Shown here piece after piece: positions 1 through 57,350 of a stretch of 57,350 bases of DNA. The stretch spans positions 1 through 57,350 of the forward strand of contig CAYSAM010000004.1 of assembly GCA_964429015.1 (NCBI GenBank), written 5' to 3'. A model generated the notes under the pieces. It had not been told where the DNA came from, ran no database searches, and worked only from the letters and a program-made list of their open reading frames with translations. The position numbers were made by a program, and so were the translations under genes. Every line of letters begins with the position of its first letter. Position 1 is the stretch's first letter. Source of the stretch: an uncultured Pseudomonadales bacterium. GTDB lineage: Bacteria > Patescibacteriota > Microgenomatia > UBA1400 > MFAQ01.

Positions 1-768
1 GATGGCTACTCTACAGACAAAACTGTAGAGATTGCTAAAAAGTATAAAGCAAAAGTACTATTAAGAGAAAACAATCCTATTTTCCACGTTCAAAAGCAAA
101 TAGCCAACAATGAAGCAAAATCTGATTGGGTGCTTCAACTGGACACAGATGAAGTTGTAAGCAAAGAAATGAAAGCTGAAATTCAAAAACTTTTGGGGGG
201 TGAAAGCTTTGGAGTTAGCGGCTGGATATCACCAATTAAGCATAAAATTAACCAACTCCTAAAAATTTTCCCCGAGCCAAAACCCCTAGAAGAAGCAGCA
301 AGTGCTTATTGGTTACCTAGAAAAAATTATTTTTTAAACCGATTTTTAGCTCATACTGGCCAGTATCCAGATCCTGTTATTCGTTTGTTCCAAAAAGGTC
401 AAGCTTTTTTACCTGCAAAAAGTGTTCATGAACAAATGGTGGTCAAGGGAACTATTGGTTGGCTAAAAAGCGATCTAGAACACTACGGCACCCCCAACTT
501 TAGTCGCTACTTGCTGCGAGAAAACCGCTACTCTAGCCTTACAGCCATGGAGCTAAAAGAGTTAAGGCTAAAAATAAACTTTTTCAATACGATCAACTAT
601 TTGTTTATAAAACCCTTAATTACTTTTTTACGGCTTTATTTTCGTTTCCGAGGCATACTAGATGGTTTCCCTGGGTTTGTATTTTCGCTTTATTCCGGGT
701 TACATTTTGCCTTCGCCTATATGAAGCTATGGGAACTATATAAAAAGGAGGACCTCGCTATCAAGTAG
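1..768 (+). CDS. Glycosyltransferase family 2 (GT-A), N-terminus outside window
   Basis: Frame 1 is open from nt 1: DGYSTDKTVEIAKKYKAKVLL...SDWVLQLDTDEVV (GT2 DxD region). It runs into the listed 130..768 ORF. Later YPDPVIRLFQKG...SVHEQ and a hydrophobic tail, as in LPS-core-type GT2. Confidence 0.8.
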   Translation, partial: DGYSTDKTVEIAKKYKAKVLLRENNPIFHVQKQIANNEAKSDWVLQLDTDEVVSKEMKAEIQKLLGGESFGVSGWISPIKHKINQLLKIFPEPKPLEEAASAYWLPRKNYFLNRFLAHTGQYPDPVIRLFQKGQAFLPAKSVHEQMVVKGTIGWLKSDLEHYGTPNFSRYLLRENRYSSLTAMELKELRLKINFFNTINYLFIKPLITFLRLYFRFRGILDGFPGFVFSLYSGLHFAFAYMKLWELYKKEDLAIK

Positions 769-791
769 TCCAGGCGATATAATTTCAGTGC

Positions 792-1805
792 ATGAGTAAA
801 GATATTAGAGTTCAGCTTATATTTCATAACCAATCAAAGGGAAGAGGTATCGGTGTCTACGGAGAGAATCTCCAAAATGAGCTCAAAAAAATTAAAGGCG
901 TTAAACTTGTAGATAGTAGTCCCGATCTCATTCACTATACTTTTTACGATATTTTTTATCCCACTCTAAAAATAAACACCAAAATCCCTTGTGTGGTGAC
1001 TGTTCACGACGTGACACCCCTAGTTATGTCCGATCGCTATCCAAAAGGAATACTCACAACCATTGGCCTTATTCGTCAATGGTTTCAGCTAAAGAAATCT
1101 TCGGCCGTTATAACTGACTCTGTTTGTTCAAAAAAAGACATCTCCAAATATCTATGGATAGACGAGAGTAAAATTTTTGTTACCCCGCTTGCTGCAAACG
1201 GTCTTTATAAAAAAAGTGTTTCAGAAAGCGAAAAAAAGAAAATAGCGGCCAAATACAATTTGCCAGAAAAGTTTATTTTAACTGTGGCAGCTGGTCCAAA
1301 TCCTAATAAAAACTTACCAAATCTTGCTGAGGCTACCGAAAGACTGGGTATACCTTTGGTTATTGTGGGTGGAGGTATCAACCAAAAAATTGTTAAACCA
1401 GTAGAGCCGGAGTTAATTGATTTAGTAAGGTTAGAAGTTTACCCGCATTTGATAAGGTTAGATAACGTTCCAAACGAAGAATTGTTAATTCTCCTAAAAC
1501 TTGCTACTAGCTACGTTCAGGCGTCCTACTATGAGGGTTTTGGTATCCCTTTACTAGAAGCTATGACGGCGGGGTGCCCAATAGTTAGCTCAAAAACTTC
1601 TAGTTTGCCCGAAATATATCCAGAAGGAACAATTACCTTTAATCCCAAAAATATTTCGTCAATTGAAAAGGGTATCAAAAAAGCCATTAATATGAAAGGT
1701 AAGTTATTAGAAAAATATCTTGCCACAAATAAAAAACGTTCCGAAGATTTTTCTTGGGAAAAAACTGCCCAAGCGACCAAAGAGGTTTATTTATCTGTCT
1801 TATGA
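792..1805 (+). CDS. Glycosyltransferase, GT4-type (GT-B)
   Basis: 337 aa. C-terminal signature YEGFGIPLLEAMTAGCPIVSSKTSSLPEIY (E-x7-E). Stop overlaps the next start (ATGA at 1802). Confidence 0.85.
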   Translation: MSKDIRVQLIFHNQSKGRGIGVYGENLQNELKKIKGVKLVDSSPDLIHYTFYDIFYPTLKINTKIPCVVTVHDVTPLVMSDRYPKGILTTIGLIRQWFQLKKSSAVITDSVCSKKDISKYLWIDESKIFVTPLAANGLYKKSVSESEKKKIAAKYNLPEKFILTVAAGPNPNKNLPNLAEATERLGIPLVIVGGGINQKIVKPVEPELIDLVRLEVYPHLIRLDNVPNEELLILLKLATSYVQASYYEGFGIPLLEAMTAGCPIVSSKTSSLPEIYPEGTITFNPKNISSIEKGIKKAINMKGKLLEKYLATNKKRSEDFSWEKTAQATKEVYLSVL

Positions 1806-2866
1806 AAAATTACTTAGAAGTAATCAAAACTTTTTTGGGTTGGAGATTTATATTGTTTTTTCTGTCTTTGCCTGTAATTGGTTTGGCGGGCAATCTAACT
1901 CCATTTGCAAATTTTGATGGTCTTCGCTATATAAGTATTGCTCAGGAAGGATATGGTACCCCCAACACTTTTTATAGTTACTCACTTTTTCCCCTATACC
2001 CACTCTTGATAAAGTTTTTATCTCCTTTGTTTGGTTACTTGTACTCTGGTCTCTTTCTCTCCCACCTGTTTCTTTTACTAAGTTTAATTGCCTTTTATAG
2101 ACTTGCAAGACTAGATTATTCAAAATCAGTGGCTCAAAAAGCAATAATGTTGCTGCTTTGTTTTCCGGCTTCATTTTTTTTCGTATCTGTCTATTCAGAA
2201 TCACTCTTTCTTTTTTTGAGTTTAACCTCAGTCTATTTTTGTCGTCAAAAAAAATACTTATTTTCTGTTCTTGTTGCCGCTCTTGCCTCATACACAAGAG
2301 CAGCGGGGATGTTTCTCTGGCTAATTATTCTCGTGGAATACTTAGAAGAAAACAAAGGTCAGATAAAAGAAATATTCAAGCCAAAATTATTATTGCTTTT
2401 AATACCACCGTTGGGCTTTGTTTACTATCTAAATTATTTACAGATTTACACAAGTAGTATTCTTAAATTTCTACCCTCTATTCCAAATAAGTTCGTTTTT
2501 TTACATCAAGTTATATTGCGCTATCTAAAAATGATAATATTTATTGATCACACAAGTAGTTTATTTTGGGTAATTTTAACCGAGCTCATAATTGGTTTTT
2601 TTATGCTCTACCTGTTAGTTGTTTCTTATAACAAAATTAGATTCTCATACTGGCTCTACTTTTTTATATCTTATTTGATTCCTACACTTTGGGGGAGCTA
2701 CAGTGGCATTTCCCGATTTATCGTAGTTGTTTTTCCAATGTTTTATTTTTTAAGCTTCTGGCTAGAAACTAAACCACAAATTTATCAAAAGGCGTTTTAT
2801 CTTTTTTCGTTTTTGTTAATGATCTTAAATATGAGTCTATTTTTAAAAGGAGTTTTTGTTGGCTAA
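1802..2866 (+). CDS. Polytopic membrane glycosyltransferase, GT-C-like (PIG-V/mannosyltransferase-like)
   Basis: ATG at 1802 (ATGA overlap) preferred over the TTG-extended 1754 ORF. Many TM helices. FANFDGLRYISIAQEGY...LFPLYPLLIKF resembles the conserved first-loop motif of PIG-V-like bacterial mannosyltransferases. Confidence 0.6.
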   Translation: MKNYLEVIKTFLGWRFILFFLSLPVIGLAGNLTPFANFDGLRYISIAQEGYGTPNTFYSYSLFPLYPLLIKFLSPLFGYLYSGLFLSHLFLLLSLIAFYRLARLDYSKSVAQKAIMLLLCFPASFFFVSVYSESLFLFLSLTSVYFCRQKKYLFSVLVAALASYTRAAGMFLWLIILVEYLEENKGQIKEIFKPKLLLLLIPPLGFVYYLNYLQIYTSSILKFLPSIPNKFVFLHQVILRYLKMIIFIDHTSSLFWVILTELIIGFFMLYLLVVSYNKIRFSYWLYFFISYLIPTLWGSYSGISRFIVVVFPMFYFLSFWLETKPQIYQKAFYLFSFLLMILNMSLFLKGVFVG

Positions 2867-4143
2867 TGTTAAGTAGACTAAAAAAACTGGACACTCCTCT
2901 TTTTAGAGATTCAAGTATTTATTATCTTGGCAACTTCTTCTTAAATTTTTTTCGATACCTTTTTCACTTACTTTTATTAAGATTATTATCTCCAGAAGAT
3001 TACGGTGAATTTTTAACCTACCTCTCGTTAATGTATCTACTTGCCATTCCTTCTGGAACCATAACGGGAGTTGTTACAAAGGCTGTTTCTGAATTTGTAG
3101 GGAAAAAAGATGGTCAGTCTTTAAATCTATTTTTCTATCAGATTATCAAAAAAACTTTTTTGGCAACCTTACTACTCTCAATATGTCTTTTGGCATTTTC
3201 AGGTTACCTATCAGTTATTTTCAAAGCTCATCAGCTTGCCTTTATAGTTTTGGGTATAGGAGTAATCTTAACCTTGTTTCAGACTGTTTCAAGCTCCTAC
3301 CTTTCCGGTTTACAGCTTTTTGTTTTTCAGACAATTTTGGGATTTTTAGGAGTAATATTGACAATATCAATTAGTTTCTTGGCCATTAGAATGGGTTATG
3401 GTCCAGGCGGTGCTGTAATTGGCCAGACTTTAGCTGCTCTTATTACAACACTAATTGCATACCTAAAAATAAAAAAATATATTTACCCTCTTAAAAAGGG
3501 TAAAGTGAAGTTTTTGTTTAATTTAAAAAATTTTACTGGTTTTAGTTTTATAAATTCAGTAGGGGTAATGTCTCTTATATCAGTTGATATTCTCATGGTT
3601 AGAGTCCTCTTAAGTCTACAAGACTCTGGTATCTACTCCACTCTCTCAGTTATTAGTCGAACTGTTCTCTTTGGTCTAACCCCCATCTCTTCACTGTTAT
3701 TGCCTATTGCCGCAAAAAAAGCATCGGAAGGTAAAAATCATTTTTTAGTTTTTTTAAAACTAGGACTAGTGATGGTAATTCTCAGCAGTATAGCTATAGC
3801 GATATTTTCTTTTTTCCCAAAATTTATTATCCATCTCTTTTCTGGAGCAAGTCATCCAACCACTGTCTTCCTACTACCGATTTTTGCATTATGCATGGTT
3901 TTATTCGCCTTAAATCAGTTTTTGCTAACCTATTTAATGAGTATAAACAAACAGAAATCAAATTTATTTTTACTTATCATTGCCCTAGCTCAACCTGCTT
4001 TAATCTATTTGTTCAAATATAGTTTGCATTCAGTTGTCCTGTGTAATCTTTTTTTGCAAATAACACTACTAACAACATTGATGGTTGTATACTTAAAACC
4101 AATATCTTCTAGTGTAAAAAATAATAATGACCACGTTAGTTAA
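2866..4143 (+). CDS. Oligosaccharide/polysaccharide flippase (MOP/Wzx family)
   Basis: 425 aa, about 12 hydrophobic helices, no soluble domain. Topology and context are typical of Wzx. TAATG overlap with the upstream gene. Confidence 0.7.
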   Translation: MLSRLKKLDTPLFRDSSIYYLGNFFLNFFRYLFHLLLLRLLSPEDYGEFLTYLSLMYLLAIPSGTITGVVTKAVSEFVGKKDGQSLNLFFYQIIKKTFLATLLLSICLLAFSGYLSVIFKAHQLAFIVLGIGVILTLFQTVSSSYLSGLQLFVFQTILGFLGVILTISISFLAIRMGYGPGGAVIGQTLAALITTLIAYLKIKKYIYPLKKGKVKFLFNLKNFTGFSFINSVGVMSLISVDILMVRVLLSLQDSGIYSTLSVISRTVLFGLTPISSLLLPIAAKKASEGKNHFLVFLKLGLVMVILSSIAIAIFSFFPKFIIHLFSGASHPTTVFLLPIFALCMVLFALNQFLLTYLMSINKQKSNLFLLIIALAQPALIYLFKYSLHSVVLCNLFLQITLLTTLMVVYLKPISSSVKNNNDHVS

Positions 4144-4942
4144 AAACAGACTCATCCGCCACAACCCCAAAATGCTATCAGTAATAGTTCCTGCATATAA
4201 TTGCAAAACTATTCACAATGATCTCATTAATATACAAAAATATTTAAAGACCATAAGAAACCATTATGAGATAATTTGCGTTGTTGACGGTCAAAAGTCT
4301 AAAAAAGATAAAACAAAAAAGCGCGCCTTGAAAGCGAAAAATGATCATATAAAAATTTATTCATATCATAAAAATAGAGGTAAGGGCTACGCTATTAGGT
4401 TGGGAATGAGTTATGCAAAAGGTGGGCTGATTGCCTTTATAGATTCAGGTGGAGATGTAAATCCCTCTGGTTTGGGGTTAGCTATAGAGCATATGAAATG
4501 GTACAAAGCTGATGTTATTGTTGGAAGCAAGCGCCATAAAGCAAGCAAAGTTACTTATCCCTGGCAGAGAAAAATTCTTTCCTTTTTTGTTCAAAAAGCA
4601 ACCAAGTTGTTTTTTGGGTTAAATATTTCCGATACACAAACAGGACTAAAATTATTCAGAAGGGAGGTTTTGGTAAAAATAATGCCACGTCTTTTGGTAA
4701 AAAGATGGGCTTTTGACCTAGAAATGTTAGCAGTAGCAAACCACTTGGGTTTTACAAGAATATACGAATCTCCGGTTGAGATTAACTTAAAATTTGGTAG
4801 CAATGTCGGTATTTCTGCTGTCCAAAATTTTATTACAGACTACTTGGCTATAATTTATCGAATCTATATTCTAAAATATTATGACGATAATTATAAGGAT
4901 CGTTGGGCAGGGGATAAGCGCCTTCATTTAAGATACAAATGA
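4127..4942 (+). CDS. GT2 glycosyltransferase, polyprenyl-phosphate hexosyltransferase-like (DPM1/ALG5/GtrB-like)
   Basis: LSVIVPAYNC...CVVDGQ...AFIDSGGD...RWAFDLEMLAVA pattern. An alternative ATG at 4172 would remove the 17-nt overlap. Confidence 0.75.
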   Translation: MTTLVKNRLIRHNPKMLSVIVPAYNCKTIHNDLINIQKYLKTIRNHYEIICVVDGQKSKKDKTKKRALKAKNDHIKIYSYHKNRGKGYAIRLGMSYAKGGLIAFIDSGGDVNPSGLGLAIEHMKWYKADVIVGSKRHKASKVTYPWQRKILSFFVQKATKLFFGLNISDTQTGLKLFRREVLVKIMPRLLVKRWAFDLEMLAVANHLGFTRIYESPVEINLKFGSNVGISAVQNFITDYLAIIYRIYILKYYDDNYKDRWAGDKRLHLRYK

Positions 4943-5952
4943 TAAAACCACTTGTCTCAGTTATTATTGTCGACTACAAAAAAAGCAACCCTTATTTAAA
5001 GGAGGGACTAGATGCTATAGCCAAGCAAACTTATAAAAACTACGAAATAATTCTAATAACAGATTATCCCGTTGGTCTAGTCTCACCAAAACTGCGCAAA
5101 AAATCATATGGTAAATACGTAGGTCCTGCCAAAAAAAGAGATGATGGTGCAAAGATGGCAAGGGGTAGCATTTTAGCCTTTTTAGATGATGATGCCTTTC
5201 CTGATATAAACTGGCTAAAAGAAATGGTTAAAGAGTACAAAGACAAGGAAATCGTTGCCGTTGGTGGGCCAGGTGTAACACCACCGGGAGTGAGTTGGCA
5301 AGAAGATGCCTCGGGTTGGGCGTCAGCTTCTCCACTTGGTTCGGGAACATTCTCATATCGATTTTTACCTGGTAAAAGACAGCTTGTAGATGATTATCCA
5401 TCCATGAATCTATCTGTTCGGCGCAAAGAATTTTTATCAATAGGGGGTTTTGATTCTAATTACTGGCCTGGGGAAGACACTAAGCTGTGCCTAGATCTTA
5501 TCTCTAAGCTAAATAAAAAAATTATCTATAACCCAAAAATGTTAGTCTATCATCATCGGCGACCTGTTTTTAGAAAACACTTAATTCAGAATGGCAATTT
5601 TGGGCTACATCGTGGGTTTTTTGCGAGAATTCTACCCAAAACATCACTTAAGCCTATTTATTTCCTTCCGTCCTTATTATTACTAGGTGTCAGTTATTTA
5701 ATTGCTGGATATATTCTGTCTATTATTGGTAGACAGGAATACGTAAATCTACCTTTTTATCTTCCAATTCTATATTTAACCTACCTTTACCTTTTTCTCT
5801 TGTTTGCAAACTCAATTTGGATCAGTAAATATACAAAAGGTAAAAAAACGTTTCAGGCCCTTTTTTCTATTATTGTTATTTTTGTTACCCATCTTTGGTA
5901 TGGATTAAAATTTTTACAAGGATTACTATTTACTGATAAACTAACAAGATAG
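4939..5952 (+). CDS. GT2 glycosyltransferase with C-terminal membrane anchor
   Basis: VSVIIVDYK...AFLDDDAFP...GEDTKLCLD motifs, followed by several C-terminal TM helices. ATGA overlap with the upstream gene. Confidence 0.8.
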   Translation: MIKPLVSVIIVDYKKSNPYLKEGLDAIAKQTYKNYEIILITDYPVGLVSPKLRKKSYGKYVGPAKKRDDGAKMARGSILAFLDDDAFPDINWLKEMVKEYKDKEIVAVGGPGVTPPGVSWQEDASGWASASPLGSGTFSYRFLPGKRQLVDDYPSMNLSVRRKEFLSIGGFDSNYWPGEDTKLCLDLISKLNKKIIYNPKMLVYHHRRPVFRKHLIQNGNFGLHRGFFARILPKTSLKPIYFLPSLLLLGVSYLIAGYILSIIGRQEYVNLPFYLPILYLTYLYLFLLFANSIWISKYTKGKKTFQALFSIIVIFVTHLWYGLKFLQGLLFTDKLTR

Positions 5953-5967
5953 TTCTTGTATCCGGGC

Positions 5968-5997
5968 TTGATCGGGGATCTATAAAAAGGTTAGAAT
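5968..5997 (+). promoter_or_regulatory. Candidate sigma70-type promoter of the ferredoxin/radical SAM unit (TTGATC-N18-TAGAAT)
   Basis: TTGATC at 5968-5973 and TAGAAT at 5992-5997. Only 6 nt separate the -10 box from the ATG at 6004, so the mRNA would be leaderless. Confidence 0.45.
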
Positions 5998-6003
5998 AAC
6001 TAA

Positions 6004-6270
6004 ATGCAAAAAATAATAACAGATGAAAATCAATCGGTGGGGGTAAGGGAAGATGGTTATACGGTCACGGTTGATCTCAATAAATGCATTGCCGCCGGCC
6101 CCTGTGCTATAGCTGCTCCAGGTGTTTTTGAAATACGCCCCGAAGATGGAAAGGCAATAATAAGCAATCCTGATGGTGAAGACCTCGATAAAGTACTGGA
6201 GGCCGCACGTTGTTGCCCAATTTTAGCTATTAGTATTAAAAATCAAGCAGGTAAACAAACCTTCCCCTAA
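6004..6270 (+). CDS. Single-cluster ferredoxin (3Fe-4S/4Fe-4S type)
   Basis: 88 aa. CIAAGPC ... CCP cysteine pattern and the VDLNKCIAAGPCAIAAPGVFEI motif are typical of small redox-partner ferredoxins. Confidence 0.8.
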   Translation: MQKIITDENQSVGVREDGYTVTVDLNKCIAAGPCAIAAPGVFEIRPEDGKAIISNPDGEDLDKVLEAARCCPILAISIKNQAGKQTFP

Positions 6271-6276
6271 GTCTTT

Positions 6277-6315
6277 GTCATTGCGAGGCACGACTTTAGG
6301 TCGGCCGTGGCAATC
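6277..6315. repeat. Truncated (left-half) copy of the palindromic CGTCAyyGCGA...GCAATC element family
   Basis: GTCATTGCGAGG, then hairpin CACGAC-TTTAG-GTCGgccGTG, then GCAATC. Same order of modules as the left arm of the 56750-56858 element. Confidence 0.5.
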
Positions 6316-6335
6316 AATAAAAATATATTCATATA

Positions 6336-7892
6336 ATGTTAAAAAAAACTAAAACAAAAAATAACAAACCTTTACGTTTAGTTGTTGGCTATCCACCAAC
6401 ACCGTCCGATAAAGGGGTAATGCTTTTATCGCAAAACCGACAATTTCAGTATTTTAATGCCAAAACCTACATCTACCCAATGGTACCTGCATATGCCGCC
6501 TCAAATGCCCAAGCAAATGGCTACAAAGTAAAATGGATGGATGGTATAGCAGATGAACAAAGTTTTGATGATTGGTTAAAAGAGTTAAAAAAATTTAAGC
6601 CAGATGTTTTAATGGTGGAAACCAAGTCACCTATAGTCAAAAAACACTGGAAGGTAATTGCCAAAATTAAAAAGGAGATGCCTAAACTTTTAACTGTTTG
6701 GGTGGGGGACCATGTTACGTTTGCTCCAGTAGAAATGTTCGAAAATTCACAAGTAGATTATTTGATTACAGGGGGTGACTATGATTTTGTAATTGTTAAT
6801 CTTTTAAATCACCTTAGTAAGGGCGAGAAGTTGGAAGGGGGAGTTTGGTGGAGAGCTACAGATAAAAGAATAAAGGATAAACCTGCAGAAATTTTGGTTG
6901 CCAAGAGAAAACTTAAACTCTGCAACTCCGGTAAGCCAAGCATCGCCCACAATCTAAATGACCTCCCATTTGTAGATCGAGATTTAACTAAATGGGAACT
7001 TTACTCTGTTTATAATGGAAATTATAAATATACTCCGGCTACTTATATGTATTCAGGAAGAGACTGTTGGTGGAACAGATGTACTTTTTGCGTCTGGGAT
7101 CACACTATAAACCCTATTGGCTCTTATCGCCGCTTCTCACCCCAGCGTCTTTTCGACGAGGTAAAGCATGTGGTGGACAAATACCATGTTAAAGAAATTT
7201 TTGACGACGCGGGGACATTTATGATCGGCAAGCCCCTGGCAGATTTTTGTAACTTACTTATAGACTCAGGCTACAACAAAAAAGTGGTTTTTGGATGTAA
7301 TATGCGTCTTAATGCGCTAAAGCAAGAACATTACGACCTTATGGGAAAAGCAAACTTTAGGTTTATCCTTTATGGTATGGAATCTGCCAATCAAAAAACA
7401 CTGGACAAACTAGATAAGGGTGTTAAGGTGGAGCAGATAGAAGAGGGAGTCAGAATGGCCAAAAAAGGAGGGCTAGATCCTCACTTAACAATTATGATGG
7501 GCTATCCTTGGGAAACTTATGAGGATGCCAAAAATACTGTAAATCTTGCCAAAGACTGTTTTAAAAAAGGCTATGTAGATACTCTTCAAGCAACCGTTGT
7601 CATTCCATATCCTGGAACTCCGCTTTGGAAAGAATGCAAAGAAAAGGGCTGGCTATTAAGCGAAGATTACGATGACTATGATATGCGCAAGCCTGTTATG
7701 AAGTCATCTTTAACAGAACAGCAAGTGTTAGAGCTAACTCAAGACTTATACAAGTCATTCTTAGGACCAAAATTTATTCTACGCAAGATTACCGAAATTA
7801 GAAGTTTGGATGATATAAAGTTTTTATTCATGGCGGGTTGGAGATTTTTGGGACACATGATGGACTTTTCACCAAAACAACTAAAGCGTTAA
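6336..7892 (+). CDS. B12-binding-domain radical SAM enzyme (class B-like)
   Basis: 518 aa. N-terminal Rossmann-like B12-binding-type segment (KPDVLMVETKSP...VWVGDHVT...LITGGDYD). Cys triad C-WWNR-C-TF-C read from codons at 7065, 7080 and 7089. GMESANQ and a downstream barrel-like core. Confidence 0.85.
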   Translation: MLKKTKTKNNKPLRLVVGYPPTPSDKGVMLLSQNRQFQYFNAKTYIYPMVPAYAASNAQANGYKVKWMDGIADEQSFDDWLKELKKFKPDVLMVETKSPIVKKHWKVIAKIKKEMPKLLTVWVGDHVTFAPVEMFENSQVDYLITGGDYDFVIVNLLNHLSKGEKLEGGVWWRATDKRIKDKPAEILVAKRKLKLCNSGKPSIAHNLNDLPFVDRDLTKWELYSVYNGNYKYTPATYMYSGRDCWWNRCTFCVWDHTINPIGSYRRFSPQRLFDEVKHVVDKYHVKEIFDDAGTFMIGKPLADFCNLLIDSGYNKKVVFGCNMRLNALKQEHYDLMGKANFRFILYGMESANQKTLDKLDKGVKVEQIEEGVRMAKKGGLDPHLTIMMGYPWETYEDAKNTVNLAKDCFKKGYVDTLQATVVIPYPGTPLWKECKEKGWLLSEDYDDYDMRKPVMKSSLTEQQVLELTQDLYKSFLGPKFILRKITEIRSLDDIKFLFMAGWRFLGHMMDFSPKQLKR

Positions 7893-7939
7893 AATATTGC
7901 TTCGCTTTTGTTAATTAAAGAGTATAGAATAGGTGTAAA

Positions 7940-9121
7940 ATGGTAAAAGTTGTTATAGTTTCAGGATTGCTGCCTTCAGGTCATTACACCGAAAACTTAG
8001 CGGGTGGGCTAAATAAAATAAAAAAATTAAAGCTCTTAATTTATACCGATTTAAGAAAAGAGAATCTCCAGGTAAAAAAATGTGGCAAAGTAATACCTGT
8101 TTGGTCAAAGTCTCCAAAGTTTATTTTTCAGATTTTGGGCAGACTCCTAAAAGACAAGCCAGACGTGGTTCATTTTCAGCACGAAATAAATATGTTTGGT
8201 GGGTTAGCAACGGCAGTTATCTTCCCTTTTTTGTTGATTTCAGCTAGATTTCTAAAAATAAAGATTGCTACTACAGTTCACGCCACAGTAAAATCCGACC
8301 AAATAGACTCTGAGTTTGTAGAAACTTTTAACCAAAACCCAAAAATAATTAAACCTATTTTTCTAAAGCTTTTTTTCCGTTTTCTCTATAAATCAATTTG
8401 CCAATTTTCTGACCTATGTTTTGTTCATACTAACACCGCAAAGAGCGTTTTGCTCAGTTACTACCCACATGGACAAAAAAAAATAAAAGTTATTGCCACC
8501 GCAATACCTTTGGTTGACAGTAAAAAATATAAAAAGGAAAAATACTTTTTATACTTTGGTTATATTGCTAGAAGAAAGGGACTAGAAAATCTTATTCAAG
8601 GGTTTAAAGAGTTCTGTAAAAAAAATCCAAAAAGTAAATTTAAACTGCTTCTAGCAGGTGGAGTCATCAAGGGTCAGGAAGAGTCACTGCAAGAGTTGCA
8701 AAAAACCATCAGTACGGCAAAGCTAAAAAACAAGATAAAGTATCTTGGTTTTTTAGAGAAAAATATTCAAAACAAGCTTTATAAACAGGCCTACGGTGTA
8801 GTTATTCCAGCAAAACTCTCCATAAGTGCAAGTGGACCACTTTACCATGCCTTTAGTCATGGTAAGTTTGTTCTGGCCTCAAACGTTGGGCACCTTAAAG
8901 ACGAAATAAAAAGTGGCTATAATGGCTACCTTATACCAAATACAGACTGGTCACGAGGATTTTCCAAGGCAATAAAGAATCCTATTTGGGTAAAAAAAAT
9001 TGAAAGTGGATCGCTGTTTACTGCATATCAAAGAACACCACTTAAAACAGCAAGGAAATACTTTAAGTCTTATAGCTTACTTTTACAAAGAATGTATAAT
9101 AAAAAAAATGAGATCGCTTAA
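7940..9121 (+). CDS. Glycosyltransferase, GT4-like (GT-B)
   Basis: 393 aa. FGYIARRKGLENLIQGF...LLLAGG...ISASGPLYHAFSHGKFVLASNVGHL matches the GT-B C-terminal domain layout. The E-x7-E motif is degenerate. Confidence 0.65.
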   Translation: MVKVVIVSGLLPSGHYTENLAGGLNKIKKLKLLIYTDLRKENLQVKKCGKVIPVWSKSPKFIFQILGRLLKDKPDVVHFQHEINMFGGLATAVIFPFLLISARFLKIKIATTVHATVKSDQIDSEFVETFNQNPKIIKPIFLKLFFRFLYKSICQFSDLCFVHTNTAKSVLLSYYPHGQKKIKVIATAIPLVDSKKYKKEKYFLYFGYIARRKGLENLIQGFKEFCKKNPKSKFKLLLAGGVIKGQEESLQELQKTISTAKLKNKIKYLGFLEKNIQNKLYKQAYGVVIPAKLSISASGPLYHAFSHGKFVLASNVGHLKDEIKSGYNGYLIPNTDWSRGFSKAIKNPIWVKKIESGSLFTAYQRTPLKTARKYFKSYSLLLQRMYNKKNEIA

Positions 9122-9830
9122 ATATAATGGCAGCATGGTTTACGACTCCTTAACAGATGCAGAAATCAGAGCCAACTATCAACATAAACACGTTGTAGAT
9201 TTGTACCTTAAACATTTTAAGGACAAAAAAGTTCTTGATGCGGGGTGTTGGACAGGCACAATAGAAAAAGAGGTTTCTTCACGAAAATTTAAATGCGAAA
9301 TAGTTGGTATAGATCAAAATAAAGCAGCGCTTAAAACCGCCAAAAAAAGTTTTCCTCAGTATAAGTTTTTTCAGATAGAGCTAGATTCACCAGACAAAAA
9401 GTTTGTAAAAAAGCACGGTGGAACTTTTGATACCATTGTTTTTTTGGATGTTATAGAGCACATACCAGTAGGTACAGAGGTTAAAGTGCTTAAGTTCTTA
9501 AGAAAAATGCTCAAGCCGGGCGGGGTAATTATCCTTAGTACAATGTTGGATCATAAATATAACTTTATAGACCCAGCCTGGTTTTTTGGTCACAGGCACT
9601 ATAAAGCAAGCAGAGTTCGAAAATTTCTAGTTTCAGCTAAGTATAAGGTTAAACAACTCCTTAAAATAGGCAATCTCTATTGGGACCTGGACCTACTGTA
9701 TCTCTACATCTACAAACATATTTTTAAAACAGAATACAGAACTACCAAAAGTATGTATAAAAACATCTATCGAGGTATGAAAGAACCTCAAAAATACGCT
9801 ACTAGAATTTACGCCCTTGCCAAAAAATAA
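9108..9830 (+). CDS. Class I SAM-dependent methyltransferase
   Basis: ATG at 9108 preferred over the TTG-extended 9000 ORF. Motif I VLDAGCWTGT, then FDTIVFLDVIEHI and LKPGGVIILST. Confidence 0.75.
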   Translation: MRSLKYNGSMVYDSLTDAEIRANYQHKHVVDLYLKHFKDKKVLDAGCWTGTIEKEVSSRKFKCEIVGIDQNKAALKTAKKSFPQYKFFQIELDSPDKKFVKKHGGTFDTIVFLDVIEHIPVGTEVKVLKFLRKMLKPGGVIILSTMLDHKYNFIDPAWFFGHRHYKASRVRKFLVSAKYKVKQLLKIGNLYWDLDLLYLYIYKHIFKTEYRTTKSMYKNIYRGMKEPQKYATRIYALAKK

Positions 9831-9831
9831 T

Positions 9832-10431
9832 ATGGTAATTAAAGATAGAAACTTAATTGCCAAAATTATATTTCCCAAATCTATATTGGGTGAAAAGATC
9901 AAAAAAGGCACAAAAATACTGGATATTGGTTGCGCAACTGGTAGCTTTCTAAAAAAATGTGATCAATATGGCCTCAAAACCTACGGTTTAGATTTTTCCA
10001 AAAAACTTCTCAAAAAAGCTAGTAAACAAACTAAGGCAAAACTTCACTGTGGTAGTGCAGAAGATCTCTCGGTTTACAAGGACAATTTTTTTCACTTGTT
10101 AACTGGCTTTGATGTTATTGAGCACTTATCCAGTCCTTATACATTTTCAAAAGAAGCCTTCAGAGTATTAAAGCCAAATGGAAAAATAATTCTAACTACT
10201 CCAAATCTAAATTCTCTCGGTCGCCTAATAATGGGAAAAAAATGGCATGGCTACTCCGATAAAACTCATCGCTACCTTTTTACTCCAGAGTCACTGTCTT
10301 ACACGCTGGAAGCTGTAGGTTTTAAGGTGGTAAAGTTAGAGTCACCATTTCATCCTTTACCAAAATTTGTTCAAAGTTTTGTAAACAAAATTGGTTTGGG
10401 TGGTCAAATTTGGCTTGTTGCTAAAAAATGA
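9832..10431 (+). CDS. Class I SAM-dependent methyltransferase (Methyltransf_11-like)
   Basis: ATG at 9832, directly after the upstream TAA, preferred over TTG at 9817. ILDIGCATGSF, FDVIEHL, LKPNGKIILTTPN. Confidence 0.8.
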   Translation: MVIKDRNLIAKIIFPKSILGEKIKKGTKILDIGCATGSFLKKCDQYGLKTYGLDFSKKLLKKASKQTKAKLHCGSAEDLSVYKDNFFHLLTGFDVIEHLSSPYTFSKEAFRVLKPNGKIILTTPNLNSLGRLIMGKKWHGYSDKTHRYLFTPESLSYTLEAVGFKVVKLESPFHPLPKFVQSFVNKIGLGGQIWLVAKK

Positions 10432-11537
10432 TCAAAAAGGTACTAATCAATATCCGTCAACTTCAGTTTAGATATACCGGAGTCCAAAGTTATATCTATA
10501 ACCTATGCATTTCACTTGTTAAAGAGTTTCCTCATATCCACTTCGACCTAGCTACCTTAAACTACCAAAACGATAATCAGTATATTGAAACGCTGAGAAA
10601 AAACTCAAACACAACTATTTTAAACACGGAGGCAGGGAGTTCCTCATTGGTAGACATATACTTTGATCACTTTTTGGTTTCCAAGCTTGTTACCAAACAA
10701 GATATCTACTTTAATCCCGTAAACATAACCCCAGTCTTTAAAAAACCAGGTGTTAAATACGTTGTTGGGGTTCTAGATCTTTGCACCTTTATTGTCCCCA
10801 AAACAACTACTCTTTTATTAAAAACATACTACAGACTTTTTCTCCCCGGAAGCTTAAAAAGAGCTGACAAAATTATAGCTATATCAAAAAGTACCAAAAA
10901 AGATATTATAAAAATATTTAAAACAAACCCAAAAAAAATATCCGTAGTTTATTTAGGTATAGACACTAAGATACTCAAATCAAATTACAGCATCAACCAA
11001 AAAAAAGAAAAATATTTTTTAACTATGGCTACATCGAGAAGAAAAAATATTCAGAATGTCTTAAAAGCTTTTGCTGCCTTTTCTAATATGTTTCCCAGCA
11101 TTAAGTTTAAAATAGTTGTCAATAATCCAAAACTAAGTGAAGAGGTAGGAGTTAGTCTAAAGAAGTTAAATATAAAAAATAAAGTTGAACTGATGGAAAA
11201 TTACATTTCCAAAGAAAAGCTCTCTAGTCTGTATTCCAGTGCCTTAGGCTTTGTGTATTGCCCAGTCTACGAAGGTTTTGGCCTACCGGTACTAGAGGCG
11301 ATGAGCAAAAACTGTCCAGTAATTACTTCAACAACATCTAGCTTGCCAGAAGTTGCTGGAAAGTCGGCGCTTACGGTTAATCCGCACAGTTTTCAGGAAA
11401 TTGCCAAGGCGATGACTTCAATAGCTGAAAATTTACCTTTAAGGCAAAAAATGATACTCGAAGGTCAAAAAAATATCACTAAGTTTAGCTGGAAGAAAAG
11501 TGCTCAAAAAGTAATAGCAGAATTTGACAAACTATGA
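10428..11537 (+). CDS. Glycosyltransferase, GT4-type
   Basis: YEGFGLPVLEAMSKNCPVITSTTSSLPEVAG. ATGA overlap upstream. Confidence 0.85.
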   Translation: MIKKVLINIRQLQFRYTGVQSYIYNLCISLVKEFPHIHFDLATLNYQNDNQYIETLRKNSNTTILNTEAGSSSLVDIYFDHFLVSKLVTKQDIYFNPVNITPVFKKPGVKYVVGVLDLCTFIVPKTTTLLLKTYYRLFLPGSLKRADKIIAISKSTKKDIIKIFKTNPKKISVVYLGIDTKILKSNYSINQKKEKYFLTMATSRRKNIQNVLKAFAAFSNMFPSIKFKIVVNNPKLSEEVGVSLKKLNIKNKVELMENYISKEKLSSLYSSALGFVYCPVYEGFGLPVLEAMSKNCPVITSTTSSLPEVAGKSALTVNPHSFQEIAKAMTSIAENLPLRQKMILEGQKNITKFSWKKSAQKVIAEFDKL

Positions 11538-12664
11538 GCAAAAAAATATTAATTTTTGACATTAGCTACTTAACTGGAAACAATCGTACCCCAATCATTT
11601 CCAAAGTTTTAATTTGGCAAAAAAAGGGTATTAAGGTTGATATTTTTTGCACCAAAGAGGCTAAAGTTGAATACTCTCAAAAACTAAAAAACATCAACTA
11701 TATTCTTTTACCTTTTGCCAGTAGTTCGTCAAACAGGATTGTTTTAATATTCGAAAATCTAAAAAGAAACTTTTTAGCTCTTTTTTGCATATTTAAAATA
11801 TTAAAGTCTAGTTACCACGCTTTCTACTCAATATCTGCAGTTCTCGACCTTGTAATGTTTCCGTATTTGTTGAAAATAATAAATCCAAAATTAAAGTGGG
11901 TTGTTGTTTTTGATAATACTGTTGAAAAAAATGAACCTGGTAATAAATATATAAAATTTTTGGCTTACTGGTTCTACAGACTATCACTATTTTTTTTAAG
12001 AAGTGCTAATACTGTTTTTGTGGTAACGCCACTTTTAAAAGTAAAACTCCTAGAGGAAGGGTTTGTTGATAGCAAGTTGATAATTACGGGAAATGGCGTG
12101 GAACTAGATTTAATAAAAAGTATTAAGAGTCCCAAAAAAATTTACGACGGTTTGTTTGTGGGTCGAATAAATGAAAGCAAAGGTGTCTATGATCTACTAA
12201 ATGTTCTAAAAATAATTTGCAATAAGTACCCAAAATTTATTATGGCTTTAATGGGTAGAGGTGACTTGGACTCCGAAAGAAAATTTTTGGATAGAGCAAA
12301 AGAGCTTGGGCTAGATAGAAACATTTATTTGCTAGGTTTTAAGAGTGGAGACAAAAAAATAAAAGTCTTTAAACAGTCTAAAATTTTTATTTTCTTAAGT
12401 CCAAGTGAAAGTTTTGGGGTGGCCCTTTTAGAGGCGGTGTGCTGTGGCCTACCAGCAGTCGTTTACGATCTAAAACCATACCAGTATATATATAAAAACA
12501 AAGAAATCACTAAATTAAAAATTGGTGACTATGAAGGAGTTGCAAAAGAGGTAATATATCTATATAAAAATAAAAAATTTAATAATGAGAATGGTAAAAA
12601 ATTATTAAACAGATATAGTTGGGATATAATTTCCAAAATAGAACTAAATGCGATAATAAAATGA
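11534..12664 (+). CDS. Glycosyltransferase, GT4-type
   Basis: FVGRINESKGVYDLL...SESFGVALLEAVCCGLPAVVYD. ATGA overlaps at both ends. Confidence 0.8.
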   Translation: MSKKILIFDISYLTGNNRTPIISKVLIWQKKGIKVDIFCTKEAKVEYSQKLKNINYILLPFASSSSNRIVLIFENLKRNFLALFCIFKILKSSYHAFYSISAVLDLVMFPYLLKIINPKLKWVVVFDNTVEKNEPGNKYIKFLAYWFYRLSLFFLRSANTVFVVTPLLKVKLLEEGFVDSKLIITGNGVELDLIKSIKSPKKIYDGLFVGRINESKGVYDLLNVLKIICNKYPKFIMALMGRGDLDSERKFLDRAKELGLDRNIYLLGFKSGDKKIKVFKQSKIFIFLSPSESFGVALLEAVCCGLPAVVYDLKPYQYIYKNKEITKLKIGDYEGVAKEVIYLYKNKKFNNENGKKLLNRYSWDIISKIELNAIIK

Positions 12665-13536
12665 AACAGGTAAAATCTACAGTCTACGATAAGGACTTCT
12701 TTAAGAGAGTATATGGCGCCGACAATCATAGTTTTGATTTTTCTTCTGGAGTGTCTAAAGACTATTACAAAGAAATGGTTGATTTAGTTAAGCTAAAAAA
12801 AAGTGACACAATTGTCGATTATGGGTGCGGAAATGGCAATCTATCTTTTTTATTGTGGAAAAAATATCACTGCAAAATAATCGCTTTTGACTACTCAAAA
12901 GATGCAATCGATATATGCAATGAAAGATTAAAAAACTTTAAAAAAAGGTTTCCTCAAATGGATATAAGCTTTTTGGTTGCTAATAATACAAACCTGCCTC
13001 AGCTTACTAAAGTAAGGGCAGTATATTTTTGTGATGTGGTTGAGCACATGTATGATAACGAAATAAATCTTGCTATAAGTAACATAAAAAGTTGGAGTCA
13101 AAGAAAAATAAAAATAGTTATCCACACCGACAATAACTACTACCTGCGATTTGTAAGACCTGTTATTGTATTTTTTATGATTCTACTAGGCAAAAAAACG
13201 GTTTCGCAGGCAATGTCCGACAAACAGGAGGAAAGCAGAGTTCATATCAATCTTACAAACCCAAATATTTTAGCTAAAAAGCTTAAACAGCTTAAAGTAA
13301 AACATCTTAAAACTCTGTATCCAAAAGTCACAAAAGCAAAAATAAAAAAACAGCTTTCGGTCTTTAGAGAAATAAACCCTATTATCTCTTTTTGTTACTT
13401 TGCCTTAAACTTAATTCCTTTTCTTTCGCCTAGTTTTTACTCTGTTTTTCGGCTTAATGGCATAGGCCATAAGAAAGTTTCCATGTCGCGGATCAAGTTT
13501 GCAAAAAAAGTCAGAAAGCCAGCCAAAAAAAGGTAG
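12661..13536 (+). CDS. Class I SAM-dependent methyltransferase with hydrophobic/basic C-terminal extension
   Basis: ATG at 12661 (ATGA overlap) preferred over TTG at 12619. IVDYGCGNGNLSF, YFCDVVEHM. The last 126 nt overlap the convergent gene. Confidence 0.75.
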   Translation: MKQVKSTVYDKDFFKRVYGADNHSFDFSSGVSKDYYKEMVDLVKLKKSDTIVDYGCGNGNLSFLLWKKYHCKIIAFDYSKDAIDICNERLKNFKKRFPQMDISFLVANNTNLPQLTKVRAVYFCDVVEHMYDNEINLAISNIKSWSQRKIKIVIHTDNNYYLRFVRPVIVFFMILLGKKTVSQAMSDKQEESRVHINLTNPNILAKKLKQLKVKHLKTLYPKVTKAKIKKQLSVFREINPIISFCYFALNLIPFLSPSFYSVFRLNGIGHKKVSMSRIKFAKKVRKPAKKR

Positions 13537-14199
13537 ATATCCGGTAGAAGATAGTGTAATTTTTTTAAAACCGGTTACTTCTAGCATTTCATATAGTCCT
13601 CTGTAAGCCAAAACTCTTACATGTCCTACTGTTCCGGTAACTCCAGACTTTTGATATTTATCCAAAAAATCCTGATCTTTTTTTACACCCAAATGCCAAG
13701 TTAGAGGGTTTCCAAGGTTGTAACCATTAATACAGGTAGTGGAAAATGGCTGCCAGCCCAGAGCTAGTGATAATACATTCACCCAAGAAGACAAATTTTC
13801 AGTTAGTATAATCAGCCTCCCCCCTGGCTTAAGGCATCTGAAACATTCTTCTAAATATAGACGCGTGTTGTGCATATGTTCTATGTTTTGGCTCGATAGA
13901 ATTAAGTCAAATTTACTAGACTCAAGATCCCATTCAGAGTTCAGATCACTTTTTACGCATTTTATTCCCTTATTGGTGGCTAGCTTCCTTGTTTCGTCTA
14001 CATACTCAATTCCATATATACTTTTTGGCTTAACCTTTTTTGCAAACTCCATAGTAAAAACTCCATCCCCGCAGCCAATATCCAGCATTTTACCGACTCT
14101 CTTACTAGCAGCTAGCAAAGTGGCTCGTTTGTTTAGCTTGTCTAGCCCATCATCAAAAGCTAAAGGGGAGTACCACTTAAGAAATTTTTTTATTATCAT
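13411..14199 (-). CDS. Class I SAM-dependent methyltransferase (Methyltransf_11-like)
   Basis: 262 aa. MLDIGCGDGVF, FDLILSSQNIEHM, LKPGGRLIILTEN. Confidence 0.85.
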   Translation of the reverse strand: MIIKKFLKWYSPLAFDDGLDKLNKRATLLAASKRVGKMLDIGCGDGVFTMEFAKKVKPKSIYGIEYVDETRKLATNKGIKCVKSDLNSEWDLESSKFDLILSSQNIEHMHNTRLYLEECFRCLKPGGRLIILTENLSSWVNVLSLALGWQPFSTTCINGYNLGNPLTWHLGVKKDQDFLDKYQKSGVTGTVGHVRVLAYRGLYEMLEVTGFKKITLSSTGYLPFFGWLSDFFCKLDPRHGNFLMAYAIKPKNRVKTRRKKRN

Positions 14200-14250
14200 T
14201 TTTTCTATTATACTTAATAAGCCAAATATAATTATTGGTAAGATACAAAA

Positions 14251-16557
14251 GTGAAAGACATATTTATAAAAAAATGGTATTTTTTGTTGCTAATTGGGGC
14301 ATTTTCTTTTTTTGTTTGGTCTATATTAGATAAAAACTACTATATAGGTGGCGATGTAATGTTTCCACTATACGGGACAGACTTTTTCAAAAAAATATTT
14401 CTCTGGAATAGTGGCGGTGAATCTCTGGAGTATATGCACTTTTTTTGGTATTTGTATTTTGGTTTGTTACGCCAAATGGGTTTTTCTGGATATGTTGCCC
14501 AAAAAGTTCTTATTGTTTTGCTTGAAGTGATTGGCTTTCTGTTCAGTTTTCTTTTGTATAAAGAGCTGATACCTCACAAAAATTCAAATGAGGCAAATAA
14601 ATGGGCTGTTCTTTCTGGAGCAATCTTTACTTTTAGTCCAATTTACTTTTTGCTTGTTACAGCTTATCTTCCACTATACGGTTTTCCAGTCTGTCTATAT
14701 CTATTGGTTAGATATCTTAAAAAAAAGAGTTTTTTATTAGAAATAATCTATGCGTTTTGTTTAAACTTTTTTCTGTTTATCGACTTGCCACAGCCAAAAA
14801 TAATTATAATTTTTGTTGCTGTTAGTTTTTGTCTTTTATTATTAATATCAGGCACTAAGGGTATTTCAATATGGAAGCTCTTTTTTAGGTTTTTAAATCT
14901 AAATATTACAGCCCTTATTCTCAATTCTTGGATAATTTTGCCTTATTTGTATAGTGTCTTATATGGATCTGTGGCCAACTTCTCAAATAATTTGGCCTCT
15001 CACCACGGAACTGCCGATATGGGGTCTGCTAGCTTATTTTATATTTCTCGCTTTTTTAATTTATCTTTAACTACAATCTATCCTATTATTGGCAAGTATC
15101 TATTATCTGTTCCCTTTAGTATCTGGTCATATTTAGGTTGGTTTATTATCGCTTTTGGATTGTCTGTAAACAACAATTTCAAAACACAGAAGACTAAAAT
15201 TATGCTTCTATTTTTTTGTTTGTTGTTTATTTTTCTGGCCAAAGGACCAAATCCACCTTTTGGTGAAATATACACCAAATTGGTTGTTGTAGTGCCAATA
15301 TTTAGAATTTTCAGAACAACATCATCTGTAGTCCTGGGATCTCTTGTTTTTTACATTTTGCTACTACCACTAACTCTTTCTCAGATCAGTAAAAAATACC
15401 ATTTTAAAAACCTATTTACTGTATTTTTTATTTTTACCGTTTTAATGGGATATCCCATTATTTTAGGCCAGAAGTACTTTAACGCAGAAAAGAAACAGGT
15501 ATCTGGTAGGGGGGTAAAAATACCAAGCGAATATTTTGAGGTAGCCAAAAAAATTGACAACTTAGACGAAAACTATTCTATATTGCAGTTACCATTTCCA
15601 GATGGTTATGTTCTTAAAAACTGGGATTATTTCGGTGCTGATCTTGTTTATTGGATAAGTACCGCCCCCACCCTTCATCGACCAGATCAGCCTGGCCTAA
15701 GTCTGGAAAAAAATAGCTTAAACCTGGAAACTTTTAGTCAAAACAACCAGTTTCTTTTAAATAATGTTAGTCATGTGCTTATTCAAAAAGACGCTTCAGA
15801 CTCACCTAACTGCAATCTAAGCGATTTAGGTAAAGTAGTTCATACTGATAGTTTTTTTAGCTTGCTTGAAGTTGATAAAAGATATACATATCCAAAAATT
15901 TATGTTCCAAATCGTTATCTATCCCCAAAAAATTATCAAGATATAGGTACTTTATCTTTCATTGACCCTGAGCTAAAAAAAACACTTTGTGTTAAGGTGC
16001 AAAATGATTTCAAGATTAAGGCTAGTGATTCAAATATAGCGGCAGTTAACATTAAAGATTTAGATCTCCTTATAAAAGACGGAGTATCAACAGATTCTGC
16101 AAACATTAGCGAAATAGTCGTAAAAAGAATTAATCAAACAAAATACAAGGTAAGTATTCCAAACGCAAGTGATAACTTTAGTATTGTTTTAAATGAAAAA
16201 TACAACACAGGATGGAAAGTTTATTTAAGTGATGATAAAGATAATCAGTCTGCAAATAACAACTTATCAGAGTCGCATCGCGGCGTTCAGTATCAGAAAA
16301 AAGATTTCTTTGAGCCTTTTTTGCAAGACTGGTTTAAAAAGCCTCTAGTTGAAGAGCAAAACCATTACCTAGCAAATGGATACGGTAATGGCTGGGTCAT
16401 AAGTAGCAAAAAAAACTCTGGCAATACTACAAGCTTAAATATAATTATTGAGTATTGGCCTCAAAGACTATTATATTTAGGGTTAATAATTTCCATTACT
16501 TTTACCTTTTCCAGAATAATTTATATTTTGACCTTAAAACTCAAAAAAAATGCTTAA
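14251..16557 (+). CDS. Large polytopic membrane protein with big extracytoplasmic C-terminal domain, GT-C-like (YfhO/AftD-like architecture)
   Basis: 768 aa, GTG start. About 12 N-terminal TM helices, a ~330-aa soluble region, then one terminal TM. The family call rests on architecture only. Confidence 0.55.
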   Translation: MKDIFIKKWYFLLLIGAFSFFVWSILDKNYYIGGDVMFPLYGTDFFKKIFLWNSGGESLEYMHFFWYLYFGLLRQMGFSGYVAQKVLIVLLEVIGFLFSFLLYKELIPHKNSNEANKWAVLSGAIFTFSPIYFLLVTAYLPLYGFPVCLYLLVRYLKKKSFLLEIIYAFCLNFFLFIDLPQPKIIIIFVAVSFCLLLLISGTKGISIWKLFFRFLNLNITALILNSWIILPYLYSVLYGSVANFSNNLASHHGTADMGSASLFYISRFFNLSLTTIYPIIGKYLLSVPFSIWSYLGWFIIAFGLSVNNNFKTQKTKIMLLFFCLLFIFLAKGPNPPFGEIYTKLVVVVPIFRIFRTTSSVVLGSLVFYILLLPLTLSQISKKYHFKNLFTVFFIFTVLMGYPIILGQKYFNAEKKQVSGRGVKIPSEYFEVAKKIDNLDENYSILQLPFPDGYVLKNWDYFGADLVYWISTAPTLHRPDQPGLSLEKNSLNLETFSQNNQFLLNNVSHVLIQKDASDSPNCNLSDLGKVVHTDSFFSLLEVDKRYTYPKIYVPNRYLSPKNYQDIGTLSFIDPELKKTLCVKVQNDFKIKASDSNIAAVNIKDLDLLIKDGVSTDSANISEIVVKRINQTKYKVSIPNASDNFSIVLNEKYNTGWKVYLSDDKDNQSANNNLSESHRGVQYQKKDFFEPFLQDWFKKPLVEEQNHYLANGYGNGWVISSKKNSGNTTSLNIIIEYWPQRLLYLGLIISITFTFSRIIYILTLKLKKNA

Positions 16558-18133
16558 ACTTGTTACAAAAATCCTATCACTATTAGCGCTATTTGCACTT
16601 GGAACAGTCTGCACTTATTTCTATTTAATTCAAAGTGGTTTTGGAATTTTTAATCTACTTACACCCGGAGTTAATTCTAGTTTAGAGTCATATGGATTTG
16701 ACGAATTTATGGTAGGAGACAAGGCTACAGGCCACTTTACCTCTGCACACAATAATCTGGGCATAGTAGCTGTAAGGTTTACAAACAAAAACAGAGACAG
16801 TAGAGATGTAGTTATCTTTAGAATCAAAGAAGACGGTTCCGGCACCTGGTACTATGAAGCAAAATACAATACCGACCAGTTTCTCCCAGGTAAACTATTT
16901 CCTTTTGGCTTCCCTCAAGTTGAAAACTCTAAGGATAAAAACTTTATTTATGAAATCGAATCAACGAATGGAGCTACGGGTAGCGGAATTTTTTTGGATT
17001 ATCAAAAACCAGTCTACGTTTCAGCATACTTTTTTAATAAAAATGATGTAATGGGGGATCTAAAAAGTACCATTAGCTTTATATTGCAAAAATCTAAAAA
17101 TATTTTTGAAAATAAAACAGATCTAATTCAGGTAATTATCTTTTTTATACCAGCCGTTTTTATAACTATTTACTTGTTTTTCGGGAACAAAAAAACTCCA
17201 GCACTATATTTATTATTTTTTACTGGAATCATTTTTGACATATTTTTGGTTCCCAATAACTCCACCTTTTTGATGATATCTTTAACTTTTATTTGGATGT
17301 TTGCAAAACTAAAATACAGAACTAATTCAATTTTTACAATTTACAACATTCTTATTCTATTACTGTTTAGTTTAACTGCAGCGTTATTAAGATATGTATC
17401 ATATGCAGAAAAAACTACAGTCTGGGTTTATATACTTTTTTTCTATTTGTTTTTTGAACAATTGCAAGAGATTAAAATTGGATTCAAAAGTTCAATTGAC
17501 CTTAACTTTCTAAAACAAGTTTCAATTGGTCTAGCGCAAAAAAACAGAATCAAAATAAACAAAATTATTCCAGTTTTAATAACAGGGAGTTGTATATTCA
17601 TTGCTTACCTATTAATCGAAAGCATCATTTTAGTTAAAAATAGTTTCAAAATTTATACCGAGTACTTTTCAGATGGAATTCCAAGTGTTATTTTGTCCCA
17701 ATTTATTTTTGGAATAACAATAATTTTTATTTCATATTCACTCCTTTTCATGTTTTTTATCAAAATAAAAATAGCAAAAATAATCCCAATTCTAATATCA
17801 ACAGTACTACTATTCCAGATCACAAAAATATTTGTAAGCAACTCAACTTCATTCCAATATGTACCTAAAATTATTTCTCTAACGCCGCAAAAAACCACTG
17901 AGGCTTGGGTGGATGTAACTGTTAACGGCTTGAACTTTGAAGACAAGCCTTTCGTTGGTAAGTTGTTTTTGTCTGGGGAAGAACAATTTGAAAACATAAT
18001 AAACTGGAGTAATAAGAGTATTATTTTTCGCACCAATCCTTCCAAAACAAAAAGTGGAAATGTCTGTGTTCAAACCTTAAGCAGGGGCGAAAGCAACTGC
18101 TTACCTTTTGAGTACAATTTCTCCAAAAAGTAG
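16550..18133 (+). CDS. Polytopic membrane protein with N-terminal exported domain and C-terminal IPT/TIG domain
   Basis: 527 aa. Signal-anchor, soluble region, about 8 TM helices, then PKIISLTPQ...VDVTVNGLNF...IIFRTNPSKTKSGNVCVQT...LPFEY (IPT/TIG-like). 8-nt overlap upstream. Confidence 0.7.
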   Translation: MLKLVTKILSLLALFALGTVCTYFYLIQSGFGIFNLLTPGVNSSLESYGFDEFMVGDKATGHFTSAHNNLGIVAVRFTNKNRDSRDVVIFRIKEDGSGTWYYEAKYNTDQFLPGKLFPFGFPQVENSKDKNFIYEIESTNGATGSGIFLDYQKPVYVSAYFFNKNDVMGDLKSTISFILQKSKNIFENKTDLIQVIIFFIPAVFITIYLFFGNKKTPALYLLFFTGIIFDIFLVPNNSTFLMISLTFIWMFAKLKYRTNSIFTIYNILILLLFSLTAALLRYVSYAEKTTVWVYILFFYLFFEQLQEIKIGFKSSIDLNFLKQVSIGLAQKNRIKINKIIPVLITGSCIFIAYLLIESIILVKNSFKIYTEYFSDGIPSVILSQFIFGITIIFISYSLLFMFFIKIKIAKIIPILISTVLLFQITKIFVSNSTSFQYVPKIISLTPQKTTEAWVDVTVNGLNFEDKPFVGKLFLSGEEQFENIINWSNKSIIFRTNPSKTKSGNVCVQTLSRGESNCLPFEYNFSKK

Positions 18134-18141
18134 TTATTATT

Positions 18142-18180
18142 TTCTAATATCTTCTAACATCTTCTAGTATCTACTAAGTG
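18142..18180. repeat. Tandem 10-bp repeat (TTCTAAyATC-like, about 3.5 copies) upstream of the GT-C gene
   Basis: TTCTAATATC / TTCTAACATC / TTCTAGTATC / TACTAAGTG read directly, immediately before TAAAAT (18181-18186) and GTG 18193. Confidence 0.75.
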
Positions 18181-18192
18181 TAAAATAAACTT

Positions 18193-19692
18193 GTGAACTG
18201 GCTAAAAAAATACTACTATCTATTTCCCGTACTCCTTTATTTGCCAGCTTTAAGCAATTTTTTTTCTGGGGACGACTGGTTTCACTTGCGCCTAACTCAA
18301 ATTGACTCATTCCAACAGTTTTTTAACTTTTTTTCTTTTTCTCAAAACCAAGAAACAGCCAGTTTTTACAGACCACTCTCAACTCAAGTATTCTTTTTTC
18401 TTTTTCAAAAGCTCTTTGGTCTAACTGCCTGGCCATATTATCTTTTTGGTCTCATTCTTTTTGCTTATATTCTTTACCTCATCAAAAAACTCTCCGAAGT
18501 TTATCTATCATCTACCACCTACCATCTACGATCTACCATCTATCACCTGCCATCTATCATCTACGGACTATCTGTTTCCAACTTCACCAGGGTTTACTTT
18601 CTTTCTGCTTATCAGGAGCTTTTCCTGGTTACTTTTTCACTACTTACTCTAATAAACTACAAAGTTAAACCAAAACTCTCTTTATTATTTTTTATTTTAG
18701 CTCTTATGTCCAAGGAAACAGCCATTGTCCTCCCGGCACTAATCCTACTCCTAAACTATAAATACATAAAAAATAATTTCCAAAGTCTACGATTTACAAT
18801 CTACTCTGCTACCATCTTAAGCGTAGTTTACTTAAACTATCGCCTTCTTCATTTTGGTCTTGCTACTGGTGACAGTTATCTCTGGAACTTTTCACCCACA
18901 AAAATGGTAAACACTTTGGGTTGGTATACTGCTTGGTCTTTTGGTGCTCCAGAACTTCTAGTGGACTATGTAGGAAGTGGACTCAGATTAATTCCAAGAT
19001 TTTTTATAGATTATCCGTACTGGTGGCCAATAATAGTTTTCCCATTGCTGATACTACTTATCGGTACGCTTGTGGCGTTTCTTTTTAACCTTTATCGTCA
19101 TCGCGAAGAGACAAGGTCTCTGTGGCGATCTCCAGCACGGGGATTGCTTCAGTACTTCGTAATTCGCAATGATAGTGTTGGAAAGTTCGCTTTGTTTTTT
19201 GTTATTTCACTTCTACCTGTTTTGTTTTTACCTCAGCATAAGTTTGCCTTAGAGCTTGGTTTGCCTCTCGTTGGTTTTTCTCTCGCCCTTGCCATGTTGT
19301 TGACTGTTTCTAGTAAATTCAACTTTTTGAGTTTTTGTTTTTTTGTACTTTTTATTTTCTATAACCTTTCCATGAACTACCTGACCTACACCAGGCACTA
19401 CTCAGTAAGCAGAAGTCATATTTCCAAAAAGATTTACGAATACTTTTCTCAAAACTATCCCACGCCCCCAGAATACCAGTACTTTGAGTTTATTAATGAC
19501 GCGCAAGATAACGGGAATATTTGGGGACAGTCTAAACAAATCTCTCAAAGCTTGTCTGGGTCGGAATTCTTCAGGGTCTACTACCACCAGCATGCCTACA
19601 AGGTTTATTATCATGATACGGCTGGCGAGAGACCGTCACCTCTGGGCTTCTTGCCAATAGAAATTAGTACAAAGAAATTTTTAAACCAATGA
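18193..19692 (+). CDS. Polytopic membrane glycosyltransferase, GT-C-like (PMT/TMTC-like)
   Basis: 499 aa, GTG start. FFSGDDWFHL...FYRPLSTQVFF first-loop acidic motif and many TM helices. Carries two repeat insertions in frame. Confidence 0.6.
   Translation: MNWLKKYYYLFPVLLYLPALSNFFSGDDWFHLRLTQIDSFQQFFNFFSFSQNQETASFYRPLSTQVFFFLFQKLFGLTAWPYYLFGLILFAYILYLIKKLSEVYLSSTTYHLRSTIYHLPSIIYGLSVSNFTRVYFLSAYQELFLVTFSLLTLINYKVKPKLSLLFFILALMSKETAIVLPALILLLNYKYIKNNFQSLRFTIYSATILSVVYLNYRLLHFGLATGDSYLWNFSPTKMVNTLGWYTAWSFGAPELLVDYVGSGLRLIPRFFIDYPYWWPIIVFPLLILLIGTLVAFLFNLYRHREETRSLWRSPARGLLQYFVIRNDSVGKFALFFVISLLPVLFLPQHKFALELGLPLVGFSLALAMLLTVSSKFNFLSFCFFVLFIFYNLSMNYLTYTRHYSVSRSHISKKIYEYFSQNYPTPPEYQYFEFINDAQDNGNIWGQSKQISQSLSGSEFFRVYYHQHAYKVYYHDTAGERPSPLGFLPIEISTKKFLNQ
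18503..18574. repeat. Degenerate ATCTA-based 7/14-bp microsatellite inside the coding sequence
   Basis: ATCTACCACCTACC / ATCTACGATCTACC / ATCTATCACCTGCC / ATCTATCATCTACG (18510-18565) plus partial flanking units. Translates as SSTTYHLRSTIYHLPSIIYGLS. Confidence 0.75.
19096..19174. repeat. Palindromic REP/MITE-like element inserted in frame in the GT-C gene
   Basis: CGTCATCGCGAAG, hairpin GAGAC-AAG-GTCTC, GGCGATCTCC, AGCAC, GGGGATTGC ... TTCGCAATGATA. Same module order and terminal inverted repeats as 56750-56858. Translates as RHREETRSLWRSPARGLLQYFVIRNDS. Confidence 0.65.
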
Positions 19693-21356
19693 CCAAAAAA
19701 ACCAGAATCTCCATTCTTCTTTTAGCCTTTATTTTTCTATTTGGATTTTTTCTTAGAGTTTATCGTCTAAATTTAAACATTCCAGAACTTTACTCTGACG
19801 AAGTAGGGCATTACTATTTTTACAATGCTCTCAAGTCTCCAAACACAACTCTGGTTAGTAAGCTATTTTTTCTACCTTTTACTTTTACCTGGATATTTGG
19901 TTTAAACCCCTTTGGAGTTCGTGTTGCCTCGGTACTTTTTGGCTCGCTCACCATAATCGCTGGTTACTATTTTGCCAAAACTATCTCCAAACAAACTGGA
20001 ACTAATTTGTACTTAAGAATTGCTCTGGTCTATTCTGCCCTCATGGCGGTATTACCTTGGAATTTTTCAATTAGTAGACTCGGTCACACTCACGTGCCCA
20101 TTATTGTTTTGACAGCCTTACTGCATCTATTTTTGTATATAAAATCCAAAACAAACCTTGAAAAATTAGCCTCATTTATTCCCTTTTTAATTGGGTCTTA
20201 CTACTATCCAAATCTTCTGCTAATGTCGCCCCTAATTTTGCTTCTACCCATAAAAGAGATTTTTTTTGGTAATAAATCTAGATTGGTACAAAATCTTTTA
20301 CTATTTTTCGCCTTTGGCTCTGTTTGTTTAGGCTTATTAATTTTTAAATACGAGGTGTTTAGTAAAACCGCTAGGGGGCTAGATTTGGCAATTTGGAATG
20401 ATGTCAACACTACTTACAATACAGATAAATTCAGAGGTCTTTCCCAAAAGTCTGATGTAAGTATTTTTTCTCTGCACCAAAACCCCGAAATAATACTAAA
20501 CAAGGTTTTTTTTAATAGACTTTCCGCTACGGCTCAAGTTTTTACTAAAAACTATTTTTCCTTTTTTAGTCCCAACTTTCTATTTTTAAAAGGTGATAAT
20601 ATTCTTCGCCACTCCACTGGAATGGTAGGGAGTTTTTATCTGTTTCTTCTTCCCTTTATGTTGTACGGAGGATATCTCTTTTATAACAATCAAACCACAA
20701 GAAACAAAATTATTTTTACCACCTGGTTACTGGCTTCTCCAATTCCAGCTGCCATTACCAAGGATGGCGACAGTTATCTTTTAAGAGCTATAACCCTTAT
20801 GCCACTATTAACCTATTTTTGTTCTTTGGGAATTGTAAGCTTCTTATCTGTTATTAATGCTTGGCGATATAAAGCTGTTTACTTACTAGTTCTGGGAACC
20901 ATTGCATTTTCCTCAATTTTTTACTACTTTTTTGGTTATTTCCATGTTTATCCGGGTTTAGCTAAGGACAGTTTTGAGTATGGCTTTAAAAACCTTTCTG
21001 ACTTTCAGCTCCTCCACCCAAAAAAACTACTCATAACTTGGGAAGATAAATACCCATATCTTCAATTTTGCTTTTGGCAAAATAGGCCAATAGCTGGCTG
21101 TAAATTTGAGGATACAAATACAAGAGAAGTAAGTGGAGAAAGTCGAGCTGATCTGCCAATAAGTAACTTGCTTTTTAGCTTGCCAAAAAACGAAATAGAT
21201 TTAAACAAAATCGTCAATAAATATCAACCTGACTACATTGCTGTATCTAGCCGATACTTTAGTATGTACCCAAATTTCTTTACTAACAAAAAACTAGCTG
21301 CAGAAATAAAAAATCCAGACGATACTGTTAGCTTTAGAGTATATTTACTAGATTAA
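19689..21356 (+). CDS. Polytopic membrane glycosyltransferase, GT39/ArnT-like (GT-C)
   Basis: 555 aa. Early loop LYSDEVGHYYF (acidic DE motif), about 11 TM helices, soluble C-terminal domain. ATGA overlap upstream. Confidence 0.65.
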   Translation: MTKKTRISILLLAFIFLFGFFLRVYRLNLNIPELYSDEVGHYYFYNALKSPNTTLVSKLFFLPFTFTWIFGLNPFGVRVASVLFGSLTIIAGYYFAKTISKQTGTNLYLRIALVYSALMAVLPWNFSISRLGHTHVPIIVLTALLHLFLYIKSKTNLEKLASFIPFLIGSYYYPNLLLMSPLILLLPIKEIFFGNKSRLVQNLLLFFAFGSVCLGLLIFKYEVFSKTARGLDLAIWNDVNTTYNTDKFRGLSQKSDVSIFSLHQNPEIILNKVFFNRLSATAQVFTKNYFSFFSPNFLFLKGDNILRHSTGMVGSFYLFLLPFMLYGGYLFYNNQTTRNKIIFTTWLLASPIPAAITKDGDSYLLRAITLMPLLTYFCSLGIVSFLSVINAWRYKAVYLLVLGTIAFSSIFYYFFGYFHVYPGLAKDSFEYGFKNLSDFQLLHPKKLLITWEDKYPYLQFCFWQNRPIAGCKFEDTNTREVSGESRADLPISNLLFSLPKNEIDLNKIVNKYQPDYIAVSSRYFSMYPNFFTNKKLAAEIKNPDDTVSFRVYLLD

Positions 21357-21391
21357 CTATAGTAAATTTTTTTCGTTGTACAATCAAAAAT

Positions 21392-22420
21392 ATGTCCAAA
21401 CAAAAAACCGCGGTTATTATTGGCGTTAGTTCTCAAGATGGATCTTATTTAGCTGATCTATTATTATCAAAAAACTATCGTGTCGTTGGTACTATTCGCA
21501 GATCAACCACATTAGTTCACGAAAACATAGAACACCTCAAGGGGAAAATAATTATTACCGCTGCAGATCTTATCGATCAAGAGTCACTCAATCGGGTAAT
21601 GCAAGAATATCAGCCAGACGAAGTTTACAATATTGCTGCACAGTCTGTTCCTGGTGATAGTTGGAGTCATCCGATGTATACAGGTGAAGTTACCGCATTA
21701 GGACCCGTAAGGGTCTTTGAGGCCGTGCGCCACTTTTGCCCAAAAGCAAAGGTTTATCAAGCCACTTCTCGCGAGATTTATGGCGGAGTAGAGGGTGTAG
21801 AAAGTGCAAACGAACAAACTCCAGTTTTTGCTAACAATCCTTACGGTATTGCCAAAGCTTACGCTCACATGATGATTGATTGTTATAGAAAGTCGTATGG
21901 GATGTTTGTTTGTGGGGGCATGCTTTTTAATCACGAGTCTCCAAGAAGAGGACTGCATTTTGTTACTCGCAAAATTAGTATGGGTGTTGCCTGTATAAAG
22001 CTTGGTATAAAAAACCCTCCTATAAACGAGTTGGGTGAGCCCCTCGTTGACGCGAATAGTAAGCTTCACCTGGGGGATCTTAATGCCATGAGAGATTGGG
22101 GTTATTCTAAAGAATATGTCGAAGCAATGTGGCTAATGTTGCAGCAAGATACTCCAAAAGATTTTGTAATTGGCACTAACACAAATTATTCAATAAAGGA
22201 CGCTTGTAAGGCTGCTTTTGAACATGTTGGCTTAAATTGGGAAGATCACGTCATTTCAAACCAAAAACTTATTAGGCCCACAGAAATTACAGACATGAAA
22301 GGGGACTTCAGTTTAGCCAAAAAAGAACTAGGTTGGGAACCTAAAGTCTTTATGCCCGAACTTATGGCGCTAATGGTAGATTCCGATCTTGACTGGCTAA
22401 AATCCCATAATGTAAAATAG
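21392..22420 (+). CDS. gmd: GDP-mannose 4,6-dehydratase
   Basis: GVSSQDGSYLADLLLSKNYRVVGTIRRSTT, YNIAAQS, LFNHESPRRG, RDWGYSKEYVEAMWLMLQQ are hallmark Gmd motifs. Confidence 0.92.
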   Translation: MSKQKTAVIIGVSSQDGSYLADLLLSKNYRVVGTIRRSTTLVHENIEHLKGKIIITAADLIDQESLNRVMQEYQPDEVYNIAAQSVPGDSWSHPMYTGEVTALGPVRVFEAVRHFCPKAKVYQATSREIYGGVEGVESANEQTPVFANNPYGIAKAYAHMMIDCYRKSYGMFVCGGMLFNHESPRRGLHFVTRKISMGVACIKLGIKNPPINELGEPLVDANSKLHLGDLNAMRDWGYSKEYVEAMWLMLQQDTPKDFVIGTNTNYSIKDACKAAFEHVGLNWEDHVISNQKLIRPTEITDMKGDFSLAKKELGWEPKVFMPELMALMVDSDLDWLKSHNVK

Positions 22421-22423
22421 GGT

Positions 22424-23416
22424 ATGTCAGAAAGACCTAAAGTAATGGTGACTGGAGCCTCAGGGTTTTTTGGTGCCACGATGATGGAACATTTAAGTGG
22501 TGAAGACGTTATTGGTGTAACTAGAAACACTGACACCGAAATAGCTGAGAGGCTTGGCCTAAAAAAACTAGATGTGGGAAGTAAAGAGGATACCGCTCAA
22601 TTTATTCATGATCAATTACCTGAAACTATCTTTCACTTTTATGGTGTCTCAAGACCTAAAGAAGTAGCAGAAAATCCCTTAGTAGCAAAGACGGCAAACA
22701 TTGATTCGGTCTTAAATATTTTAGGTGCTATCCATAATGCTAGGAAAAAATTTACAAACTATAATCCATGTGTTGTGGTTTCTGGTTCGGTTGAGCAAAT
22801 AGGAGATTCAAAAATACCAGAACAAATTTTAGACGAAACTTCTCCAAGAAACCCTCAAAATTTATATGCTACCCAAAAGCAAGAGATGTCTGAAACATTT
22901 TTGAGCCTTTGTCAAAAACTTAACATCGATGGTTATGTAGTTCTTCAGGGTCCAGCTACAGGTTCTAGTCCTAGTGGTGAAGTTAGTCAAAGCCTTGGGT
23001 TTTTAATTCCAGATATGGCCGCTCAAATCGCTATATTGGAGCAAGGTGAAACAGATGGTGTTGTAATCACTGGTAATATTAACCACAAAAGAAATATTGT
23101 CAATATTAATGACGCCATCGCCTCGTATATTGCACTGGCTACCAAAAAACCAATTTCTGGGGAGTACTTAGTTTGTGCTGATAAAAGTGTAGCACTAAGC
23201 CATGTTTTAAAGGTTATGATCGAAAACGCAAAAATAAATTTAACTCATCAGGTTGACTCTTCTAGAGGTTTTGGTAAAGCTACAGATCGCTACTATACTC
23301 ACCAAAAAATTACTACTGCAACTGGTTGGAAGCCAAAAACATCTATCGAAGAAACAGCAATTGACGTTCTCAACTTTCAAAGAAAGCAACTAAGAGAATT
23401 GGATGGAGTAAGATAA
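22424..23416 (+). CDS. Extended SDR, NAD(P)-dependent epimerase/reductase (probable GDP-4-keto-6-deoxymannose reductase or epimerase/reductase)
   Basis: VMVTGASGFFG (GxxGxxG) and YATQK (YxxxK). Starts 3 nt after gmd. Confidence 0.7.
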   Translation: MSERPKVMVTGASGFFGATMMEHLSGEDVIGVTRNTDTEIAERLGLKKLDVGSKEDTAQFIHDQLPETIFHFYGVSRPKEVAENPLVAKTANIDSVLNILGAIHNARKKFTNYNPCVVVSGSVEQIGDSKIPEQILDETSPRNPQNLYATQKQEMSETFLSLCQKLNIDGYVVLQGPATGSSPSGEVSQSLGFLIPDMAAQIAILEQGETDGVVITGNINHKRNIVNINDAIASYIALATKKPISGEYLVCADKSVALSHVLKVMIENAKINLTHQVDSSRGFGKATDRYYTHQKITTATGWKPKTSIEETAIDVLNFQRKQLRELDGVR

Positions 23417-23420
23417 AACA

Positions 23421-24689
23421 GTGAAAAAACTACTCAATGCTCTTAAATCCCAAACCATAAAGGATAGTTTTATTGTTTTTGTCGGTTTAGGAGTTACGGC
23501 ATTTTTAGGTTTCGTTTATACAGTTATCATGGCTAGAGTTTTAAAGCCAGACAGCTTTGGTGTTTTTGCCTCCATTACCTCACTTATCGCAATTGTTTAC
23601 AGTTTAGGTGATCTTGGTATTGGACCGGCAATAATTAGTTTTTTACCAAAAGCAAAAGACAAGAAAAAACTCATTGAAACCACTTTTTGGTTTCAGTATT
23701 TTATTGGACTTTTTATAGCTTTGTGTTTTTGGCTACTATCTCAAAAATCGATGTATATCATTCCTGGTTCTACCTCTCAGCACTTTTTATTGGTTGGCTC
23801 ACTGTGTTTTAATTACATTCTTATTGGTTGGATGCAGTCTGTCTTTACTGCTGAAAAAAACTTTATTAAACTATCAGCAAGTCAAATAATTGACGCCGTC
23901 ATCAAAATTTCTCTTGTTTTTTTCTTTTTAAAGGTTGGCAAGTTAAACACTTCAACTGCGATTATGGCCAACTGTCTTTCAACTGTGGTGGCTATATTTT
24001 TAACTTTTTGGCGCAGCTTACTCCTAATTAATTTTGGTTTTAGTAAAAATTCGTTTTCCAAAATATACCACTACTCAAAGTGGATTGCTTTATCTAGATT
24101 TTTTTCTGTTTTTTATTCGCGCATAGACGTGCTTTTACTCAACCTTCTTACTACAAGTTTTGCAGCAGGCATATTCGCAGCTGCTAGCAGAGTAACTCTT
24201 TTGTTTGCCATGATTGTTTCTAGCCTGGGAGCTGTTATCAATGCTCGCTTTGCAGTCTTTGTAAGCCATAAAGAAGTTAGGGATTATTCCAAAAAACTTT
24301 TTTTGCTAGTTGGTTTAATATCCTCACTGCTGTTACTAACAGTCATTTTTGCTAAGCCAATAATTGTGTTTGTATTTGGTGGAAGCTTTATTCAATCAGT
24401 GTTGATTTTTCAGTTACTAGCATTATCCATGATCCCATTTTTATTTTCGGTTATTTTTACTGCCGCCCTACTTTATACCTACCACCAAACCAAGTTTTAT
24501 GCCTATACAAGTCTGATTCAGTTTGTTTTAATAGTTGTTATAGACCTATTATTTATCCCAAAAATTGGCGTCTACGCTCCTATTTTGGGATCAGCCATTT
24601 CTAATCTATTGGTTTTTGTTATTTCTGCTGTCAAACTATTAAGTCTGTTCAAAACAAATTCTTTCAACTCAAAAAAGGTTGTATTTTAA
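23421..24689 (+). CDS. Oligosaccharide/polysaccharide flippase (MOP/Wzx family), second copy
   Basis: 422 aa, GTG start, about 12 TM helices, no soluble domain. Confidence 0.7.
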   Translation: MKKLLNALKSQTIKDSFIVFVGLGVTAFLGFVYTVIMARVLKPDSFGVFASITSLIAIVYSLGDLGIGPAIISFLPKAKDKKKLIETTFWFQYFIGLFIALCFWLLSQKSMYIIPGSTSQHFLLVGSLCFNYILIGWMQSVFTAEKNFIKLSASQIIDAVIKISLVFFFLKVGKLNTSTAIMANCLSTVVAIFLTFWRSLLLINFGFSKNSFSKIYHYSKWIALSRFFSVFYSRIDVLLLNLLTTSFAAGIFAAASRVTLLFAMIVSSLGAVINARFAVFVSHKEVRDYSKKLFLLVGLISSLLLLTVIFAKPIIVFVFGGSFIQSVLIFQLLALSMIPFLFSVIFTAALLYTYHQTKFYAYTSLIQFVLIVVIDLLFIPKIGVYAPILGSAISNLLVFVISAVKLLSLFKTNSFNSKKVVF

Positions 24690-25382
24690 TATACAGTATA
24701 GAGCCCAAACGCCATCTCGCCAATTTATTTTTTTACCCTGGTCGTATTTTCTGCCTTTGTAACTTATTCCCACCTCATAGACCCTACAGCTCATTCTTGC
24801 AATTTTTGCAGTAATTTCAGGCTCAAAACCAAATCTATTTTCCTTAATTCTTATTTTTTTTATAATTTCAGTTTTGAAAACTTTATAACCAGTTTCCATG
24901 TCGGTTAAATTTAGGTTGGTTAACATATTAGAAATCAGAGTCAAAAATTTGTTTGCCACCATATGCCAAAAAAATAATACCCTGTGAGGTCTGTCACCCA
25001 TAAATCTTGAACCATATACAACATCCGCATACTCATCTAATATGGGTTGTAGGAGGTTTACAATTTCTTTTGGGTCATACTCCAAATCAGCATCCTGTAT
25101 TAGGACCATATCACCCGTCACCTTTTTTAATCCTGCTCTTATCGCAGCACCCTTTCCTTTGTTTTTTTTCAGCCTTACAACTTTAATCGTTACACCACTT
25201 TTTATATTTTGTTTTTTTGATTTTTTGATTTTTAAAAAAGTATGGTCTGTGGAACCATCATCCACAACGATAATTTCTTTTCGAACATCTCCAGTGACCG
25301 CCTCCACAATTTCAGTAATGGCCCTCCCAACAAAATTTCTTTCGTTGTATACAGGAACGATAATTGAAAGCTTTCTTTTCAT
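24669..25382 (-). CDS. GT2 polyprenyl-phosphate glycosyltransferase (GtrB/DPM1-like)
   Basis: LSIIVPVYNE, VVDDGSTD, IQDADLEYDP, YGSRF, FGFEPEI. 21-nt convergent overlap with the flippase. Confidence 0.85.
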   Translation of the reverse strand: MKRKLSIIVPVYNERNFVGRAITEIVEAVTGDVRKEIIVVDDGSTDHTFLKIKKSKKQNIKSGVTIKVVRLKKNKGKGAAIRAGLKKVTGDMVLIQDADLEYDPKEIVNLLQPILDEYADVVYGSRFMGDRPHRVLFFWHMVANKFLTLISNMLTNLNLTDMETGYKVFKTEIIKKIRIKENRFGFEPEITAKIARMSCRVYEVGISYKGRKYDQGKKINWRDGVWALYCILKYNLF

Positions 25383-25400
25383 TTATTTGTATAATTAACT

Positions 25401-26699
25401 GTGGCCACATTTTATCAGTATTTTGTTGTACTACTTATATCACTTTTCCAAGTTGTTTTTGTTTATATAAAAGGATACTTTTTGTCTATTGAATTTACTT
25501 TGTATCCCTACTTAACTCAAAAAGGGTTTTTGCCATATAAAAATATTGTTGATCAGCATTTCCCCAGTCTTTTTTTTGGCACGTTTTCCTTACCTTTGCT
25601 CTCTAGTAGCAGCCACATACCTCTTCTTATTCTTTTTTTGGGAATTTTGGTTGGCTCCAATTTACTGCTTTTTAGATACTTAAAAAAAACAAAAACCATT
25701 TATTCGCTTGCCTGGGTTGCTTTGTATTCTTTGTTAATGTGCTATTTTGCTGGCAATGTTTTATGGATTGAAATTGTAATAAATATTTTAATTTTAATCT
25801 CACTAAACTTATCTTCTTCCAATGGTAGACATCTAAAGTTAATTTCTGGTTTAGTTATTTCTCAAGCAATAATTATTAGGCCTACTTTAGCTCCTGCTAT
25901 TTTCCTGTTGTTTTTTTGGCTCAAGGAAATTAGTTTGGAGGGATTACTTGGTGCTGCGTTGGGAACAATTTTTAGTTTATATTACCTTACTCACAATCAT
26001 CTTACTACTGACTTTTTTAATCTTGTTATTGATTTTAACTCTCGAGTATACTCCAAAGTCACTCATCCACTTCCCACACTAAAGCAGATATTGCCAGTTA
26101 TTTTCTTGCTGCTCTTATTTCTAGCTGGACTTATTCGTCAACATAAGACACTTGTTTTTTTTATCATTCTCCTTTCCTTGTTATCTGCCTATCCCCGTTT
26201 TGGATTTGAACACTTACAACCTTTTGTTTTGGTCTGGATAATTCTGGGAGCCATTAACCAAGTTTTAGATAAAAAACATTTACTTGTTTGTTCTCTAATT
26301 TTTATATTTTTATCTCTATATAGTTTGTACAAAAATCAATATGGCAACTATTTTTATTCACCAGAAGTACTAGAGCTCGCAAACAAAGTTTCTCGCATTC
26401 CAAGCACTGAAATTTATCTTTTTGGTACTTCAGACCTTATCTATCCCTTAAGCAACAAGGTTCCACCTCAAAAAACCTACATACCTTCTTTGTCTTGGTA
26501 TCTTAATTACTACCCCATTCAAAAAAAACTGTATGAATCATTAGAAAGTAGTAGTGCCCCTGTCATTGTTGACACTCAATTTTCTGTAGATGGAATACCT
26601 CTAATAGAATCAGCCCAAAATGTCTATCTATACATTAAAATGAACTACAAACTAGTTAGTACTGATGGTCGATATGAGTTTTATTACAAAAAAATATGA
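25401..26699 (+). CDS. Polytopic membrane protein, GT-C-like (GT39/83-like)
   Basis: 432 aa, GTG start. First loop KGFLPYKNIVDQHFPSLFF resembles the PYxD-xxD-xxP loop of ArnT/PMT_2-type enzymes. About 11 TM helices plus a soluble C-terminus. Confidence 0.5.
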   Translation: MATFYQYFVVLLISLFQVVFVYIKGYFLSIEFTLYPYLTQKGFLPYKNIVDQHFPSLFFGTFSLPLLSSSSHIPLLILFLGILVGSNLLLFRYLKKTKTIYSLAWVALYSLLMCYFAGNVLWIEIVINILILISLNLSSSNGRHLKLISGLVISQAIIIRPTLAPAIFLLFFWLKEISLEGLLGAALGTIFSLYYLTHNHLTTDFFNLVIDFNSRVYSKVTHPLPTLKQILPVIFLLLLFLAGLIRQHKTLVFFIILLSLLSAYPRFGFEHLQPFVLVWIILGAINQVLDKKHLLVCSLIFIFLSLYSLYKNQYGNYFYSPEVLELANKVSRIPSTEIYLFGTSDLIYPLSNKVPPQKTYIPSLSWYLNYYPIQKKLYESLESSSAPVIVDTQFSVDGIPLIESAQNVYLYIKMNYKLVSTDGRYEFYYKKI

Positions 26700-27799
26700 A
26701 AATAGCTATTGATATTTCTCAGTCAATCTACGGGACAGGAGTATCCGTATATACAAAAGAAATAGTTACCCACTTAATAAAAAATTATCCTAACGACGAA
26801 TTCGTTCTTTTTGGCGGTTCGCTTAGGCGTGGAGAAGAATTAAAAAACTTTATAAAAAAAGCTGGAGGCATACCAAAGGTCTATCCCTTTCCCCCAACTT
26901 TAATGGACTTTGTCTGGAACTCCTTACATGTTTTTCCCATTGAGAAACTGGTTGGAAGAGTTGATCTAGTCCATACTTCAGACTGGACCGAGCCACCCTC
27001 AAAATTGCCAAAAATAACCACTGTTCACGATCTAATTCCTTTTAAATACCCCCAATCAACTACTTCAGGTATCAGAAACGCTCACAAAAAAAAGCTCGCC
27101 TGGGTAATCCGTGAGTCACAAAAAATAATAGCCGTGAGTGAATCAACAAAAAACGATTTGATTACTATACTTCGAGTTCCAGAAGAAAAAATTATAGTCA
27201 TCCCAGAAGGTGTTGAGGATAAAAATGTTCCACAACCATTAGACATACAAGAGATTGTTAAAAGACGCTATAAGACTGGTGATGACTTTATTTTTGCACT
27301 ATCTACTTTAGAACCAAGAAAAAACCAGGCAGGGTTAATTGAAGCCTTCAAAATCGTCAAAAAAACCTATCCCAATTTAAAGCTTTTAATAGGAGGTATG
27401 AAAAGAGCTGATAATGAAGTCGTCGAAGCTCCAGATGTAATTATGCCTGGGTATCTCCCTACATCAGATTTACCAGCTCTGTACTCTGCTTGCTTAGCTT
27501 TTGTTCACCCTGCTTTTTACGAAGGCTTTGGTTTGTCACCTCTTCAGGCTATGGCGTGTGGCGCACCGGTGGCAGTTTCCAACTGTTCTAGTTTGCCGGA
27601 AGTTGTGGGTAATGCGGGTATTCTTTTTGATCCTCACAGCGCAGAGTCTATCGCTTCGGGTATAATCAAGGCAATTCAAGATCGTGTCGCTCTAAAGCAA
27701 AAAGGCTTGGAACAAGCTAAAAAGTTTTCATTCGAAAAAGCCGCCAACAGAACCTATCGAGTCTATACTGAAGTGCTACAGAATCTTGGAAAAATATGA
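26696..27799 (+). CDS. Glycosyltransferase, GT4-type
   Basis: YEGFGLSPLQAMACGAPVAVSNCSSLPEVVG. Confidence 0.85.
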   Translation: MKIAIDISQSIYGTGVSVYTKEIVTHLIKNYPNDEFVLFGGSLRRGEELKNFIKKAGGIPKVYPFPPTLMDFVWNSLHVFPIEKLVGRVDLVHTSDWTEPPSKLPKITTVHDLIPFKYPQSTTSGIRNAHKKKLAWVIRESQKIIAVSESTKNDLITILRVPEEKIIVIPEGVEDKNVPQPLDIQEIVKRRYKTGDDFIFALSTLEPRKNQAGLIEAFKIVKKTYPNLKLLIGGMKRADNEVVEAPDVIMPGYLPTSDLPALYSACLAFVHPAFYEGFGLSPLQAMACGAPVAVSNCSSLPEVVGNAGILFDPHSAESIASGIIKAIQDRVALKQKGLEQAKKFSFEKAANRTYRVYTEVLQNLGKI

Positions 27800-28917
27800 T
27801 TATAGGCATAGATATTAATGAAGCAAACATTCCACAGCGAGTGGGTGTTAATCAGGTAGCCTTTAATATGTTTCAAAGTTTGGTGGAAGAGCTAGGTTCC
27901 GAAGATCAAATAATTGGTTTATCTAAGGAAAATCCACTACCAGATATGCCTCCAGCCTCAAAAAAACTTGTCTATGAAATTTTTGGGTCAAAAAAAGCCT
28001 GGGTCCTAACAAGTCTTACTAAGCGTTTGTTATTTGGTAAACCAAAAATAGACGTCTTATTTTCTCCCAGTCACTACACTCCACTTTTTTCAATAACACC
28101 AAGTATTATTTATTTAATGGATATGTCTTACGAGAGATTTGGTACAGAATTTTTTACAAGTTACGACATCAATCAGTTAAGAAGGTGGACTCCCTTATCA
28201 GTAAAAAAAGCCAAAAAAATAATTACTATTTCCGAGTTTTCCAAAAACGAAATTATAAATATTTACAAAACCAACCCCGAAAAAGTAGAAGTTGTTTATC
28301 CCTCCTTCAATAAAAGTCTGTTTAATGGTAAGGTGCCACAGACCAAAATAGCTCAACTAAGAAAAAAATATGGTATACAAGGTAAATACTTGTTTTACTG
28401 GGGAACACTGCAGCCAAGGAAAAACATCTCAAGGTTGATTGAAGCCTTTGCGTTGGTTGACAAACCTCAAGTAAAGCTCGTTATTTGCGGTAAAAAAGGT
28501 TGGCTTTACGATCAAATTTTTGAACTAGTTAAGCGTCGCAACTTAGAAAATAGAGTTATTTTTACCGGATTTGCTCCAGACGAGGATTTACCTGGTCTAA
28601 TTAAGTCTAGTTTAGGTTTCATTTTGCCAGGTCTTTATGAGGGTTTTGGTATGCCAGTTATTGAGGCGCAAGCCGTCGGTTGTCCAGTTGTTGTTTCGTC
28701 TACCAGTTCTTTGCCGGAGGTTGCAGGGGAATCTGCCATTTTTATAGAAGATCCAACTTCAGCAGTGAGCATAAAAAACGCAATTCTAAAATTGTTATCA
28801 CTAAATAAATCACAACGCGCTAGAATAATAAAGGAAGGCAAGGAAAACACTAAGAGGTTCGATTGGACAAACTCAGCCCGCAAAATAATTAATATATTTA
28901 AAAATGTTACATCCTAA
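27796..28917 (+). CDS. Glycosyltransferase, GT4-type (tandem paralogue)
   Basis: YEGFGMPVIEAQAVGCPVVVSSTSSLPEVAG. Confidence 0.85.
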   Translation: MIIGIDINEANIPQRVGVNQVAFNMFQSLVEELGSEDQIIGLSKENPLPDMPPASKKLVYEIFGSKKAWVLTSLTKRLLFGKPKIDVLFSPSHYTPLFSITPSIIYLMDMSYERFGTEFFTSYDINQLRRWTPLSVKKAKKIITISEFSKNEIINIYKTNPEKVEVVYPSFNKSLFNGKVPQTKIAQLRKKYGIQGKYLFYWGTLQPRKNISRLIEAFALVDKPQVKLVICGKKGWLYDQIFELVKRRNLENRVIFTGFAPDEDLPGLIKSSLGFILPGLYEGFGMPVIEAQAVGCPVVVSSTSSLPEVAGESAIFIEDPTSAVSIKNAILKLLSLNKSQRARIIKEGKENTKRFDWTNSARKIINIFKNVTS

Positions 28918-29539
28918 TCTAAATATCTCAAGTAAGGGAATTTTTTTTGTTGATAAAGAAGGCGAAAAGCTAAGTCTAAGATCAGCAATAAATAAAATTT
29001 TTACTCGCTTCTTCAACATTATTCTAGATTTTGAGCTACTATTACTAAAAATAGTAGGATTTATTCCCTCACACTTATTAAGAAACTTTTTATATCGATT
29101 GTTTGGTATAAAAATAGGTAAAAGAAGTGTTGTACATATGGGAGCAAACTTCTTTTTTCCAAAAAATATTTCAATTGGACAAGGAACCATCCTTGGTACT
29201 GGTATTTTTATTGATGGACGTGCCAAAGTAAAAATAGGAAATCATACCGATATAGCCTCAGAAGTTATGATTTATAATTCCGAACACGATTTGGTCAGTC
29301 CAACCTTTAAAGCAATTGAAGAGCCTGTAACCATAGGAGACTATTGTTTTATTGGACCTAGAGTTATTATTATGCCAGGTGTAAATATTGGTAATGGAGC
29401 TGTTGTCGCCGGCGGTGCCGTAGTTACCAAAGATGTTCCTGAAAGGGTAATTGTTGGAGGCATCCCCGCCAAAGTTATTGGTGAGAGAAAAGTGACAAAC
29501 CTAAATTACAAGCTTGGCCGCCCTAGATTGTTTCAGTAA
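28904..29539 (+). CDS. Hexapeptide-repeat (LbH) O-acetyltransferase with N-terminal hydrophobic segment
   Basis: IGNHTDIASEVMIYNSEHD...IGDYCFIGPRVIIMPGVNIGNGAVVAGGAVVTKDVPERVIVGGIPAKVIG. Confidence 0.85.
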   Translation: MLHPNLNISSKGIFFVDKEGEKLSLRSAINKIFTRFFNIILDFELLLLKIVGFIPSHLLRNFLYRLFGIKIGKRSVVHMGANFFFPKNISIGQGTILGTGIFIDGRAKVKIGNHTDIASEVMIYNSEHDLVSPTFKAIEEPVTIGDYCFIGPRVIIMPGVNIGNGAVVAGGAVVTKDVPERVIVGGIPAKVIGERKVTNLNYKLGRPRLFQ

Positions 29540-29540
29540 A

Positions 29541-30098
29541 ATGTTAAAAAAAATATTTCTTTTTAGTATTTATCTTTTTGGGCTTATATACCTCTTAACT
29601 CCCGCCAAACCACTACCATTTTTAGATAATGCCGTATTGTCTAACGAACCAGGAGATACTTGGCAACATCCAGATCAAAGAGGTTTTTACACTAACCTAA
29701 ATCGTTATCAAGTTTTAAAAGAAATTCAAAACAAGTTTCAGATCACTGTACTTGGAATAGGTATTCCAAGCTTTAGGTTAAATTACCGCCCGGAGGAAGC
29801 TCATGAGTTAGTCAGAGATCAGTTAAAAAGTTATTACCTAGAAGAAATTGTTTATCCACTACATAGTTCTGTATTTGTAAATGGTTGGGAGCCAAAAAAA
29901 TCTCCCTCAAATCTCAACAAACTACCAAAAGAGATTTCGGATATATCCATATATGGCGTTCCCTATGAAGCAAAAATCACTCTTAAACCACTCAATAGTC
30001 ACCCTACATCTCGAATTCTAATCTGGACAACAATGTTCCCGCTATTTTATTTAGTACAAAATTCACTCAAAAAAAGTTTAAATCATGGAAAAAAATAA
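29541..30098 (+). CDS. Hypothetical membrane-anchored protein
   Basis: ATG at 29541 preferred over TTG at 29514. N-terminal and C-terminal hydrophobic segments. No motif I recognise. Confidence 0.55.
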   Translation: MLKKIFLFSIYLFGLIYLLTPAKPLPFLDNAVLSNEPGDTWQHPDQRGFYTNLNRYQVLKEIQNKFQITVLGIGIPSFRLNYRPEEAHELVRDQLKSYYLEEIVYPLHSSVFVNGWEPKKSPSNLNKLPKEISDISIYGVPYEAKITLKPLNSHPTSRILIWTTMFPLFYLVQNSLKKSLNHGKK

Positions 30099-31041
30099 AA
30101 TATCTATTGTCATTGCTTCATATAACACTGCCTTAATCATTAAAGAGTGCATTCTTTCTGTAATTAAATACTCAAAAAATATTAATTTTGAGATAATTGT
30201 TGTCGACAACGCTTCAAGCGATGGCAGTATAGCAGAACTAAAGTTGCTCCAAAAAAAATACCCTGTTATAAAAATAATCAAACTAAAAAAGAATTACGGA
30301 TTTGGCAGAGCAAATAATGTTGGAGCCAAGGCCGCAAAAGGGGAGCATCTTTTGTTTTTAAACTCAGATACTCTATTTATTTCAAATGTTCTCCAGGATT
30401 TTCTGGACTATTATCAAAAAAATGCAGAGTATGGTGTCTACTCCTGTCAGCTTTTAAATAAAGATAAAAGTATCCAGCCTTCCTGTGGCTTTTTCCCTAA
30501 GATTAGTAATCTTATTGCTTGGCAGTTTTTTTTGGATGATCTGCCTCTTATTGGTAGTTTTTTTCACCCTATCCATCCTCACGAGCCAGGGTTTTCAGTT
30601 TGGAATAGATTTTTTAATCTAACCAGAAAAGCTAATGGCTATAGTATGGATCTTAACCCGGATTGGGTTACGGGCGCCTTTATGATTTTGCCTAAAAAAG
30701 TTTTTGAAAAACTAAGTGGTTTTGACAAAAAAATATTTATGTACACAGAGGAAATGGAGCTTACTTATCGAATTTCAAAACTTGGGTTAAAAACTTTTTT
30801 AAATTCTACTTCACATATCATCCACTTGGGTGGAGCTTCGGGGGGGTCGTTTTTGGCACTTACCAGTGAAATAAAATATATGATCTATTTTTGGCAGAAA
30901 CATTACCCTAAGTGGCAGTTACCTATTGTTCGAACAGTTTTTTACTTAGGTTCCTTGCTTCGGCTGTTAATATTTGGGATAATCAAAAATGATGAAACAT
31001 ATCGAAGAGTCTATTCTAAGGCTCTTAAACTCTGCTTTTAA
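30085..31041 (+). CDS. GT2 glycosyltransferase
   Basis: ISIVIASYN, IIVVDNASSDGS, LFLNSDT, GAFMILPKKVFEKLSGFDKKIFMYTEEMEL. Confidence 0.85.
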   Translation: MEKNKISIVIASYNTALIIKECILSVIKYSKNINFEIIVVDNASSDGSIAELKLLQKKYPVIKIIKLKKNYGFGRANNVGAKAAKGEHLLFLNSDTLFISNVLQDFLDYYQKNAEYGVYSCQLLNKDKSIQPSCGFFPKISNLIAWQFFLDDLPLIGSFFHPIHPHEPGFSVWNRFFNLTRKANGYSMDLNPDWVTGAFMILPKKVFEKLSGFDKKIFMYTEEMELTYRISKLGLKTFLNSTSHIIHLGGASGGSFLALTSEIKYMIYFWQKHYPKWQLPIVRTVFYLGSLLRLLIFGIIKNDETYRRVYSKALKLCF

Positions 31042-32299
31042 ATATCTCGTCGCCTCACTACTTATTTTTATTCCACTTTATCCAAAGTTTCCTTTGTTTG
31101 TGGTTCCTTACACTTATGTAGCAATAAGGTCAGAAGATTTTTTAATTTCACTAACTATTTTGGTCTTTATTGTTAAAACCCTTATTGCCAAAAAAATTAA
31201 GTTACCAAGTATTAGCTATCAGTTTTTTGTTTATTTGCTTGTTGGAATTGCTAGTTGTTTTTCTGCTGTTTTAATTACAAAAAATGTAAACCCCCCATTG
31301 GTTTTTTTACACTGGTTTCGTCGTGTTGAGTATATGTCACTCTTCTTTATTGTTTATTATGCTGCTCAAAATAGCAGTCATCGCAAATATTTTTTTGAGC
31401 TAGCTATTTACCCCAGTCTGGGAGTTTTGCTTTACGGTTTGGCTCAAATATATCTAGGTGCCCCTGTAATCTCAACAATGGATTCTGAATCTAGCAAGGG
31501 TGTAGCTCTTACATTACGCCCCGGGGTTATGCTCAATAGCACTTTTGCTGGTCACTACGATTTGGCCATCTATTTAATAATGATAATGACCTTTTTGGCA
31601 TCTTTATCTTTTTCTTGTAAAAAAAGATCCCAACAAGTTCTATTAACTATTCCATTTTTAGGCTTGCTTTGGCTATTTATGCAAGCGGGATCTAGAATTG
31701 GCCTGCTGGGGTTGTTTTTGTCCATCTCAATAATTGGTTACTACTACAAAAAGTACCTATTAGCCTTTTTGTACCTTACCCTCGTTTCTCTTGCTGTTTT
31801 TACTTCCCCTCAATACATTAGCCGCTTTATGAACATTGTTAAGGTGGTAAAAGTAAAAATTAGTCAAAACATCTTTGTTGCCCCAGTTCATGCTGCAGCC
31901 GAGGAAAAAAGATCAATCCAAAACGATACTTCAACAAGTATTCGTTTTGATGTAGAATGGCCGCGAGCAATGAGATCTTTTTACAAAAATCCACTCTTAG
32001 GTACTGGGTATTCATCCATATCCTTAGCAACCGATAATGATTACTTAAGATCTTTAGGAGAAACTGGTTTACTAGGTTTAATTTCTTTTCTTGCAATTTT
32101 AATTTATATTTTTAATAACCTAAAAATACTAATATCTACAACCTCTGGACTCGATAAAATCATAAATATCTCGACAATGGGTATATTTGTTGCCTTTATT
32201 ACTTCCGCCATTTTTATTGATGTTTTTGAGTCCAGTAAAGTTGCAACTCTTTTTTGGGCCTATTTGGGATTAGCATTTAGTACAAAGTCGCAATCATGA
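30989..32299 (+). CDS. O-antigen ligase/polymerase-like membrane protein (Wzy_C-type)
   Basis: 436 aa polytopic. QAGSRIGLLGLFLS followed by a large loop and GTGYSS. 53-nt overlap upstream. Confidence 0.65.
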   Translation: MMKHIEESILRLLNSAFKYLVASLLIFIPLYPKFPLFVVPYTYVAIRSEDFLISLTILVFIVKTLIAKKIKLPSISYQFFVYLLVGIASCFSAVLITKNVNPPLVFLHWFRRVEYMSLFFIVYYAAQNSSHRKYFFELAIYPSLGVLLYGLAQIYLGAPVISTMDSESSKGVALTLRPGVMLNSTFAGHYDLAIYLIMIMTFLASLSFSCKKRSQQVLLTIPFLGLLWLFMQAGSRIGLLGLFLSISIIGYYYKKYLLAFLYLTLVSLAVFTSPQYISRFMNIVKVVKVKISQNIFVAPVHAAAEEKRSIQNDTSTSIRFDVEWPRAMRSFYKNPLLGTGYSSISLATDNDYLRSLGETGLLGLISFLAILIYIFNNLKILISTTSGLDKIINISTMGIFVAFITSAIFIDVFESSKVATLFWAYLGLAFSTKSQS

Positions 32300-33723
32300 A
32301 AAAAATACTTATAGTTTTGTGTTTAGTGTTAGGTTTTTCTTTAAGGCTCTATAAAATAGATAACCCTGTTGCAGACTGGCACTCTTTTAGGCAGGCAGAT
32401 ACCGCCTCGGTAACCAGGAATTTCGTAAAAAATGGCGTTAACCTCCTTGTACCTACCTATCACGATCATTCCAATATCCAGTCTGGAAAAGATAATCCAA
32501 ACGGTTTCAGGATGGTAGAGTTTCCCTTATACAACTTTCTCCATTACTCCGTTTATAGTGTCGCTCCACAACTAGGTTTGGATATGGCCGGTAGGCTGAC
32601 CTCTGTTATCTTGTCAACTTTCTCAATTTTATTTGTTTATTTAATAGGAAATCATCTTTCAGGGTTTTTTGTAGGCTGGCTGTCAGCATTATTTATGGCA
32701 GTTTTGCCATTTAACGTTTATTACTCCAGAGTAATACTCCCAGAGCCTTTAATGATCTTTTCAGTACTTTTGTCTTATCTCTTGCTTCTAAATCTTTCCG
32801 AAAAAAATCCTTGGCAAAAAAATATTTACTTTTTTTTCTCCGCCATCTTTTTTGCCATAGCTGTATTAGTAAAACCCTTTGCCCTCTTTTTTGCTCTTCC
32901 TCACCTTGCTCTAATAATTAGATATTTGGTTCGCAAAGAAATTAATCTGATTTCATTTTTTGTTTATGGAATTCTTTCGCTGACCCCCTTTATTCTTTGG
33001 CGCAAACATATTTTGCAGTACCCTGCAGGTATCCCCGCAAGTGACTGGCTACTAAATTCTCACGGAATTAGATTTCGGCCCGCTTGGTTTAGATGGCTTT
33101 TTGGCGAGCGCCTAGGAAAACTAATCCTTGGTATCTATGGAACCTTGTTTTTATCCCTAGGACTTATTTCCAAACCTCTAAAAGAGGGGATTGCTTACTG
33201 GCTTTGGGGAATAGGAATACTGCTTTATTTTTCTGTCGTCGCCGGAGGCAATGTTCAACACGACTACTACCAAGCCATAATTATTCCCTTTATTTGTTTC
33301 TTTTTGGCAAAAGGGGTTATTTTGGTAGCAAGTCTTTCAAAAACTATATATTCTCGCTTCCTTAGCTTACTAATGACGGCAGCGATTTTTGTAACAATGA
33401 TATCGCTTTCTTGGTACGAGATTAAAGGTTACTACCAGATAAATAATTGGCCAATAGTTGAAGCTGGTAAAAGGGTTGCTGAGCTGACGCCAATCAATTC
33501 CTTAGTGATTGCACCATATAATGGTGACACAGCCTTTTTATACCAAACTGAGCGTTCTGGTTGGCCTTTAGGTTATGACATAGAAGATAAAATTAAAAAA
33601 GGTGCTACGCACTATGTGAGTGTCAGTTACGACGACGAAGCAAGAAAATTGGAAAAAGAATACTCTTTAGTAGAAAAAACCGATAAATATATAATTATCG
33701 ACTTAAGTAAAAAAAATAAATGA
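32296..33723 (+). CDS. Polytopic membrane glycosyltransferase, GT39/ArnT-like (GT-C)
   Basis: 475 aa. WHSFRQADTASVTRNF first-loop motif, about 11 TM helices, soluble C-terminus. Confidence 0.7.
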   Translation: MKKILIVLCLVLGFSLRLYKIDNPVADWHSFRQADTASVTRNFVKNGVNLLVPTYHDHSNIQSGKDNPNGFRMVEFPLYNFLHYSVYSVAPQLGLDMAGRLTSVILSTFSILFVYLIGNHLSGFFVGWLSALFMAVLPFNVYYSRVILPEPLMIFSVLLSYLLLLNLSEKNPWQKNIYFFFSAIFFAIAVLVKPFALFFALPHLALIIRYLVRKEINLISFFVYGILSLTPFILWRKHILQYPAGIPASDWLLNSHGIRFRPAWFRWLFGERLGKLILGIYGTLFLSLGLISKPLKEGIAYWLWGIGILLYFSVVAGGNVQHDYYQAIIIPFICFFLAKGVILVASLSKTIYSRFLSLLMTAAIFVTMISLSWYEIKGYYQINNWPIVEAGKRVAELTPINSLVIAPYNGDTAFLYQTERSGWPLGYDIEDKIKKGATHYVSVSYDDEARKLEKEYSLVEKTDKYIIIDLSKKNK

Positions 33724-34916
33724 AGATTCTAATGCTTACACCATATTTGCCTTTTCCAGATTCTTCTGGTGGGCAAATTCGTACTCAAAATCTTTTAAAA
33801 CATCTCTGTAAAAAACACGAGATAACTTTAATATCTCTAATAAAGGACTCTGAAGAAAACAAAAACATTAAACCATTATTGAAGTACTGTAAGAAGGTTT
33901 TAACTTTTCAGCGAAGCAAGAATCCTTGGACAATAAAAAATATTCTTAAAACTGGGTTTTCCTTGGATCCATTTCTAATTGTCCGAAACTTTGCTCCTGG
34001 GGTTAAGGAGGTGGTTGCTAAAGAGCTCTCTACTGGTAAATATGATCTGATCCATGCAGAAACTTTTTATGTTATGCCAAGCATCCCCCAAACTAACCTA
34101 CCCATAATCTTGGTCGATCAAACTATAGAATACTTGGTTTATCAGCACTATGTGAACGAAACAGCACCCTGGTTTATAAGACCGCTTCTTCAAATAGATG
34201 TTGAAAAAATGAAGTACAAAGAAAGACTCTACTGGAAAAAGGCAACCCAAGTTGTTGCGGTTTCCGAGGCAGACAAAGAAGAGATGCATAAGTTAGAGCC
34301 TAACTTAGATATAAAAATTATTCCCAACGGAGTCAATCTAGATTTATTCCGTAAAAAAACAAATTGGGACAGTAGTAATAAAGCCATTTTACAGATAAGT
34401 AACTTTAAATGGCTCCAAAACGTTGAGGCTGCTCACGTTTTAATTGAAAAAGTTTTTCCCTTAGTAAAAAAGAAAATAACTGACGCAAAACTTTGGATTG
34501 TTGGTCAGCACATTCCAAAAGATATTTTAAATCTAAATAGTGCTGATATTCTTGTAAAGTCAGTACCTGAAGATGATGCTAAGTCTTTGGTTGACGCTTG
34601 GCATGATGCTGGTGTTTTCGCTTCAACAATTAAAGGTCCTGGCGGAACTAGACTAAAAAACTTGGCAGCCATGGCAAGTCAGTTACCAATAGTTTCCACC
34701 AGGGTTGGAGTTGAAGGTTTAAAAGTTAAAGATAAAGAGCATGTTTTAATTGGAAATAGTGCTCAAAAAATGGCAAGCTTAATAATAAAAGTCATTAAAA
34801 ACCCCAAACTTGCCAAAAAAATCTCACTTGCTACTCGTAAACACGTTGAAAAAAACTTTGATTGGCGCATAATTGCCGATAAGCTCGATGGTTTATATAT
34901 AGATTTAAAAAAATGA
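33720..34916 (+). CDS. Glycosyltransferase, GT4-like
   Basis: [30 protein letters not shown]-terminus. [28 protein letters not shown]-terminal domain. Confidence 0.75.
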
Positions 34917-35830
34917 CAAACAAAAAACTAGATCTTGCCGTAATAATTATTAGCTACAACACTTGCCAGCTCTTGGACGACTGTATAAAGTCCATTTACA
35001 GCTCCTATCAACCAAGTAAGGGGTTAGAAATAATCGTTGTCGACAATAACTCACAAGATGGCAGCGTTAATATGATTGAGAAAAAATACCCCAAAGTTAA
35101 ACTCATAAAGAATAAGAAAAACACAGGGTTCTCACATGCTAATAACCAGGCAGCAAAAATAGCTAGCTCTAGTTATCTATTGTTTTTAAATTCTGACACT
35201 GTCTTGAGAAAGTTTAGCTTGGTAAAGCCCCTAAAATATCTCAAAACCCATCCCGAAGCGGGAGGGGTGACAATTAAACTTGTACTCAAAAACGGAAAAC
35301 AAGATCTCGATAACCACCGTGGTTTTCCAACACCCTGGACAGCTCTTTGTAAGTTTGGTGGTCTATCTAACATTTTTCCCAACTCAACTTTTTTTAATAA
35401 CTATCATTTAGGCCTAAAAAATCTTAACAAAGTTCATCAAATACCTGTAACAGCAGGATCATTTCTTATGATGCCTGCCAAATTTTTTGAAGAAATAGGT
35501 GGGTGGGACGATTCTTACTTTTTTTATGGTGAAGATATCGATATCTCTTATCGAATAAATGAATTGGGAAAAAAAATAATATACTATCCCAAAACCCAGG
35601 CACTTCACCTGAGAGGAGCCTCATCGGGACTAAGAAAAGAAAATGAAAATAACGCCGCCTCGGACAAAGAAAATCGACTAAGAGTAGCTAAGGCCTCAGT
35701 TGATGCTTGGAAAAAATTTTATAAAAAGTTTTATGTCAACAAATATCCTAAAATAGTTACCTCAACAGTTCTTTTTGGAATATCAACTTTAGGGTTTTTT
35801 CGTTTACTAAAATACAAGCTAAAAAAATGA
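34913..35830 (+). CDS. GT2 glycosyltransferase
   Basis: [57 protein letters not shown]. Confidence 0.85.
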
Positions 35831-36966
35831 AAATTGGTATTGATGCCAGACTGTATGGGGTTGAGCACACTGGTCTTGGGAGGTACGTCTATGAATTGGT
35901 AAACAATATCCTTAAAAACGACAAAAAAAACGACTATGTCTTATTTTTAAATTCCAAACACGCCAGCGATTTTCAAAACTTTAAAAGAGTAAAGACGGTC
36001 GTAACCAACATACCAATATATAGTTTTTCTGAGCAATTAGTCCTTCCGATGATATTTACAAAGGAAAAACTTGATTTGTTACATATCCCAGTCTTCAACG
36101 CCCCACTATTATATCCAGGTAAATATGTTTTAACTATTCACGATTTAATAAAGCACGACTCAAAGGGTCTAGATACTACAACGAGGTCAATGTGGATGTA
36201 CTTTTTTTTAAGAGCGGGATACTTACTTTTGTCTTCTCTTATTACCAAAAGGGCAAGTCACATTATTGTTCCAACTGAGTTTGTTAAAAAAGATGTAACT
36301 GCAAGGTTAAGGGTACCAGCGCACAAAGTATCTGTAACATATGAGGCAGTTTCCGGCTCACTTAAAGATCTTGTCTTAAGTGAAAAAGAAAAAAAACAAA
36401 CCCTAAGTAAATATCAACTTTCCCAGCCCTTTCTTGTTTACACAGGCAATGTTTATCCTCATAAAAATATCGACATTCTTATCGACGCAGTTTGCCAACA
36501 CAATCAAGAAAAAGAAGTTGACGTGGACTTGGCAATAATTTGTGCTCGTTCCATTTTTTGGGAGAGATTAAATAAAAAAATACAAGATAGAGGAGTGGGT
36601 GACCACATTAAACTATTAGGCTTTTTGGACGACAACGAGATTTCTAGATTGTATAGTTTGGCTTTAGCACTTGTCCATCCGAGCAAAATGGAAGGATTTG
36701 GACTAACCGGTTTGGAGGCTATGAATGTTGGCTTGCCGGTAGTTTCGAGTAATGCCAGTTGTTTGCCAGAGGTTTATGGAGACGCAGCTTTATTTTTTGA
36801 TCCGAATAGTCTTGATGATTTGGTAAAAAAAATAAATCAAATCATAAAAGATTCCGAACTTAGAACATCTCTTGCTGCCAAAGGATACCAGCAAGCCAAA
36901 AAGTACTCTTGGCAAAAAATGGCAACTCAAACAAAGAACATCTACGATAAGTTATTTACAAAATGA
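35827..36966 (+). CDS. Glycosyltransferase, GT4-type
   Basis: [31 protein letters not shown]. Confidence 0.85.
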
Positions 36967-38054
36967 AAGTTGCTATTGTTTACGATAGAGTAAATAAGTA
37001 CGGCGGAGCAGAAAGATTTTTAGAAACCATACTAGATATTTTCCCCAAAGCTCCAATATTTACTTTGGTTGCCAGCACATATTTACCAAGCTGGTCAAGA
37101 AAAAATAAGGTTTACCCAACTTTTTTAAATTGGTTTCCTTTTTTAAGAACAAGACACGAGTTGCTGGCACCTATCGCCCCAATGGCATTTGAAACTCATA
37201 ACTTAAAAGACTACGACCTCATAATTAGTGTAACCAGTGCCGACGCTAAATCTGTTGTTACCTTACCACACCAAACCCATATTTGTATTTGTCTTACCCC
37301 AACTCGCTATTTATGGAGTGGACAAAAGGAATATAGAAAAGATCCAAAGCTAAAATTTTTACCCCAATTTTTACTAAAATATTTTAAGTTTGTTGATCTT
37401 CTGCTCTCAACGAGGCCAGACTATTTTATTGCCATTTCCAAGGAGGTAAAGAAACGAATTCAAAAATATTACCATAGGGAGTCTACTGTTATATATCCTC
37501 CCGTAGATAATCAGTTTTTTGTAAAAAAGCCTGTTAACCAAAAAAGTAGAAAATATTACTTGATTGTTTCCCGCCTGGTACCATACAAAAAAATAGATTT
37601 AGTAATTAGTGCATTTAATAAAAACAAGCAAAAACTGATAATTGTAGGGGAGGGGAGCGAGTTAAATATTTTGCAAAAACAAGCCAAAAGAAATATAAAA
37701 TTTGTTGGTTTAGTGCACGATGAGGAGTTAAAACAATATTATCAAAACGCAAAAGCGGTAATTTTTCCCCAACGAGAGGACTTTGGCTTGGTTCCACTCG
37801 AGTCACAAGCATCAGGCACACCTGTAATTGCCTACAACTATGGGGGTGCCAAGGAAACAATAGTCAAAAACCAAACTGGTATTTTTTTTCAACACCAGAC
37901 TGTTACTTCTATAAACTTGGCCATAAAAAAATTTTCCAAGTTAAATATTGAATATGATGCTTGTTTGAATAATGCTAAGAAGTTCAACACTCTACGCTTT
38001 AAAAAAGAGCTCCTTTATTGTGTCAACAATGCCTTAGCTAATACTGCTAATTAA
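36963..38054 (+). CDS. Glycosyltransferase, GT4-type
   Basis: [20 protein letters not shown]-terminus. REDFGLVPLESQASGTPVIAYNYGGAKETI. Confidence 0.8.
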   Translation: MKVAIVYDRVNKYGGAERFLETILDIFPKAPIFTLVASTYLPSWSRKNKVYPTFLNWFPFLRTRHELLAPIAPMAFETHNLKDYDLIISVTSADAKSVVTLPHQTHICICLTPTRYLWSGQKEYRKDPKLKFLPQFLLKYFKFVDLLLSTRPDYFIAISKEVKKRIQKYYHRESTVIYPPVDNQFFVKKPVNQKSRKYYLIVSRLVPYKKIDLVISAFNKNKQKLIIVGEGSELNILQKQAKRNIKFVGLVHDEELKQYYQNAKAVIFPQREDFGLVPLESQASGTPVIAYNYGGAKETIVKNQTGIFFQHQTVTSINLAIKKFSKLNIEYDACLNNAKKFNTLRFKKELLYCVNNALANTAN

Positions 38055-39097
38055 AGATCTCCAGAATTTATTCTATCAACGACTTGGTTAACTAAACTAG
38101 TTTTATTTTTTTTGCTAACAAGTATTCCGTTTTTGGACTCTATAACCACCACATCCTCTAAACCAATTGTAGCTATGGTCTTCCCAGTCTCACTCCACAA
38201 AAAGTTGTTATCACCGTCAATTTGAATATCACCTCCAGTGCCAGGATATATCCTTGTCTTATCATAGTACTTGCCAACAGCTTCCCAAGTTCCAAAATCT
38301 ATCCACTCAAAGTTATTTTCGATAACAAGTGACCTGCCATCTTTGTGTGAAAGCCTAGTAACAACTTCAATTTGATCCTTTGGCATTTTTATAAACTCAG
38401 TTTCTACATCTGCCCCAGTTGCTATTGCAACAAGCGGATCGTACCACTCCTTTCTATACCTCTTAAACATTTCCAGCATTCCGACAGGTGTCATGCTAGA
38501 GTGATTTGTGTGTAGCAAAAGTTTTCCAGAACCCATTAATTCTTTTATTCTGTCTACCTCAGATCTATCTACAAAATCGTCAACTTCAAATATTTTTACT
38601 CCATTTTCTTGTGCGACAAGTTTCCCTTTTAGTAAATAATCAACCCCTCCTTGGTGCCACTTTGGCTCAAAACCACTAGTGACATACTTTCCCGTCGATA
38701 CTATATATTTTTCCGCAATTTTTAAAAATTCAATAAGGGAATCTTCTGGTAATCTTAGGTCATCGGCTTGGATAATCATAAATGGTTCACTTCCCTTTCC
38801 CAGTTTGATTAAGTTTGCAGCCGCCAGACCGTTAGCTGGCCCCTGGTTTCTTGTTTCTGGCTCAATAAAAACATTCTCGGCTACCAACTCTGGAGCTTGA
38901 TGGTGGGCAATTTTAGCCTGAATTGAATTTGTTTGTAAGTAAATTTCCTCTGGTTTAAACCACTTTCTAAGTACTCTCCAGTTGATCTGAAATAAAGATT
39001 CTCCATTTACAAGTGGTAAAAAGTGTTTTGGCATGGCGGGGGTACTCATTGGCCACATTTTTGTTCCTACCCCTCCACAAATTATAACTGGTATCAT
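38051..39097 (-). CDS. manC: Mannose-1-phosphate guanylyltransferase-like nucleotidyltransferase
   Basis: ATG at 39097 (MIPVIICGGVGTKMWPMS, i.e. the GGxGTxxWPxS P-loop) preferred over the GTG-extended 39130 start. 4-nt convergent overlap with the upstream GT4. Confidence 0.78.
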   Translation of the reverse strand: MIPVIICGGVGTKMWPMSTPAMPKHFLPLVNGESLFQINWRVLRKWFKPEEIYLQTNSIQAKIAHHQAPELVAENVFIEPETRNQGPANGLAAANLIKLGKGSEPFMIIQADDLRLPEDSLIEFLKIAEKYIVSTGKYVTSGFEPKWHQGGVDYLLKGKLVAQENGVKIFEVDDFVDRSEVDRIKELMGSGKLLLHTNHSSMTPVGMLEMFKRYRKEWYDPLVAIATGADVETEFIKMPKDQIEVVTRLSHKDGRSLVIENNFEWIDFGTWEAVGKYYDKTRIYPGTGGDIQIDGDNNFLWSETGKTIATIGLEDVVVIESKNGILVSKKNKTSLVNQVVDRINSGDL

Positions 39098-39159
39098 GAT
39101 ATAGATTATAACTAAACTATTACTTGTCACAGTATCACTTGTTGTCTGGTTAAGATAAA

Positions 39160-39822
39160 ATGACCATAACTATGTTTTACGATTCAATCAAAAGACTTAT
39201 CGACATTCTCGCCTCACTCATTCTTGCTATTCTTTTTTTACCAGTCTGGATAATTATTCCCATTATCTTAAAAATAGATTCAAAAGGTCCTCTTTTTTAC
39301 AAACCAGAAAGGGTGGGCAAAAATGGAAAAAAATTTGGAATGTACAAATTTCGCTCCATGAAAATGTTTGAGGTCAACGGTAAAGAGGTGCATGCTACAG
39401 AGTTTTGGAATCATAATCCAGTTCTTTTTGAAAAATACAAAAAAAATGGTTGGAAGTTAGAACTAGACGAAGATCCGAGAATAACAAAACTTGGGAGGGT
39501 CTTAAGGCAGACAAGCATAGATGAAATGCCACAAGTTATAAATGTGCTCAAAGGTGAAATGAGCCTAGTTGGTCCGAGAGCCTATGTGGAACCGGAGCTA
39601 AAAGACGCTATTAAGCGTTATGGTAAAAATGTTGAAAAGCTTATAACAGAAAGTTTAACGGCAAAGCCTGGCATCACAGGACCGTGGCAAGTGTCTGGCC
39701 GTAACGAAATTCCTTGGAATCAACGGGTAGCTATAGATGCTGACTATGCCAAGAGAAAATCTATCATTTACGACATCTATATTATTCTGAAAACCCCATT
39801 TGCTATGATTAGTAAGTGGTAG
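39160..39822 (+). CDS. Small monotopic phosphoglycosyl transferase (bacterial sugar transferase, PglC/WbaP-C-like)
   Basis: 220 aa. KFRSM, DEMPQVINVLKGEMSLVGPRA, PGITGPWQVSGRN. Confidence 0.9.
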   Translation: MTITMFYDSIKRLIDILASLILAILFLPVWIIIPIILKIDSKGPLFYKPERVGKNGKKFGMYKFRSMKMFEVNGKEVHATEFWNHNPVLFEKYKKNGWKLELDEDPRITKLGRVLRQTSIDEMPQVINVLKGEMSLVGPRAYVEPELKDAIKRYGKNVEKLITESLTAKPGITGPWQVSGRNEIPWNQRVAIDADYAKRKSIIYDIYIILKTPFAMISKW

Positions 39823-39842
39823 ATCTATTTAACAAACAAAAA

Positions 39843-41702
39843 ATGATGAAAAAAATCCTATACATACTTTTGCCTTTACTAATCATAATCTTGGTTGTTG
39901 GCGCTGGTGCCTTGTATGCCTATACAGCAGCAAAATCTTTTTTGCCAAACACTAACGCGCTTATGCAAACCGCTGATGAGTTAAAAGTTGCTTTTCAAAG
40001 TCAAGACTTAATACTTTCAAAAACCAAAACAGAGCAACTAGCTAAGGAAGTTGCTGAGTTAAACACTAAATACCAAAAATATTCCTGGGTCAGTAAACTA
40101 CCACTAGTGGGAAGTTATGCAAGAGATGGTCAATCAGCGATAAACGCTTCTAGTTATCTAGTTAAATCTTTAGACACTCTTATTGTTTCTGTTGAGCCAT
40201 ATGCAGACCTTTTAGGTTTTGTTACAAGTGCCACCACAGAAGGAAAGATAAAAGCCACTCAACCTCAAACAATTGAAGATCGCATTATTTTTATGGCTCA
40301 AACCTTGGATAAAATTAGCCCTGATCTCGATAGAGTTGGTGCTGACATGGAGCTAGCTCAAAAAGAATTAGCTAAAATCGACGCCAATAGGTATCCAGAA
40401 TCAATAAAAGGAAAAGCTGTAAGAAGTAAAATAGTAAGTCTAAAATCTACTGTTTCCGAGTCTGCAACCCTACTCTCACAAGCCAAACCACTAATAAAAC
40501 TTTTTCCTGAACTCTTAGGTAATCCAAATTCAAAAACCTATATGGTCCTTTTGCAAAATGATGCTGAGTTGCGTGCCACTGGTGGCTTTATGACTGCTTA
40601 TGCATTTCTAAGAGTAACAAAAGGAAAGATAGAGCCATTAGCTTCTTATAACATATACGACCTAGACGACAGATTCAAGAAAAAAGTCCCAGCCCCAGAA
40701 CCAATTAAAAAATACTTGAACGAAAACTACTTAAATTTAAGAAATGTAAACTTGTCTCCTGACTACAAGGTTTCAATGGATGAGTTCTATAAATACTATC
40801 GAGAAATTCCTGGTATGCCCAAAATTGATGGCATAGTTGCTATAGATACCAAGTTTCCAGTCGAAATTCTCAAGATAATCGGCCCCATTGGTGTTGGTGG
40901 TTGGGGTAACTTTGGCCCACAAATAGACAAGAGATGTGACTGTCCCCAGGTTGTTTATGCTTTGGAAGACATGATCACCAAACCAGTCGCGGGTATCAGA
41001 CCAGATCGCAAAGCAGTCTTGGGACCCCTAATGCACTCTATGATGGCCAACGCCATGGGAAGTCCAAAACATACCTGGCCCAAGCTTCTAAATGTCGCCT
41101 TGAGTGCAATAAAAGAAAAGCATTTACTTTTCTACTTTATGGAAGACAAGTCACAACTTATTGCTGAAGACTTCAATGCTGCAGGTAGAATCAAAGATTA
41201 TGCCGGAGACTATCTTCACATAAGTGACTCTAACTTCGGTGGAGCAAAGTCTGACATGTTTATAACTCGCGAAGTCGAACAAGAAATAACCACCGAGAAT
41301 GGCACCGTAACAAAAACAGTATCCATTTCCTACAATAATCCCAGAAAAGGCGACAACTGTAACCTAGAGGCGGGACAGCTATGTCTAAATGGTATTTATA
41401 GGGACTATGTCAGACTTTATGTTCCAAAGGGGTCTAAACTTCTTTCAGTTGTCGGATCAGAAGTGAAAGAGCAAGTAAGTGAGGACTTGGGAAAAACGGT
41501 TTTTGAAAGCTTCTTTACCATGAGGCCACAATCTCAAAGCAAAATAGTTTTTAAATACCAACTACCAAATTTAGATCTTTCTACTTACAAGTTCTTAATC
41601 CAAAAACAACCAGGCCTACCAACCATAAAACACACCATTATTTATAATGGCAGTCAAACTGTAGTTAACTTAAGTGAGGATAAAGAGGTTGTCTTAAATT
41701 AA
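39843..41702 (+). CDS. DUF4012 domain-containing exported protein
   Basis: ATG at 39843 preferred over GTG at 39816. N-terminal TM. YMVLLQNDAELRATGGFMTAYAF is the hallmark DUF4012 motif. Confidence 0.8.
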   Translation: MMKKILYILLPLLIIILVVGAGALYAYTAAKSFLPNTNALMQTADELKVAFQSQDLILSKTKTEQLAKEVAELNTKYQKYSWVSKLPLVGSYARDGQSAINASSYLVKSLDTLIVSVEPYADLLGFVTSATTEGKIKATQPQTIEDRIIFMAQTLDKISPDLDRVGADMELAQKELAKIDANRYPESIKGKAVRSKIVSLKSTVSESATLLSQAKPLIKLFPELLGNPNSKTYMVLLQNDAELRATGGFMTAYAFLRVTKGKIEPLASYNIYDLDDRFKKKVPAPEPIKKYLNENYLNLRNVNLSPDYKVSMDEFYKYYREIPGMPKIDGIVAIDTKFPVEILKIIGPIGVGGWGNFGPQIDKRCDCPQVVYALEDMITKPVAGIRPDRKAVLGPLMHSMMANAMGSPKHTWPKLLNVALSAIKEKHLLFYFMEDKSQLIAEDFNAAGRIKDYAGDYLHISDSNFGGAKSDMFITREVEQEITTENGTVTKTVSISYNNPRKGDNCNLEAGQLCLNGIYRDYVRLYVPKGSKLLSVVGSEVKEQVSEDLGKTVFESFFTMRPQSQSKIVFKYQLPNLDLSTYKFLIQKQPGLPTIKHTIIYNGSQTVVNLSEDKEVVLN

Positions 41703-42238
41703 TGCGCAATCGGTATAACGACACAGGAATAATAATAAAAACGGCTGATTATGGAGAATCTGACAAGATCATATCCATAATCAGTTTGGAACATGGCCTG
41801 GTTCACTATTTTGCTGTTGGTGCTCGTTCTGCCCGCTCCAAAAAGTCGGCTCACTTGGATCTTGCCAGCATAATTAAGTATGAGGCAAGTAATAACCACA
41901 ACCAGAACTATTTGGTGCAGGCTGATACTATTAACAGCTTTCAAGGGATCAAAGATAATTTAAAAAAAATTAGTCTGACATTTTCTTTTTTGGAAATTGT
42001 TTATCATTTGTTGCCGGCAGAGCAAGAGGATAAAGAGATGTTTGATTCTTTAAAAAACTTTTTAACTTCACTGGACCTAAGCCACAGTCCCTTAAATGAC
42101 AAAAAAATGGCTTCCAAGTTTGGACAATACCTATTAAGACATCTCGGTTATCCACCAGTGCCTCACGAAAAAATTAGTCTAAGTGATTATTTTGAAACTC
42201 TTATGAACCGGAAAATAATTAGCAAAGAAATACTTTAA
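41702..42238 (+). CDS. recO: DNA repair protein RecO (short form)
   Basis: GIIIKTADYGESDKIISIISLEHGLVHYFAVGARSARSKK (OB-fold N-terminus of RecO). TAATG overlap upstream. Confidence 0.8.
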   Translation: MRNRYNDTGIIIKTADYGESDKIISIISLEHGLVHYFAVGARSARSKKSAHLDLASIIKYEASNNHNQNYLVQADTINSFQGIKDNLKKISLTFSFLEIVYHLLPAEQEDKEMFDSLKNFLTSLDLSHSPLNDKKMASKFGQYLLRHLGYPPVPHEKISLSDYFETLMNRKIISKEIL

Positions 42239-42247
42239 TGAGTTAAA

Positions 42248-43096
42248 ATGAATTATTCTATGAACATAAAAAAAGTTATTCCAATTCTAATATTTAGTTT
42301 TTTACTTGCTGGGTGTGGTGCAAAAACCACCGGCACAGATACCAAAAAGAACAACACGGTGGGGAGTAAAATTCTCATTAACGAGCTGCCTTTAAAGGAT
42401 AAACCTTTTATAACCCTAGTTCCTCACACCACCAATAAACTTTTTACTTTTGTGGGCTTAAATATTGATAAGGCACAAGAGTCAACCTTAGATCTAGAGT
42501 ATCAATCTGGAGATTTGTTAAAGGGGGTGAAAGCAAACATCGACTCACCAATCCCCAAAAGCTACATTAAAGCCATAATCTTGGGAAGTTGTTCTACTGG
42601 CGGTAAATGTTCTTTTGATAAAGATCTAAAAACGGGAACCACTAAGCTCCGCCTAAAGCTTCCTGGAGTTTCAGAAATTCACTTGCTAAAAGGTGACTTC
42701 ACTTTTACCCTCGGTCAACCATCCCTACCTGATGGTAAGGTTTCTTTTGTTCCCGCAAAGTCTACTGCAAAAGAAAACTTAATTCTTATGAACTCTTTTG
42801 GCTTGCCAAAACCAACAGATAAAGAAGTTATGCTTTATCCTGTTGTTTTCTCTTCAACAAGTGACAAGCCGGTTGTGGGTGAAATTTCTTTGGCTCAATC
42901 TGGAGCTACCTCTGCCTTAATTTACGATGGCGTGGATTATCAGCCTTTAAAGACATCTGTTAAAGACGGAAAAATTATTGCTGATTTAAATCAAAAGCCT
43001 TGGTCGATGTCCGCTGAAATTGTTCGCGACGACGAAAAGGGGAGTAAGGAATCACTCAACCTCTACCTTGTCGGCCCCATCATCCTCATAAAATAA
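42248..43096 (+). CDS. Lipoprotein of unknown function
   Basis: Signal peptide with lipobox FSFLLAGC. No recognisable domain. Confidence 0.7.
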   Translation: MNYSMNIKKVIPILIFSFLLAGCGAKTTGTDTKKNNTVGSKILINELPLKDKPFITLVPHTTNKLFTFVGLNIDKAQESTLDLEYQSGDLLKGVKANIDSPIPKSYIKAIILGSCSTGGKCSFDKDLKTGTTKLRLKLPGVSEIHLLKGDFTFTLGQPSLPDGKVSFVPAKSTAKENLILMNSFGLPKPTDKEVMLYPVVFSSTSDKPVVGEISLAQSGATSALIYDGVDYQPLKTSVKDGKIIADLNQKPWSMSAEIVRDDEKGSKESLNLYLVGPIILIK

Positions 43097-43123
43097 ATCG
43101 ACTTCAAAAAATCTTTAGTTTTT

Positions 43124-43150
43124 AAACTGGCTTTAAAACCAGTCTTTTTG
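43124..43150 (+). terminator. Weak rho-independent terminator candidate
   Basis: AAACTGG-ctttaaaa-CCAGTCT followed by TTTT. Short, imperfect stem. Confidence 0.4.
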
Positions 43151-43209
43151 CATAAACAACATCCAATAATAATGTTTTTTTAATTATGTTTTTGTGCGCA
43201 ATCTCCCTG

Positions 43210-43238
43210 TTGACATCAACTATAATAAGTTGCATACT
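43210..43238 (+). promoter_or_regulatory. Candidate dcw promoter (TTGACA-N17-CATACT)
   Basis: Perfect -35 at 43210-43215. -10 with 4/6 match at 43233-38. Confidence 0.45.
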
Positions 43239-43243
43239 AAAAA

Positions 43244-43260
43244 GTGGTGACAGGTGGTGA
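43244..43260 (+). promoter_or_regulatory. Candidate MraZ operator: two GTGGTGA direct repeats with 10-bp period
   Basis: GTGGTGA at 43244-43250 and 43254-43260, about 36 nt upstream of the mraZ ATG. Confidence 0.45.
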
Positions 43261-43295
43261 AATATCTTATAACCACTAAAACCAAGCTATGAACT

Positions 43296-43724
43296 ATGTT
43301 TATTGGACATTATTACCACTCAATCGAAGCCAAGGGGAGATTGGCAATTCCTTCTCAATTCAGGGAGGAACTTCTGTCCGGTGGCGTTCTCACTTGGGGG
43401 CTAGACGGCTGCCTATTTCTTTTCCCCGCCTCATATTGGCAGAAGTTCTCCGAAAAGCTGGCCTCACTTTCTCTGACAAATCAAACCGCTCGAAATTTAA
43501 CTCGTCTTTTGGTTCAGTCTGCTTCAGATCTCAATCTCGACAGCCAAGGAAGAACTCTTATCCCCGAACATCTCAGAAAGCAAGCCAATCTAAAAAAGAA
43601 GGTGGTAGTGGCCGGATCCCTGAATCGAATTGAGATTTGGGATCAAGACATGTATCATCAGCACCTTGAGTTAATATCGCAAACAATAAATCAAAGCCCA
43701 GATTTGATAAACCTAGATTTATGA
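43296..43724 (+). CDS. mraZ: Transcriptional regulator MraZ
   Basis: MFIGHYYHSIEAKGRLAIPSQFR...GRTLIPEHLR (two SpoVT-AbrB-like repeats). Confidence 0.92.
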   Translation: MFIGHYYHSIEAKGRLAIPSQFREELLSGGVLTWGLDGCLFLFPASYWQKFSEKLASLSLTNQTARNLTRLLVQSASDLNLDSQGRTLIPEHLRKQANLKKKVVVAGSLNRIEIWDQDMYHQHLELISQTINQSPDLINLDL

Positions 43725-44659
43725 ACAACAATACCGAAAGACATTTCTCCGCTTACAAAGGTGAAGTCACCAAGCATTTTCAGCTAAAAAGAGGTCAGCG
43801 ATTTTTAGACCTAACTTTGGGAGATGGTGGGCACACCGAAGAGGCTCTTCTCCTTGGTTGCCAGGTTGTTTCCTTCGATGTAGATTCTGAATCAATAGCT
43901 AGAGCAACAAATTTCTTAAAAAATATTTGTACTCCGGTTTTAATAACCGATTATCAAAGCGAAAACGAAAACTCCTTAAGTAGCGCTCAATGGGTAATTG
44001 TCCAAACAAATTTTGTAAACGTTTCAGAGGCAATAAAAAAGCTTGGACTAGATAACTTTGACGCCATCATGGTGGACCTTGGACCATCTCAGTATCAAGT
44101 ACTATCTGAAGATAGAGGCTTTAGTTTTAATTCAAATAGCGAGCTAGACATGAGAATTGATAAAAACTTGGGAGTAACTGCCAAGGATTTGGTAAATGCT
44201 CTAAATGAAGGTGAACTACGTCGTCTGTTTGAACTAGGTGATGAACCTTATGCCCAGGTTATTGCCAGAATCATTGCCGAACAAAGAAAAATTGCCCCCA
44301 TTGTTACTTGCAAGCAGCTAGCTGATATCGTTTCTAGAGTAAAACACAAAACCCATTCTGCTATTCATCCAGCTACACAAGTTTTTATGACTTTAAGAAT
44401 GGCCGTTAATCTAGAAAGAGAAAATATTTCATTATTGATTCAACAACTGCCAAGTCTACTAAGAGAAAATGGCGTTTTTGGAATTATAACTTTCCACTCT
44501 TCAGAGGACAGACTTGTTAAGCAAGAAATTCAGGCTTTAGAAGAAAAAAATATTGTTTCCGTTATTAATAAAAAACCAATCGAGCCATCGATTGAAGAAT
44601 TAAAAATTAGTCCTCGTACCAGAAGTGCCAAACTACGACTTGTTAAAAAACAAAATTAA
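43721..44659 (+). CDS. rsmH: 16S rRNA (cytosine1402-N4)-methyltransferase RsmH
   Basis: FLDLTLGDGGHTE, MVDLGPSQYQ, ITFHSSEDRLVK, RSAKLR. Confidence 0.9.
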   Translation: MNNNTERHFSAYKGEVTKHFQLKRGQRFLDLTLGDGGHTEEALLLGCQVVSFDVDSESIARATNFLKNICTPVLITDYQSENENSLSSAQWVIVQTNFVNVSEAIKKLGLDNFDAIMVDLGPSQYQVLSEDRGFSFNSNSELDMRIDKNLGVTAKDLVNALNEGELRRLFELGDEPYAQVIARIIAEQRKIAPIVTCKQLADIVSRVKHKTHSAIHPATQVFMTLRMAVNLERENISLLIQQLPSLLRENGVFGIITFHSSEDRLVKQEIQALEEKNIVSVINKKPIEPSIEELKISPRTRSAKLRLVKKQN

Positions 44660-44933
44660 TATCAAAAAAGTAACCATTGTAAGTTTGGTAGTCCTTTTTG
44701 CTACTGCTACTGCAAACTTGGTTGCCACCAATATCTTGTCTACTTTAGGAATGGAGGTAAACCAAACTGAAATAAAGGTCCTAAGTACCGAAAAAGAAAA
44801 TCAATCCTTACAGGTAAAAATAGAAGAAGAGTCCAAGTTGGGTGACTTGGAAAAAATCGCTTCCGAAAGAGGTTATGTTAGAACTAGTAATATAGTTTTC
44901 GTTCCCACACCTGCCACAGTTGCTTTAAGATAG
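44625..44933 (+). CDS. ftsL: Cell division protein FtsL-like (single TM + coiled coil)
   Basis: 102 aa, GTG start (uncertain). One TM, then KENQSLQVKIEEESKLGDLEKIASERGYV. Canonical position between rsmH and ftsI. Confidence 0.55.
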   Translation: MPNYDLLKNKINIKKVTIVSLVVLFATATANLVATNILSTLGMEVNQTEIKVLSTEKENQSLQVKIEEESKLGDLEKIASERGYVRTSNIVFVPTPATVALR

Positions 44934-44937
44934 TCTA

Positions 44938-46617
44938 ATGCCCGCCAGTTCTGACAACTTAACTACCACAAGACTCCAAACAGCTCTGTTTCTGGTACCC
45001 TTTATTTTTTTAGTACTGATATCTAGGCTTTATTACTGGCAAATAATTCGCGGCCCAGAAATGAAAGCAAAAGCTAGTCGGCAACACGAAACAGTAACCA
45101 CTTTAATAGCCAAAAGGGGTAATATTCTAGATTCGGAAGGAAATGTCCTTGCGGGTAGTAAAAATTTATATCACCTTTTCCTATACAAACCACAGCTAGA
45201 AATCTCAGATGCAGATCTGATTTCAAAACTAACAGGCGTTATTAAGCCCTCGCCTCAAGCCTCTACCGAAAGTGAAATAAGAGACCTCTTAACAAATCGT
45301 ATCGGTTTAAAATCAAACTGGATTTCCCTGAAACATTTTCTCTCAGCAGAAGAAAAAAGTGCCATCGAAAGCCAGAAGGTGTTGGGTTTAGGTTTTGAAG
45401 ATGAGTTTGTAAGATTTTATCCCGAGTCTAGCATGTCAGCTCATGTACTTGGTTTTGTCGGTCAAGATATGGCAGGTCAAGAGCAAGGCTACTTTGGCTT
45501 GGAGGGGTATTACGATCGCTGGTTGAAGGGTAGAGAAGGGAAAATCAGAACAGAGCGCGATGCGGCTGGTAACCCAATCCTAATTGGTAATTATCAGTTC
45601 TATCACGCAACTGAAGGCAAATCTGTACAAACTACACTAGATAAAAGAATTCAATTTATAACTGAAAAACTACTAAAAGAGGGTATCGAAAAATATCAAG
45701 CTGCTGCCGGCAACGTCACCATCTTAGAAACTTCAACTGGAAAGGTAAGAGCTATGGCTTCCTTTCCTAACTACGACCCCAACCATTTTTCAGACTTCCC
45801 CGGTAGTTACTACAAAAATCCAATTGTGGGGGACTTGTTTGAACCAGGATCTATTTTTAAGGTTTTGGTTATGGCGGCGGGGTTTAATGAAAAGGCGGTA
45901 ACTCCTCAAACAGAATGTGACATTTGCTCTGGCCCTGTTTTAATCGGTAAATATAGTATTAGAACTTGGGATGAAACCTATAGAGCAAACTCTTCAATGA
46001 CAGATGTAATTATTCACTCAGATAATACTGGTATGGTTTTTGTCGCCCGCAAACTAGGAGGAGATGTTTTTGCCAAGTATTTAAAGTCCTACGGATTTGG
46101 TCAAAAAACAGGCATTCAATTGCAAGACGAAGTTTCTGGAAACATAGTTAGCCCGGGCGAAAATTATAAAGAAATTGATTTAGCAACTAACTCTTTTGGC
46201 CAAGGTATTGCTGTAACACCAATACAAATGGTTGCCGCTGTTAATACTATTGCCAATAATGGGCATTACATAAAACCAACACTGGTAGAAAATGAGGTAA
46301 ATACAAAAGTAAAAGTTCTAGAGCCAGAAGCGGTTAGTAGTATTACTACCGTAATGAAGCTGGCTGTAGAAGAAGGTGAAGCAAAGTGGTCTAAGCCCAA
46401 AAGCTTGTCTGTAGCCGGCAAAACAGGCACCGCCCAAATTCCCATTGAAGGCCATTACGATCCAGACAAAACTATTGCTAGTTTCGTTGGTTTTTTCCCC
46501 GCAGAAGATCCGAAGTACACCATGCTTGTTTCGCTAAGAGAGCCAAAAACCTCAATTTGGGGTTCCGAGACTGCTGCTCCACTCTGGTTTGCTATTGCCA
46601 AACAACTTTTGCTATAA
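44938..46617 (+). CDS. ftsI: Penicillin-binding protein, class B transpeptidase (FtsI/PBP2-type)
   Basis: SxxK (GSIFK), SxN (HSDN) and KTGT motifs. N-terminal TM. Confidence 0.9.
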   Translation: MPASSDNLTTTRLQTALFLVPFIFLVLISRLYYWQIIRGPEMKAKASRQHETVTTLIAKRGNILDSEGNVLAGSKNLYHLFLYKPQLEISDADLISKLTGVIKPSPQASTESEIRDLLTNRIGLKSNWISLKHFLSAEEKSAIESQKVLGLGFEDEFVRFYPESSMSAHVLGFVGQDMAGQEQGYFGLEGYYDRWLKGREGKIRTERDAAGNPILIGNYQFYHATEGKSVQTTLDKRIQFITEKLLKEGIEKYQAAAGNVTILETSTGKVRAMASFPNYDPNHFSDFPGSYYKNPIVGDLFEPGSIFKVLVMAAGFNEKAVTPQTECDICSGPVLIGKYSIRTWDETYRANSSMTDVIIHSDNTGMVFVARKLGGDVFAKYLKSYGFGQKTGIQLQDEVSGNIVSPGENYKEIDLATNSFGQGIAVTPIQMVAAVNTIANNGHYIKPTLVENEVNTKVKVLEPEAVSSITTVMKLAVEEGEAKWSKPKSLSVAGKTGTAQIPIEGHYDPDKTIASFVGFFPAEDPKYTMLVSLREPKTSIWGSETAAPLWFAIAKQLLL

Positions 46618-46643
46618 AGGTCAAAAGAAGCTAAAATCAAAAC

Positions 46644-47021
46644 ATGAACAACCCAATTCGTATCCATAGGGTATCTTTCCGGCACGCCTTTGACGGAATC
46701 ATTCACAATTTTAAAACACAGCCTAATTTTAGATTTCATTTTTTTGCTGCTTTTTTGGCTACTGCTGCAGGACTATTCTTTAGAGTTAACTTCATCGAAT
46801 GGATGGTTTTGTTTTTTACTTTTAATATGGTAATAGTTGCTGAAATGGTAAACACCACAGTTGAGGCAATTGTTGACCTTATTACTCAAGAAAGAAGACA
46901 AGACGCCAAAGTTGCCAAAGATGTTTCTGCAGGCATGGTTCTTATAGCAGCAATCTTCGCCATTGTTATCGGGCTTTATATTTTTGTCCCCAAAATTATA
47001 GTATTTATAACAAACCAATGA
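46644..47021 (+). CDS. dgkA: Diacylglycerol/undecaprenol kinase (DgkA family)
   Basis: 125 aa. FRHAFDGIIHNFKTQPNFRFH, AEMVNTTVEAIVDLI, AKDVSAGMVL. Three TM helices. Confidence 0.85.
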   Translation: MNNPIRIHRVSFRHAFDGIIHNFKTQPNFRFHFFAAFLATAAGLFFRVNFIEWMVLFFTFNMVIVAEMVNTTVEAIVDLITQERRQDAKVAKDVSAGMVLIAAIFAIVIGLYIFVPKIIVFITNQ

Positions 47022-48043
47022 ACATCCTCTTAGGTGTACTTTTGTTTTCATTTATTATCCACTCTCTAAGTATTGTTCCTTTTATAAATTTTCTTTACAA
47101 CTACAAGTTTTTTAAAAATAAAACTGCTGTTTCTAAGGATAAAAAGGATGAAGCCTCAGAACATATTCGTTCCAAATCACGTACCCCTGAGGGTGGTGGA
47201 CTTTTAATTCTTACTATCACCAGTCTGATTTTTGTTTTTGTTATGCCTGCACTAAAGCTACTAGGCTTCGAAATTACCCACGTCTATCCCATAAACGATG
47301 AAATTAATGTTATCTTTTTTACTTTTATATCCTTTGGCTTACTGGGGTTATATGATGACATTATTAAGTTTTTTGAGCTAGATAGACAAAGTGGATACAC
47401 AGGCTTAAAGACTGGTTACAAATTTCTGATTCAAGCCATACTCGGATTGGTTGTCGGTATTATGCTTTATGTAAATCTCGGTATAGATATTATCCATATA
47501 CCTTTTCTTGGAGTTATTCATTTTGGTGCTTGGTTTATTCCTTTATCAGCACTTTTAGTGGTCGGGTTTTCCAATTCTCTAAATATTACCGATGGTATGG
47601 ACGGTTTGGCCTCTGGATTGCTTATGATCTCTCTGTTTGGGCTACTGATACTATCCACTAGTGTTCTAGATACTCCATTATCACTTTTTATTGCCTCCTG
47701 GCTGGGTGGAATTATCGCCTTTCTTTACTTTAATGTTTATCCTGCAAGACTTTTTTTGGGTGACGTTGGCGCGCTGGCATTTGGGGCATCATTTGCTGTC
47801 GTTGGCCTGTTAACTGGGAAAGTTATAGCTCTTATGATAATCGGACTGCCCTTTATAGTTGATGGACTTAGCAGCTTTTTGCAGATAGTATCTGTCAAGA
47901 TATTTAAAAAAAGAGTTTTTCCTATTGCACCAATTCATTATTGGTTGTTAAAGATTGGTTGGACAGAGCCAAAAATTGTTCAAAGAGCATGGCTTATTAA
48001 TATAATCCTGGTTATCTTTGGTATTTGGTTGGCAATTATTTAA
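47018..48043 (+). CDS. mraY: Phospho-N-acetylmuramoyl-pentapeptide transferase
   Basis: YDDIIKF, NITDGMDGLA, FLGDVGALAFG. Confidence 0.92.
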   Translation: MNILLGVLLFSFIIHSLSIVPFINFLYNYKFFKNKTAVSKDKKDEASEHIRSKSRTPEGGGLLILTITSLIFVFVMPALKLLGFEITHVYPINDEINVIFFTFISFGLLGLYDDIIKFFELDRQSGYTGLKTGYKFLIQAILGLVVGIMLYVNLGIDIIHIPFLGVIHFGAWFIPLSALLVVGFSNSLNITDGMDGLASGLLMISLFGLLILSTSVLDTPLSLFIASWLGGIIAFLYFNVYPARLFLGDVGALAFGASFAVVGLLTGKVIALMIIGLPFIVDGLSSFLQIVSVKIFKKRVFPIAPIHYWLLKIGWTEPKIVQRAWLINIILVIFGIWLAII

Positions 48044-48046
48044 ACT

Positions 48047-49117
48047 ATGGGGGCAAGTCATAAAAAGCTTTCTTATCTAATATTAATTTCAGGTATACTC
48101 GTAGCTTGTTTTGGTCTTATCGCAATTTATGATGCCTCAGTAGTAGATGCATACAAAACTTTTGGTGATAAATTTCACTATGTAAAGCAACAGTCTAGCT
48201 GGTTAATACTTGGTATTTTTGCCTCGCTAATCACTGCCAAAATCCCTCTTCCGTTTTTAAAAAAAATAGCACCACTGGCATTGTTATTGACAATCGCCTT
48301 ATTGGTTCTAGTCCTAATTCCGGGCATTGGCTCAAAGTTTTTGGGTGCAAGACGTTGGTTGGTGGTTGGTCCGGTTGTTGTTCAACCATCTGAAATTTTA
48401 AAAATAACTCTTGTTCTATATTTATCTCACTGGCTAGAAAAACCACGAGAACTTGTTAAGTTTTTATCAATCATTGGTTTTTGTTTGTTACTTATTATGT
48501 TTCAGCCCGATCTTGGCACCGCCATAATTGTTGTTGGAGCATCATTTTTAATTTATTATCTGTCTGGAGCTCCCGTAAAGCACATTTTAATTTTTTCTGC
48601 AGCTTTACTTTTTTCTGTCAGCGTTTTAATTATTAGCTCACCTTACAGACTAGACAGAGTAAAGACTTTTCTAGATCCAACCTCAGACCCTCTTGGTCGT
48701 TCATATCATATCAACCAAATACTCTACGGAATTGGCTCTGGTGGTTTTGGAGGTGTGGGTCTTGGTAAATCTCGGCAAAAATATGCATTTTTACCAGAAG
48801 CAACTACAGACTCTATCTTTGTTATTATTGCTGAAGAGTTTGGTTTTTTTGGAGCTACCGTAATAATAGGTATTTTGGCCTATCTCCTAGTCTCCTCGTT
48901 TAAGGTTGCTATATACGCCAAAGACAAATTTAGCAAACTACTTGCAAGTGGTGTTTCCTTAATATTTTTAGTTCAAATTTTTGTAAATTTAAGCTCCATG
49001 GTTGCCCTAATTCCACTCACAGGTGTACCTTTACCATTTATTTCTTATGGTGGCTCTTCACTTGTTTCCAACTTTATAGCACTTGGTTTACTTATTAACG
49101 TTGCAAGCAAAACATGA
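48047..49117 (+). CDS. ftsW: SEDS-family peptidoglycan glycosyltransferase FtsW/RodA
   Basis: QPSEILKI, QPDLGTAI, EATTDSIFVIIAEEFGF, PLPFISYGGSS. Confidence 0.9.
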   Translation: MGASHKKLSYLILISGILVACFGLIAIYDASVVDAYKTFGDKFHYVKQQSSWLILGIFASLITAKIPLPFLKKIAPLALLLTIALLVLVLIPGIGSKFLGARRWLVVGPVVVQPSEILKITLVLYLSHWLEKPRELVKFLSIIGFCLLLIMFQPDLGTAIIVVGASFLIYYLSGAPVKHILIFSAALLFSVSVLIISSPYRLDRVKTFLDPTSDPLGRSYHINQILYGIGSGGFGGVGLGKSRQKYAFLPEATTDSIFVIIAEEFGFFGATVIIGILAYLLVSSFKVAIYAKDKFSKLLASGVSLIFLVQIFVNLSSMVALIPLTGVPLPFISYGGSSLVSNFIALGLLINVASKT

Positions 49118-50193
49118 ATAACTTAATAGTCTTTATTGGTGGGCATCATAATAGTACTCTAGAAGTGGCCAAATCAGCCCAAAAAAATAATTTTCAAACT
49201 CTTTGGCTCGGTCACAAGTTTAACCATAGCGATAACAAAAGTTTTTCCGCTGAGTATCAAGAGGTAACCCTTGCCAAAATTCCTTTTTTAGAGCTAAAAA
49301 CAGGTCGTTTTTATAAAAAAATAAACTTTTTTGAAGTGTTAAAAATAATTTTTGGTTTTTTTCAGGCTGCCTACTATCTTTTAAAATATCGTCCCGCTCT
49401 TGTGTTCTCATCTGGTGGTTATATGGCTGTTCCTGTTGTAGTGGTGGCTTACTTGTTGCGTATTCCAAGCTTAACTCACGAACAAACTGTTGTTTCTGGT
49501 TGGGCCAACAAAGCTATTGCACCTTTTGTTAAAAAAGTCTTACTTACTCATGCGGTTTCCGAAGAAAATTACCCTAAACAAAAAAGTGAAGTGGTTGGTT
49601 TACCCGTTAGAGCTGAGCTTGTCGATAAAAATAATAGTAAAATTTTTCATCCCAAATTATTGTATGTAACTTGTGGTAAACAAGGATCGCACTTGGTAAA
49701 CGATGCTCTTTTCCCTCTCATCCCCACTTTAGTAAAAAAATTCACAATAGTTCACCAGGTGGGGTCTAATGTTCTTACAAAAGACTTAGACAGAGCGCGA
49801 AGGATCAAGGAACGATTGGGTGTAAACGCCAACCGTTACCAATATGCACCATATTATTTTGGAAAAGACTCTGCAACCTACCTCAGATCTGCTGATATTG
49901 TTATTAGCCGAGCAGGAGCTCACACGATTTATGAATTAATTGTTCTCAATAAAAAAGCTGTTGTTATTCCCATATCTTGGGTTTCTCATCAAGAGCAGCT
50001 CAAAAATGCCGAACTAGCAAAAAAAGAAATTGAATGTGAAATTCTCGAAGAACAAACTCTAAACTCAGAATATTTACTTAACGCAATTACTAAAATGGAC
50101 AAACTGCCCAAAAAAAGAGTCCCTACTAATTTAAAAAACAATGTTGCCGAAAAGATCGTTTCTATCATTAAATCGGAAATTGCCAAATCTTAA
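49114..50193 (+). CDS. murG: UDP-GlcNAc:lipid I N-acetylglucosaminyltransferase MurG (divergent)
   Basis: THEQTVVSGWANK and ISRAGAHTIYELIVLNKKAVVIP...HQEQLKNA match MurG. The N-terminal G-loop is GGHHNS instead of GGTGGH. Confidence 0.8.
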   Translation: MNNLIVFIGGHHNSTLEVAKSAQKNNFQTLWLGHKFNHSDNKSFSAEYQEVTLAKIPFLELKTGRFYKKINFFEVLKIIFGFFQAAYYLLKYRPALVFSSGGYMAVPVVVVAYLLRIPSLTHEQTVVSGWANKAIAPFVKKVLLTHAVSEENYPKQKSEVVGLPVRAELVDKNNSKIFHPKLLYVTCGKQGSHLVNDALFPLIPTLVKKFTIVHQVGSNVLTKDLDRARRIKERLGVNANRYQYAPYYFGKDSATYLRSADIVISRAGAHTIYELIVLNKKAVVIPISWVSHQEQLKNAELAKKEIECEILEEQTLNSEYLLNAITKMDKLPKKRVPTNLKNNVAEKIVSIIKSEIAKS

Positions 50194-50935
50194 GTATTTA
50201 TTTTTTTATTTACTTGCCGTTGCCTTTATCTTTTTCGTAGTATCTAGTCTAAAAATCAACAAAATTGTCTGCCTCCAAAACAATAAAACCTGCGACAGTG
50301 TCTACCAAGATCTGTTAAACAAAAAAGTTGGATCAAGCCTAATAAATATTAGTTTTAGGCAGACAGTAAGAGATTTAAACTTGGCGCGTCCCACTAGTGG
50401 GGTTGATATTCACTTTAAGCTTTTTAATACCTTACTAGTAAATATAACCAACAACCAAAAATCACTAGATGTAAACTTAACTCTAGTCAGTAAGTATCCA
50501 AAACTTAGTATGGACAGTCTTCCAGAATCAAGCACAGCTGCTGTCTTTTTTAAAAAACCTAGTGTAGAAATAAAAGATTTTTTTTCTGATTTAACCAGCA
50601 CTAGTTTTAGTTTGTGGCCCAATGGGGAGCTTACACCAGCATCCTCATCTGAAGCAAAAATTAAATATTTTATTACCGAAAAGCCCAAAGTAGATGTTTT
50701 GGTCAATCTCTACGACTTAATAAATCAGCTTTTACAATACACTGATCCCGAAAATATTTATATTGTTGATAAAAACGTATTCTTGAGTAGAAGCGATCAA
50801 CCTGATATTATAACCTCAGTTCCTTTCGAGCAAACAGCACTTGTTGAGGCTTTACAATCATTGGGTTTTTTTACTACAATAAAAAAGGATACAAAAATTA
50901 TTGATCTTCGTTTTAAGAATCCAACAATAAGATAA
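50141..50935 (+). CDS. ftsQ: FtsQ/DivIB-like cell division protein (weak)
   Basis: Single N-terminal TM, then a POTRA-like INKIVCLQNNKTC...VGSSLINISF. Position between murG and ftsA. 53-nt overlap with murG. Confidence 0.45.
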   Translation: MLPKRSFLSLNRKLPNLKYLFFYLLAVAFIFFVVSSLKINKIVCLQNNKTCDSVYQDLLNKKVGSSLINISFRQTVRDLNLARPTSGVDIHFKLFNTLLVNITNNQKSLDVNLTLVSKYPKLSMDSLPESSTAAVFFKKPSVEIKDFFSDLTSTSFSLWPNGELTPASSSEAKIKYFITEKPKVDVLVNLYDLINQLLQYTDPENIYIVDKNVFLSRSDQPDIITSVPFEQTALVEALQSLGFFTTIKKDTKIIDLRFKNPTIR

Positions 50936-50937
50936 AA

Positions 50938-52212
50938 ATGGCAAAAACATCAGGAATAAACGCAATTGACATCGGTTCTAGCAAAATTACTTGTCTTATT
51001 ACGGTTCCATCTCAAGATGGACAAAAAATAAATGTAGTTGGTGTTGCTACAGTTCCTAGTCGTGGCGTAAAAAAGGGTCAGATAGTTAATATCGAGGAAT
51101 GTGTTAGCGCCATAACTGATTGTGTTGAATCTGCCGAAAGAATGGCGGGGTTCGGTATGGAAACAGCCTTTGTTTCTATTTCTGGTGAACATATCCAATC
51201 ACAAAATTCTCATGGCCTTGTCGCTATCCGAGAAACCGAACAGGAAATCACTCCAGACGATGTTTTTAGGGTTATTGAGGCAGCTAGAGCTATTTCTTTA
51301 CCTACCTCACGCGAAATAATCCATGTATTGCCCAGTGAGTTTATCGTAGACAGTCAAAAAGGTATCAAAGATCCTACTGGCATGTCTGGTATTAGACTGG
51401 AAACCGAAGCACATTTAATAACTGGTTTATCTCCAGCTATAAAAAATGTTACTCGTTGTGTTAGTGATCTTGGTATTACTGTTAGTGGTTTGGTGTTTAC
51501 TGGTCTTGCCTCTGCTGAAGCGGTTCTCTCTGATACAGACAAAGATCTAGGGGTTATCCTTGTCGACATTGGTGGTGGTACTACTAGTGTATGTGTCTTT
51601 TTGGAGGGTTCGTGTGTTTATTCTTCTGTTATCCCAATCGGTGCTAAAAAAATCAGTGACGATATTGCCATTGGTCTTCAAATAAGTGTCGATAGCGCTG
51701 AAAAAATTAAACATTTTGTCGGAAAACCAAAAAATGAAAAAACAGATGAGGATGGTAAACCTGGTGATGAGATAGATCTCTTAAAACTTGGAATCGCTGA
51801 AGAAGCAAAAACTGTCTCACGTAAAACTATTGTTGAGGGCATAATACGTCCCAGGTTGAATGAAATTTTTACCATGGTCAATCAAGTTGTTAAGCAATCA
51901 GGTTTTCAGGGACAGTCACCCGCTGGAGTTGTAATTACTGGTGGTGGTTCGCTTACCGTTCTTGCTACCGAAAGTTGTCGTCGCGTTTTGCAACTTCCTG
52001 CCAAAGTCGGTATTCCTTCTGGTCTTTCTGGAATGATCGACGAAATTAATACTCCCATTTCTTCTGCCTCAGTAGGTCTTGTCCTCTACGGTTTAAAAAA
52101 TAAAAGTGAACAGAGCGGTTCAGGTCTAAACTTCTCTGGTATGATAAAGGGGATTCCTGGGCAGAAGTACGCCAGCAAGGTAATCGACTTTATTAAATCA
52201 TTTTTACCATAA
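50938..52212 (+). CDS. ftsA: Cell division protein FtsA
   Basis: [26 protein letters not shown] actin-fold motifs. Confidence 0.9.
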
Positions 52213-52213
52213 A

Positions 52214-53368
52214 GTGGGACTCGTAAAACCAGATACAAATACTTACGCCAAAATAAAAGTTTTAGGTGTTGGTGGTGGTGGAAACAACGCCATTAATTCC
52301 ATGATTAACTCTGGGAAAATTAAAGGCGTAGAATTTATTGCTGTTAATACCGACATGCAAGCTCTACTTGCTTCAAATGCTGATATTAAATTGCAAATTG
52401 GAGAAAAAAATACAAAAGGGTTAGGGTCTGGATCCAACCCCGACGTGGGAGCACAAGCCGCCGAAGAATCTCGAGAAAAAATAAAAGAAGTTTTGCTTGG
52501 TGCTGACATGGTTTTTATAACCGCAGGAGAAGGTGGAGGTACTGGTACTGGTGCTGCTCCCGTAATCGCCGAAATTGCCAAAAAAGATATTAACGCTCTT
52601 ACTGTGGCCGTCGTAACTAAACCTTTCTTGTTTGAGGGAGCCAGACGTCGTGTTCAGGCCGAAGAGGGGGTGGAAAAACTAAAAGAAAACGTTGACACTC
52701 TAATTGTTATTCCCAACCAACGTCTTATGGATGTTGTCAAAAAAGACCAATCACTTCTCGATGCTTTTAAAACCGCAGACTCTGTTTTGGGTCAAGGGGT
52801 TCAAGGTATCTCCGACCTTATTACTGTTCCTGGTCTTATTAACGTAGACTTCGCTGACGTTAAATCGGTTATGACCAACGCTGGCTCTGCTCTTATGGGT
52901 GTTGGTAGAGCTAGTGGTGAAAAGAGAGCTATGATCGCCGCCAATATGGCGGTTAGCTCACCTCTGTTGGAGGTTAGTATCGAAGGTGCTCGCGGTATTT
53001 TATTTAACATTACTGGTGGTAAGAGTCTGACTATGAATGAGGTCAACGACGCTGCTACCATCATCACTCAATCTGCCGATCCCGACGCTAACATTATTTT
53101 TGGTGCTTCAATTAGAGATGACATGGGTGATGACGTTCAGATTTCTGTCATCGCCGCTGGTTTTGATGAAGCCAGAAGACACTTTGGCAGCAATCAACGC
53201 AGTACTAGTTTTTTTATGCCAAGTAACGATAATAAAACCGAAACTCCAAAACCAATTGAATCCAAGCCAGAACCAGTTTCCGGTAGCAGCAAGTTTAAGG
53301 TAAACCACGAAGAGGTAAATATTGAAGATGATTTGGATATTCCAACTTTTTTAAGAAATAAATATTAA
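52214..53368 (+). CDS. ftsZ: Cell division GTPase FtsZ
   Basis: [32 protein letters not shown]-terminal [10 protein letters not shown] peptide. GTG start. Confidence 0.97.
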
Positions 53369-53369
53369 T

Positions 53370-53630
53370 ATGATCAAAAAAAAGAAATCTTTTAAGAAAA
53401 AAGAGGAAATAAATGTTACAGGTAAAAACTTAGTAGCTACTCTTAAAAAGCTAATCGAAGAGGGAAATGTTCGCCATGTTTTGGTAAAAAATAAAACCGG
53501 TAAGATTCTTTTTGAATTTCCTTTAACTGCTGGTGTCGTTGGTGCTGCCCTTTTACCAGTATTCGCTGGAATCGGCGCGATTGCAGCCATGATTGGTGAA
53601 TGCACCATCTCTGTAGAAAGAAATAAATAA
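53370..53630 (+). CDS. DUF4342 domain-containing small protein
   Basis: 86 aa. GKNLVATLKKLIEEGNVRHVLVKNKTGKILFEFPLTAGVVGAALLPVFAGIGAIAAMIGECTISVER matches my memory of the DUF4342 pattern. Starts 1 nt after the ftsZ stop. Confidence 0.7.
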   Translation: MIKKKKSFKKKEEINVTGKNLVATLKKLIEEGNVRHVLVKNKTGKILFEFPLTAGVVGAALLPVFAGIGAIAAMIGECTISVERNK

Positions 53631-53681
53631 ATAAACCACCCGGTAGTATAATAAATCTATCCAAAATTAACGGAGGTTGCT

Positions 53682-54089
53682 TTGATAATTAATCCAAAGG
53701 AAAGTGGCCAAGGAATGGTCGAATATGCTTTAATTCTGGTTCTAGTTGCTATTGTGGTCTTTACGGCTCTCATGCTCCTTTATCCTTACATTGAGTATTT
53801 TGAAACAGAAGGCAATAGGGGTATTTTATCCTCAGCTCCTGTTATTTACGATCACGGTAGCCCGGTTTATTTGCCAGAGGGATCGTACTTTAGTAAGTAC
53901 ATTTTGGTCGATTACGAAAGTTGTGAGGAAGTTGATACTGGCCCCTACTATCTTAAAGTGGGGACTACGTATGAAGACCCCTCTGTTATTACAGTAGAAA
54001 AAACCCCATCATCAGACTATCAAATCTGTAATAATCTTCGCGGGACCTCAATTCAAGTGATCTACGCTTTTTATAAGTTGGAAAAGTAA
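53682..54089 (+). CDS. Flp-type (class III signal peptide) pilin-like protein with extended C-terminal domain
   Basis: TTG start 5 nt after GGAGG (53672-53676). MIINPKESG|QGMVEYALILVLVAIVV fits the Flp G/xxxxEY motif plus hydrophobic helix. About 95 further residues with 2 Cys. Confidence 0.6.
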   Translation: MIINPKESGQGMVEYALILVLVAIVVFTALMLLYPYIEYFETEGNRGILSSAPVIYDHGSPVYLPEGSYFSKYILVDYESCEEVDTGPYYLKVGTTYEDPSVITVEKTPSSDYQICNNLRGTSIQVIYAFYKLEK

Positions 54090-54095
54090 TCACAA

Positions 54096-54124
54096 TATCT
54101 CCTCACAAGGGAGATATTTTTTTA
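54096..54124 (+). terminator. Rho-independent terminator
   Basis: ATATCTCC (54096-54103), loop TCACAAG, GGAGATAT (54111-54118), then TTTTTT. Confidence 0.75.
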
Positions 54125-54171
54125 TTACTTTACATTCGGGTAATATTCGTGTTTAATTTAGTTAGTGGCTT

Positions 54172-54196
54172 GTCATTCCGGACTAGATCCGGAATC
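54172..54196. repeat. Short hairpin element GTCATTCCGGA-CTAGA-TCCGGAATC, related to the GTCATTGCGA...GCAATC family
   Basis: Perfect 7-bp stem TTCCGGA/TCCGGAA. Starts with GTCATT and ends with GAATC, like the half element at 6277. Followed by TATATAAAT. Confidence 0.5.
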
Positions 54197-54218
54197 TATA
54201 TAAATAAACACCGAAAAT

Positions 54219-54476
54219 ATGACTCAAAACATTTCCGAATCTGTTTCTGTCCAAATGGTTTTTGATCATCGTCTTCACTTGGCCAAGCCACAACAATTAT
54301 TTTGGAATAACAAAGTTTACCCAGTTACCCAGATTGGTTTGCGCCACTGCTTCCGAGAGGGTCGTAAACTCTTTCATATTTTTTCCTTGGTCAGCCACAA
54401 TCTTTTTTTTCGTCTTCGTTTTGATACTGAAAATTTATCTTGGACAATAGAACAAATCTCTGATGGTTTGGCTTAA
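54219..54476 (+). CDS. Hypothetical small protein translationally coupled to the Y-family polymerase
   Basis: 85 aa. 14-nt overlap with the downstream polymerase gene. No motif I can name with confidence. Confidence 0.5.
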   Translation: MTQNISESVSVQMVFDHRLHLAKPQQLFWNNKVYPVTQIGLRHCFREGRKLFHIFSLVSHNLFFRLRFDTENLSWTIEQISDGLA

Positions 54477-55692
54477 AAGTAGTTTTAATAAAGCAGAATC
54501 CACTTTTGTCCATTTGGATATCAACTCTTGTTTTGCTACCTTAGAACAACAAGCCAACCCTCTTTTTCGAAACAAGCCTTTGGTGGTAACAGCCTACTCT
54601 GGTAGAAAAGGCTGTGTTTTGGCTAGCTCTAAAGAAGCGAAAAAATTAGGCATAAAAACTGGCATGAGGCTAGAGGTTGCTCAAAAAATCTATCCCAACT
54701 TAATAAGTATTGTTTCCGACCCCAATAAATATCGCTTTATTCATCTGCAAATAAAATCTCTTCTCTTGGAGTACACTCCTTCTGTTAACCCTAAGTCTAT
54801 TGACGAGTTTGTTTTAGACTTTTCTACTTTCAACTCAAAGGAAATAAGCAATCTCAAACAAACTTGTCAAACTATTAAAAACAGGATTAAGTCTGAAATA
54901 GGGGATTATGTTACTGTTTCGGTAGGATTGGGTCCCTCTGCCTTTCTTGCTAAAACCGCAAGCAATTTAAAAAAACCAGATGGCTTAGAGGAAATAAATT
55001 TTCAAAATTTCTTGGATGTTTACTCCAAACTAGAGCTAACAGATCTCACTGGTATAAATACCAAAACTGCCACCAGGCTAAATATCGTCGGTATTTATAC
55101 AGTTTTAGATCTTTACTACGCCGACATTACTCTTCTCAAAAAAGCCTTTCACTCCATTCTTGCCTCTTATTGGTATCAAAAAATTAGAGGCTACGACGCT
55201 GGTGTTTGGACAGACTCAGTAAAAAGTATAGGTCATACCTACACCTTGCCCAAAGCTAGTGCCACGGTAGGCGAAACTAAGCTCGTCTTGGCCAAGCTGG
55301 CTGAAAAGGTTTCCGTTCGCCTCAGGCACCAAGGCTTTGTGGCTCATGGCCTAAGTTTGGGGGTTAGGTTCCAAAACCAAACAAGCTGCCACAAAAGCCT
55401 CACAGTTCAAGAATCTCTCTTTGACTCTAGTACTATATATTGTTTGGCAGAAAAGGTACTAGACATCTTTCCACGTCTTCCTGTTCGTAATATTTACCTT
55501 ACTTGCTTTAATCTGACGGTATCAAGTTCTTTGCAGCTAGATTTGTGGGGGCAAACCACTAAAAAAGCTGATCTTAACCAGTGCCTAGATACGATAAAAG
55601 AAAAGTGGGGGAACTATGCCATTCACCCTGCTAGCATCCTAGGATCTCAAAACCACGCTCCAGACGCTATTGGCTTTGGAAACATCCCATAA
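54463..55692 (+). CDS. Y-family DNA polymerase (UmuC/ImuB-like N-terminal motif)
   Basis: FVHLDINSCFATLEQ (D-x-N as in UmuC rather than D-x-D of DinB), KSIDEFVLDF (SIDE catalytic motif), SVGLGPSAFLAKTASNLKKPDG. Confidence 0.88.
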   Translation: MVWLKSSFNKAESTFVHLDINSCFATLEQQANPLFRNKPLVVTAYSGRKGCVLASSKEAKKLGIKTGMRLEVAQKIYPNLISIVSDPNKYRFIHLQIKSLLLEYTPSVNPKSIDEFVLDFSTFNSKEISNLKQTCQTIKNRIKSEIGDYVTVSVGLGPSAFLAKTASNLKKPDGLEEINFQNFLDVYSKLELTDLTGINTKTATRLNIVGIYTVLDLYYADITLLKKAFHSILASYWYQKIRGYDAGVWTDSVKSIGHTYTLPKASATVGETKLVLAKLAEKVSVRLRHQGFVAHGLSLGVRFQNQTSCHKSLTVQESLFDSSTIYCLAEKVLDIFPRLPVRNIYLTCFNLTVSSSLQLDLWGQTTKKADLNQCLDTIKEKWGNYAIHPASILGSQNHAPDAIGFGNIP

Positions 55693-55695
55693 CAC

Positions 55696-55724
55696 TTGAC
55701 TTTGAAGCTATTTTGTGCTAAAAT
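55696..55724 (+). promoter_or_regulatory. Strong sigma70-type promoter (TTGACT-N17-TAAAAT)
   Basis: TTGACT at 55696-55701, 17-nt spacer, TAAAAT at 55719-55724. About 90-nt leader before GGAGGA and ATG 55819. Confidence 0.65.
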
Positions 55725-55818
55725 CCCCCCAATCGGTGAGCTAGATCTCACCAAAAAGGGCCTCTGGCCCATCGCACCCAAACCTTCTATGAAGGAAAAA
55801 ATCTAACCGGAGGATAGA

Positions 55819-56697
55819 ATGATAGTTTTGTTGAATTGGTATCTCGGACTTCCAAATTGGGCTATGTTTTTTATAGCCTTGGTAATTATCCTGCCAATAA
55901 CGATTATTTTGGCAAAAATTTTCAAAGGTGAGGAGCCAACCCCCCGTGCTCATAACCCAGCAGAACAGTCTTTGATTGACTCAGTATTCTTCGCCATCGG
56001 TCTAAAACAGGCTGGTGACGCAGGCAAAAAATGGGGAGAAGAGCAATACAAGAATAAAAAGACCTTGAGCCCCGTTATACTTGGCCCAATTGGGTTGGTG
56101 TTGACTGTATGTTTCGTCTTATTTCAGGGGGTAGGTAAATACACCTCTCAAGATGAAAAAACAGTTACAGAAGAGCATAGCTGTACAAGAGAAACGGCTC
56201 TTGGCTTATTCTATTTGGGGATTGGAGAAAAAATTCAAACTGGTGATATCTGCTACGGCAAAACTGTCGAAGCAACACCAACGCCAACTCAGATCCCAAC
56301 CCAAATCCCAACACCGATCCAAACTTTGACCATCCCAGAGAGTGTTGCTGAGGTTCAGCAACCCACCCCGGTGGCAGAAACAGACAAGTATCCAACCCTG
56401 ACAATCAAAAACAACGGACGGGTGGATGTGGGAATTTGGACAGATGTAGAAGAAGGTGTTATCAACAAGCTCGTGCTTGTTGAAACCAAAGAGTGCGATG
56501 CTCTCGGATTTTTTCTACAGCCCCAAGACTACCCCACTTTTGTTGTTCCGCAAGATGCCCAAGCCGTGTATCTTGTAGTCGACTACAAATTTGAGGATTG
56601 GTCAGACGGCGGGACGGTATTGGTTGTAGAGGGGGATCAAATTGTTTTTAAAGCTTGCGTAGAAGGCCAAGTTTTCAAGTTATACACTTGGCCTTAA
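55819..56697 (+). CDS. Membrane protein with Pro/Thr linker and beta-rich C-terminal domain, unknown function
   Basis: 292 aa. 3 hydrophobic segments, TPTPTQIPTQIPTPIQT linker. GGAGGA Shine-Dalgarno sequence upstream. Confidence 0.65.
   Translation: MIVLLNWYLGLPNWAMFFIALVIILPITIILAKIFKGEEPTPRAHNPAEQSLIDSVFFAIGLKQAGDAGKKWGEEQYKNKKTLSPVILGPIGLVLTVCFVLFQGVGKYTSQDEKTVTEEHSCTRETALGLFYLGIGEKIQTGDICYGKTVEATPTPTQIPTQIPTPIQTLTIPESVAEVQQPTPVAETDKYPTLTIKNNGRVDVGIWTDVEEGVINKLVLVETKECDALGFFLQPQDYPTFVVPQDAQAVYLVVDYKFEDWSDGGTVLVVEGDQIVFKACVEGQVFKLYTWP
56290..56325 (+). repeat. 12-bp tandem repeat x3 encoding (QIPT)n linker
   Basis: CAGATCCCAACC / CAAATCCCAACA / CCGATCCAAACT. Confidence 0.7.
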
Positions 56698-56702
56698 AAC
56701 CC

Positions 56703-56737
56703 AGACTCGAGTGAGAAATCACCCGAGTCTTTTTTTT
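56703..56737 (+). terminator. Rho-independent terminator
   Basis: AGACTCGAGT (56703-12), loop GAGAAATC, ACCCGAGTCT (56721-30), followed by a T run to 56737. Confidence 0.8.
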
Positions 56738-56749
56738 GCCAAAAAACTA

Positions 56750-56858
56750 CGTCACTGCGAGTTTTGGTACTCCAAACCGAAGCAATCTCCGACTCGCTAG
56801 ATTTCAGCACCCCCGGAGATTGCTTTGGTTTTCGCTTCGCTCAAATCGCGCAATGACG
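56750..56858. repeat. Full-length palindromic REP/MITE-like element (about 109 bp)
   Basis: Terminal inverted repeats CGTCACTGCGAG / CGCGCAATGACG. Inner inverted repeats CCGAAGCAATCTCC / GGAGATTGCTTTGG (13/14 complementary). Sub-hairpin TTTGG-TACT-CCAAA. 24-nt centre. Confidence 0.7.
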
Positions 56859-56859
56859 A

Positions 56860-57243
56860 TTAATGCCCTGCCTCTTCTGCGGCCATAGCTTCAGCTTTGG
56901 TGGCATGAATAGTGCCTTCTGGATGATTAGCTGGGGAATATATGGTGTAAAGCTTTAATTTATCTGTTGTCGAAGTATTAATTATGTTGTGGTTAGTGCC
57001 AGCGGGGATAATAAGAACATCATCAGCAGCAAAAAAAGTTTCTTCACCATTTAAAACAGCTTTTCCTTCACCTATCTCAAACCGAAAAAACTGATCAACG
57101 TGCTCGTGCACTTCCATACCAATTTCTTCACCAGGGAGTAGCGACATAACTACTAGCTGAGAAAACTTACCAGTGTAAAGTACTTTTCTAAAATTCTCAT
57201 TTTTAATTGTTTCGTCCTCAATGTGAGCAAAATATCCTGTCAT
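56860..57243 (-). CDS. Cupin-domain protein
   Basis: 127 aa. GEEIGMEVHEHVDQFF...IIPAGTNHNIIN (cupin motifs 1 and 2). Confidence 0.85.
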   Translation of the reverse strand: MTGYFAHIEDETIKNENFRKVLYTGKFSQLVVMSLLPGEEIGMEVHEHVDQFFRFEIGEGKAVLNGEETFFAADDVLIIPAGTNHNIINTSTTDKLKLYTIYSPANHPEGTIHATKAEAMAAEEAGH

Positions 57244-57262
57244 TTTTTATTTATTTAATTAT

Positions 57263-57308
57263 TAAACACCCTCATCTTACTCCTAAACACCATCATCTTC
57301 ATCATCTT
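57263..57308. promoter_or_regulatory. Two 17-bp direct repeats (TAAACACCnTCATCTT) 21 bp apart, upstream of the cupin gene
   Basis: 57263-57279 and 57284-57300 are identical at 16/17 positions. An extra ATCATCTT lies at 57301-57308. The repeats sit 20-57 nt upstream of the minus-strand ATG at 57243. Confidence 0.55.
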
Positions 57309-57350
57309 GAATCCAAGTCATATATTCACTCATGATAAGGTTAGCTGGGA

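Follow-up and report, generated by a model that had tools for sequence, protein, structure and literature searches.

A two-part glycan-assembly locus with six membrane glycosyltransferases beside the dcw genes of a Microgenomates bacterium

The window, the whole stretch of 57,350 nucleotides analysed here, carries a densely packed glycan-assembly locus of about 42 kb from a small-genome Microgenomates (CPR) bacterium (Table 1; genes are named by their first coordinate). All the ORFs listed in the original prediction are present, and 35 of the 38 genes lie on the forward strand with 13 four-nucleotide ATGA-type overlaps and two TAATG junctions, in agreement with the nearly one-stranded arrangement that it described; the intergenic space is too small for further genes. 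The predicted GT2 (6/6 matching Glycos_transf_2) and GT4-type transferases (9/9 matching Glycos_transf_1 with or without Glyco_transf_4 in Pfam) all survived HMM scoring and, with six membrane GT-C proteins, make 21 glycosyltransferases. Pfam also confirmed the two MOP flippases, the Wzy/ligase-like protein, four SAM methyltransferases, the LbH protein, Gmd, SDR, ManC, the small PGT and DUF4012. The predicted inventory had omitted the ferredoxin and B12 radical-SAM pair and the conserved gene 29514. ORF 13739-14254(+) was rejected as spurious, and the first methyltransferase probably starts at ATG 9108 and not at the mechanical ORF start 9000, since this length fits the 240-aa orthologue in the related locus L001.

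Table 1. Genes of the glycan locus and its downstream context
Position	Strand	Part	Assignment	Evidence
1..768	+	arm	GT2, 5' truncated by contig start	Glycos_transf_2 E 1.4e-7 (Pfam)
792..1805	+	arm	GT4-type (GT-B)	Glycos_transf_1 E 9e-20, Glyco_transf_4
1802..2866	+	arm	GT-C, PIG-V/GT76-like, 354 aa from ATG 1802	homologues
2866..4143	+	arm	MOP/Wzx-type flippase	Polysacc_synt E 1.6e-8
4127..4942	+	arm	GT2, polyprenyl-phosphate-sugar synthase-like, no TM domain	Glycos_transf_2 E 2e-20
4939..5952	+	arm	GT2, hydrophobic C-terminal region	Glycos_transf_2 E 1e-14
6004..6270	+	arm	ferredoxin, small, 4Fe-4S	Fer4_13 E 6e-12
6336..7892	+	arm	B12-binding radical-SAM enzyme	Radical_SAM E 2e-17, B12-binding
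7940..9121	+	arm	GT4-type	Pfam
9108..9830	+	arm	SAM methyltransferase	Methyltransf_23 E 5e-14
9817..10431	+	arm	SAM methyltransferase	Methyltransf_23 E 2e-22
10428..11537	+	arm	GT4-type	Pfam
11534..12664	+	arm	GT4-type	Pfam
12619..13536	+	arm	SAM methyltransferase	Pfam
13411..14199	-	arm	SAM methyltransferase, convergent with 12619	Methyltransf_23 E 1e-17
14251..16557	+	arm	GT-C, AftD-like fold (model), 768 aa	AF2, Foldseek
16550..18133	+	arm	polytopic, C-terminal IPT/TIG-like domain; no GT-C assignment	
18193..19692	+	arm	GT-C, PMT_2-like	homologues
19689..21356	+	arm	GT-C, PMT_2-like	profile-profile, paralogues
21392..22420	+		GDP-mannose 4,6-dehydratase (Gmd)	GDP_Man_Dehyd E 7e-96
22424..23416	+		SDR, Rmd-like	Epimerase E 7e-23
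23421..24689	+	core	MOP/Wzx-type flippase, opens core	Polysacc_synt_3 E 2e-19
24669..25382	-	core	GT2, polyprenyl-phosphate-sugar synthase-like, 237 aa, soluble	Glycos_transf_2 E 3e-31
25401..26699	+	core	GT-C, unannotated Microgenomates family	AF2, Foldseek
26696..27799	+	core	GT4-type	Pfam
27796..28917	+	core	GT4-type	Pfam
28904..29539	+	core	left-handed beta-helix (LbH) acyl/acetyltransferase	Hexapep E 5e-12
29514..30098	+	core	conserved protein, one TM, outside domain ~160 aa	
30085..31041	+	core	GT2	Glycos_transf_2 E 7e-26
30989..32299	+	core	Wzy_C-family polytopic protein	Wzy_C E 3.5e-13, 50 bits
32296..33723	+	core	GT-C, PMT/PMT_2 family	Pfam
33720..34916	+	core	GT4-type	Pfam
34913..35830	+	core	GT2	Pfam
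35827..36966	+	core	GT4-type	Pfam
36963..38054	+	core	GT4-type	Pfam
38051..39130	-	core	mannose-1-phosphate guanylyltransferase (ManC)	NTP_transferase, ManC beta-helix
39160..39822	+	core	small polyprenyl-phosphate glycosyl-1-phosphate transferase (PGT)	Bac_transf E 8e-59
39816..41702	+	core	DUF4012 protein, last gene of the locus	DUF4012 E 7.5e-21
41702..53368	+	context	recO, conserved lipoprotein-like gene, then dcw	

Comparison with related genomes indicates that the locus, dense as it is, does not form the single cluster of about 40 kb that had been proposed but a conserved core (23.4-41.7 kb) and a variable arm (1-21.4 kb), truncated at its 5' end by the contig start. The core contains a Wzx-type flippase, a soluble polyprenyl-phosphate-sugar synthase-like GT2, the GT-Cs 25401 and 32296, five GT4, two GT2, the acetyltransferase, the Wzy_C protein, ManC, the small PGT and DUF4012. 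The arm contains a second flippase, a second synthase-like GT2, the other four GT-Cs, six cytoplasmic transferases, four methyltransferases and the radical-SAM/ferredoxin pair. The core order (MOP - GT2(c) - GT-C - GT4 - GT4 - LbH - unk - GT2 - Wzy - GT-C - GT4 - GT2 - GT4) is kept in about 18 GTDB genomes (Collierbacteria/Woesebacteria/Microgenomates), the flippase 23421 holds its position in about 18 loci, and the 3' continuation (GT4 - ManC(c) - PGT - DUF4012 - recO - lipoprotein - dcw) is kept in 10 metagenome contigs. The core always lies upstream of recO and the dcw genes, which here follow directly, as predicted, in the order mraZ, rsmH, putative ftsL, ftsI, dgkA-type kinase, mraY, ftsW, murG, putative ftsQ, ftsA and ftsZ. 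The gene order is repeated in more than 25 independent Microgenomates contigs, and the contig is not chimeric, being collinear with many independent assemblies over 4-53 kb. The arm is common only to close relatives (loci L001 and L002, partly L005 and L011). The relatives are Collierbacteria, Woesebacteria and Microgenomates MAGs, some with contigs of 0.6-0.9 Mb, which supports the proposed CPR host and its large coding investment.

The assignment of the six polytopic proteins to GT-C is supported by Pfam, Foldseek, homologues and hhalign: they fold as GT-C or are homologous to GT-C, not transporters, and in the homologue alignments the first outside loop of each contains an acidic residue that never varies. 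Only 32296 was detected directly by Pfam, with PMT (E 6e-8, 33 bits) and PMT_2 (E 1e-7, 32 bits) both over threshold and with D27 and D35 invariant in loop 1 of its family; direct profile search of the other five gave no significant Pfam or NCBIfam match. For 1802, 18193 and 19689 the assignment is supported by transitive homology rather than structure. Among 55 homologues of 1802 sampled for Pfam from 9203 representatives, 26 matched Mannosyl_trans2 (PIG-V; best 5.6e-14), 13 PMT_2 and three GT87; 1802 reached E 5e-5 against the NCBIfam model AZOBR_p60025 'surface glycopolymer formation', and D39 of NFDG, behind TM1, is invariant in its family. A full-length homologue of 18193 (P0026, 43% identity) lies above the PMT_2 threshold (36 bits), the orthologue in L001 matches PMT_2 at E 8e-4, and the DD of GDDWFHL behind TM1 is invariant. 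The 19689 family aligned with that of 32296 (hhalign, 95.8%, E 8e-9), its 587-aa paralogues exceed the PMT_2 or PMT thresholds, and D37-E38 is invariant.

Two of the six GT-Cs belong to families named in no database. Only 25 homologues of 14251 were found, none of them annotated, and none of 79 homologues of 25401 has a Pfam domain. Protein 14251 has about 13 TM segments, a beta-rich extracytoplasmic domain and a C-terminal TM; its AF2 model (pLDDT 80, pTM 0.82) matched AftD best in Foldseek (6w98, E 2e-7), followed by STT3 and ArnT, and the GGD aspartate behind TM1 is invariant in 20/20 homologues, supporting a predicted AftD-like GT-C. For the 25401 model (pLDDT 94, pTM 0.92) the best 23 Foldseek matches are GT-C without exception (STT3 E 2e-5, DPY19, PglB, AftA), with a TM of 0.57 to ArnT, and loop 1 of the family has an invariant E31 and near-invariant D51/Q52/H53; the modelled fold supports an STT3/PglB/ArnT-like GT-C. 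Protein 16550, whose start overlaps the end of 14251 by 8 nt, is polytopic as predicted, but its C-terminal IPT domain stays under the Pfam threshold (TIG, E 0.004) and matched Sec5 IPT at E 0.15, although this region is strongly conserved, the C-terminal 85 aa more than any other part of the protein.

The soluble GT2s 4127 and 24669c most resemble polyprenyl-phosphate-sugar synthases (DPMS, ArnC, GtrB). The best matches of 4127 are PpgS, PgfS and ArnC in NCBIfam and GtrB (5ekp, E 1e-9) and ArnC in the PDB; 24669c matched DPMS (5mlz, E 2e-20), ArnC and GtrB in the PDB and AglJ (E 1e-30), PgfS, ArnC and PpgS in NCBIfam. With Rmd (2pk3, E 3e-20), followed by 6x3b (E 2e-15), as best PDB matches, 22424 is probably a GDP-4-keto-6-deoxymannose reductase yielding GDP-D-rhamnose, a donor indicated by Gmd and this reductase together, and D-rhamnose is a likelier deoxyhexose than fucose. 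Ferredoxin 6004 is the probable partner of 6336, a candidate sugar C-methylase or rearranging enzyme, and the pair also occurs in L001. In NCBIfam, 6336 comes closest to HpnJ (E 2e-48) but stays far under the cut-off of that model. In the distant locus L003 an opposite-strand methyltransferase likewise lies ahead of the 14251 homologue. Protein 29514, found in 16 related loci, has no family match in Pfam or NCBIfam. The PGT matches the EPS_sugtrans/WbaP C-terminal domain (NCBIfam, E 1e-72). The DUF4012 protein, an N-terminal TM followed by a large outside domain, belongs to a CPR-enriched family that occurs in a Bifidobacterium CPS/EPS cluster (PMC6744442).

The gene content supports the combination of both routes in the original prediction, the lipid-linked repeat-unit route with PGT, MOP and Wzy_C and the outer-face route with two synthase-like GT2s and six GT-Cs. 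We consider it fairly probable that the two-part locus makes a complex cell-envelope glycan of this monoderm bacterium, because of the family assignments across 38 genes, the six GT-Cs and two DPMS/ArnC/GtrB-like GT2s, Gmd with the Rmd-like reductase and ManC, the operon-like packing, the conserved core synteny and 3' junction, and the confinement of the arm to close relatives. The analysis establishes the identities of the genes, their folds, the synteny and the conserved position beside dcw; donor sugars, step order and acceptor are inferred. At the cytoplasmic face, donors of the GDP-mannose/GDP-D-rhamnose type would supply the sugars for an oligosaccharide assembled on a polyprenyl carrier; once flipped to the outer face, this oligosaccharide would be polymerised or ligated by the Wzy_C protein. 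The GT-Cs, fed by polyprenyl-phosphate-linked donors, would extend the glycan, branch it or couple it to a second chain, and the arm may provide strain-particular decoration or a second, methylated chain.

The acceptor is most likely a wall-associated polysaccharide. Protein 30989, which has no PDB relative by sequence or profile search, is a candidate polymerase, ligase or O-oligosaccharyltransferase; the Wzy_C family includes WaaL ligases as well as protein O-oligosaccharyltransferases of the PglL type, and GT-Cs of the PMT family can glycosylate proteins. A glycan carried by protein instead of the wall is therefore conceivable, and the sequence is compatible with either. Neither an LCP ligase nor a GtrA-type flippase, a GacJ/WpsB-type activator or a Wzz/PCP turned up in family searches of the window, which leaves peptidoglycan attachment and chain-length control without explanation.

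The excess of GT-Cs, predicted as unusual, and the mixing of routes have precedents. The mycobacterial arabinogalactan locus is likewise a GT-C-rich, mixed-route system, and its architecture parallels that of the present locus. Lactococcal/streptococcal loci for rhamnose cell-wall polysaccharide (Rha-CWPS) are a second precedent for both features and a second architectural parallel. In the published model of Rha-CWPS, a soluble GT2 makes the Pren-P-sugar, a Wzx-type flippase operates, elongation takes place in the cytoplasm, and polymerisation and ligation by GT-C follow outside (PMC10821137). The same logic appears in the genes described here, which further supports the reading of a two-part locus for a cell-envelope glycan. 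The locus follows the known logic of Gram-positive and mycobacterial cell-wall glycans.

We compared all ORFs in the first 43.1 kb of the window with Pfam. The original prediction had read a glycan-assembly super-cluster of about 40 kb from the translations, and its gene calls stood up to HMM scoring: six GT2 and nine GT4-type (GT-B) glycosyltransferases, two MOP flippases, a Wzy_C protein, four SAM methyltransferases, an LbH acyltransferase, Gmd, an SDR, ManC, a PGT and a DUF4012 protein were all recovered. The window contains 62 ORFs of at least 100 aa. The tight packing on one strand was also borne out, with 35 of 38 genes on the plus strand, 13 four-nucleotide overlaps of the ATGA type, two TAATG junctions and intergenic gaps all too small for a further gene; the arrangement of the glycan locus is operon-like. 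Two of the methyltransferase genes are convergent, and an ORF at 13739-14254(+) was rejected as a gene, being merely the antisense of a methyltransferase gene that is not accompanied by such a call in the orthologous contig.

Features of the glycan locus and its 3' neighbours; genes are named by their start coordinate in the window (c, minus strand)
Position	Assignment	Loop-1 acidic residues (family alignments)
1-768	GT2, 5' truncated	
792	GT4-type	
1802	GT-C candidate	D39
2866	MOP flippase	
4127	GT2	
4939	GT2	
6004-7892	88-aa 4Fe-4S ferredoxin, then B12-binding radical-SAM enzyme	
7940	GT4-type	
9000/9108	SAM methyltransferase	
9817	SAM methyltransferase	
10428	GT4-type	
11534	GT4-type	
12619	SAM methyltransferase	
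13411c	SAM methyltransferase	
12619-14199	the two convergent methyltransferase genes, ORF overlap 126 nt	
14251	GT-C candidate	D of GGD (20/20)
16550	Polytopic protein, IPT-like domain	
18193	GT-C candidate	D27-D28
19689	GT-C candidate	D37-E38
21392	Gmd	
22424-23416	SDR	
23421	MOP flippase	
24669c	GT2, 237 aa	
25401	GT-C candidate	E31 (invariant); D51 (at least 90%)
26696	GT4-type	
27796	GT4-type	
28904	LbH acyltransferase	
29514-30098	194-aa single-pass protein	
30085	GT2	
30989	Wzy_C protein	
32296	GT-C candidate	D27 and D35
33720	GT4-type	
34913	GT2	
35827	GT4-type	
36963	GT4-type	
38051c	ManC	
39160	Bac_transf PGT, 220 aa	
39816	DUF4012 protein	
42248-43096	282-aa lipoprotein-like protein	
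46644-47021	DgkA-type kinase	
53682-57243	Region 3' of ftsZ	

Two features had been overlooked by the original prediction. The first is a ferredoxin and B12-binding radical-SAM pair within the glycan arm; the nearest model of the radical-SAM enzyme is HpnJ, with a score far under the HpnJ cut-off, and the enzyme could act in sugar C-methylation or in a rearrangement. The pair is kept in a related 55-kb ENA contig (L001), and a B12 radical-SAM gene also lies near a 14251 homologue in the distant locus L003. The second is the conserved gene 29514, found in all core loci (16 relatives), whose product has an outside domain of roughly 160 aa and no family match and is a candidate accessory or chain-length factor.

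As predicted, the locus lies directly 5' of the division and cell-wall cluster: it is followed by recO, the lipoprotein-like gene and then a compact dcw block with mraZ, rsmH, ftsI, a dgkA-type kinase gene, mraY, ftsW, murG, ftsA and ftsZ, and with no mur ligase gene in it. The lipoprotein-like protein has a lipobox-like LLAGC signal and no family match, and in all close relatives its gene keeps this place between recO and mraZ. The DgkA-type (diacylglycerol/undecaprenol) kinase gene, conserved in relatives between ftsI and mraY, may be linked to polyprenyl-phosphate recycling for the adjoining glycan locus. The region 3' of ftsZ encodes a small protein whose N-terminus weakly resembles Flp pilin (E 2e-4, sub-threshold), a DinB/Pol IV-family polymerase, a 292-aa ORF without assignment and a minus-strand cupin.

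Analysis of related loci revealed that the locus is composite. One part, at 23.4-41.7 kb, is a conserved core with two GT-Cs; the other, at 1-21.4 kb, is a variable arm that holds four GT-Cs, methyltransferases and the radical-SAM gene. Searched with the 25401 family, GTDB genomes gave 22 loci from Collierbacteria, Woesebacteria and other Microgenomates, about 18 of which keep the order MOP - GT2(c) - GT-C(25401) - GT4 - GT4 - LbH - 29514 - GT2 - Wzy_C - GT-C(32296) - GT4 - GT2 - GT4. Among GTDB MAGs with such a Microgenomates-type locus, several (L004, L005, L011 and L015-L019) have record titles reading 'uncultured Pseudomonadales', 'Gammaproteobacteria' or 'Spirochaetia'; judged by gene content, these taxonomic labels are probably placeholders or wrong. 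Metagenomes searched with DUF4012 gave ten loci, nine reading GT4 - ManC(c) - PGT - DUF4012 - recO - lipoprotein - mraZ...ftsA and the tenth being a short contig with DUF4012 and recO only. The arm was found in close relatives only, and its 14251-type GT-C is met in other glycan settings too (L003). L001, the closest relative, is collinear with the window from GT2_4127 to MOP_23421, with orthologue identities of 72% (14251), 86% (19689) and 77% (25401). In L001 a Fic-domain gene (13962-14900) is inserted between the 16550 and 18193 orthologues, and an extra 587-aa PMT-like GT-C (18047-19810), absent from the window, is present; these differences show that genes are gained and lost within the arm.

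The gene order is thus reproduced in independent contigs from 4.1 kb to 53 kb, so that the contig is not chimeric and the place beside dcw is a trait of the lineage. An artefact, in which the assembly would be chimeric or the polytopic proteins would be transporters and the GT-C excess illusory, could have been suspected from exact-protein look-ups of window proteins in the contig index, which found no record, and from the five GT-C candidates that have no significant Pfam or NCBIfam match of their own. Besides the collinear contigs, the steady G+C content (0.30-0.40 across the window) speaks against it, and its transporter half is answered by the structural comparisons; the collinear contigs and the Foldseek results together have already refuted this reading.

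Six polytopic proteins had been proposed as GT-C enzymes, and all six calls were supported, three directly (32296, 14251, 25401) and three by transitive homology (1802, 18193, 19689). Pfam (E up to 10) and NCBIfam gave no significant match for 1802, 14251, 18193, 19689, 25401 or the further polytopic protein 16550, and all-against-all BLASTP detected no similarity among the polytopic proteins, which are therefore not recent duplicates. Since five candidates lacked both a family match and mutual similarity, the GT-C claim needed further tests. A hydropathy scan gave 7-15 hydrophobic segments per candidate, and we rated them as polytopic proteins with at least eight TM segments and an extracytoplasmic domain; in the AlphaFold2 models of 14251 and 25401, 11-15 long helices are followed by a mixed alpha/beta C-terminal domain. 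In all six families an acidic residue of the first outside loop is invariant, with a putative catalytic role. The transporter fold named as an alternative by the original prediction was not borne out, as Foldseek placed GT-C enzymes at probability 1.0 for 14251 and 25401, against at most 0.23 (TM 0.12 or lower) for MFS transporters. For the families of 14251, 25401, 1802, Wzy_C and 16550, searching PDB sequences with profiles was of little help, the only signals being a non-significant match to the AftD N-terminus (E 2, 14251 family) and a weak Sec5-IPT match (16550). For 16550, the predicted IPT domain corresponds to an IPT-like C-terminal domain that is the best-conserved part of the protein; the TM region is poorly conserved.

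Among 5.8 billion proteins, just 25 homologues of 14251 turned up; they come from Patescibacteria or metagenomes, and none carries an annotation. The AlphaFold2 model of 14251, built from the alignment of homologues (pLDDT 80, pTM 0.82), matched mycobacterial AftD first in the PDB (6w98, E 2e-7), followed by STT3 and ArnT. No match to the AftD family HMM (Pfam GT-C_AftD / DUF3367) was found for 14251 at E up to 10, its homologue P0006 reached E 0.31, and the family profile matched the AftD sequence at E 2; the likeness is at the fold level only, and we did not file 14251 as AftD. The public gene call (P0001, 732 aa) is 36 codons short and leaves TM1 and the GGD motif upstream of the called start, which indicates that the GTG at 14251 is the likely start; this motif is the probable catalytic loop. 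The 25401 family has 79 homologues, none with a Pfam domain, and those with names are from Woesebacteria or Microgenomates. Its model (pLDDT 94, pTM 0.92) gave 23 best matches that are all GT-C enzymes: STT3, DPY19, PglB, AftA, ArnT (TM 0.57), ALG3, AftB, EmbC, ALG6, AftD and PimE. With STT3 and PglB among its top matches, 25401 was considered as an oligosaccharyltransferase; we did not adopt this assignment, because it has no WWDYG-type motif and its conserved C-terminal motif is PSLPWYL. Neither family has a Pfam or NCBIfam model.

The 1802 family is large (9203 representatives at E below 1e-3), and among 55 sampled homologues Pfam found the PIG-V mannosyltransferase domain in 26, PMT_2 in 13 and GT87 in three. 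For 18193, the homologue P0026, 43% identical over the whole length and the sole match of a concatenated query of 18193, 19689 and 25401, passes the PMT_2 threshold in the shared region. The 19689 family profile matched that of 32296 in hhalign (95.8% probability, E 8e-9) and not that of 18193 (4%), and the 587-aa paralogues of 19689 in relatives pass the PMT_2 or PMT thresholds. The sole candidate recognised directly was 32296, over threshold for PMT (33 bits) and PMT_2 (32 bits). It has no MIR domain match, and its loop 1 carries a conserved ADWHS...RQADT rather than the DE of canonical GT39 PMTs; these sequence features place it in the PMT/PMT_2 clan but outside the canonical protein O-mannosyltransferases.

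The GT2 at 24669c has no TM domain; its best PDB relatives are the Pyrococcus dolichyl-P-mannose synthase (E 2e-20), ArnC and GtrB, and its best NCBIfam matches AglJ, PgfS, ArnC and PpgS. GT2_4127 showed the same pattern, more weakly. For both, all NCBIfam scores are below the equivalog cut-offs, and the best matches are polyprenyl-monophosphate-sugar enzymes. Each is directly adjoined by a MOP flippase (2866 by 4127, 23421 by 24669c) and has a GT-C gene beside it. These co-encoded DPMS/ArnC/GtrB-like GT2s suggest a polyprenyl-phosphate-linked donor for the GT-Cs. No GtrA-family flippase was matched in the window, the dedicated flippase being of the Wzx type, as in GacK. The SDR most resembles GDP-4-keto-6-deoxymannose reductases (Rmd; 2pk3, E 3e-20, also 6x3b), and its position beside Gmd predicts GDP-D-rhamnose rather than GDP-L-fucose. 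ManC, Gmd and Rmd most likely supply GDP-mannose and GDP-D-rhamnose.

The initiating PGT (Bac_transf, E 8e-59), a MOP flippase (Polysacc_synt(_3)) and Wzy_C (E 3.5e-13), a putative polymerase or ligase, are encoded together and make up a Wzx/Wzy gene set. The reading that we consider most likely is that the product is a wall-associated, methylated and acetylated mannose/D-rhamnose heteroglycan. In the published lactococcal and streptococcal Rha-CWPS model (PMC10821137), a sugar-P-polyprenol is made by a soluble GT2 and elongated by cytoplasmic GTs, a Wzx-type flippase carries the elongated unit across the membrane and, outside, GT-C enzymes polymerise it and ligate it to another chain. The gene set of the window fits this scheme, with an added classical PGT/Wzy_C branch and more GT-Cs than in that model. 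No ORF of the window matched a Wzz/PCP chain-length regulator or an LCP ligase (LytR_cpsA_psr), which could lie elsewhere in the genome, and the absence of LCP, Wzz/PCP, GtrA and GacJ-type genes from the window counts against this wall-glycan reading. The DUF4012 protein has weak N-terminal similarity to VexD (E 0.019).

The same enzymes could instead serve general protein O-glycosylation, which we regard as rather unlikely: a lipid-linked oligosaccharide made by PGT, GT4 and GT2 enzymes would be transferred en bloc to pilins or S-layer proteins by a PglL/PilO-like Wzy_C, and PMT-like GT-Cs (32296, 18193, 19689) would attach single sugars to Ser/Thr with Pren-P-sugar as the donor, in the manner of actinobacterial Ppm1/Pmt or streptococcal Pgf. 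The Wzy_C Pfam family does include O-oligosaccharyltransferases and 32296 exceeds the PMT threshold, but no PMT-like protein carries a MIR domain and the canonical DE loop motif is missing from 32296. GT2_24669c scores well against AglJ and PgfS, both protein-glycosylation enzymes, and the Rmd-type 2pk3 belongs to an S-layer glycan pathway; nevertheless, 21 GTs and two flippases exceed the needs of known O-glycosylation loci, and the conserved dcw-adjacent place suits a wall polymer better. Type IV pili are abundant in CPR (PMC6744442) and pilin glycosylation is predicted but unexplored in Saccharibacteria (PMC11623550), yet pilin and S-layer genes are absent inside the locus.

A membrane-anchored lipoglycan of the lipomannan/LAM type appears improbable. 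It would consist of a lipid-anchored mannan or rhamnan extended outside by PIG-V/PimE-like, PMT-like and AftD-like GT-Cs from polyprenyl-P-mannose-type donors, in line with the overlap of the 1802 family with PIG-V and GT87, the AftD-like fold of 14251, the matches of 25401 to AftA, AftB, EmbC and PimE, and the presence of ManC and DPMS-like GT2s. However, no PimA/PimB-type phosphatidylinositol mannosyltransferase or acyltransferase was identified, lipid synthesis is limited in CPR, and PGT, Wzx and Wzy_C point to an undecaprenyl-PP-linked repeat unit, which is not used in LM/LAM synthesis.

CPR/Patescibacteria combine tiny genomes with a lifestyle of attachment to other cells, and to our knowledge their envelope chemistry is essentially unknown. 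The locus takes up about 4-5% of a genome of about 0.9 Mb, a figure inferred from the contig sizes of relatives. Literature on Patescibacteria or Microgenomates with GT-C, mannosyltransferase or cell-envelope glycosyltransferase yielded no account of such a locus in CPR, in agreement with the original prediction; DUF4012 and many Microgenomates-enriched membrane families are listed as hypothetical or uncharacterised by Méheust et al. (PMC6744442), and a 2024 study calls the glycosylation of Saccharibacteria 'unexplored' (PMC11623550). The logic of the system is already known; what is new is the lineage in which it occurs, its conserved link with dcw, how densely the GT-Cs are clustered and the presence of two GT-C families that have no curated model. 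For several 'hypothetical' membrane protein families, including those of 14251 and 25401, our data indicate the fold and a likely role. They also provide a concrete, conserved study target (a defined core beside division genes plus a variable arm) and candidates, amenable to tests, for surface structures that take part in host or phage recognition. More tentatively, the core directly 5' of recO-dcw might encode what in Microgenomates corresponds to an essential secondary cell-wall polymer: a methylated mannose/D-rhamnose heteroglycan whose assembly takes place mostly outside the membrane and is carried out by GT-C families not recognised so far (25401; AftD-like 14251). If true, GT-C-driven wall assembly in the style of arabinogalactan would exist outside Actinobacteria, and the variable arm would give each strain its own surface identity, which would matter for host attachment or phage recognition in episymbiotic CPR.

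Among known systems, the Rha-CWPS loci (cwps, WpsA-J; GAC, GacI/J/K/L) share with the window a soluble GT2 for sugar-P-polyprenol formation (a putative one in the window), a Wzx-type (MOP) flippase, a cytoplasmic GT series for the lipid-linked unit, GT-Cs for polymerisation or ligation outside (likewise putative in the window), a bipartite conserved and variable locus and a monoderm host. The window differs in having a probable GDP-mannose/GDP-D-rhamnose route instead of dTDP-L-rhamnose (rml) genes, in lacking an ABC-transporter rhamnan module, a GacJ/WpsB activator and LCP, and in having six GT-Cs, unrelated in sequence, against one to three, as well as a classical PGT and Wzy_C. Three-component extracytoplasmic glycosylation, as reviewed (PMC8035078, PMC11127046), is represented by GtrA/GtrB/GtrC, CsbB/GtcA/YfhO and ArnC/ArnT. 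These likewise combine a Pren-P-sugar synthase, here the synthase-like GT2s 24669c and 4127, with GT-C genes and a flippase; unlike them, the window has no GtrA-family flippase, the C-terminal TM helices of GtrB and ArnC are missing from its GT2s, and the components are embedded in a far larger locus rather than in a stand-alone three-gene module.

The common polysaccharide antigen (CPA) locus of Pseudomonas aeruginosa contains gmd, rmd, wbpW, the GT4 genes WbpX/Y/Z and methyltransferases, and the window resembles it in Gmd, Rmd-like and ManC proteins for a probable GDP-D-rhamnose supply, several GT4s and SAM methyltransferases. In contrast to the window, CPA synthesis has no GT-C enzymes, export is by an ABC transporter (Wzm/Wzt) and the polymer is ligated to lipid A-core in a diderm.

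In Mycobacterium tuberculosis, the arabinogalactan (AG) locus clusters about six GT-Cs. The window lacks the DPA (DprE/UbiA) genes of the mycobacterial AG/LAM pathway, and 14251 is only 12-13% identical to AftD, is shorter (768 aa vs about 1400 aa) and has no Pfam GT-C_AftD match; the three-CBM array and the ACP-binding helical bundle of AftD were not seen in 14251, whose likeness to AftD lies in the fold only. AftD homologues are found in Actinobacteria, and the invariant Asp shortly after TM1 of 14251 compares with AftD D41 (bioRxiv 10.1101/2019.12.22.885152). In AG/LAM synthesis, GT-Cs (AftA, AftB, AftD, EmbA/B/C, PimE) with polyprenyl-P-sugar donors act in series on one outer-face wall polymer, and the high number of GT-Cs in the window, with AftD as the best structural match of 14251 and AftA, AftB, EmbC, AftD and PimE among those of 25401, recalls this serial GT-C assembly.

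Follow-up and report, generated by a model that had tools for sequence, protein, structure and literature searches.

A conserved flippase–glycosyltransferase–radical SAM module, centred on Patescibacteria, with a likely role in tailoring lipid-linked sugars

Introduction

OxsB of oxetanocin A biosynthesis (PDB 5UL2-5UL4) combines a Rossmann cobalamin (Cbl)-type domain with a radical SAM (rSAM) core and a CX4CX2C cluster motif, and its chemistry on a sugar ring is non-methylating, with a ring contraction that has been shown (PMC9204698). A sugar is also the substrate of AprD4 (PDB 6FD2; C3' deoxygenation in apramycin), whose Rossmann-like N-terminal domain binds no cobalamin (PMC12931638). In the HpnI/HpnJ pair, the GT2 glycosyltransferase HpnI attaches a hexosamine to a membrane lipid, after which the B12-domain rSAM enzyme HpnJ remodels this sugar; ring contraction has been proposed for HpnJ as well as for Cds (PMC13459092). 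Class B rSAM sugar tailoring is furthermore represented by the C-methyltransferases GenD1, GenK and MoeK5, which were compared by description only. They are located in antibiotic gene clusters, whereas the genes described below belong to envelope glycan loci.

Lipid-linked sugars are handled by the GtrA/GtrB/GtrV and ArnC-ArnD-ArnE/F-ArnT systems, which share a GtrB/ArnC-like GT2, a flippase and GT-C transferases with the locus of the current study. In the Arn pathway, ArnD chemically modifies the lipid-linked sugar prior to flipping. Next to nothing is known about the envelope chemistry of bacteria of the candidate phyla radiation (CPR), although it is the envelope that mediates their episymbiotic lifestyle. 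Here we analyzed a window of 57,350 nucleotides (the whole stretch of DNA under study), for which a sequence-only reading had proposed a radical sugar- or lipid-carrier-modifying step with a private ferredoxin.

Gene order and conservation of the module

The ferredoxin and rSAM genes form the 3' end of a conserved module with the order Wzx-type flippase, GT2a, GT2b, ferredoxin (in one subclade) and rSAM (Table 1). The flippase gene, which represents the first gene of the module, overlaps GT2a by 17 nt. The Pfam analysis confirmed the initial placement of the ferredoxin–rSAM pair between GT2 genes and a GT4 gene that is followed by two SAM methyltransferases. The latter three genes are located outside the conserved module, and homologues of this flank are found 3' of the rSAM gene in a minority of loci only.

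Table 1. Features of the module and its flanks (positions refer to the window)
Feature	Position	Strand	Evidence
Wzx-type flippase (Polysacc_synt, polytopic)	2866..4143	+	Pfam PF01943 E 1.6e-8; multiple TM-like segments
GT2a, soluble or peripheral GT2	4127..4942	+	Pfam Glycos_transf_2 E 2.2e-20
GT2b, membrane-anchored GT2	4939..5952	+	Pfam Glycos_transf_2 E 1e-14
Promoter-like hexamers TTGATC-18-TAGAAT	5968..5997	+	9/12 match
Single-cluster ferredoxin, 88 aa	6004..6270	+	Fer4_13 E 5.6e-12; Fer4_15 E 1.3e-8
Imperfect hairpin, ferredoxin–rSAM spacer	6274..6321	+	MFE -17.6 kcal/mol, z -1.8
B12-binding-domain rSAM enzyme, 518 aa, uncharacterised subfamily	6336..7892	+	Pfam, NCBIfam, AF2, Foldseek, profile vs PDB
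N-terminal Rossmann (cobalamin-binding-type) domain, residues 14-165	6375..6830	+	Alternating beta/alpha; OxsB alignment
Partial TIM-barrel rSAM core, residues about 235-440	7038..7655	+	Pfam Radical_SAM; AF2 secondary structure; profile alignments
rSAM cluster motif C244-WWNR-C249-TF-C252	7065..7091	+	Codons 7065, 7080, 7089
Variable downstream flank: GT4 (7940-9121) and two class I SAM methyltransferases (about 9108-9830 and 9817-10431)	7940..10431	+	Pfam

Synteny was scored in the 66 related loci with sufficient upstream DNA. The rSAM gene is most regularly accompanied by GT2b, which is located immediately 5' of it in 60 of these loci, while a GT2a homologue is present in 46 and a flippase homologue on the same strand and the 5' side in 42. 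A ferredoxin gene separates GT2b from rSAM in 39 of the 66 loci, namely, in 39 of the 47 with a CWWNR-type rSAM protein and in none of the other 19. In loci without ferredoxin the GT2b ORF adjoins or overlaps the rSAM ORF. The same order was evident from independently called, Pfam-labelled genes of a WWE3 genome and of one other Patescibacteria genome. At least 60 species-level genomes, distributed over several phyla, share this arrangement, and the rSAM identity across those loci ranges from 51 to 91%, thereby documenting that they are not near-identical assemblies from one lineage. The rSAM subfamily as a whole is present in at least 593 species genomes and centred on Patescibacteria.

These synteny counts strongly disfavour the view that a generic B12-binding rSAM enzyme and a housekeeping ferredoxin reside in a glycan island without any specific functional link. 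The variable flanks outside the core module and the many loci without ferredoxin would be in agreement with such a chance neighbourhood, but the recurrence of the gene order across phyla and the fixed position of the ferredoxin, with a median start 311 nt 5' of the rSAM ORF, make it very improbable.

The glycan setting proposed from the sequence alone was borne out, because the GT2-GT2-Wzx combination is consistent across the related loci and does not indicate a lipid or cofactor pathway. PMT/PMT_2-like polytopic proteins are also encoded in these loci. Nucleotide-sugar enzymes such as GDP-mannose dehydratase are encoded in the surrounding loci but do not represent conserved partners, and conserved lipid-synthesis genes were not found near the rSAM gene across the related loci. 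Our search of the literature on Patescibacteria and CPR retrieved no paper describing a GT2-GT2-(ferredoxin)-rSAM-Wzx module; within the literature searched, the earlier statement that such a pair had not been described for an envelope glycan locus thus stands.

Glycosyltransferases of the module

The catalytic domain of GT2a resembles those of the polyprenyl-phosphate glycosyltransferases GtrB, ArnC and PpgS. PpgS and ArnC are its top NCBIfam matches, both under the cut-off, and GtrB sll0501 (1.1e-9) and ArnC (9e-8) were recovered among the PDB sequences. TM segments were not found in GT2a. GT2b harbors TM-like segments within residues 237-326, and its AF2 model (pLDDT 85.5) shows a GT-A domain that is followed by three long C-terminal helices (239-262, 271-298, 304-331). 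The fold search with this model returned generic GT-A and membrane-GT2 likeness, with top query TM-scores for BcsA (0.65) and hyaluronan synthase (0.62), which is not diagnostic of the acceptor. The locus differs from the Gtr and Arn systems by the Wzx-type flippase in place of GtrA or ArnE/F, by the additional membrane-embedded GT2 and by an rSAM protein as the modifier.

Family placement of the rSAM protein

The AF2 model of the 518-aa protein (pLDDT 94.9) and its fold matches agree with the original assignment of a Rossmann (B12-type) N-terminal domain and an rSAM core. Pfam Radical_SAM (PF04055) covers residues 242-404 (E 1.9e-17; 64.3 bits vs 29.5), and a helical C-terminal cap (residues 461-516) follows the core. 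With Foldseek, AprD4 was retrieved as the top fold match (E 8.4e-21, TMq 0.68, TMt 0.77), together with MgmA, TsrM, OxsB, TokK and CysS. The clade profile matches the cores of MgmA (E 3e-21) and AprD4 (E 1.6e-19) in the PDB. The AprD4 alignment is limited to the core and stops short of the N-terminal domain, and its cysteine spacing is apparently of the CX3CX3C type (GCPYPCRFYC) in contrast to CX4CX2C in our protein.

A PDB search with the single sequence yielded weak C-terminal matches to MgmA and AprD4 only and no OxsB at E <= 0.01; OxsB was reached only with the clade profile. This profile aligns to OxsB over both domains, cysteine for cysteine (E 2.7e-13). The signature RDC-WWNR-CTFC-VWDH corresponds to RGC-DYSR-CTFC-PRDH in OxsB, and the shared pattern is RxC-xxxR-CTFC-x-[WR]-DH. 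However, OxsB has 744 aa and extra domains, and the pairwise identity is about 14%. OxsB partners with the HD-domain protein OxsA, and its substrates are soluble deoxyadenosine phosphates. An HD-domain protein was found neither among the Pfam-scanned genes of the window nor among the Pfam-labelled genes of four related loci (L002-L005). In place of an OxsA-like partner, the neighbours of the rSAM gene are GT2b, the ferredoxin and GT4.

Judged by its profile scores, the rSAM protein belongs to no curated family. The top NCBIfam model is HpnJ (TIGR03471; E 1.7e-48, residues 43-505), but the score of 165.7 bits is opposed to a cut-off of 577.6, and the AprD4 family diol dehydratase model NF033070 reaches 33.9 bits vs 500, leaving a likeness to AprD4 at the fold level only. 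Membership in the HpnJ, BchE, AprD4, PhpK, HpnR and similar families was rejected, because all NCBIfam models remained far under their cut-offs. The HpnJ cut-off was not passed by any of ten more distant relatives (0/10). HpnJ is also the best model for generic class B proteins outside the clade (P0212, 297 bits; P0168, 304 bits), and its first rank therefore tells little about the chemistry. The likeness to the HpnI/HpnJ pair comprises the succession of a GT2 and a B12-domain rSAM enzyme together with HpnJ as the top-scoring curated model. GT2b has no HpnI match at E <= 0.01 in NCBIfam, and hpn or shc genes were not found near the rSAM gene, whose conserved neighbours are GT2, Wzx and ferredoxin.

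Conservation of the CX4CX2C motif

The cysteine triad at residues 244, 249 and 252 has exactly the CX4CX2C spacing that had been read from the codons. CWWNRCTFC is conserved in all 120 closest homologues and CX4CX2C in 80 of 81 related loci, and the three cysteines are invariant within the clade. This conservation excludes an indel or a sequencing error as the source of the additional residue. Given the thousands of homologues of the protein, it also shows that the motif does not reflect chance. Orthologues with canonical spacing, which would have pointed to such an error, are not what the alignment shows. More distant clade members exhibit CX3, CX7 or CX9, and generic class B proteins CX3. 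The non-canonical spacing is thus genuine, but it has precedents in OxsB, as known from the crystal structure, and in the sugar C-methylase GenD1 (PMC9204698, PMC4340712). Taken alone, it is of little consequence. RadicalSAM.org Megacluster-4-11, which also shows CX4CX2C, is part of the biotin/thiazole-synthase megacluster and not of the B12 group; it was dismissed as irrelevant.

The Rossmann domain and the question of cobalamin

The Rossmann domain comprises five beta-alpha units in the AF2 model. Its 29-residue beta1-alpha1 loop contains the clade signature S32-QNRQFQYF-40 (6429-6455), and further characteristic positions are E95/K97, G124-D-H126 and Y149-D150. The clade shows no variation at Q33, N34, R35, E95, G124 and H126. 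The Pfam B12-binding model PF02310 matches residues 44-146 with 29.6 bits, just under the gathering score of 32.1, while three relatives (P0122-P0124) score above it with 34-40 bits.

Known Cbl contacts comprise a G-x-S/T-x-X motif on the beta3-alpha3 loop, one or more glycines on beta4 and a GE at the start of alpha5 (PMC9204698). The beta3-alpha3 loop of the rSAM protein reads M93-V-E95-T-K97; the glycine is lost, and an invariant Glu occupies the position of the Ser/Thr that forms a hydrogen bond with the DMB tail. Ser184 and Asn186, which contact Cbl in OxsB, align with Glu95 and Lys97, the glycine of the OxsB 'VGN' with G124 and the 'GE' with Y149-D150. Beta4 has kept one invariant glycine, as in OxsB, and the acidic residue of the 'GE' position is retained. 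The sequence-only reading had classified the protein as a cobalamin-dependent class B enzyme. The Rossmann-type B12 domain is present, but the cobalamin dependence was an assumption in view of the sub-threshold Pfam score, the altered motifs and the absence of cobalamin from AprD4. To our knowledge, the hosts, which are reduced Patescibacteria, generally lack cobalamin synthesis.

These observations bear on the scenario in which module and substrate are as proposed below but the rSAM protein is a genuine class B methylase that depends on cobalamin. The enzyme would add a C-methyl branch to the lipid-linked sugar, comparable to GenD1 and GenK on aminoglycoside sugars and MoeK5 on a moenomycin sugar, and the ferredoxin would feed both SAM cleavage and methyl-cobalamin regeneration. 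Methylases make up the majority of the characterised class B enzymes, several of them with sugar substrates (PMC9204698), and GenD1 shares the CX4CX2C spacing. The alignment of the Rossmann domain to the Cbl domain of OxsB, including the beta4 glycine and the acidic residue, and the B12-binding scores of the relatives also count against a non-methylating reaction, and the Cbl methylases MgmA, TsrM, TokK and CysS are strong fold matches. Conversely, the replaced Ser/Thr, the lost motif glycine and the sub-threshold PF02310 score of the protein itself argue against a methylase. The same holds for the low scores of the methylase models HpnR (64 bits), PhpK (64 bits) and MJ_0865 (50 bits) and for the general lack of cobalamin synthesis in the hosts. 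We regard methylation as somewhat unlikely; if it did occur, the products would be C-methyl-branched envelope sugars.

The altered Cbl motifs together with the precedent of AprD4 make a Cbl-independent, and hence non-methylating, reaction plausible, and both AprD4 and ArsL document that this architecture can do without cobalamin (PMC12931638). The rSAM family is well suited to ask if a class B Rossmann domain still requires cobalamin when the host makes no B12.

Distribution and cluster type of the ferredoxin

The 88-aa single-cluster ferredoxin is encoded as initially described, and both its Fer4_13 and its Fer4_15 match are above the Pfam gathering scores. The cluster motif has the form C28-xx-A31-xx-C34 ... 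C71-P72. All 40 aligned orthologues contain C28, C34 and C71-P72 and no further cysteine is invariant, while Cys70 is present in four of the 40 and represents a lineage-specific extra cysteine. Every ferredoxin that was retrieved with an unconstrained C..X..C search has Ala at the second ligand position (A31). The three-cysteine motif suggests a [3Fe-4S] cluster, a prediction under which the supposed role as low-potential donor is not obvious.

The idea of a private ferredoxin holds for the CWWNR subclade and fails for the remaining loci. Its absence from whole subclades indicates that the ferredoxin is not essential to the rSAM chemistry. A search for an alternative redox partner with a 2x[4Fe-4S]-type motif in the ferredoxin-less loci returned a sole match inside a 449-residue ORF and no small ferredoxin gene.

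Proposed function of the module

The module likely serves the radical tailoring of a lipid-linked sugar prior to flipping, a function predicted from sequence comparisons. Gene order and domain assignments are what we observed, and from them we infer every step of the following route. GT2a, GT2b or both would assemble a sugar at the cytoplasmic face on a membrane-anchored carrier, most likely polyprenyl phosphate. The rSAM enzyme would then reduce the [4Fe-4S] cluster bound by its CX4CX2C motif and cleave SAM, and the resulting 5'-deoxyadenosyl radical may abstract a hydrogen from the carrier-linked sugar. The three-cysteine ferredoxin could donate electrons to the rSAM cluster or, if the reaction is oxidative, accept one back. 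The outcome would be non-methylating. The sugar skeleton may be rearranged, for instance by ring contraction, or a diol may be dehydrated or deoxygenated in the manner of AprD4. The Wzx protein would finally flip the modified lipid-linked sugar, and the GT-C/PMT-like membrane proteins of the locus may transfer it to the envelope. We count the conserved module, the GtrB/ArnC likeness of GT2a, the membrane anchor of GT2b, the PMT-like proteins and the intact and conserved cluster motif and rSAM core in favour of this mechanism, and the non-methylating reading is favoured by the nearest characterised relatives HpnJ, OxsB and AprD4, which act on sugars without methylating them.

Gene adjacency does not name the substrate of the rSAM enzyme, which counts against the proposed route. 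The target might instead be a soluble nucleotide sugar, the carrier lipid with its isoprenoid or acyl chain, or a membrane lipid, reminiscent of the action of HpnP/HpnR, GDGT-modifying and ladderane enzymes on lipids, and adjacency would then reflect no more than a shared pathway. Class B indeed includes many modifiers of lipid tails (PMC13459092), the lipid biosynthesis B12/rSAM model matches weakly (55 bits), and nucleotide-sugar enzymes are present in the surrounding loci. However, the tight and often overlapping GT2b–rSAM pair across phyla is indicative of consecutive steps on one membrane-bound intermediate. Together with the lack of conserved lipid-synthesis genes nearby and the inconstancy of the nucleotide-sugar genes, it makes a target other than the GT2-made sugar quite unlikely.

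The best explanation for the whole locus, which we put forward tentatively and at somewhat less than even chances, is a module with a non-methylating rSAM step on a carrier-linked sugar and its subsequent export. If true, the logic of HpnI/HpnJ- and calditol-type lipids, i.e., glycosylation followed by radical sugar remodelling, would extend to envelope glycan carriers. A bolder version, which is rather doubtful, holds that the GT2-GT2-(ferredoxin)-rSAM-Wzx modules of hundreds of Patescibacteria, some Chloroflexota and others provide for export to the envelope a polyprenyl-phosphate sugar that is either ring-contracted, with a carbocyclic, calditol- or cyclitol-like structure, or radical-rearranged in another way. 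Such a compound would add a hitherto unknown kind of sugar to the cell surface, and its formation would be the first rSAM step on a carrier-lipid-linked glycan intermediate, possibly by a B12-type enzyme without a need for B12 in hosts unable to make it. The association of an uncharacterised rSAM subfamily with two GT2s and a flippase constitutes a module that is compact enough for cloning and direct testing.

Candidate promoter and spacer of the ferredoxin gene

The separate promoter that had been suggested for the ferredoxin gene is at chance level, with seven such sites in the region compared to 7.5 +/- 2.8 in shuffled sequences. A T-tract terminator was not found in the ferredoxin region. 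The gap between ferredoxin and rSAM, previously given as 66 nt, comprises 65 nt (6271-6335) and harbors a weak hairpin, since nine of 200 shuffled sequences fold equally well.

Conserved gene neighbourhood and distribution

The radical SAM protein (rSAM) belongs to a conserved module, and it is this module, not the cysteine spacing of the cluster motif, that represents the main finding. ORFs were called in 81 non-redundant related loci, found by scanning a single genome for each species, and searched with the proteins of the window. Upstream neighbours on the same strand were counted in the 66 loci whose upstream sequence spans 2.5 kb or more (see table). Unsupervised neighbour clustering retrieved the identical four partners and no other gene of comparable frequency, and the same order recurs in WWE3 and on a 1.1-Mb Patescibacteria contig with independent gene calls and precomputed Pfam labels. 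The five genes are tightly packed in the window: the first three overlap by 17 and 4 nt, and ferredoxin and rSAM follow after 51 and 65 nt, the latter being the spacer between them. In ferredoxin-less loci, the GT2b and rSAM ORFs either overlap or are no more than a few bases apart, and GT2b–rSAM thus represents the core pair. Both ORFs predicted by the sequence-only reading are present, as are the neighbours that it named, i.e. two GT2 genes upstream and a GT4 gene plus two class I methyltransferase genes downstream.

Positions of the features in the window and in related loci
Feature	Position	Strand	Details
Wzx-type flippase	2866-4143		upstream in 42/66 loci
GT2a	4127-4942		upstream in 46/66 loci
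GT2b	4939-5952		upstream in 60/66 loci
Promoter-like site	5968-5997		9/12 consensus match
Ferredoxin	6004-6270	+	88 aa; upstream in 39/66 loci
Spacer hairpin	6274-6321		-17.6 kcal/mol, z -1.8
rSAM	6336-7892	+	518 aa
Cluster Cys codons	7065, 7080, 7089	+	C244, C249, C252
Methyltransferase	12619-13536	+	
Methyltransferase	13411-14199	-	
Four large proteins	14251-21356		768, 527, 499, 555 aa
Region with dcw cluster	43296-53368		mraZ, mraW, ftsI, mraY, ftsW, murG, ftsA, ftsZ
Region with second rSAM paralogue	locus L078, about 3208-7600		paralogue 874 nt downstream, 51% identity
S-adenosylhomocysteine hydrolase, PfkB-family kinase	locus L004, 5181-7712	opposite to module	
TM protein of ~170 aa	locus L004, 11791-12318		

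GT2a resembles the catalytic domains of the polyprenyl-phosphate glycosyltransferases GtrB and ArnC and has no TM helix. In GT2b, a GT-A domain precedes three long membrane helices; the predicted fold is generically GT2, with an overall shape nearest to BcsA and hyaluronan synthase.

The rSAM family comprises 415 clusters at 50% identity (E <= 1e-30) and occurs in at least 593 species-level genomes, mainly of Patescibacteria (Collierbacteria with 83-91% identity, WWE3, Roizmanbacteria, Microgenomates), but also in Chloroflexota, candidate division FCPU426, one actinobacterial and one archaeal MAG. Many module-bearing MAG records (L006, L008, L010, L016, L019 and others) are titled 'uncultured Gammaproteobacteria', 'Pseudomonadales', 'Bdellovibrionales' etc.; their modules match proteins of Collierbacteria or WWE3 with 65-91% identity, and the titles look like mis-assigned taxonomy of Patescibacteria bins. 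Some loci harbor a second rSAM paralogue a few kb away, namely L078 and, with 24-28% identity, L027 and L074. In 18 mainly Roizmanbacteria-like loci, the gene immediately downstream of rSAM encodes a conserved protein of ~170 aa that has four TM-like segments and matches no Pfam family; it is absent from the window. In one Patescibacteria genome (L004), genes for an S-adenosylhomocysteine hydrolase and a PfkB-family kinase are located just upstream of the module, which may reflect a link to the recycling of SAM by-products.

Cysteine spacing of the cluster motif

The cysteine triad C244-WWNR-C249-TF-C252 had been read correctly as CX4CX2C; the remaining cysteines of the protein are at positions 196, 305, 321, 408 and 434. 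CWWNRCTFC is present in 120/120 closest database homologues (65-91% identity) and CWW[NG][KR]C[TSA]FC in 80 of the 81 loci, the sole exception being L049, where the scan yielded no such motif. An indel artefact as the origin of CX4 is excluded by these two counts, and the canonical spacing that would have pointed to it is not what the orthologues show. Among the cluster representatives of an exhaustive HMMER search, proteins with more than ~40% identity are CX4, some others have CX7 (CWWRKDGGCTFC), CX9 or CX3, and generic class B proteins (roughly 28-31% identical to rSAM) exhibit the canonical CPFxCxFC. This distribution indicates that CX4 is the mark of a clade whose first Cys loop varies in length. 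The non-canonical spacing is therefore genuine, but it has precedents in the crystal structure of OxsB (PMC9204698) and in GenD1, the C-methylase of the gentamicin sugar (PMC4340712); what makes the locus worth following up is the conserved module.

In several homologues (P0122-P0126), inteins that contain LAGLIDADG homing endonucleases interrupt the motif exactly at a Cys (CTF|C in P0122 and P0124-P0126, RD|C in P0123), at sites matching window codons 7089 and 7065. Five full-length relatives with 31-39% identity (P0138, P0142, P0143, P0150, P0156) lack all three cluster cysteines, e.g. RDSDWGQSSLGS, and look like catalytically dead paralogues.

Family assignment and the question of cobalamin

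None of the curated NCBIfam models claims rSAM, all scores falling short of the cut-off (HpnJ 165.7 bits vs 577.6; BchE 107.5; others lower). The top rank of HpnJ says little about the chemistry, because this model gives even higher scores to generic class B proteins that lie outside the clade and are not HpnJ. The clade is characterized by the invariant Q33-N34-R35 in the beta1-alpha1 loop (29 residues) and by E95, G124-D-H126, D214-R215, F289-D-D291 and Y390-x-W392-E393. Pfam Radical_SAM covers residues 242-404 (E 1.9e-17). The AlphaFold2 model from a 100-sequence alignment (pLDDT 94.9, pTM 0.93) predicts a Rossmann domain (14-165), a linker, the radical SAM core and a helical C-terminal cap. 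In the PDB, Foldseek ranked AprD4 first (E 8.4e-21, TMt 0.77), followed by MgmA, TsrM, OxsB, TokK and CysS, all cobalamin-dependent methylases apart from OxsB, which catalyzes a cobalamin-dependent ring contraction. AprD4, which dehydrates a sugar 1,2-diol, has a Rossmann-like domain that binds no cobalamin (PMC12931638).

Measured against the cobalamin-contact motifs defined for OxsB, TsrM and TokK (PMC9204698), rSAM retains the beta4 Gly (G124) and an acidic residue (D150) at the 'GE' position, whereas the Ser/Thr contacting the DMB tail is replaced by the invariant E95; Lys97 takes the position of OxsB Asn186 and TsrM Arg69. The "B12-binding-type N-terminal domain" of the sequence-only reading holds as a predicted Rossmann fold, but Pfam B12-binding (residues 44-146) stays just under the gathering score (29.6 vs 32.1 bits). 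Since some motifs are kept and others replaced, and some relatives pass the Pfam threshold, cobalamin use is plausible though unproven, and we lean slightly towards it.

The ferredoxin

Pfam Fer4_13 (E 5.6e-12) and Fer4_15 corroborate a single-cluster ferredoxin. Only three cysteines are invariant in 40 orthologues (C28, C34, C71-P72); an unconstrained C..X..C search placed Ala at the fourth-ligand position in every ferredoxin, and the additional Cys70 of the window protein occurs in 4/40 sequences. CxxAxxC...CP is the pattern of [3Fe-4S] ferredoxins, whose potential is often not very low. The protein could thus feed electrons into the radical SAM cluster or, if the reaction is oxidative, accept them instead. 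As a neighbour it is kept in 39/47 loci of the CWWNR subclade vs 0/19 of the CWWG[KR] and CWWNK subclades, a contrast confounded by phylogeny; conservation among orthologues is accordingly partial, and the ferredoxin is a CWWNR-subclade-specific insertion. The "own promoter" ascribed to it carries no evidential weight, as the region contains 7 such sites vs 7.5 +/- 2.8 in shuffles. The spacer towards rSAM holds an imperfect GC-rich hairpin, after which no T-tract was found.

Proposed chemistry

The data show an intact, conserved rSAM, B12-type domain included, in firm genetic linkage with three genes, which code for a membrane GT2, a second, GtrB/ArnC-like GT2 and a flippase. In the proposed pathway, the GT2s would act at the cytoplasmic face and assemble a sugar on a membrane carrier, rSAM would take a hydrogen from the carrier-bound sugar, and the modified product would be flipped and then transferred by GT-C-type proteins; PMT-like proteins occur in module-bearing loci including the window. 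The closest analogy in logic is provided by HpnI/HpnJ and the archaeal calditol synthase Cds, where a membrane lipid receives a sugar that a radical SAM enzyme then remodels (PMC13459092), but rSAM is separated from HpnJ by score and by gene context. The clade profile aligns with OxsB over Rossmann domain and core (E 2.7e-13), and RGC-DYSR-CTFC-PRDH of OxsB matches RDC-WWNR-CTFC-VWDH Cys for Cys; they share CX4CX2C and the two-domain homology but are not orthologues.

We tentatively favor a non-methylating rearrangement or deoxygenation, by analogy with HpnJ, Cds, OxsB or AprD4, because the closest characterized relatives belong to this type and the cobalamin motifs are degraded. A cobalamin-dependent C-methylation of the carrier-bound sugar, as in GenD1 or MoeK5, is somewhat less likely. 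Action on a different molecule, e.g. an NDP-sugar or the carrier lipid, is less likely still. We rate rSAM as an uncharacterized class B-type subfamily in the new context of envelope glycan and carrier lipid; the earlier remark that such a step had not been seen described for an envelope glycan locus of this kind agrees with the literature searched, in which no paper on the module was found.

Surrounding glycan island

The module sits inside a glycan island of roughly 41 kb. Apart from numerous GT4, GT2 and methyltransferase genes, the island encodes additional Wzx and Wzy proteins, a PMT-type GT-C protein, Bac_transf and GDP-mannose dehydratase. Beyond its end at ~41.7 kb come RecO and then the dcw cluster, which documents a chromosomal location beside cell-wall and division genes. 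Four consecutive large proteins with 5-10 TM-like segments had no significant Pfam matches, with a faint PMT_2 signal in the last and a weak TIG signal in the second, and may represent GT-C glycosyltransferases or polymerases of divergent sequence. Just upstream, the minus-strand methyltransferase gene converges on the plus-strand one and overlaps its 3' end, the only strand switch within the first 24 kb of the window.

Follow-up and report, generated by a model that had tools for sequence, protein, structure and literature searches.

A CGTC-tagged REP dimer lying in frame within a membrane-protein gene: a probable tolerated passenger

Palindromic repeats that lie in frame within genes represent selfish DNA adding peptide segments to working proteins, a phenomenon of which Rickettsia is the classic case, and such passengers are already known from Rickettsia as well as from other bacteria. 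Rickettsia palindromic elements (RPE; Ogata et al. 2000) are described in PMC10969869 and PMC3733652 as in-frame parts of functional genes, translated as an extra peptide that is predicted to be compatible with protein fold and function. In the classification given by Di Nocera, De Gregorio and Rocco (2013, BMC Genomics 14:522; PMC3733652), RPE-4 and RPE-6 are included in the CGTC REP superfamily, which is characterized by an unpaired terminal CGTC tag (TGTC and CCTC being admitted variants), a stem starting with AT and a predominance of tags-outside 'HH' dimers, some of them with a spacer of 1-5 bp. According to the same account, CGTC REPs are mainly intergenic, while a minority of in-frame dimers encodes 20-30 aa, e.g., in Swit_4867 (VIPAKAGIS...EIPAFAGMT), and a dedicated transposase is not known for them (PMC3733652).

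The element described here, element A, is located in a window of 57,350 nucleotides (the whole stretch of DNA that was analysed), where it occupies positions 19096-19173 of the forward strand. It is a CGTC-tagged HH dimer with its tags outside and comprises 78 nt, which refines the approximate range of 19096-19174 given in an earlier note on this DNA; the motifs quoted in that note were all found in place. The left REP unit (19096-19133, +) alone folds at -13.7 kcal/mol into exactly this arrangement: the tag CGTC (19096-19099), an outer stem formed by ATCGC (19100-19104) and GCGAT (19125-19129), an inner hairpin with GAGAC (19108-19112), the loop AAG and GTCTC (19116-19120), and the tail CTCC (19130-19133). 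It is followed by the spacer AGCAC (19134-19138, +), which measures 5 nt here and 25 nt in the L128 copy, and by the inverted right REP unit (19139-19173, +) with the composition GGGG-ATTGC-TTCAGTACTTCGTAATTC-GCAAT-GAT, the right end being GAT in the window versus GAC in L001, L128 and L129. Both the ATCGC/GCGAT and the ATTGC/GCAAT stems begin with A-T, as described for CGTC REPs. Taken together, the modules read CGTCAyyGCGA, inner hairpin, GCrATCTCC, 5-nt spacer, GGrGATTGC, interior and TCGCAATGA, and the same module order recurs in element B at 56750-56858. The likeness between these two sites, as claimed in the earlier note, holds, since the four-module pattern CGTCAyyGCGA..GCrATCTCC..GGrGATTGC..CGCAATGA occurs at exactly two positions of the window (19096 and 56750) and in none of 300 dinucleotide shuffles; by itself, the left terminus is expected only 0.003 times per shuffle. 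As RNA, the complete element A forms a single long, imperfect hairpin of -34.7 kcal/mol (z -4.3, equalled by 0 of 200 shuffles), and with regard to hairpins it ranks among the top six 100-nt windows in the 57 kb. A repeat scan with a 6-nt seed misses this structure as the arms are interrupted, while folding and motif searches recover it. What speaks against the reading as a REP dimer is that the right unit alone forms a weak hairpin (z -1.1). A candidate compensatory change from A-T to G-C in this unit, between the window and L129, was dropped because the predicted fold does not contain that pair. Searches of the whole window for Rfam families at the gathering threshold, and of 18900-19400 at E up to 1, gave no match, and a tRNA/tmRNA search of the whole window found none.

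Altogether, the window harbors four such elements, three of which lie within its 5% non-coding share; like these, CGTC REPs are multi-copy and mostly extragenic. The earlier note had listed two family copies; both are confirmed, and two single units have to be added. Element B (56750-56858, +), an HH dimer that belongs to the same family and is intergenic, is composed of a left unit at 56750-56790 and a right unit at 56815-56858 with CGTC at one end and GACG at the other, and it is situated between the convergent genes 55819-56697 (+) and 56860-57243 (-), where it directly follows a hairpin that resembles a terminator and is accompanied by a T-run. Element C (54171-54198, +) is a single canonical TGTC-tagged REP, TGTC-ATTCCGGA-CTAGA-TCCGGAAT-CTA, and element D (6276-6317, +) a single ATTGC-family unit with a TGTC tag located upstream of ORF 6336, which folds at -16.7 kcal/mol into outer stem and inner hairpin; both are intergenic.

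Judged by its architecture, element A belongs to the CGTC-tagged REP superfamily. Elements A and B share the terminal CGTC tag and the tags-outside dimer with the repeats of Di Nocera et al. (2013), elements C and D displaying the TGTC variant of the tag. The four families presented in that paper, however, possess a continuous stem of 8-9 bp and a loop of 4-5 nt, to which element C conforms, whereas units of the ATTGC family combine a 5-bp outer stem (ATTGC/GCAAT) with an internal loop, in which conserved GAG/GAA remains unpaired, and a hypervariable inner hairpin with a 5-6 bp stem and a 3-nt loop. Hence, a REP census with a perfect 6-bp stem overlooks the ATTGC family, and the unit census in CPR DNA uses 5-bp stems. 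CGTC REPs end in a short unpaired, C-rich tail (consensus CCA); at this place, units of the ATTGC family read CTCC or CCCC, and TGTC-type units CCA or CTA. Moreover, whereas five phyla are reported for CGTC REPs, the ATTGC family extends across many more, CPR hosts lying outside those treated by Di Nocera et al. (2013), and peptide words typical of the family (RHCE, IARS, IASE, LRGA, RNDK and the like) do not occur in supplementary files of that paper, among them its intragenic list.

With Rickettsia RPE, element A has in common an in-frame insertion in a functional gene that is missing from orthologues, but it resides in a CPR bacterium of free-living or episymbiotic lifestyle, and its target is the loop of a membrane protein. 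RPE-1-type elements are described as about 150 bp in size and restricted to Rickettsia. Element A is likened to RPE by the classing of RPE-4 and RPE-6 among CGTC REPs and not by RPE sequence. REPINs (Bertels and Rainey 2011, PMC3116915) resemble it in consisting of two inverted REP units that form one long hairpin, the presumed replicating unit, and in lacking a target duplication; they are, however, built from GTAG-type REPs and linked to a RAYT (Y1 transposase) gene that has REPs on its flanks, whereas element A contains no GTAG, and no RAYT/Y1 transposase was found in the window or in the gene calls of L001-L007 and L128-L130. Bacterial MITEs such as Correia, ERIC and QMITE (PMC10969869) are likewise small, non-autonomous elements with terminal inverted repeats and occasional in-frame ORF fusions, but they are IS-derived with matching terminal repeats and generate target-site duplications (PMC10969869). 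No duplication was present at the eight junction pairs examined, which include element A with its flanks AACCTTTAT and AGTGTTGG as well as L128, L131, L140 and element B, and no IS element was seen in the window. The missing duplication argues for a REP-like and not a MITE-like nature of this tags-outside CGTC dimer, so that from the earlier designation 'REP/MITE-like' the first half stands and the second is to be abandoned. Neisseria dRS3 repeats, organized around an ATTCCC-N8-GGGAAT core, occur in large intergenic clusters. They are classed as CGTC-1 REPs in the account of Di Nocera et al. (PMC3733652), and a Neisseriaceae genome in our scan (L030) carries ATTGCGAG-type units.

The host gene of element A (18193-19692, +) encodes a 499-aa polytopic membrane protein and resides in a cell-envelope glycan gene cluster. 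The protein has 264 homologues, some with PF13231 (PMT_2) and some named Woesebacteria or Patescibacteria, although the window protein itself gives no Pfam match. Its AlphaFold2 model (pLDDT 79, pTM 0.84) finds STT3, ArnT and ALG6 as best fold matches, all of them weak (E 0.06-0.4, TM-score 0.3-0.4), and a DDW motif is placed at residues 27-29, following the first transmembrane helix; the GT-C fold is characterized by an acidic motif in its first external loop. Hence, of the membrane glycosyltransferase proposed in the earlier note, the polytopic membrane protein is confirmed, while homologues and model suggest that it is probably a GT-C-type (PMT_2/ArnT-like) glycosyltransferase of a Woesebacteria-like CPR bacterium. 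As that note had also observed, the element is translated without a stop between two hydrophobic helices, which is borne out by ORF, hydropathy and model. The upstream transmembrane helix (19012-19095, +) covers residues 274-301 by hydropathy and 278-306 in the AlphaFold2 model, and the downstream one (19174-19245, +) reaches the invariant HKF..E motif. In between, element A forms codons 302-327 (RHREETRSLWRSPARGLLQYFVIRND, with the following residue RHREETRSLWRSPARGLLQYFVIRND(S)), that is, 26 codons in phase 0 with the first base at a codon boundary, in agreement with the predicted net insertion of a multiple of 3. The frame in use is stop-free, while each of the other two frames of the same strand contains a stop. 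The insert is modelled as helices with a pLDDT of 76-79, giving a helix-turn-helix extension of the loop, which would face the cytoplasm according to the positive-inside rule.

Alignment of orthologues, proposed earlier for defining boundaries and target duplication, shows the segment to be an insertion as far as the aligned sequences go. The respective loop segment has a standard length of 30 aa in 92 of 121 orthologues, from which the insert is absent, compared to 52 aa in the window protein; most orthologues thus possess a short basic loop, and an ancestral loop common to all of them is contradicted. Loops of 25 aa occur in P0011, P0013 and P0025 and may represent imprecise deletions. Three REP types occur in this same loop in different orthologue lineages, namely the ATTGC type, a TGTC-ATTCCsG type and a TGTC-ATCCCGAG type, and the inserts of P0026 and P0033 have, like element C, a stem of 8-9 bp with a loop of 4-5 nt. 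In some lineages (L004, L129, L130), only the left half, only the right half or a decayed, AT-enriched remnant is found. Compared with L001, an orthologue carrying the same insert, the window insert displays three differences, which affect the hairpin loop, the spacer and the terminal base and none of which lies in a stem.

Copies beyond the window, which the earlier note had allowed might not exist, are found at intergenic as well as genic sites, and judged by their sequences, near-identical ones are clearly dispersed elsewhere. The 31-nt core of the right unit is identical at the unrelated intergenic loci L131-L137, L139 and L140, the last of which is located on the 841-kb contig Ga0265292_1000006. 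Further copies are visible in metagenomes as loose ends and excess depth, which amounts to 42x at the right unit versus 3-5x in the flanks. The architecture is common to 157 units in at least 120 genome stretches from Proteobacteria, Chloroflexota, Bacteroidota, Omnitrophota, Elusimicrobia and Firmicutes, cultured isolates included. Its 12-nt termini (CGTCATTGCGAG and GAAGCAATCTCC) are shared by many bacterial phyla, while the interior of the units is a variable small hairpin that exceeds its shuffled counterparts in structure (mean z -1.43, below -2 in 34%). Of 148 scanned units, 79 have an inverted partner downstream, the spacer in between having a median length of 16 nt. Only 7 of 80 units from genomes of GC below 0.55 fall within long open frames, and the same family was encountered in frame in GuaA, a PurQ-like GATase_5 protein, GCV_T and TilS from Gammaproteobacteria, Anaerolineales and Bacteroidales assemblies. 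The particular subfamily and frame of the window insert appear to be rare among called proteins, as far as can be judged from a poorly suited query, in which the inserts of the window and P0022 were joined to 63 aa and which yielded 2 candidates and no scoring match. A full-text literature search for GTCATTGCGAG gave unrelated primer matches only, and a literature search on palindromic repeats in Patescibacteria returned nothing relevant.

The most convincing explanation, and in our view very probably the right one, is that a non-autonomous CGTC REP dimer inserted in frame into the gene of a working membrane enzyme and is carried as a tolerated passenger, much as the earlier note had suggested in its option of a mobile palindromic element tolerated in an enzyme loop; most orthologues lack the segment, the REP signature is kept and copies exist outside the window. 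Accordingly worded as a mechanism, a copy of this non-autonomous palindromic repeat, with two inverted CGTC-tagged REP units and the tags pointing outward, would have landed in DNA coding for a short, basic turn that connects two transmembrane helices in a glycosyltransferase of GT-C-like type. Since this copy measures 78 nt, enters at a codon boundary and offers a frame without stop, it would be read through as 26 extra residues, the enzyme would still work, and the insert, presumably neutral rather than useful, would be carried along. By analogy, its situation would be that of RPE and of the REPs which Di Nocera et al. list within genes. Not everything sits easily with this passenger reading. 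The copy number in CPR DNA is low, with 21 units per 198 kb versus 5.6 expected by chance in a sample partly chosen for containing the host gene. In addition, 33 of 35 nt of the right unit are identical between the window and L128 at the same codon position, although synonymous sites in the flanks are saturated, and simple vertical inheritance of a neutral passenger fails to explain such near-identity across saturated host genes.

This last observation also favors an unlikely alternative, according to which the recurrence is due to the loop DNA being a preferred integration site of CGTC REPs (site- or structure-specific, possibly with precise excision) and not to a retention filter. In support of such targeting, REPs of three types are present in the loop of 16 of the 121 orthologues, representing at least seven scattered lineages, with insertion points only 0-3 codons apart, and this one loop accounts for 16-17 of about 27 internal insertions of at least 5 aa in the host family. 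The junctions, however, show neither conserved flanking sequence nor target duplication, and the neighbor-joining tree is confounded by recombination. Moreover, the loop is about 8 residues long, and therefore surviving insertions must cluster within a few codons of one another; the protein consists almost entirely of transmembrane helix and therefore offers few insertion-tolerant sites. In the favored passenger reading, persistence of the repeats in this loop would mainly reflect a retention filter. In a more speculative form, which we consider rather doubtful, the ATTGCGAG/GCAATCTCC REP family would be kept across phyla by a putative, widely conserved trans-acting enzyme that recognizes the invariant 12-nt termini and catalyzes precise, site-selective insertion or excision, making the loop a genuine hotspot of integration that gains and loses units of different REP types. 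If true, this would account for the occurrence of one right unit at one codon in saturated orthologues, for the half-elements and for the clean 30-aa loops.

That the insert has been exapted, be it as a helical extension of the enzyme on the cytoplasmic side or in the form of an mRNA hairpin affecting translation, membrane insertion or transcript stability, appears improbable. It would fit with the retention of the insert across divergent lineages, the modelled helices, the sparing of stems in the comparison with L001 and the nucleotide conservation of the right unit, which far exceeds the synonymous background. The right unit is, however, equally conserved at intergenic loci, and this conservation is thus a property of the repeat and not of the host gene. 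Furthermore, the many orthologues with a standard loop manage without the insert, others hold half-elements or decayed remnants, and neither a terminator nor a promoter arises from element A, the sole terminator-like site being located upstream (19066-19078).

That the gene is a recently disrupted pseudogene staying open by chance, the other option of the earlier note, is highly improbable, even though the repeat sits in a coding region and one of three same-strand frames happens to be stop-free. Comparison with the insert-bearing L001 gene yields a dN/dS of 0.19, and of 0.225 in the block surrounding the insert, while every invariant family residue is retained in the window protein; these sequence comparisons show a host gene that is evidently intact and under purifying selection. 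The insert has co-diverged with its flanks (dS 0.11 versus 0.22 in the surrounding block), and the allele is widespread, being present in the independent assemblies P0001, L001 and L002 as well as in groundwater, wastewater and bioreactor metagenomes; among the metagenome runs, X1, X2, X4 and X5 contain it. Among the assembled metagenome contigs, none lacks element A at this site, and no movement event was seen. An ancestral loop whose palindrome arose by chance, or a chimeric assembly, can practically be discounted despite the variability of the loop within the family, given the absence of the composite motif from all shuffles, the match to a family with hundreds of members, and junctions that are both spanned by contigs of independent runs and assemblies (X2 records 9 and 12, X4 record 16, L001, L002, P0001). 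Selection, shuffles and independent contigs, respectively, led us to reject pseudogene, chance palindrome and chimera.

As a tolerated passenger, element A extends the process known from Rickettsia to ultra-small CPR bacteria and to a membrane enzyme belonging to the glycan machinery of the cell envelope. The loop constitutes a natural experiment in which full dimers, left and right halves, decayed remnants and three repeat types are assembled at one place, a series that could be used for studying arrival, decay and loss of repeats. The conserved termini are spread broadly among phyla, and a transposase is not known for CGTC REPs. In practical terms, the repeats break metagenome assemblies, contigs breaking off at the element in four metagenome runs, and they create spurious small ORFs such as 56736-56888.

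The palindromic segment inside ORF 18193-19692, here termed element A, is a CGTC-tagged repetitive extragenic palindrome (REP) dimer. A functional membrane enzyme carries it in frame within a permissive loop, a situation comparable to that of Rickettsia palindromic elements (RPEs), and it adds to an already known kind of in-frame palindromic repeats. Positions 19096-19174 read CGTCATCGCGAAGAGACAAGGTCTCTGTGGCGATCTCC AGCAC GGGGATTGCTTCAGTACTTCGTAATTCGCAATGAT(A). These limits had been proposed as approximate in the earlier note; the start was retained and the end was refined to 19173, giving 78 nt or 26 codons with the first base at a codon boundary, so that the net insertion is indeed a multiple of three. 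Element A consists of two units that are inverted relative to each other. The left unit (19096-19133) comprises the tag CGTC, an outer stem ATCGC/GCGAT, an inner hairpin GAGAC-AAG-GTCTC and a tail CTCC, and folding it by itself yields exactly this structure. It is followed by the spacer AGCAC (19134-19138) and the right unit GGGG-ATTGC-...-GCAAT-GAT (19139-19173), which by itself gives a weaker hairpin than the left one. Altogether, a single long imperfect hairpin is formed (-34.7 kcal/mol, z -4.3, equalled by 0/200 shuffles), ranking among the top six 100-nt hairpin windows across the 57 kb. The top-scoring ones, at 52861-52980 in ftsZ (52214-53368) and at 55241-55340 in a DinB-like gene, are without REP motifs. 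The window contains exactly two occurrences of the composite four-module pattern, against none in 300 dinucleotide shuffles, in which the left terminus by itself is expected 0.003 times per shuffle. The fold and the shuffles confirm a palindromic element within this ORF.

The second occurrence is the intergenic element B (56750-56858), whose four modules were found, as claimed in the earlier note, to be identical in kind and order to those of element A; it folds with -46 kcal/mol (z -6.4). It also creates a spurious 50-aa ORF (56736-56888, MPKNYVTASFGTPNRSNLRLARFQHPRRLLWFSLRSNRAMT...), a hypothetical protein of REP origin, of the sort that contaminates databases. Two further elements are single units. 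Element D (6276-6317), missing from the list in that note, is an intergenic ATTGC-family unit (TGTCATTGCGAGGCACGACTTTAGGTCGGCCGTGGCAATCAA, -16.7 kcal/mol); downstream of it lies an AT-rich stretch with TATAAT, and ORF 6336 starts just beyond. Element C (54171-54198), in the gap 5' of an 85-aa ORF and the DinB-like polymerase gene (54463-55692), is a canonical TGTC-tagged REP, TGTC-ATTCCGGA-CTAGA-TCCGGAAT-CTA. A unit closely resembling element C (ATTCCCGA stem, CCTGA loop), with identical tail GGAATCTATATAAATA, is present at positions 226-253 of locus L140, where it adjoins an ATTGC-type dimer. Of the four elements, three lie between genes, in a window that is about 95% coding.

On this strand, the frame in use is the only open one through element A, the second running into TAA and the third into TGA; an insertion would therefore survive only with the right length and phase. 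The translation, RHREETRSLWRSPARGLLQYFVIRND, is stop-free and flanked by two hydrophobic helices, as had been read. A Pfam search of the host protein itself gave no match. It has 264 homologues, the few named ones from Woesebacteria or Patescibacteria, and PF13231 (PMT_2) is found in some. The AlphaFold2 model (pLDDT 79, pTM 0.84) shows helices throughout and a small domain at the C-terminus; its top matches among PDB folds are STT3, ArnT and ALG6, all GT-C enzymes, albeit weak (E about 0.06). Based on these matches, PF13231 in homologues and the surrounding genes (glycosyltransferases, methyltransferases, sugar epimerases or dehydratases, a flippase), the protein is likely, though not proven, to be a GT-C-like membrane glycosyltransferase. 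In 92 of 121 aligned orthologues the loop segment measures 30 aa and contains a short, basic KK[LI][ND]-type turn, versus 52 aa here; the turn is probably cytoplasmic according to the positive-inside rule. The insert is shared by orthologues P0001 (98% identical) and P0002 (77%) and is absent from P0003 to P0008 (66-70% identical, BLASTP). In the model, it prolongs the preceding helix as far as residue 306 and contributes another one at 314-324 (pLDDT 76-79). A second lineage-specific insert, at 18508-18560, consists of CTACCATCTA-like units repeated imperfectly in tandem; it encodes STTYHLRSTIYHLPS and is common to P0001 and P0005 only. Repeat-like inserts, LPVRQAG and NLAPRTSHFAPRT, also appear in other loops of the orthologue alignment (P0010/P0012 after residue 198, P0027 after residue 108).

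A recently disrupted pseudogene, the alternative entertained in the earlier note, is contradicted: the window gene and locus L001, both carrying the insert, give a dN/dS of 0.19 overall and of 0.225 for the block surrounding it, all family-invariant residues are kept, and the allele was recovered in independent assemblies (P0001, L001, L002) and, with both junctions spanned, in Logan contigs from metagenomes of groundwater, wastewater and bioreactors. Within the insert, two synonymous changes and one conservative change separate window and L001, affecting the loop of the hairpin, the spacer and the final base. Both genes (18193-19692 and L001:10001-11473) form a recombination mosaic, in which 18310-18460 and 18700-19270, the latter with the insert, are 90-100% identical and the remainder 45-70%.

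A MITE is argued against by the absence of a target duplication at every junction inspected (element A, element B, locus L128 and other loci). Likewise, a REPIN in the strict sense was rejected, since neither GTAG nor a RAYT gene was seen in the window and the annotated flanks of related loci. CGTC-tagged REPs were defined by Di Nocera et al. 2013 (PMC3733652) as having CGTC or TGTC at the end, a stem whose first bases are AT and a short tail; most form dimers with outward tags (HH), some of these with a spacer of 1-5 bp, and there is no dedicated transposase. That study places RPE-4 and RPE-6 (Rickettsia) and dRS3 (Neisseria) in this superfamily and records in-frame intragenic dimers such as VIPAKAGIS...EIPAFAGMT. 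Element A shares the tag, the AT start of the stem, the dimer type and the short spacer, whereas its 5-bp outer stem plus inner hairpin differs from the families published there, in which an uninterrupted stem of 8-9 bp carries a loop of 4-5 nt. Peptides typical of its family are absent from the available supplementary files of that study.

The first interpretation of the earlier note, a mobile palindromic element tolerated in an enzyme loop, is supported by the majority of orthologues lacking the segment and by copies at unrelated loci. Other metagenomic contigs (L131-L137, L139, L140) carry the right unit's 31-nt core unchanged at intergenic sites unrelated to this gene, paired there with differing left units. 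In metagenomes with the insert allele, contigs break at element A, depth over 19134-19195 reaches 42x versus 3-5x in the flanks, and loose contig ends reveal further copies in different AT-rich contexts. Within the loop itself, three REP types recur across orthologues. L128 (P0022) carries a full dimer with a different left unit, a 25-nt spacer and, starting from the same codon position, a right unit that agrees with that of the window in 33/35 nt; L129 and L138 (P0031) have the right unit only, L004 (P0020) the left unit only and L130 (P0021) an AT-enriched left-unit remnant. TGTC-ATTCCsG REPs occupy the loop in P0026, P0027, P0030 and P0033, and TGTC-ATCCCGAG REPs in P0067, P0069 and P0072. 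The interior of the REP in P0030 is made of a PAGRQAG-like motif, as in inserts of other orthologue loops. Carriers are spread over at least seven scattered lineages (NJ tree), and 16-17 of about 27 internal insertions of at least 5 aa in the family fall in this loop. As synonymous sites between window and L128 are saturated (pS 0.76), the near-identity of their right units is not simple co-inheritance; it may stem from separate insertions of members of a single subfamily, from gene conversion by other copies or from selection at the nucleotide level.

Scanning one genome per species for CGTCAYTGCGAG-N(8-38)-GCAATCTCC matched at least 120 stretches. Hosts among the matches listed include Gammaproteobacteria, Sphingopyxis, Neisseriaceae, Anaerolineae and other Chloroflexota, Bacteroidota, Omnitrophota, Elusimicrobia, Desulfobacterota and Oscillospiraceae, with Pedobacter, Chitinophaga, Porticoccus and Thiomicrospira as cultured isolates. 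The usual architecture is that of the window: left unit, spacer (median 16 nt) and a right unit that is inverted and ends in CTCGCAATGACG. Across phyla, the termini hardly differ, and the interior measures between 8 and 38 nt. Compared with composition-matched shuffles, interiors have more structure (mean z -1.43; z below -2 in 34% of 132 distinct units), and perfect inner stems of at least 4 bp were observed in 57 units versus about 22 expected. The pattern also occurs on 28 IMG/VR viral or proviral contigs (L141-L168), which could reflect phages as vectors or, alternatively, host flanks of prophages. The family behaves as other REPs do, being chiefly extragenic with occasional tolerated in-frame copies. 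In genomes with GC < 0.55, long open frames enclose 7 of the 80 units, and the four checked by Pfam are all in frame in real enzymes: GuaA (within the GATase domain), a PurQ-like GATase_5 protein, a GCV_T-family aminomethyltransferase and TilS (L012, L037, L118, L027; labelled Gammaproteobacteria for L012, Anaerolineales for L037 and Bacteroidales for L027). The TilS of L027 additionally contains a tandem array of VIARSESSH (x3). In a Bacteroidetes genome assembly (L049:189-542), at least five units follow one another head to tail in a tandem array of 53-nt period; such arrays are said to be rare among CGTC REPs.
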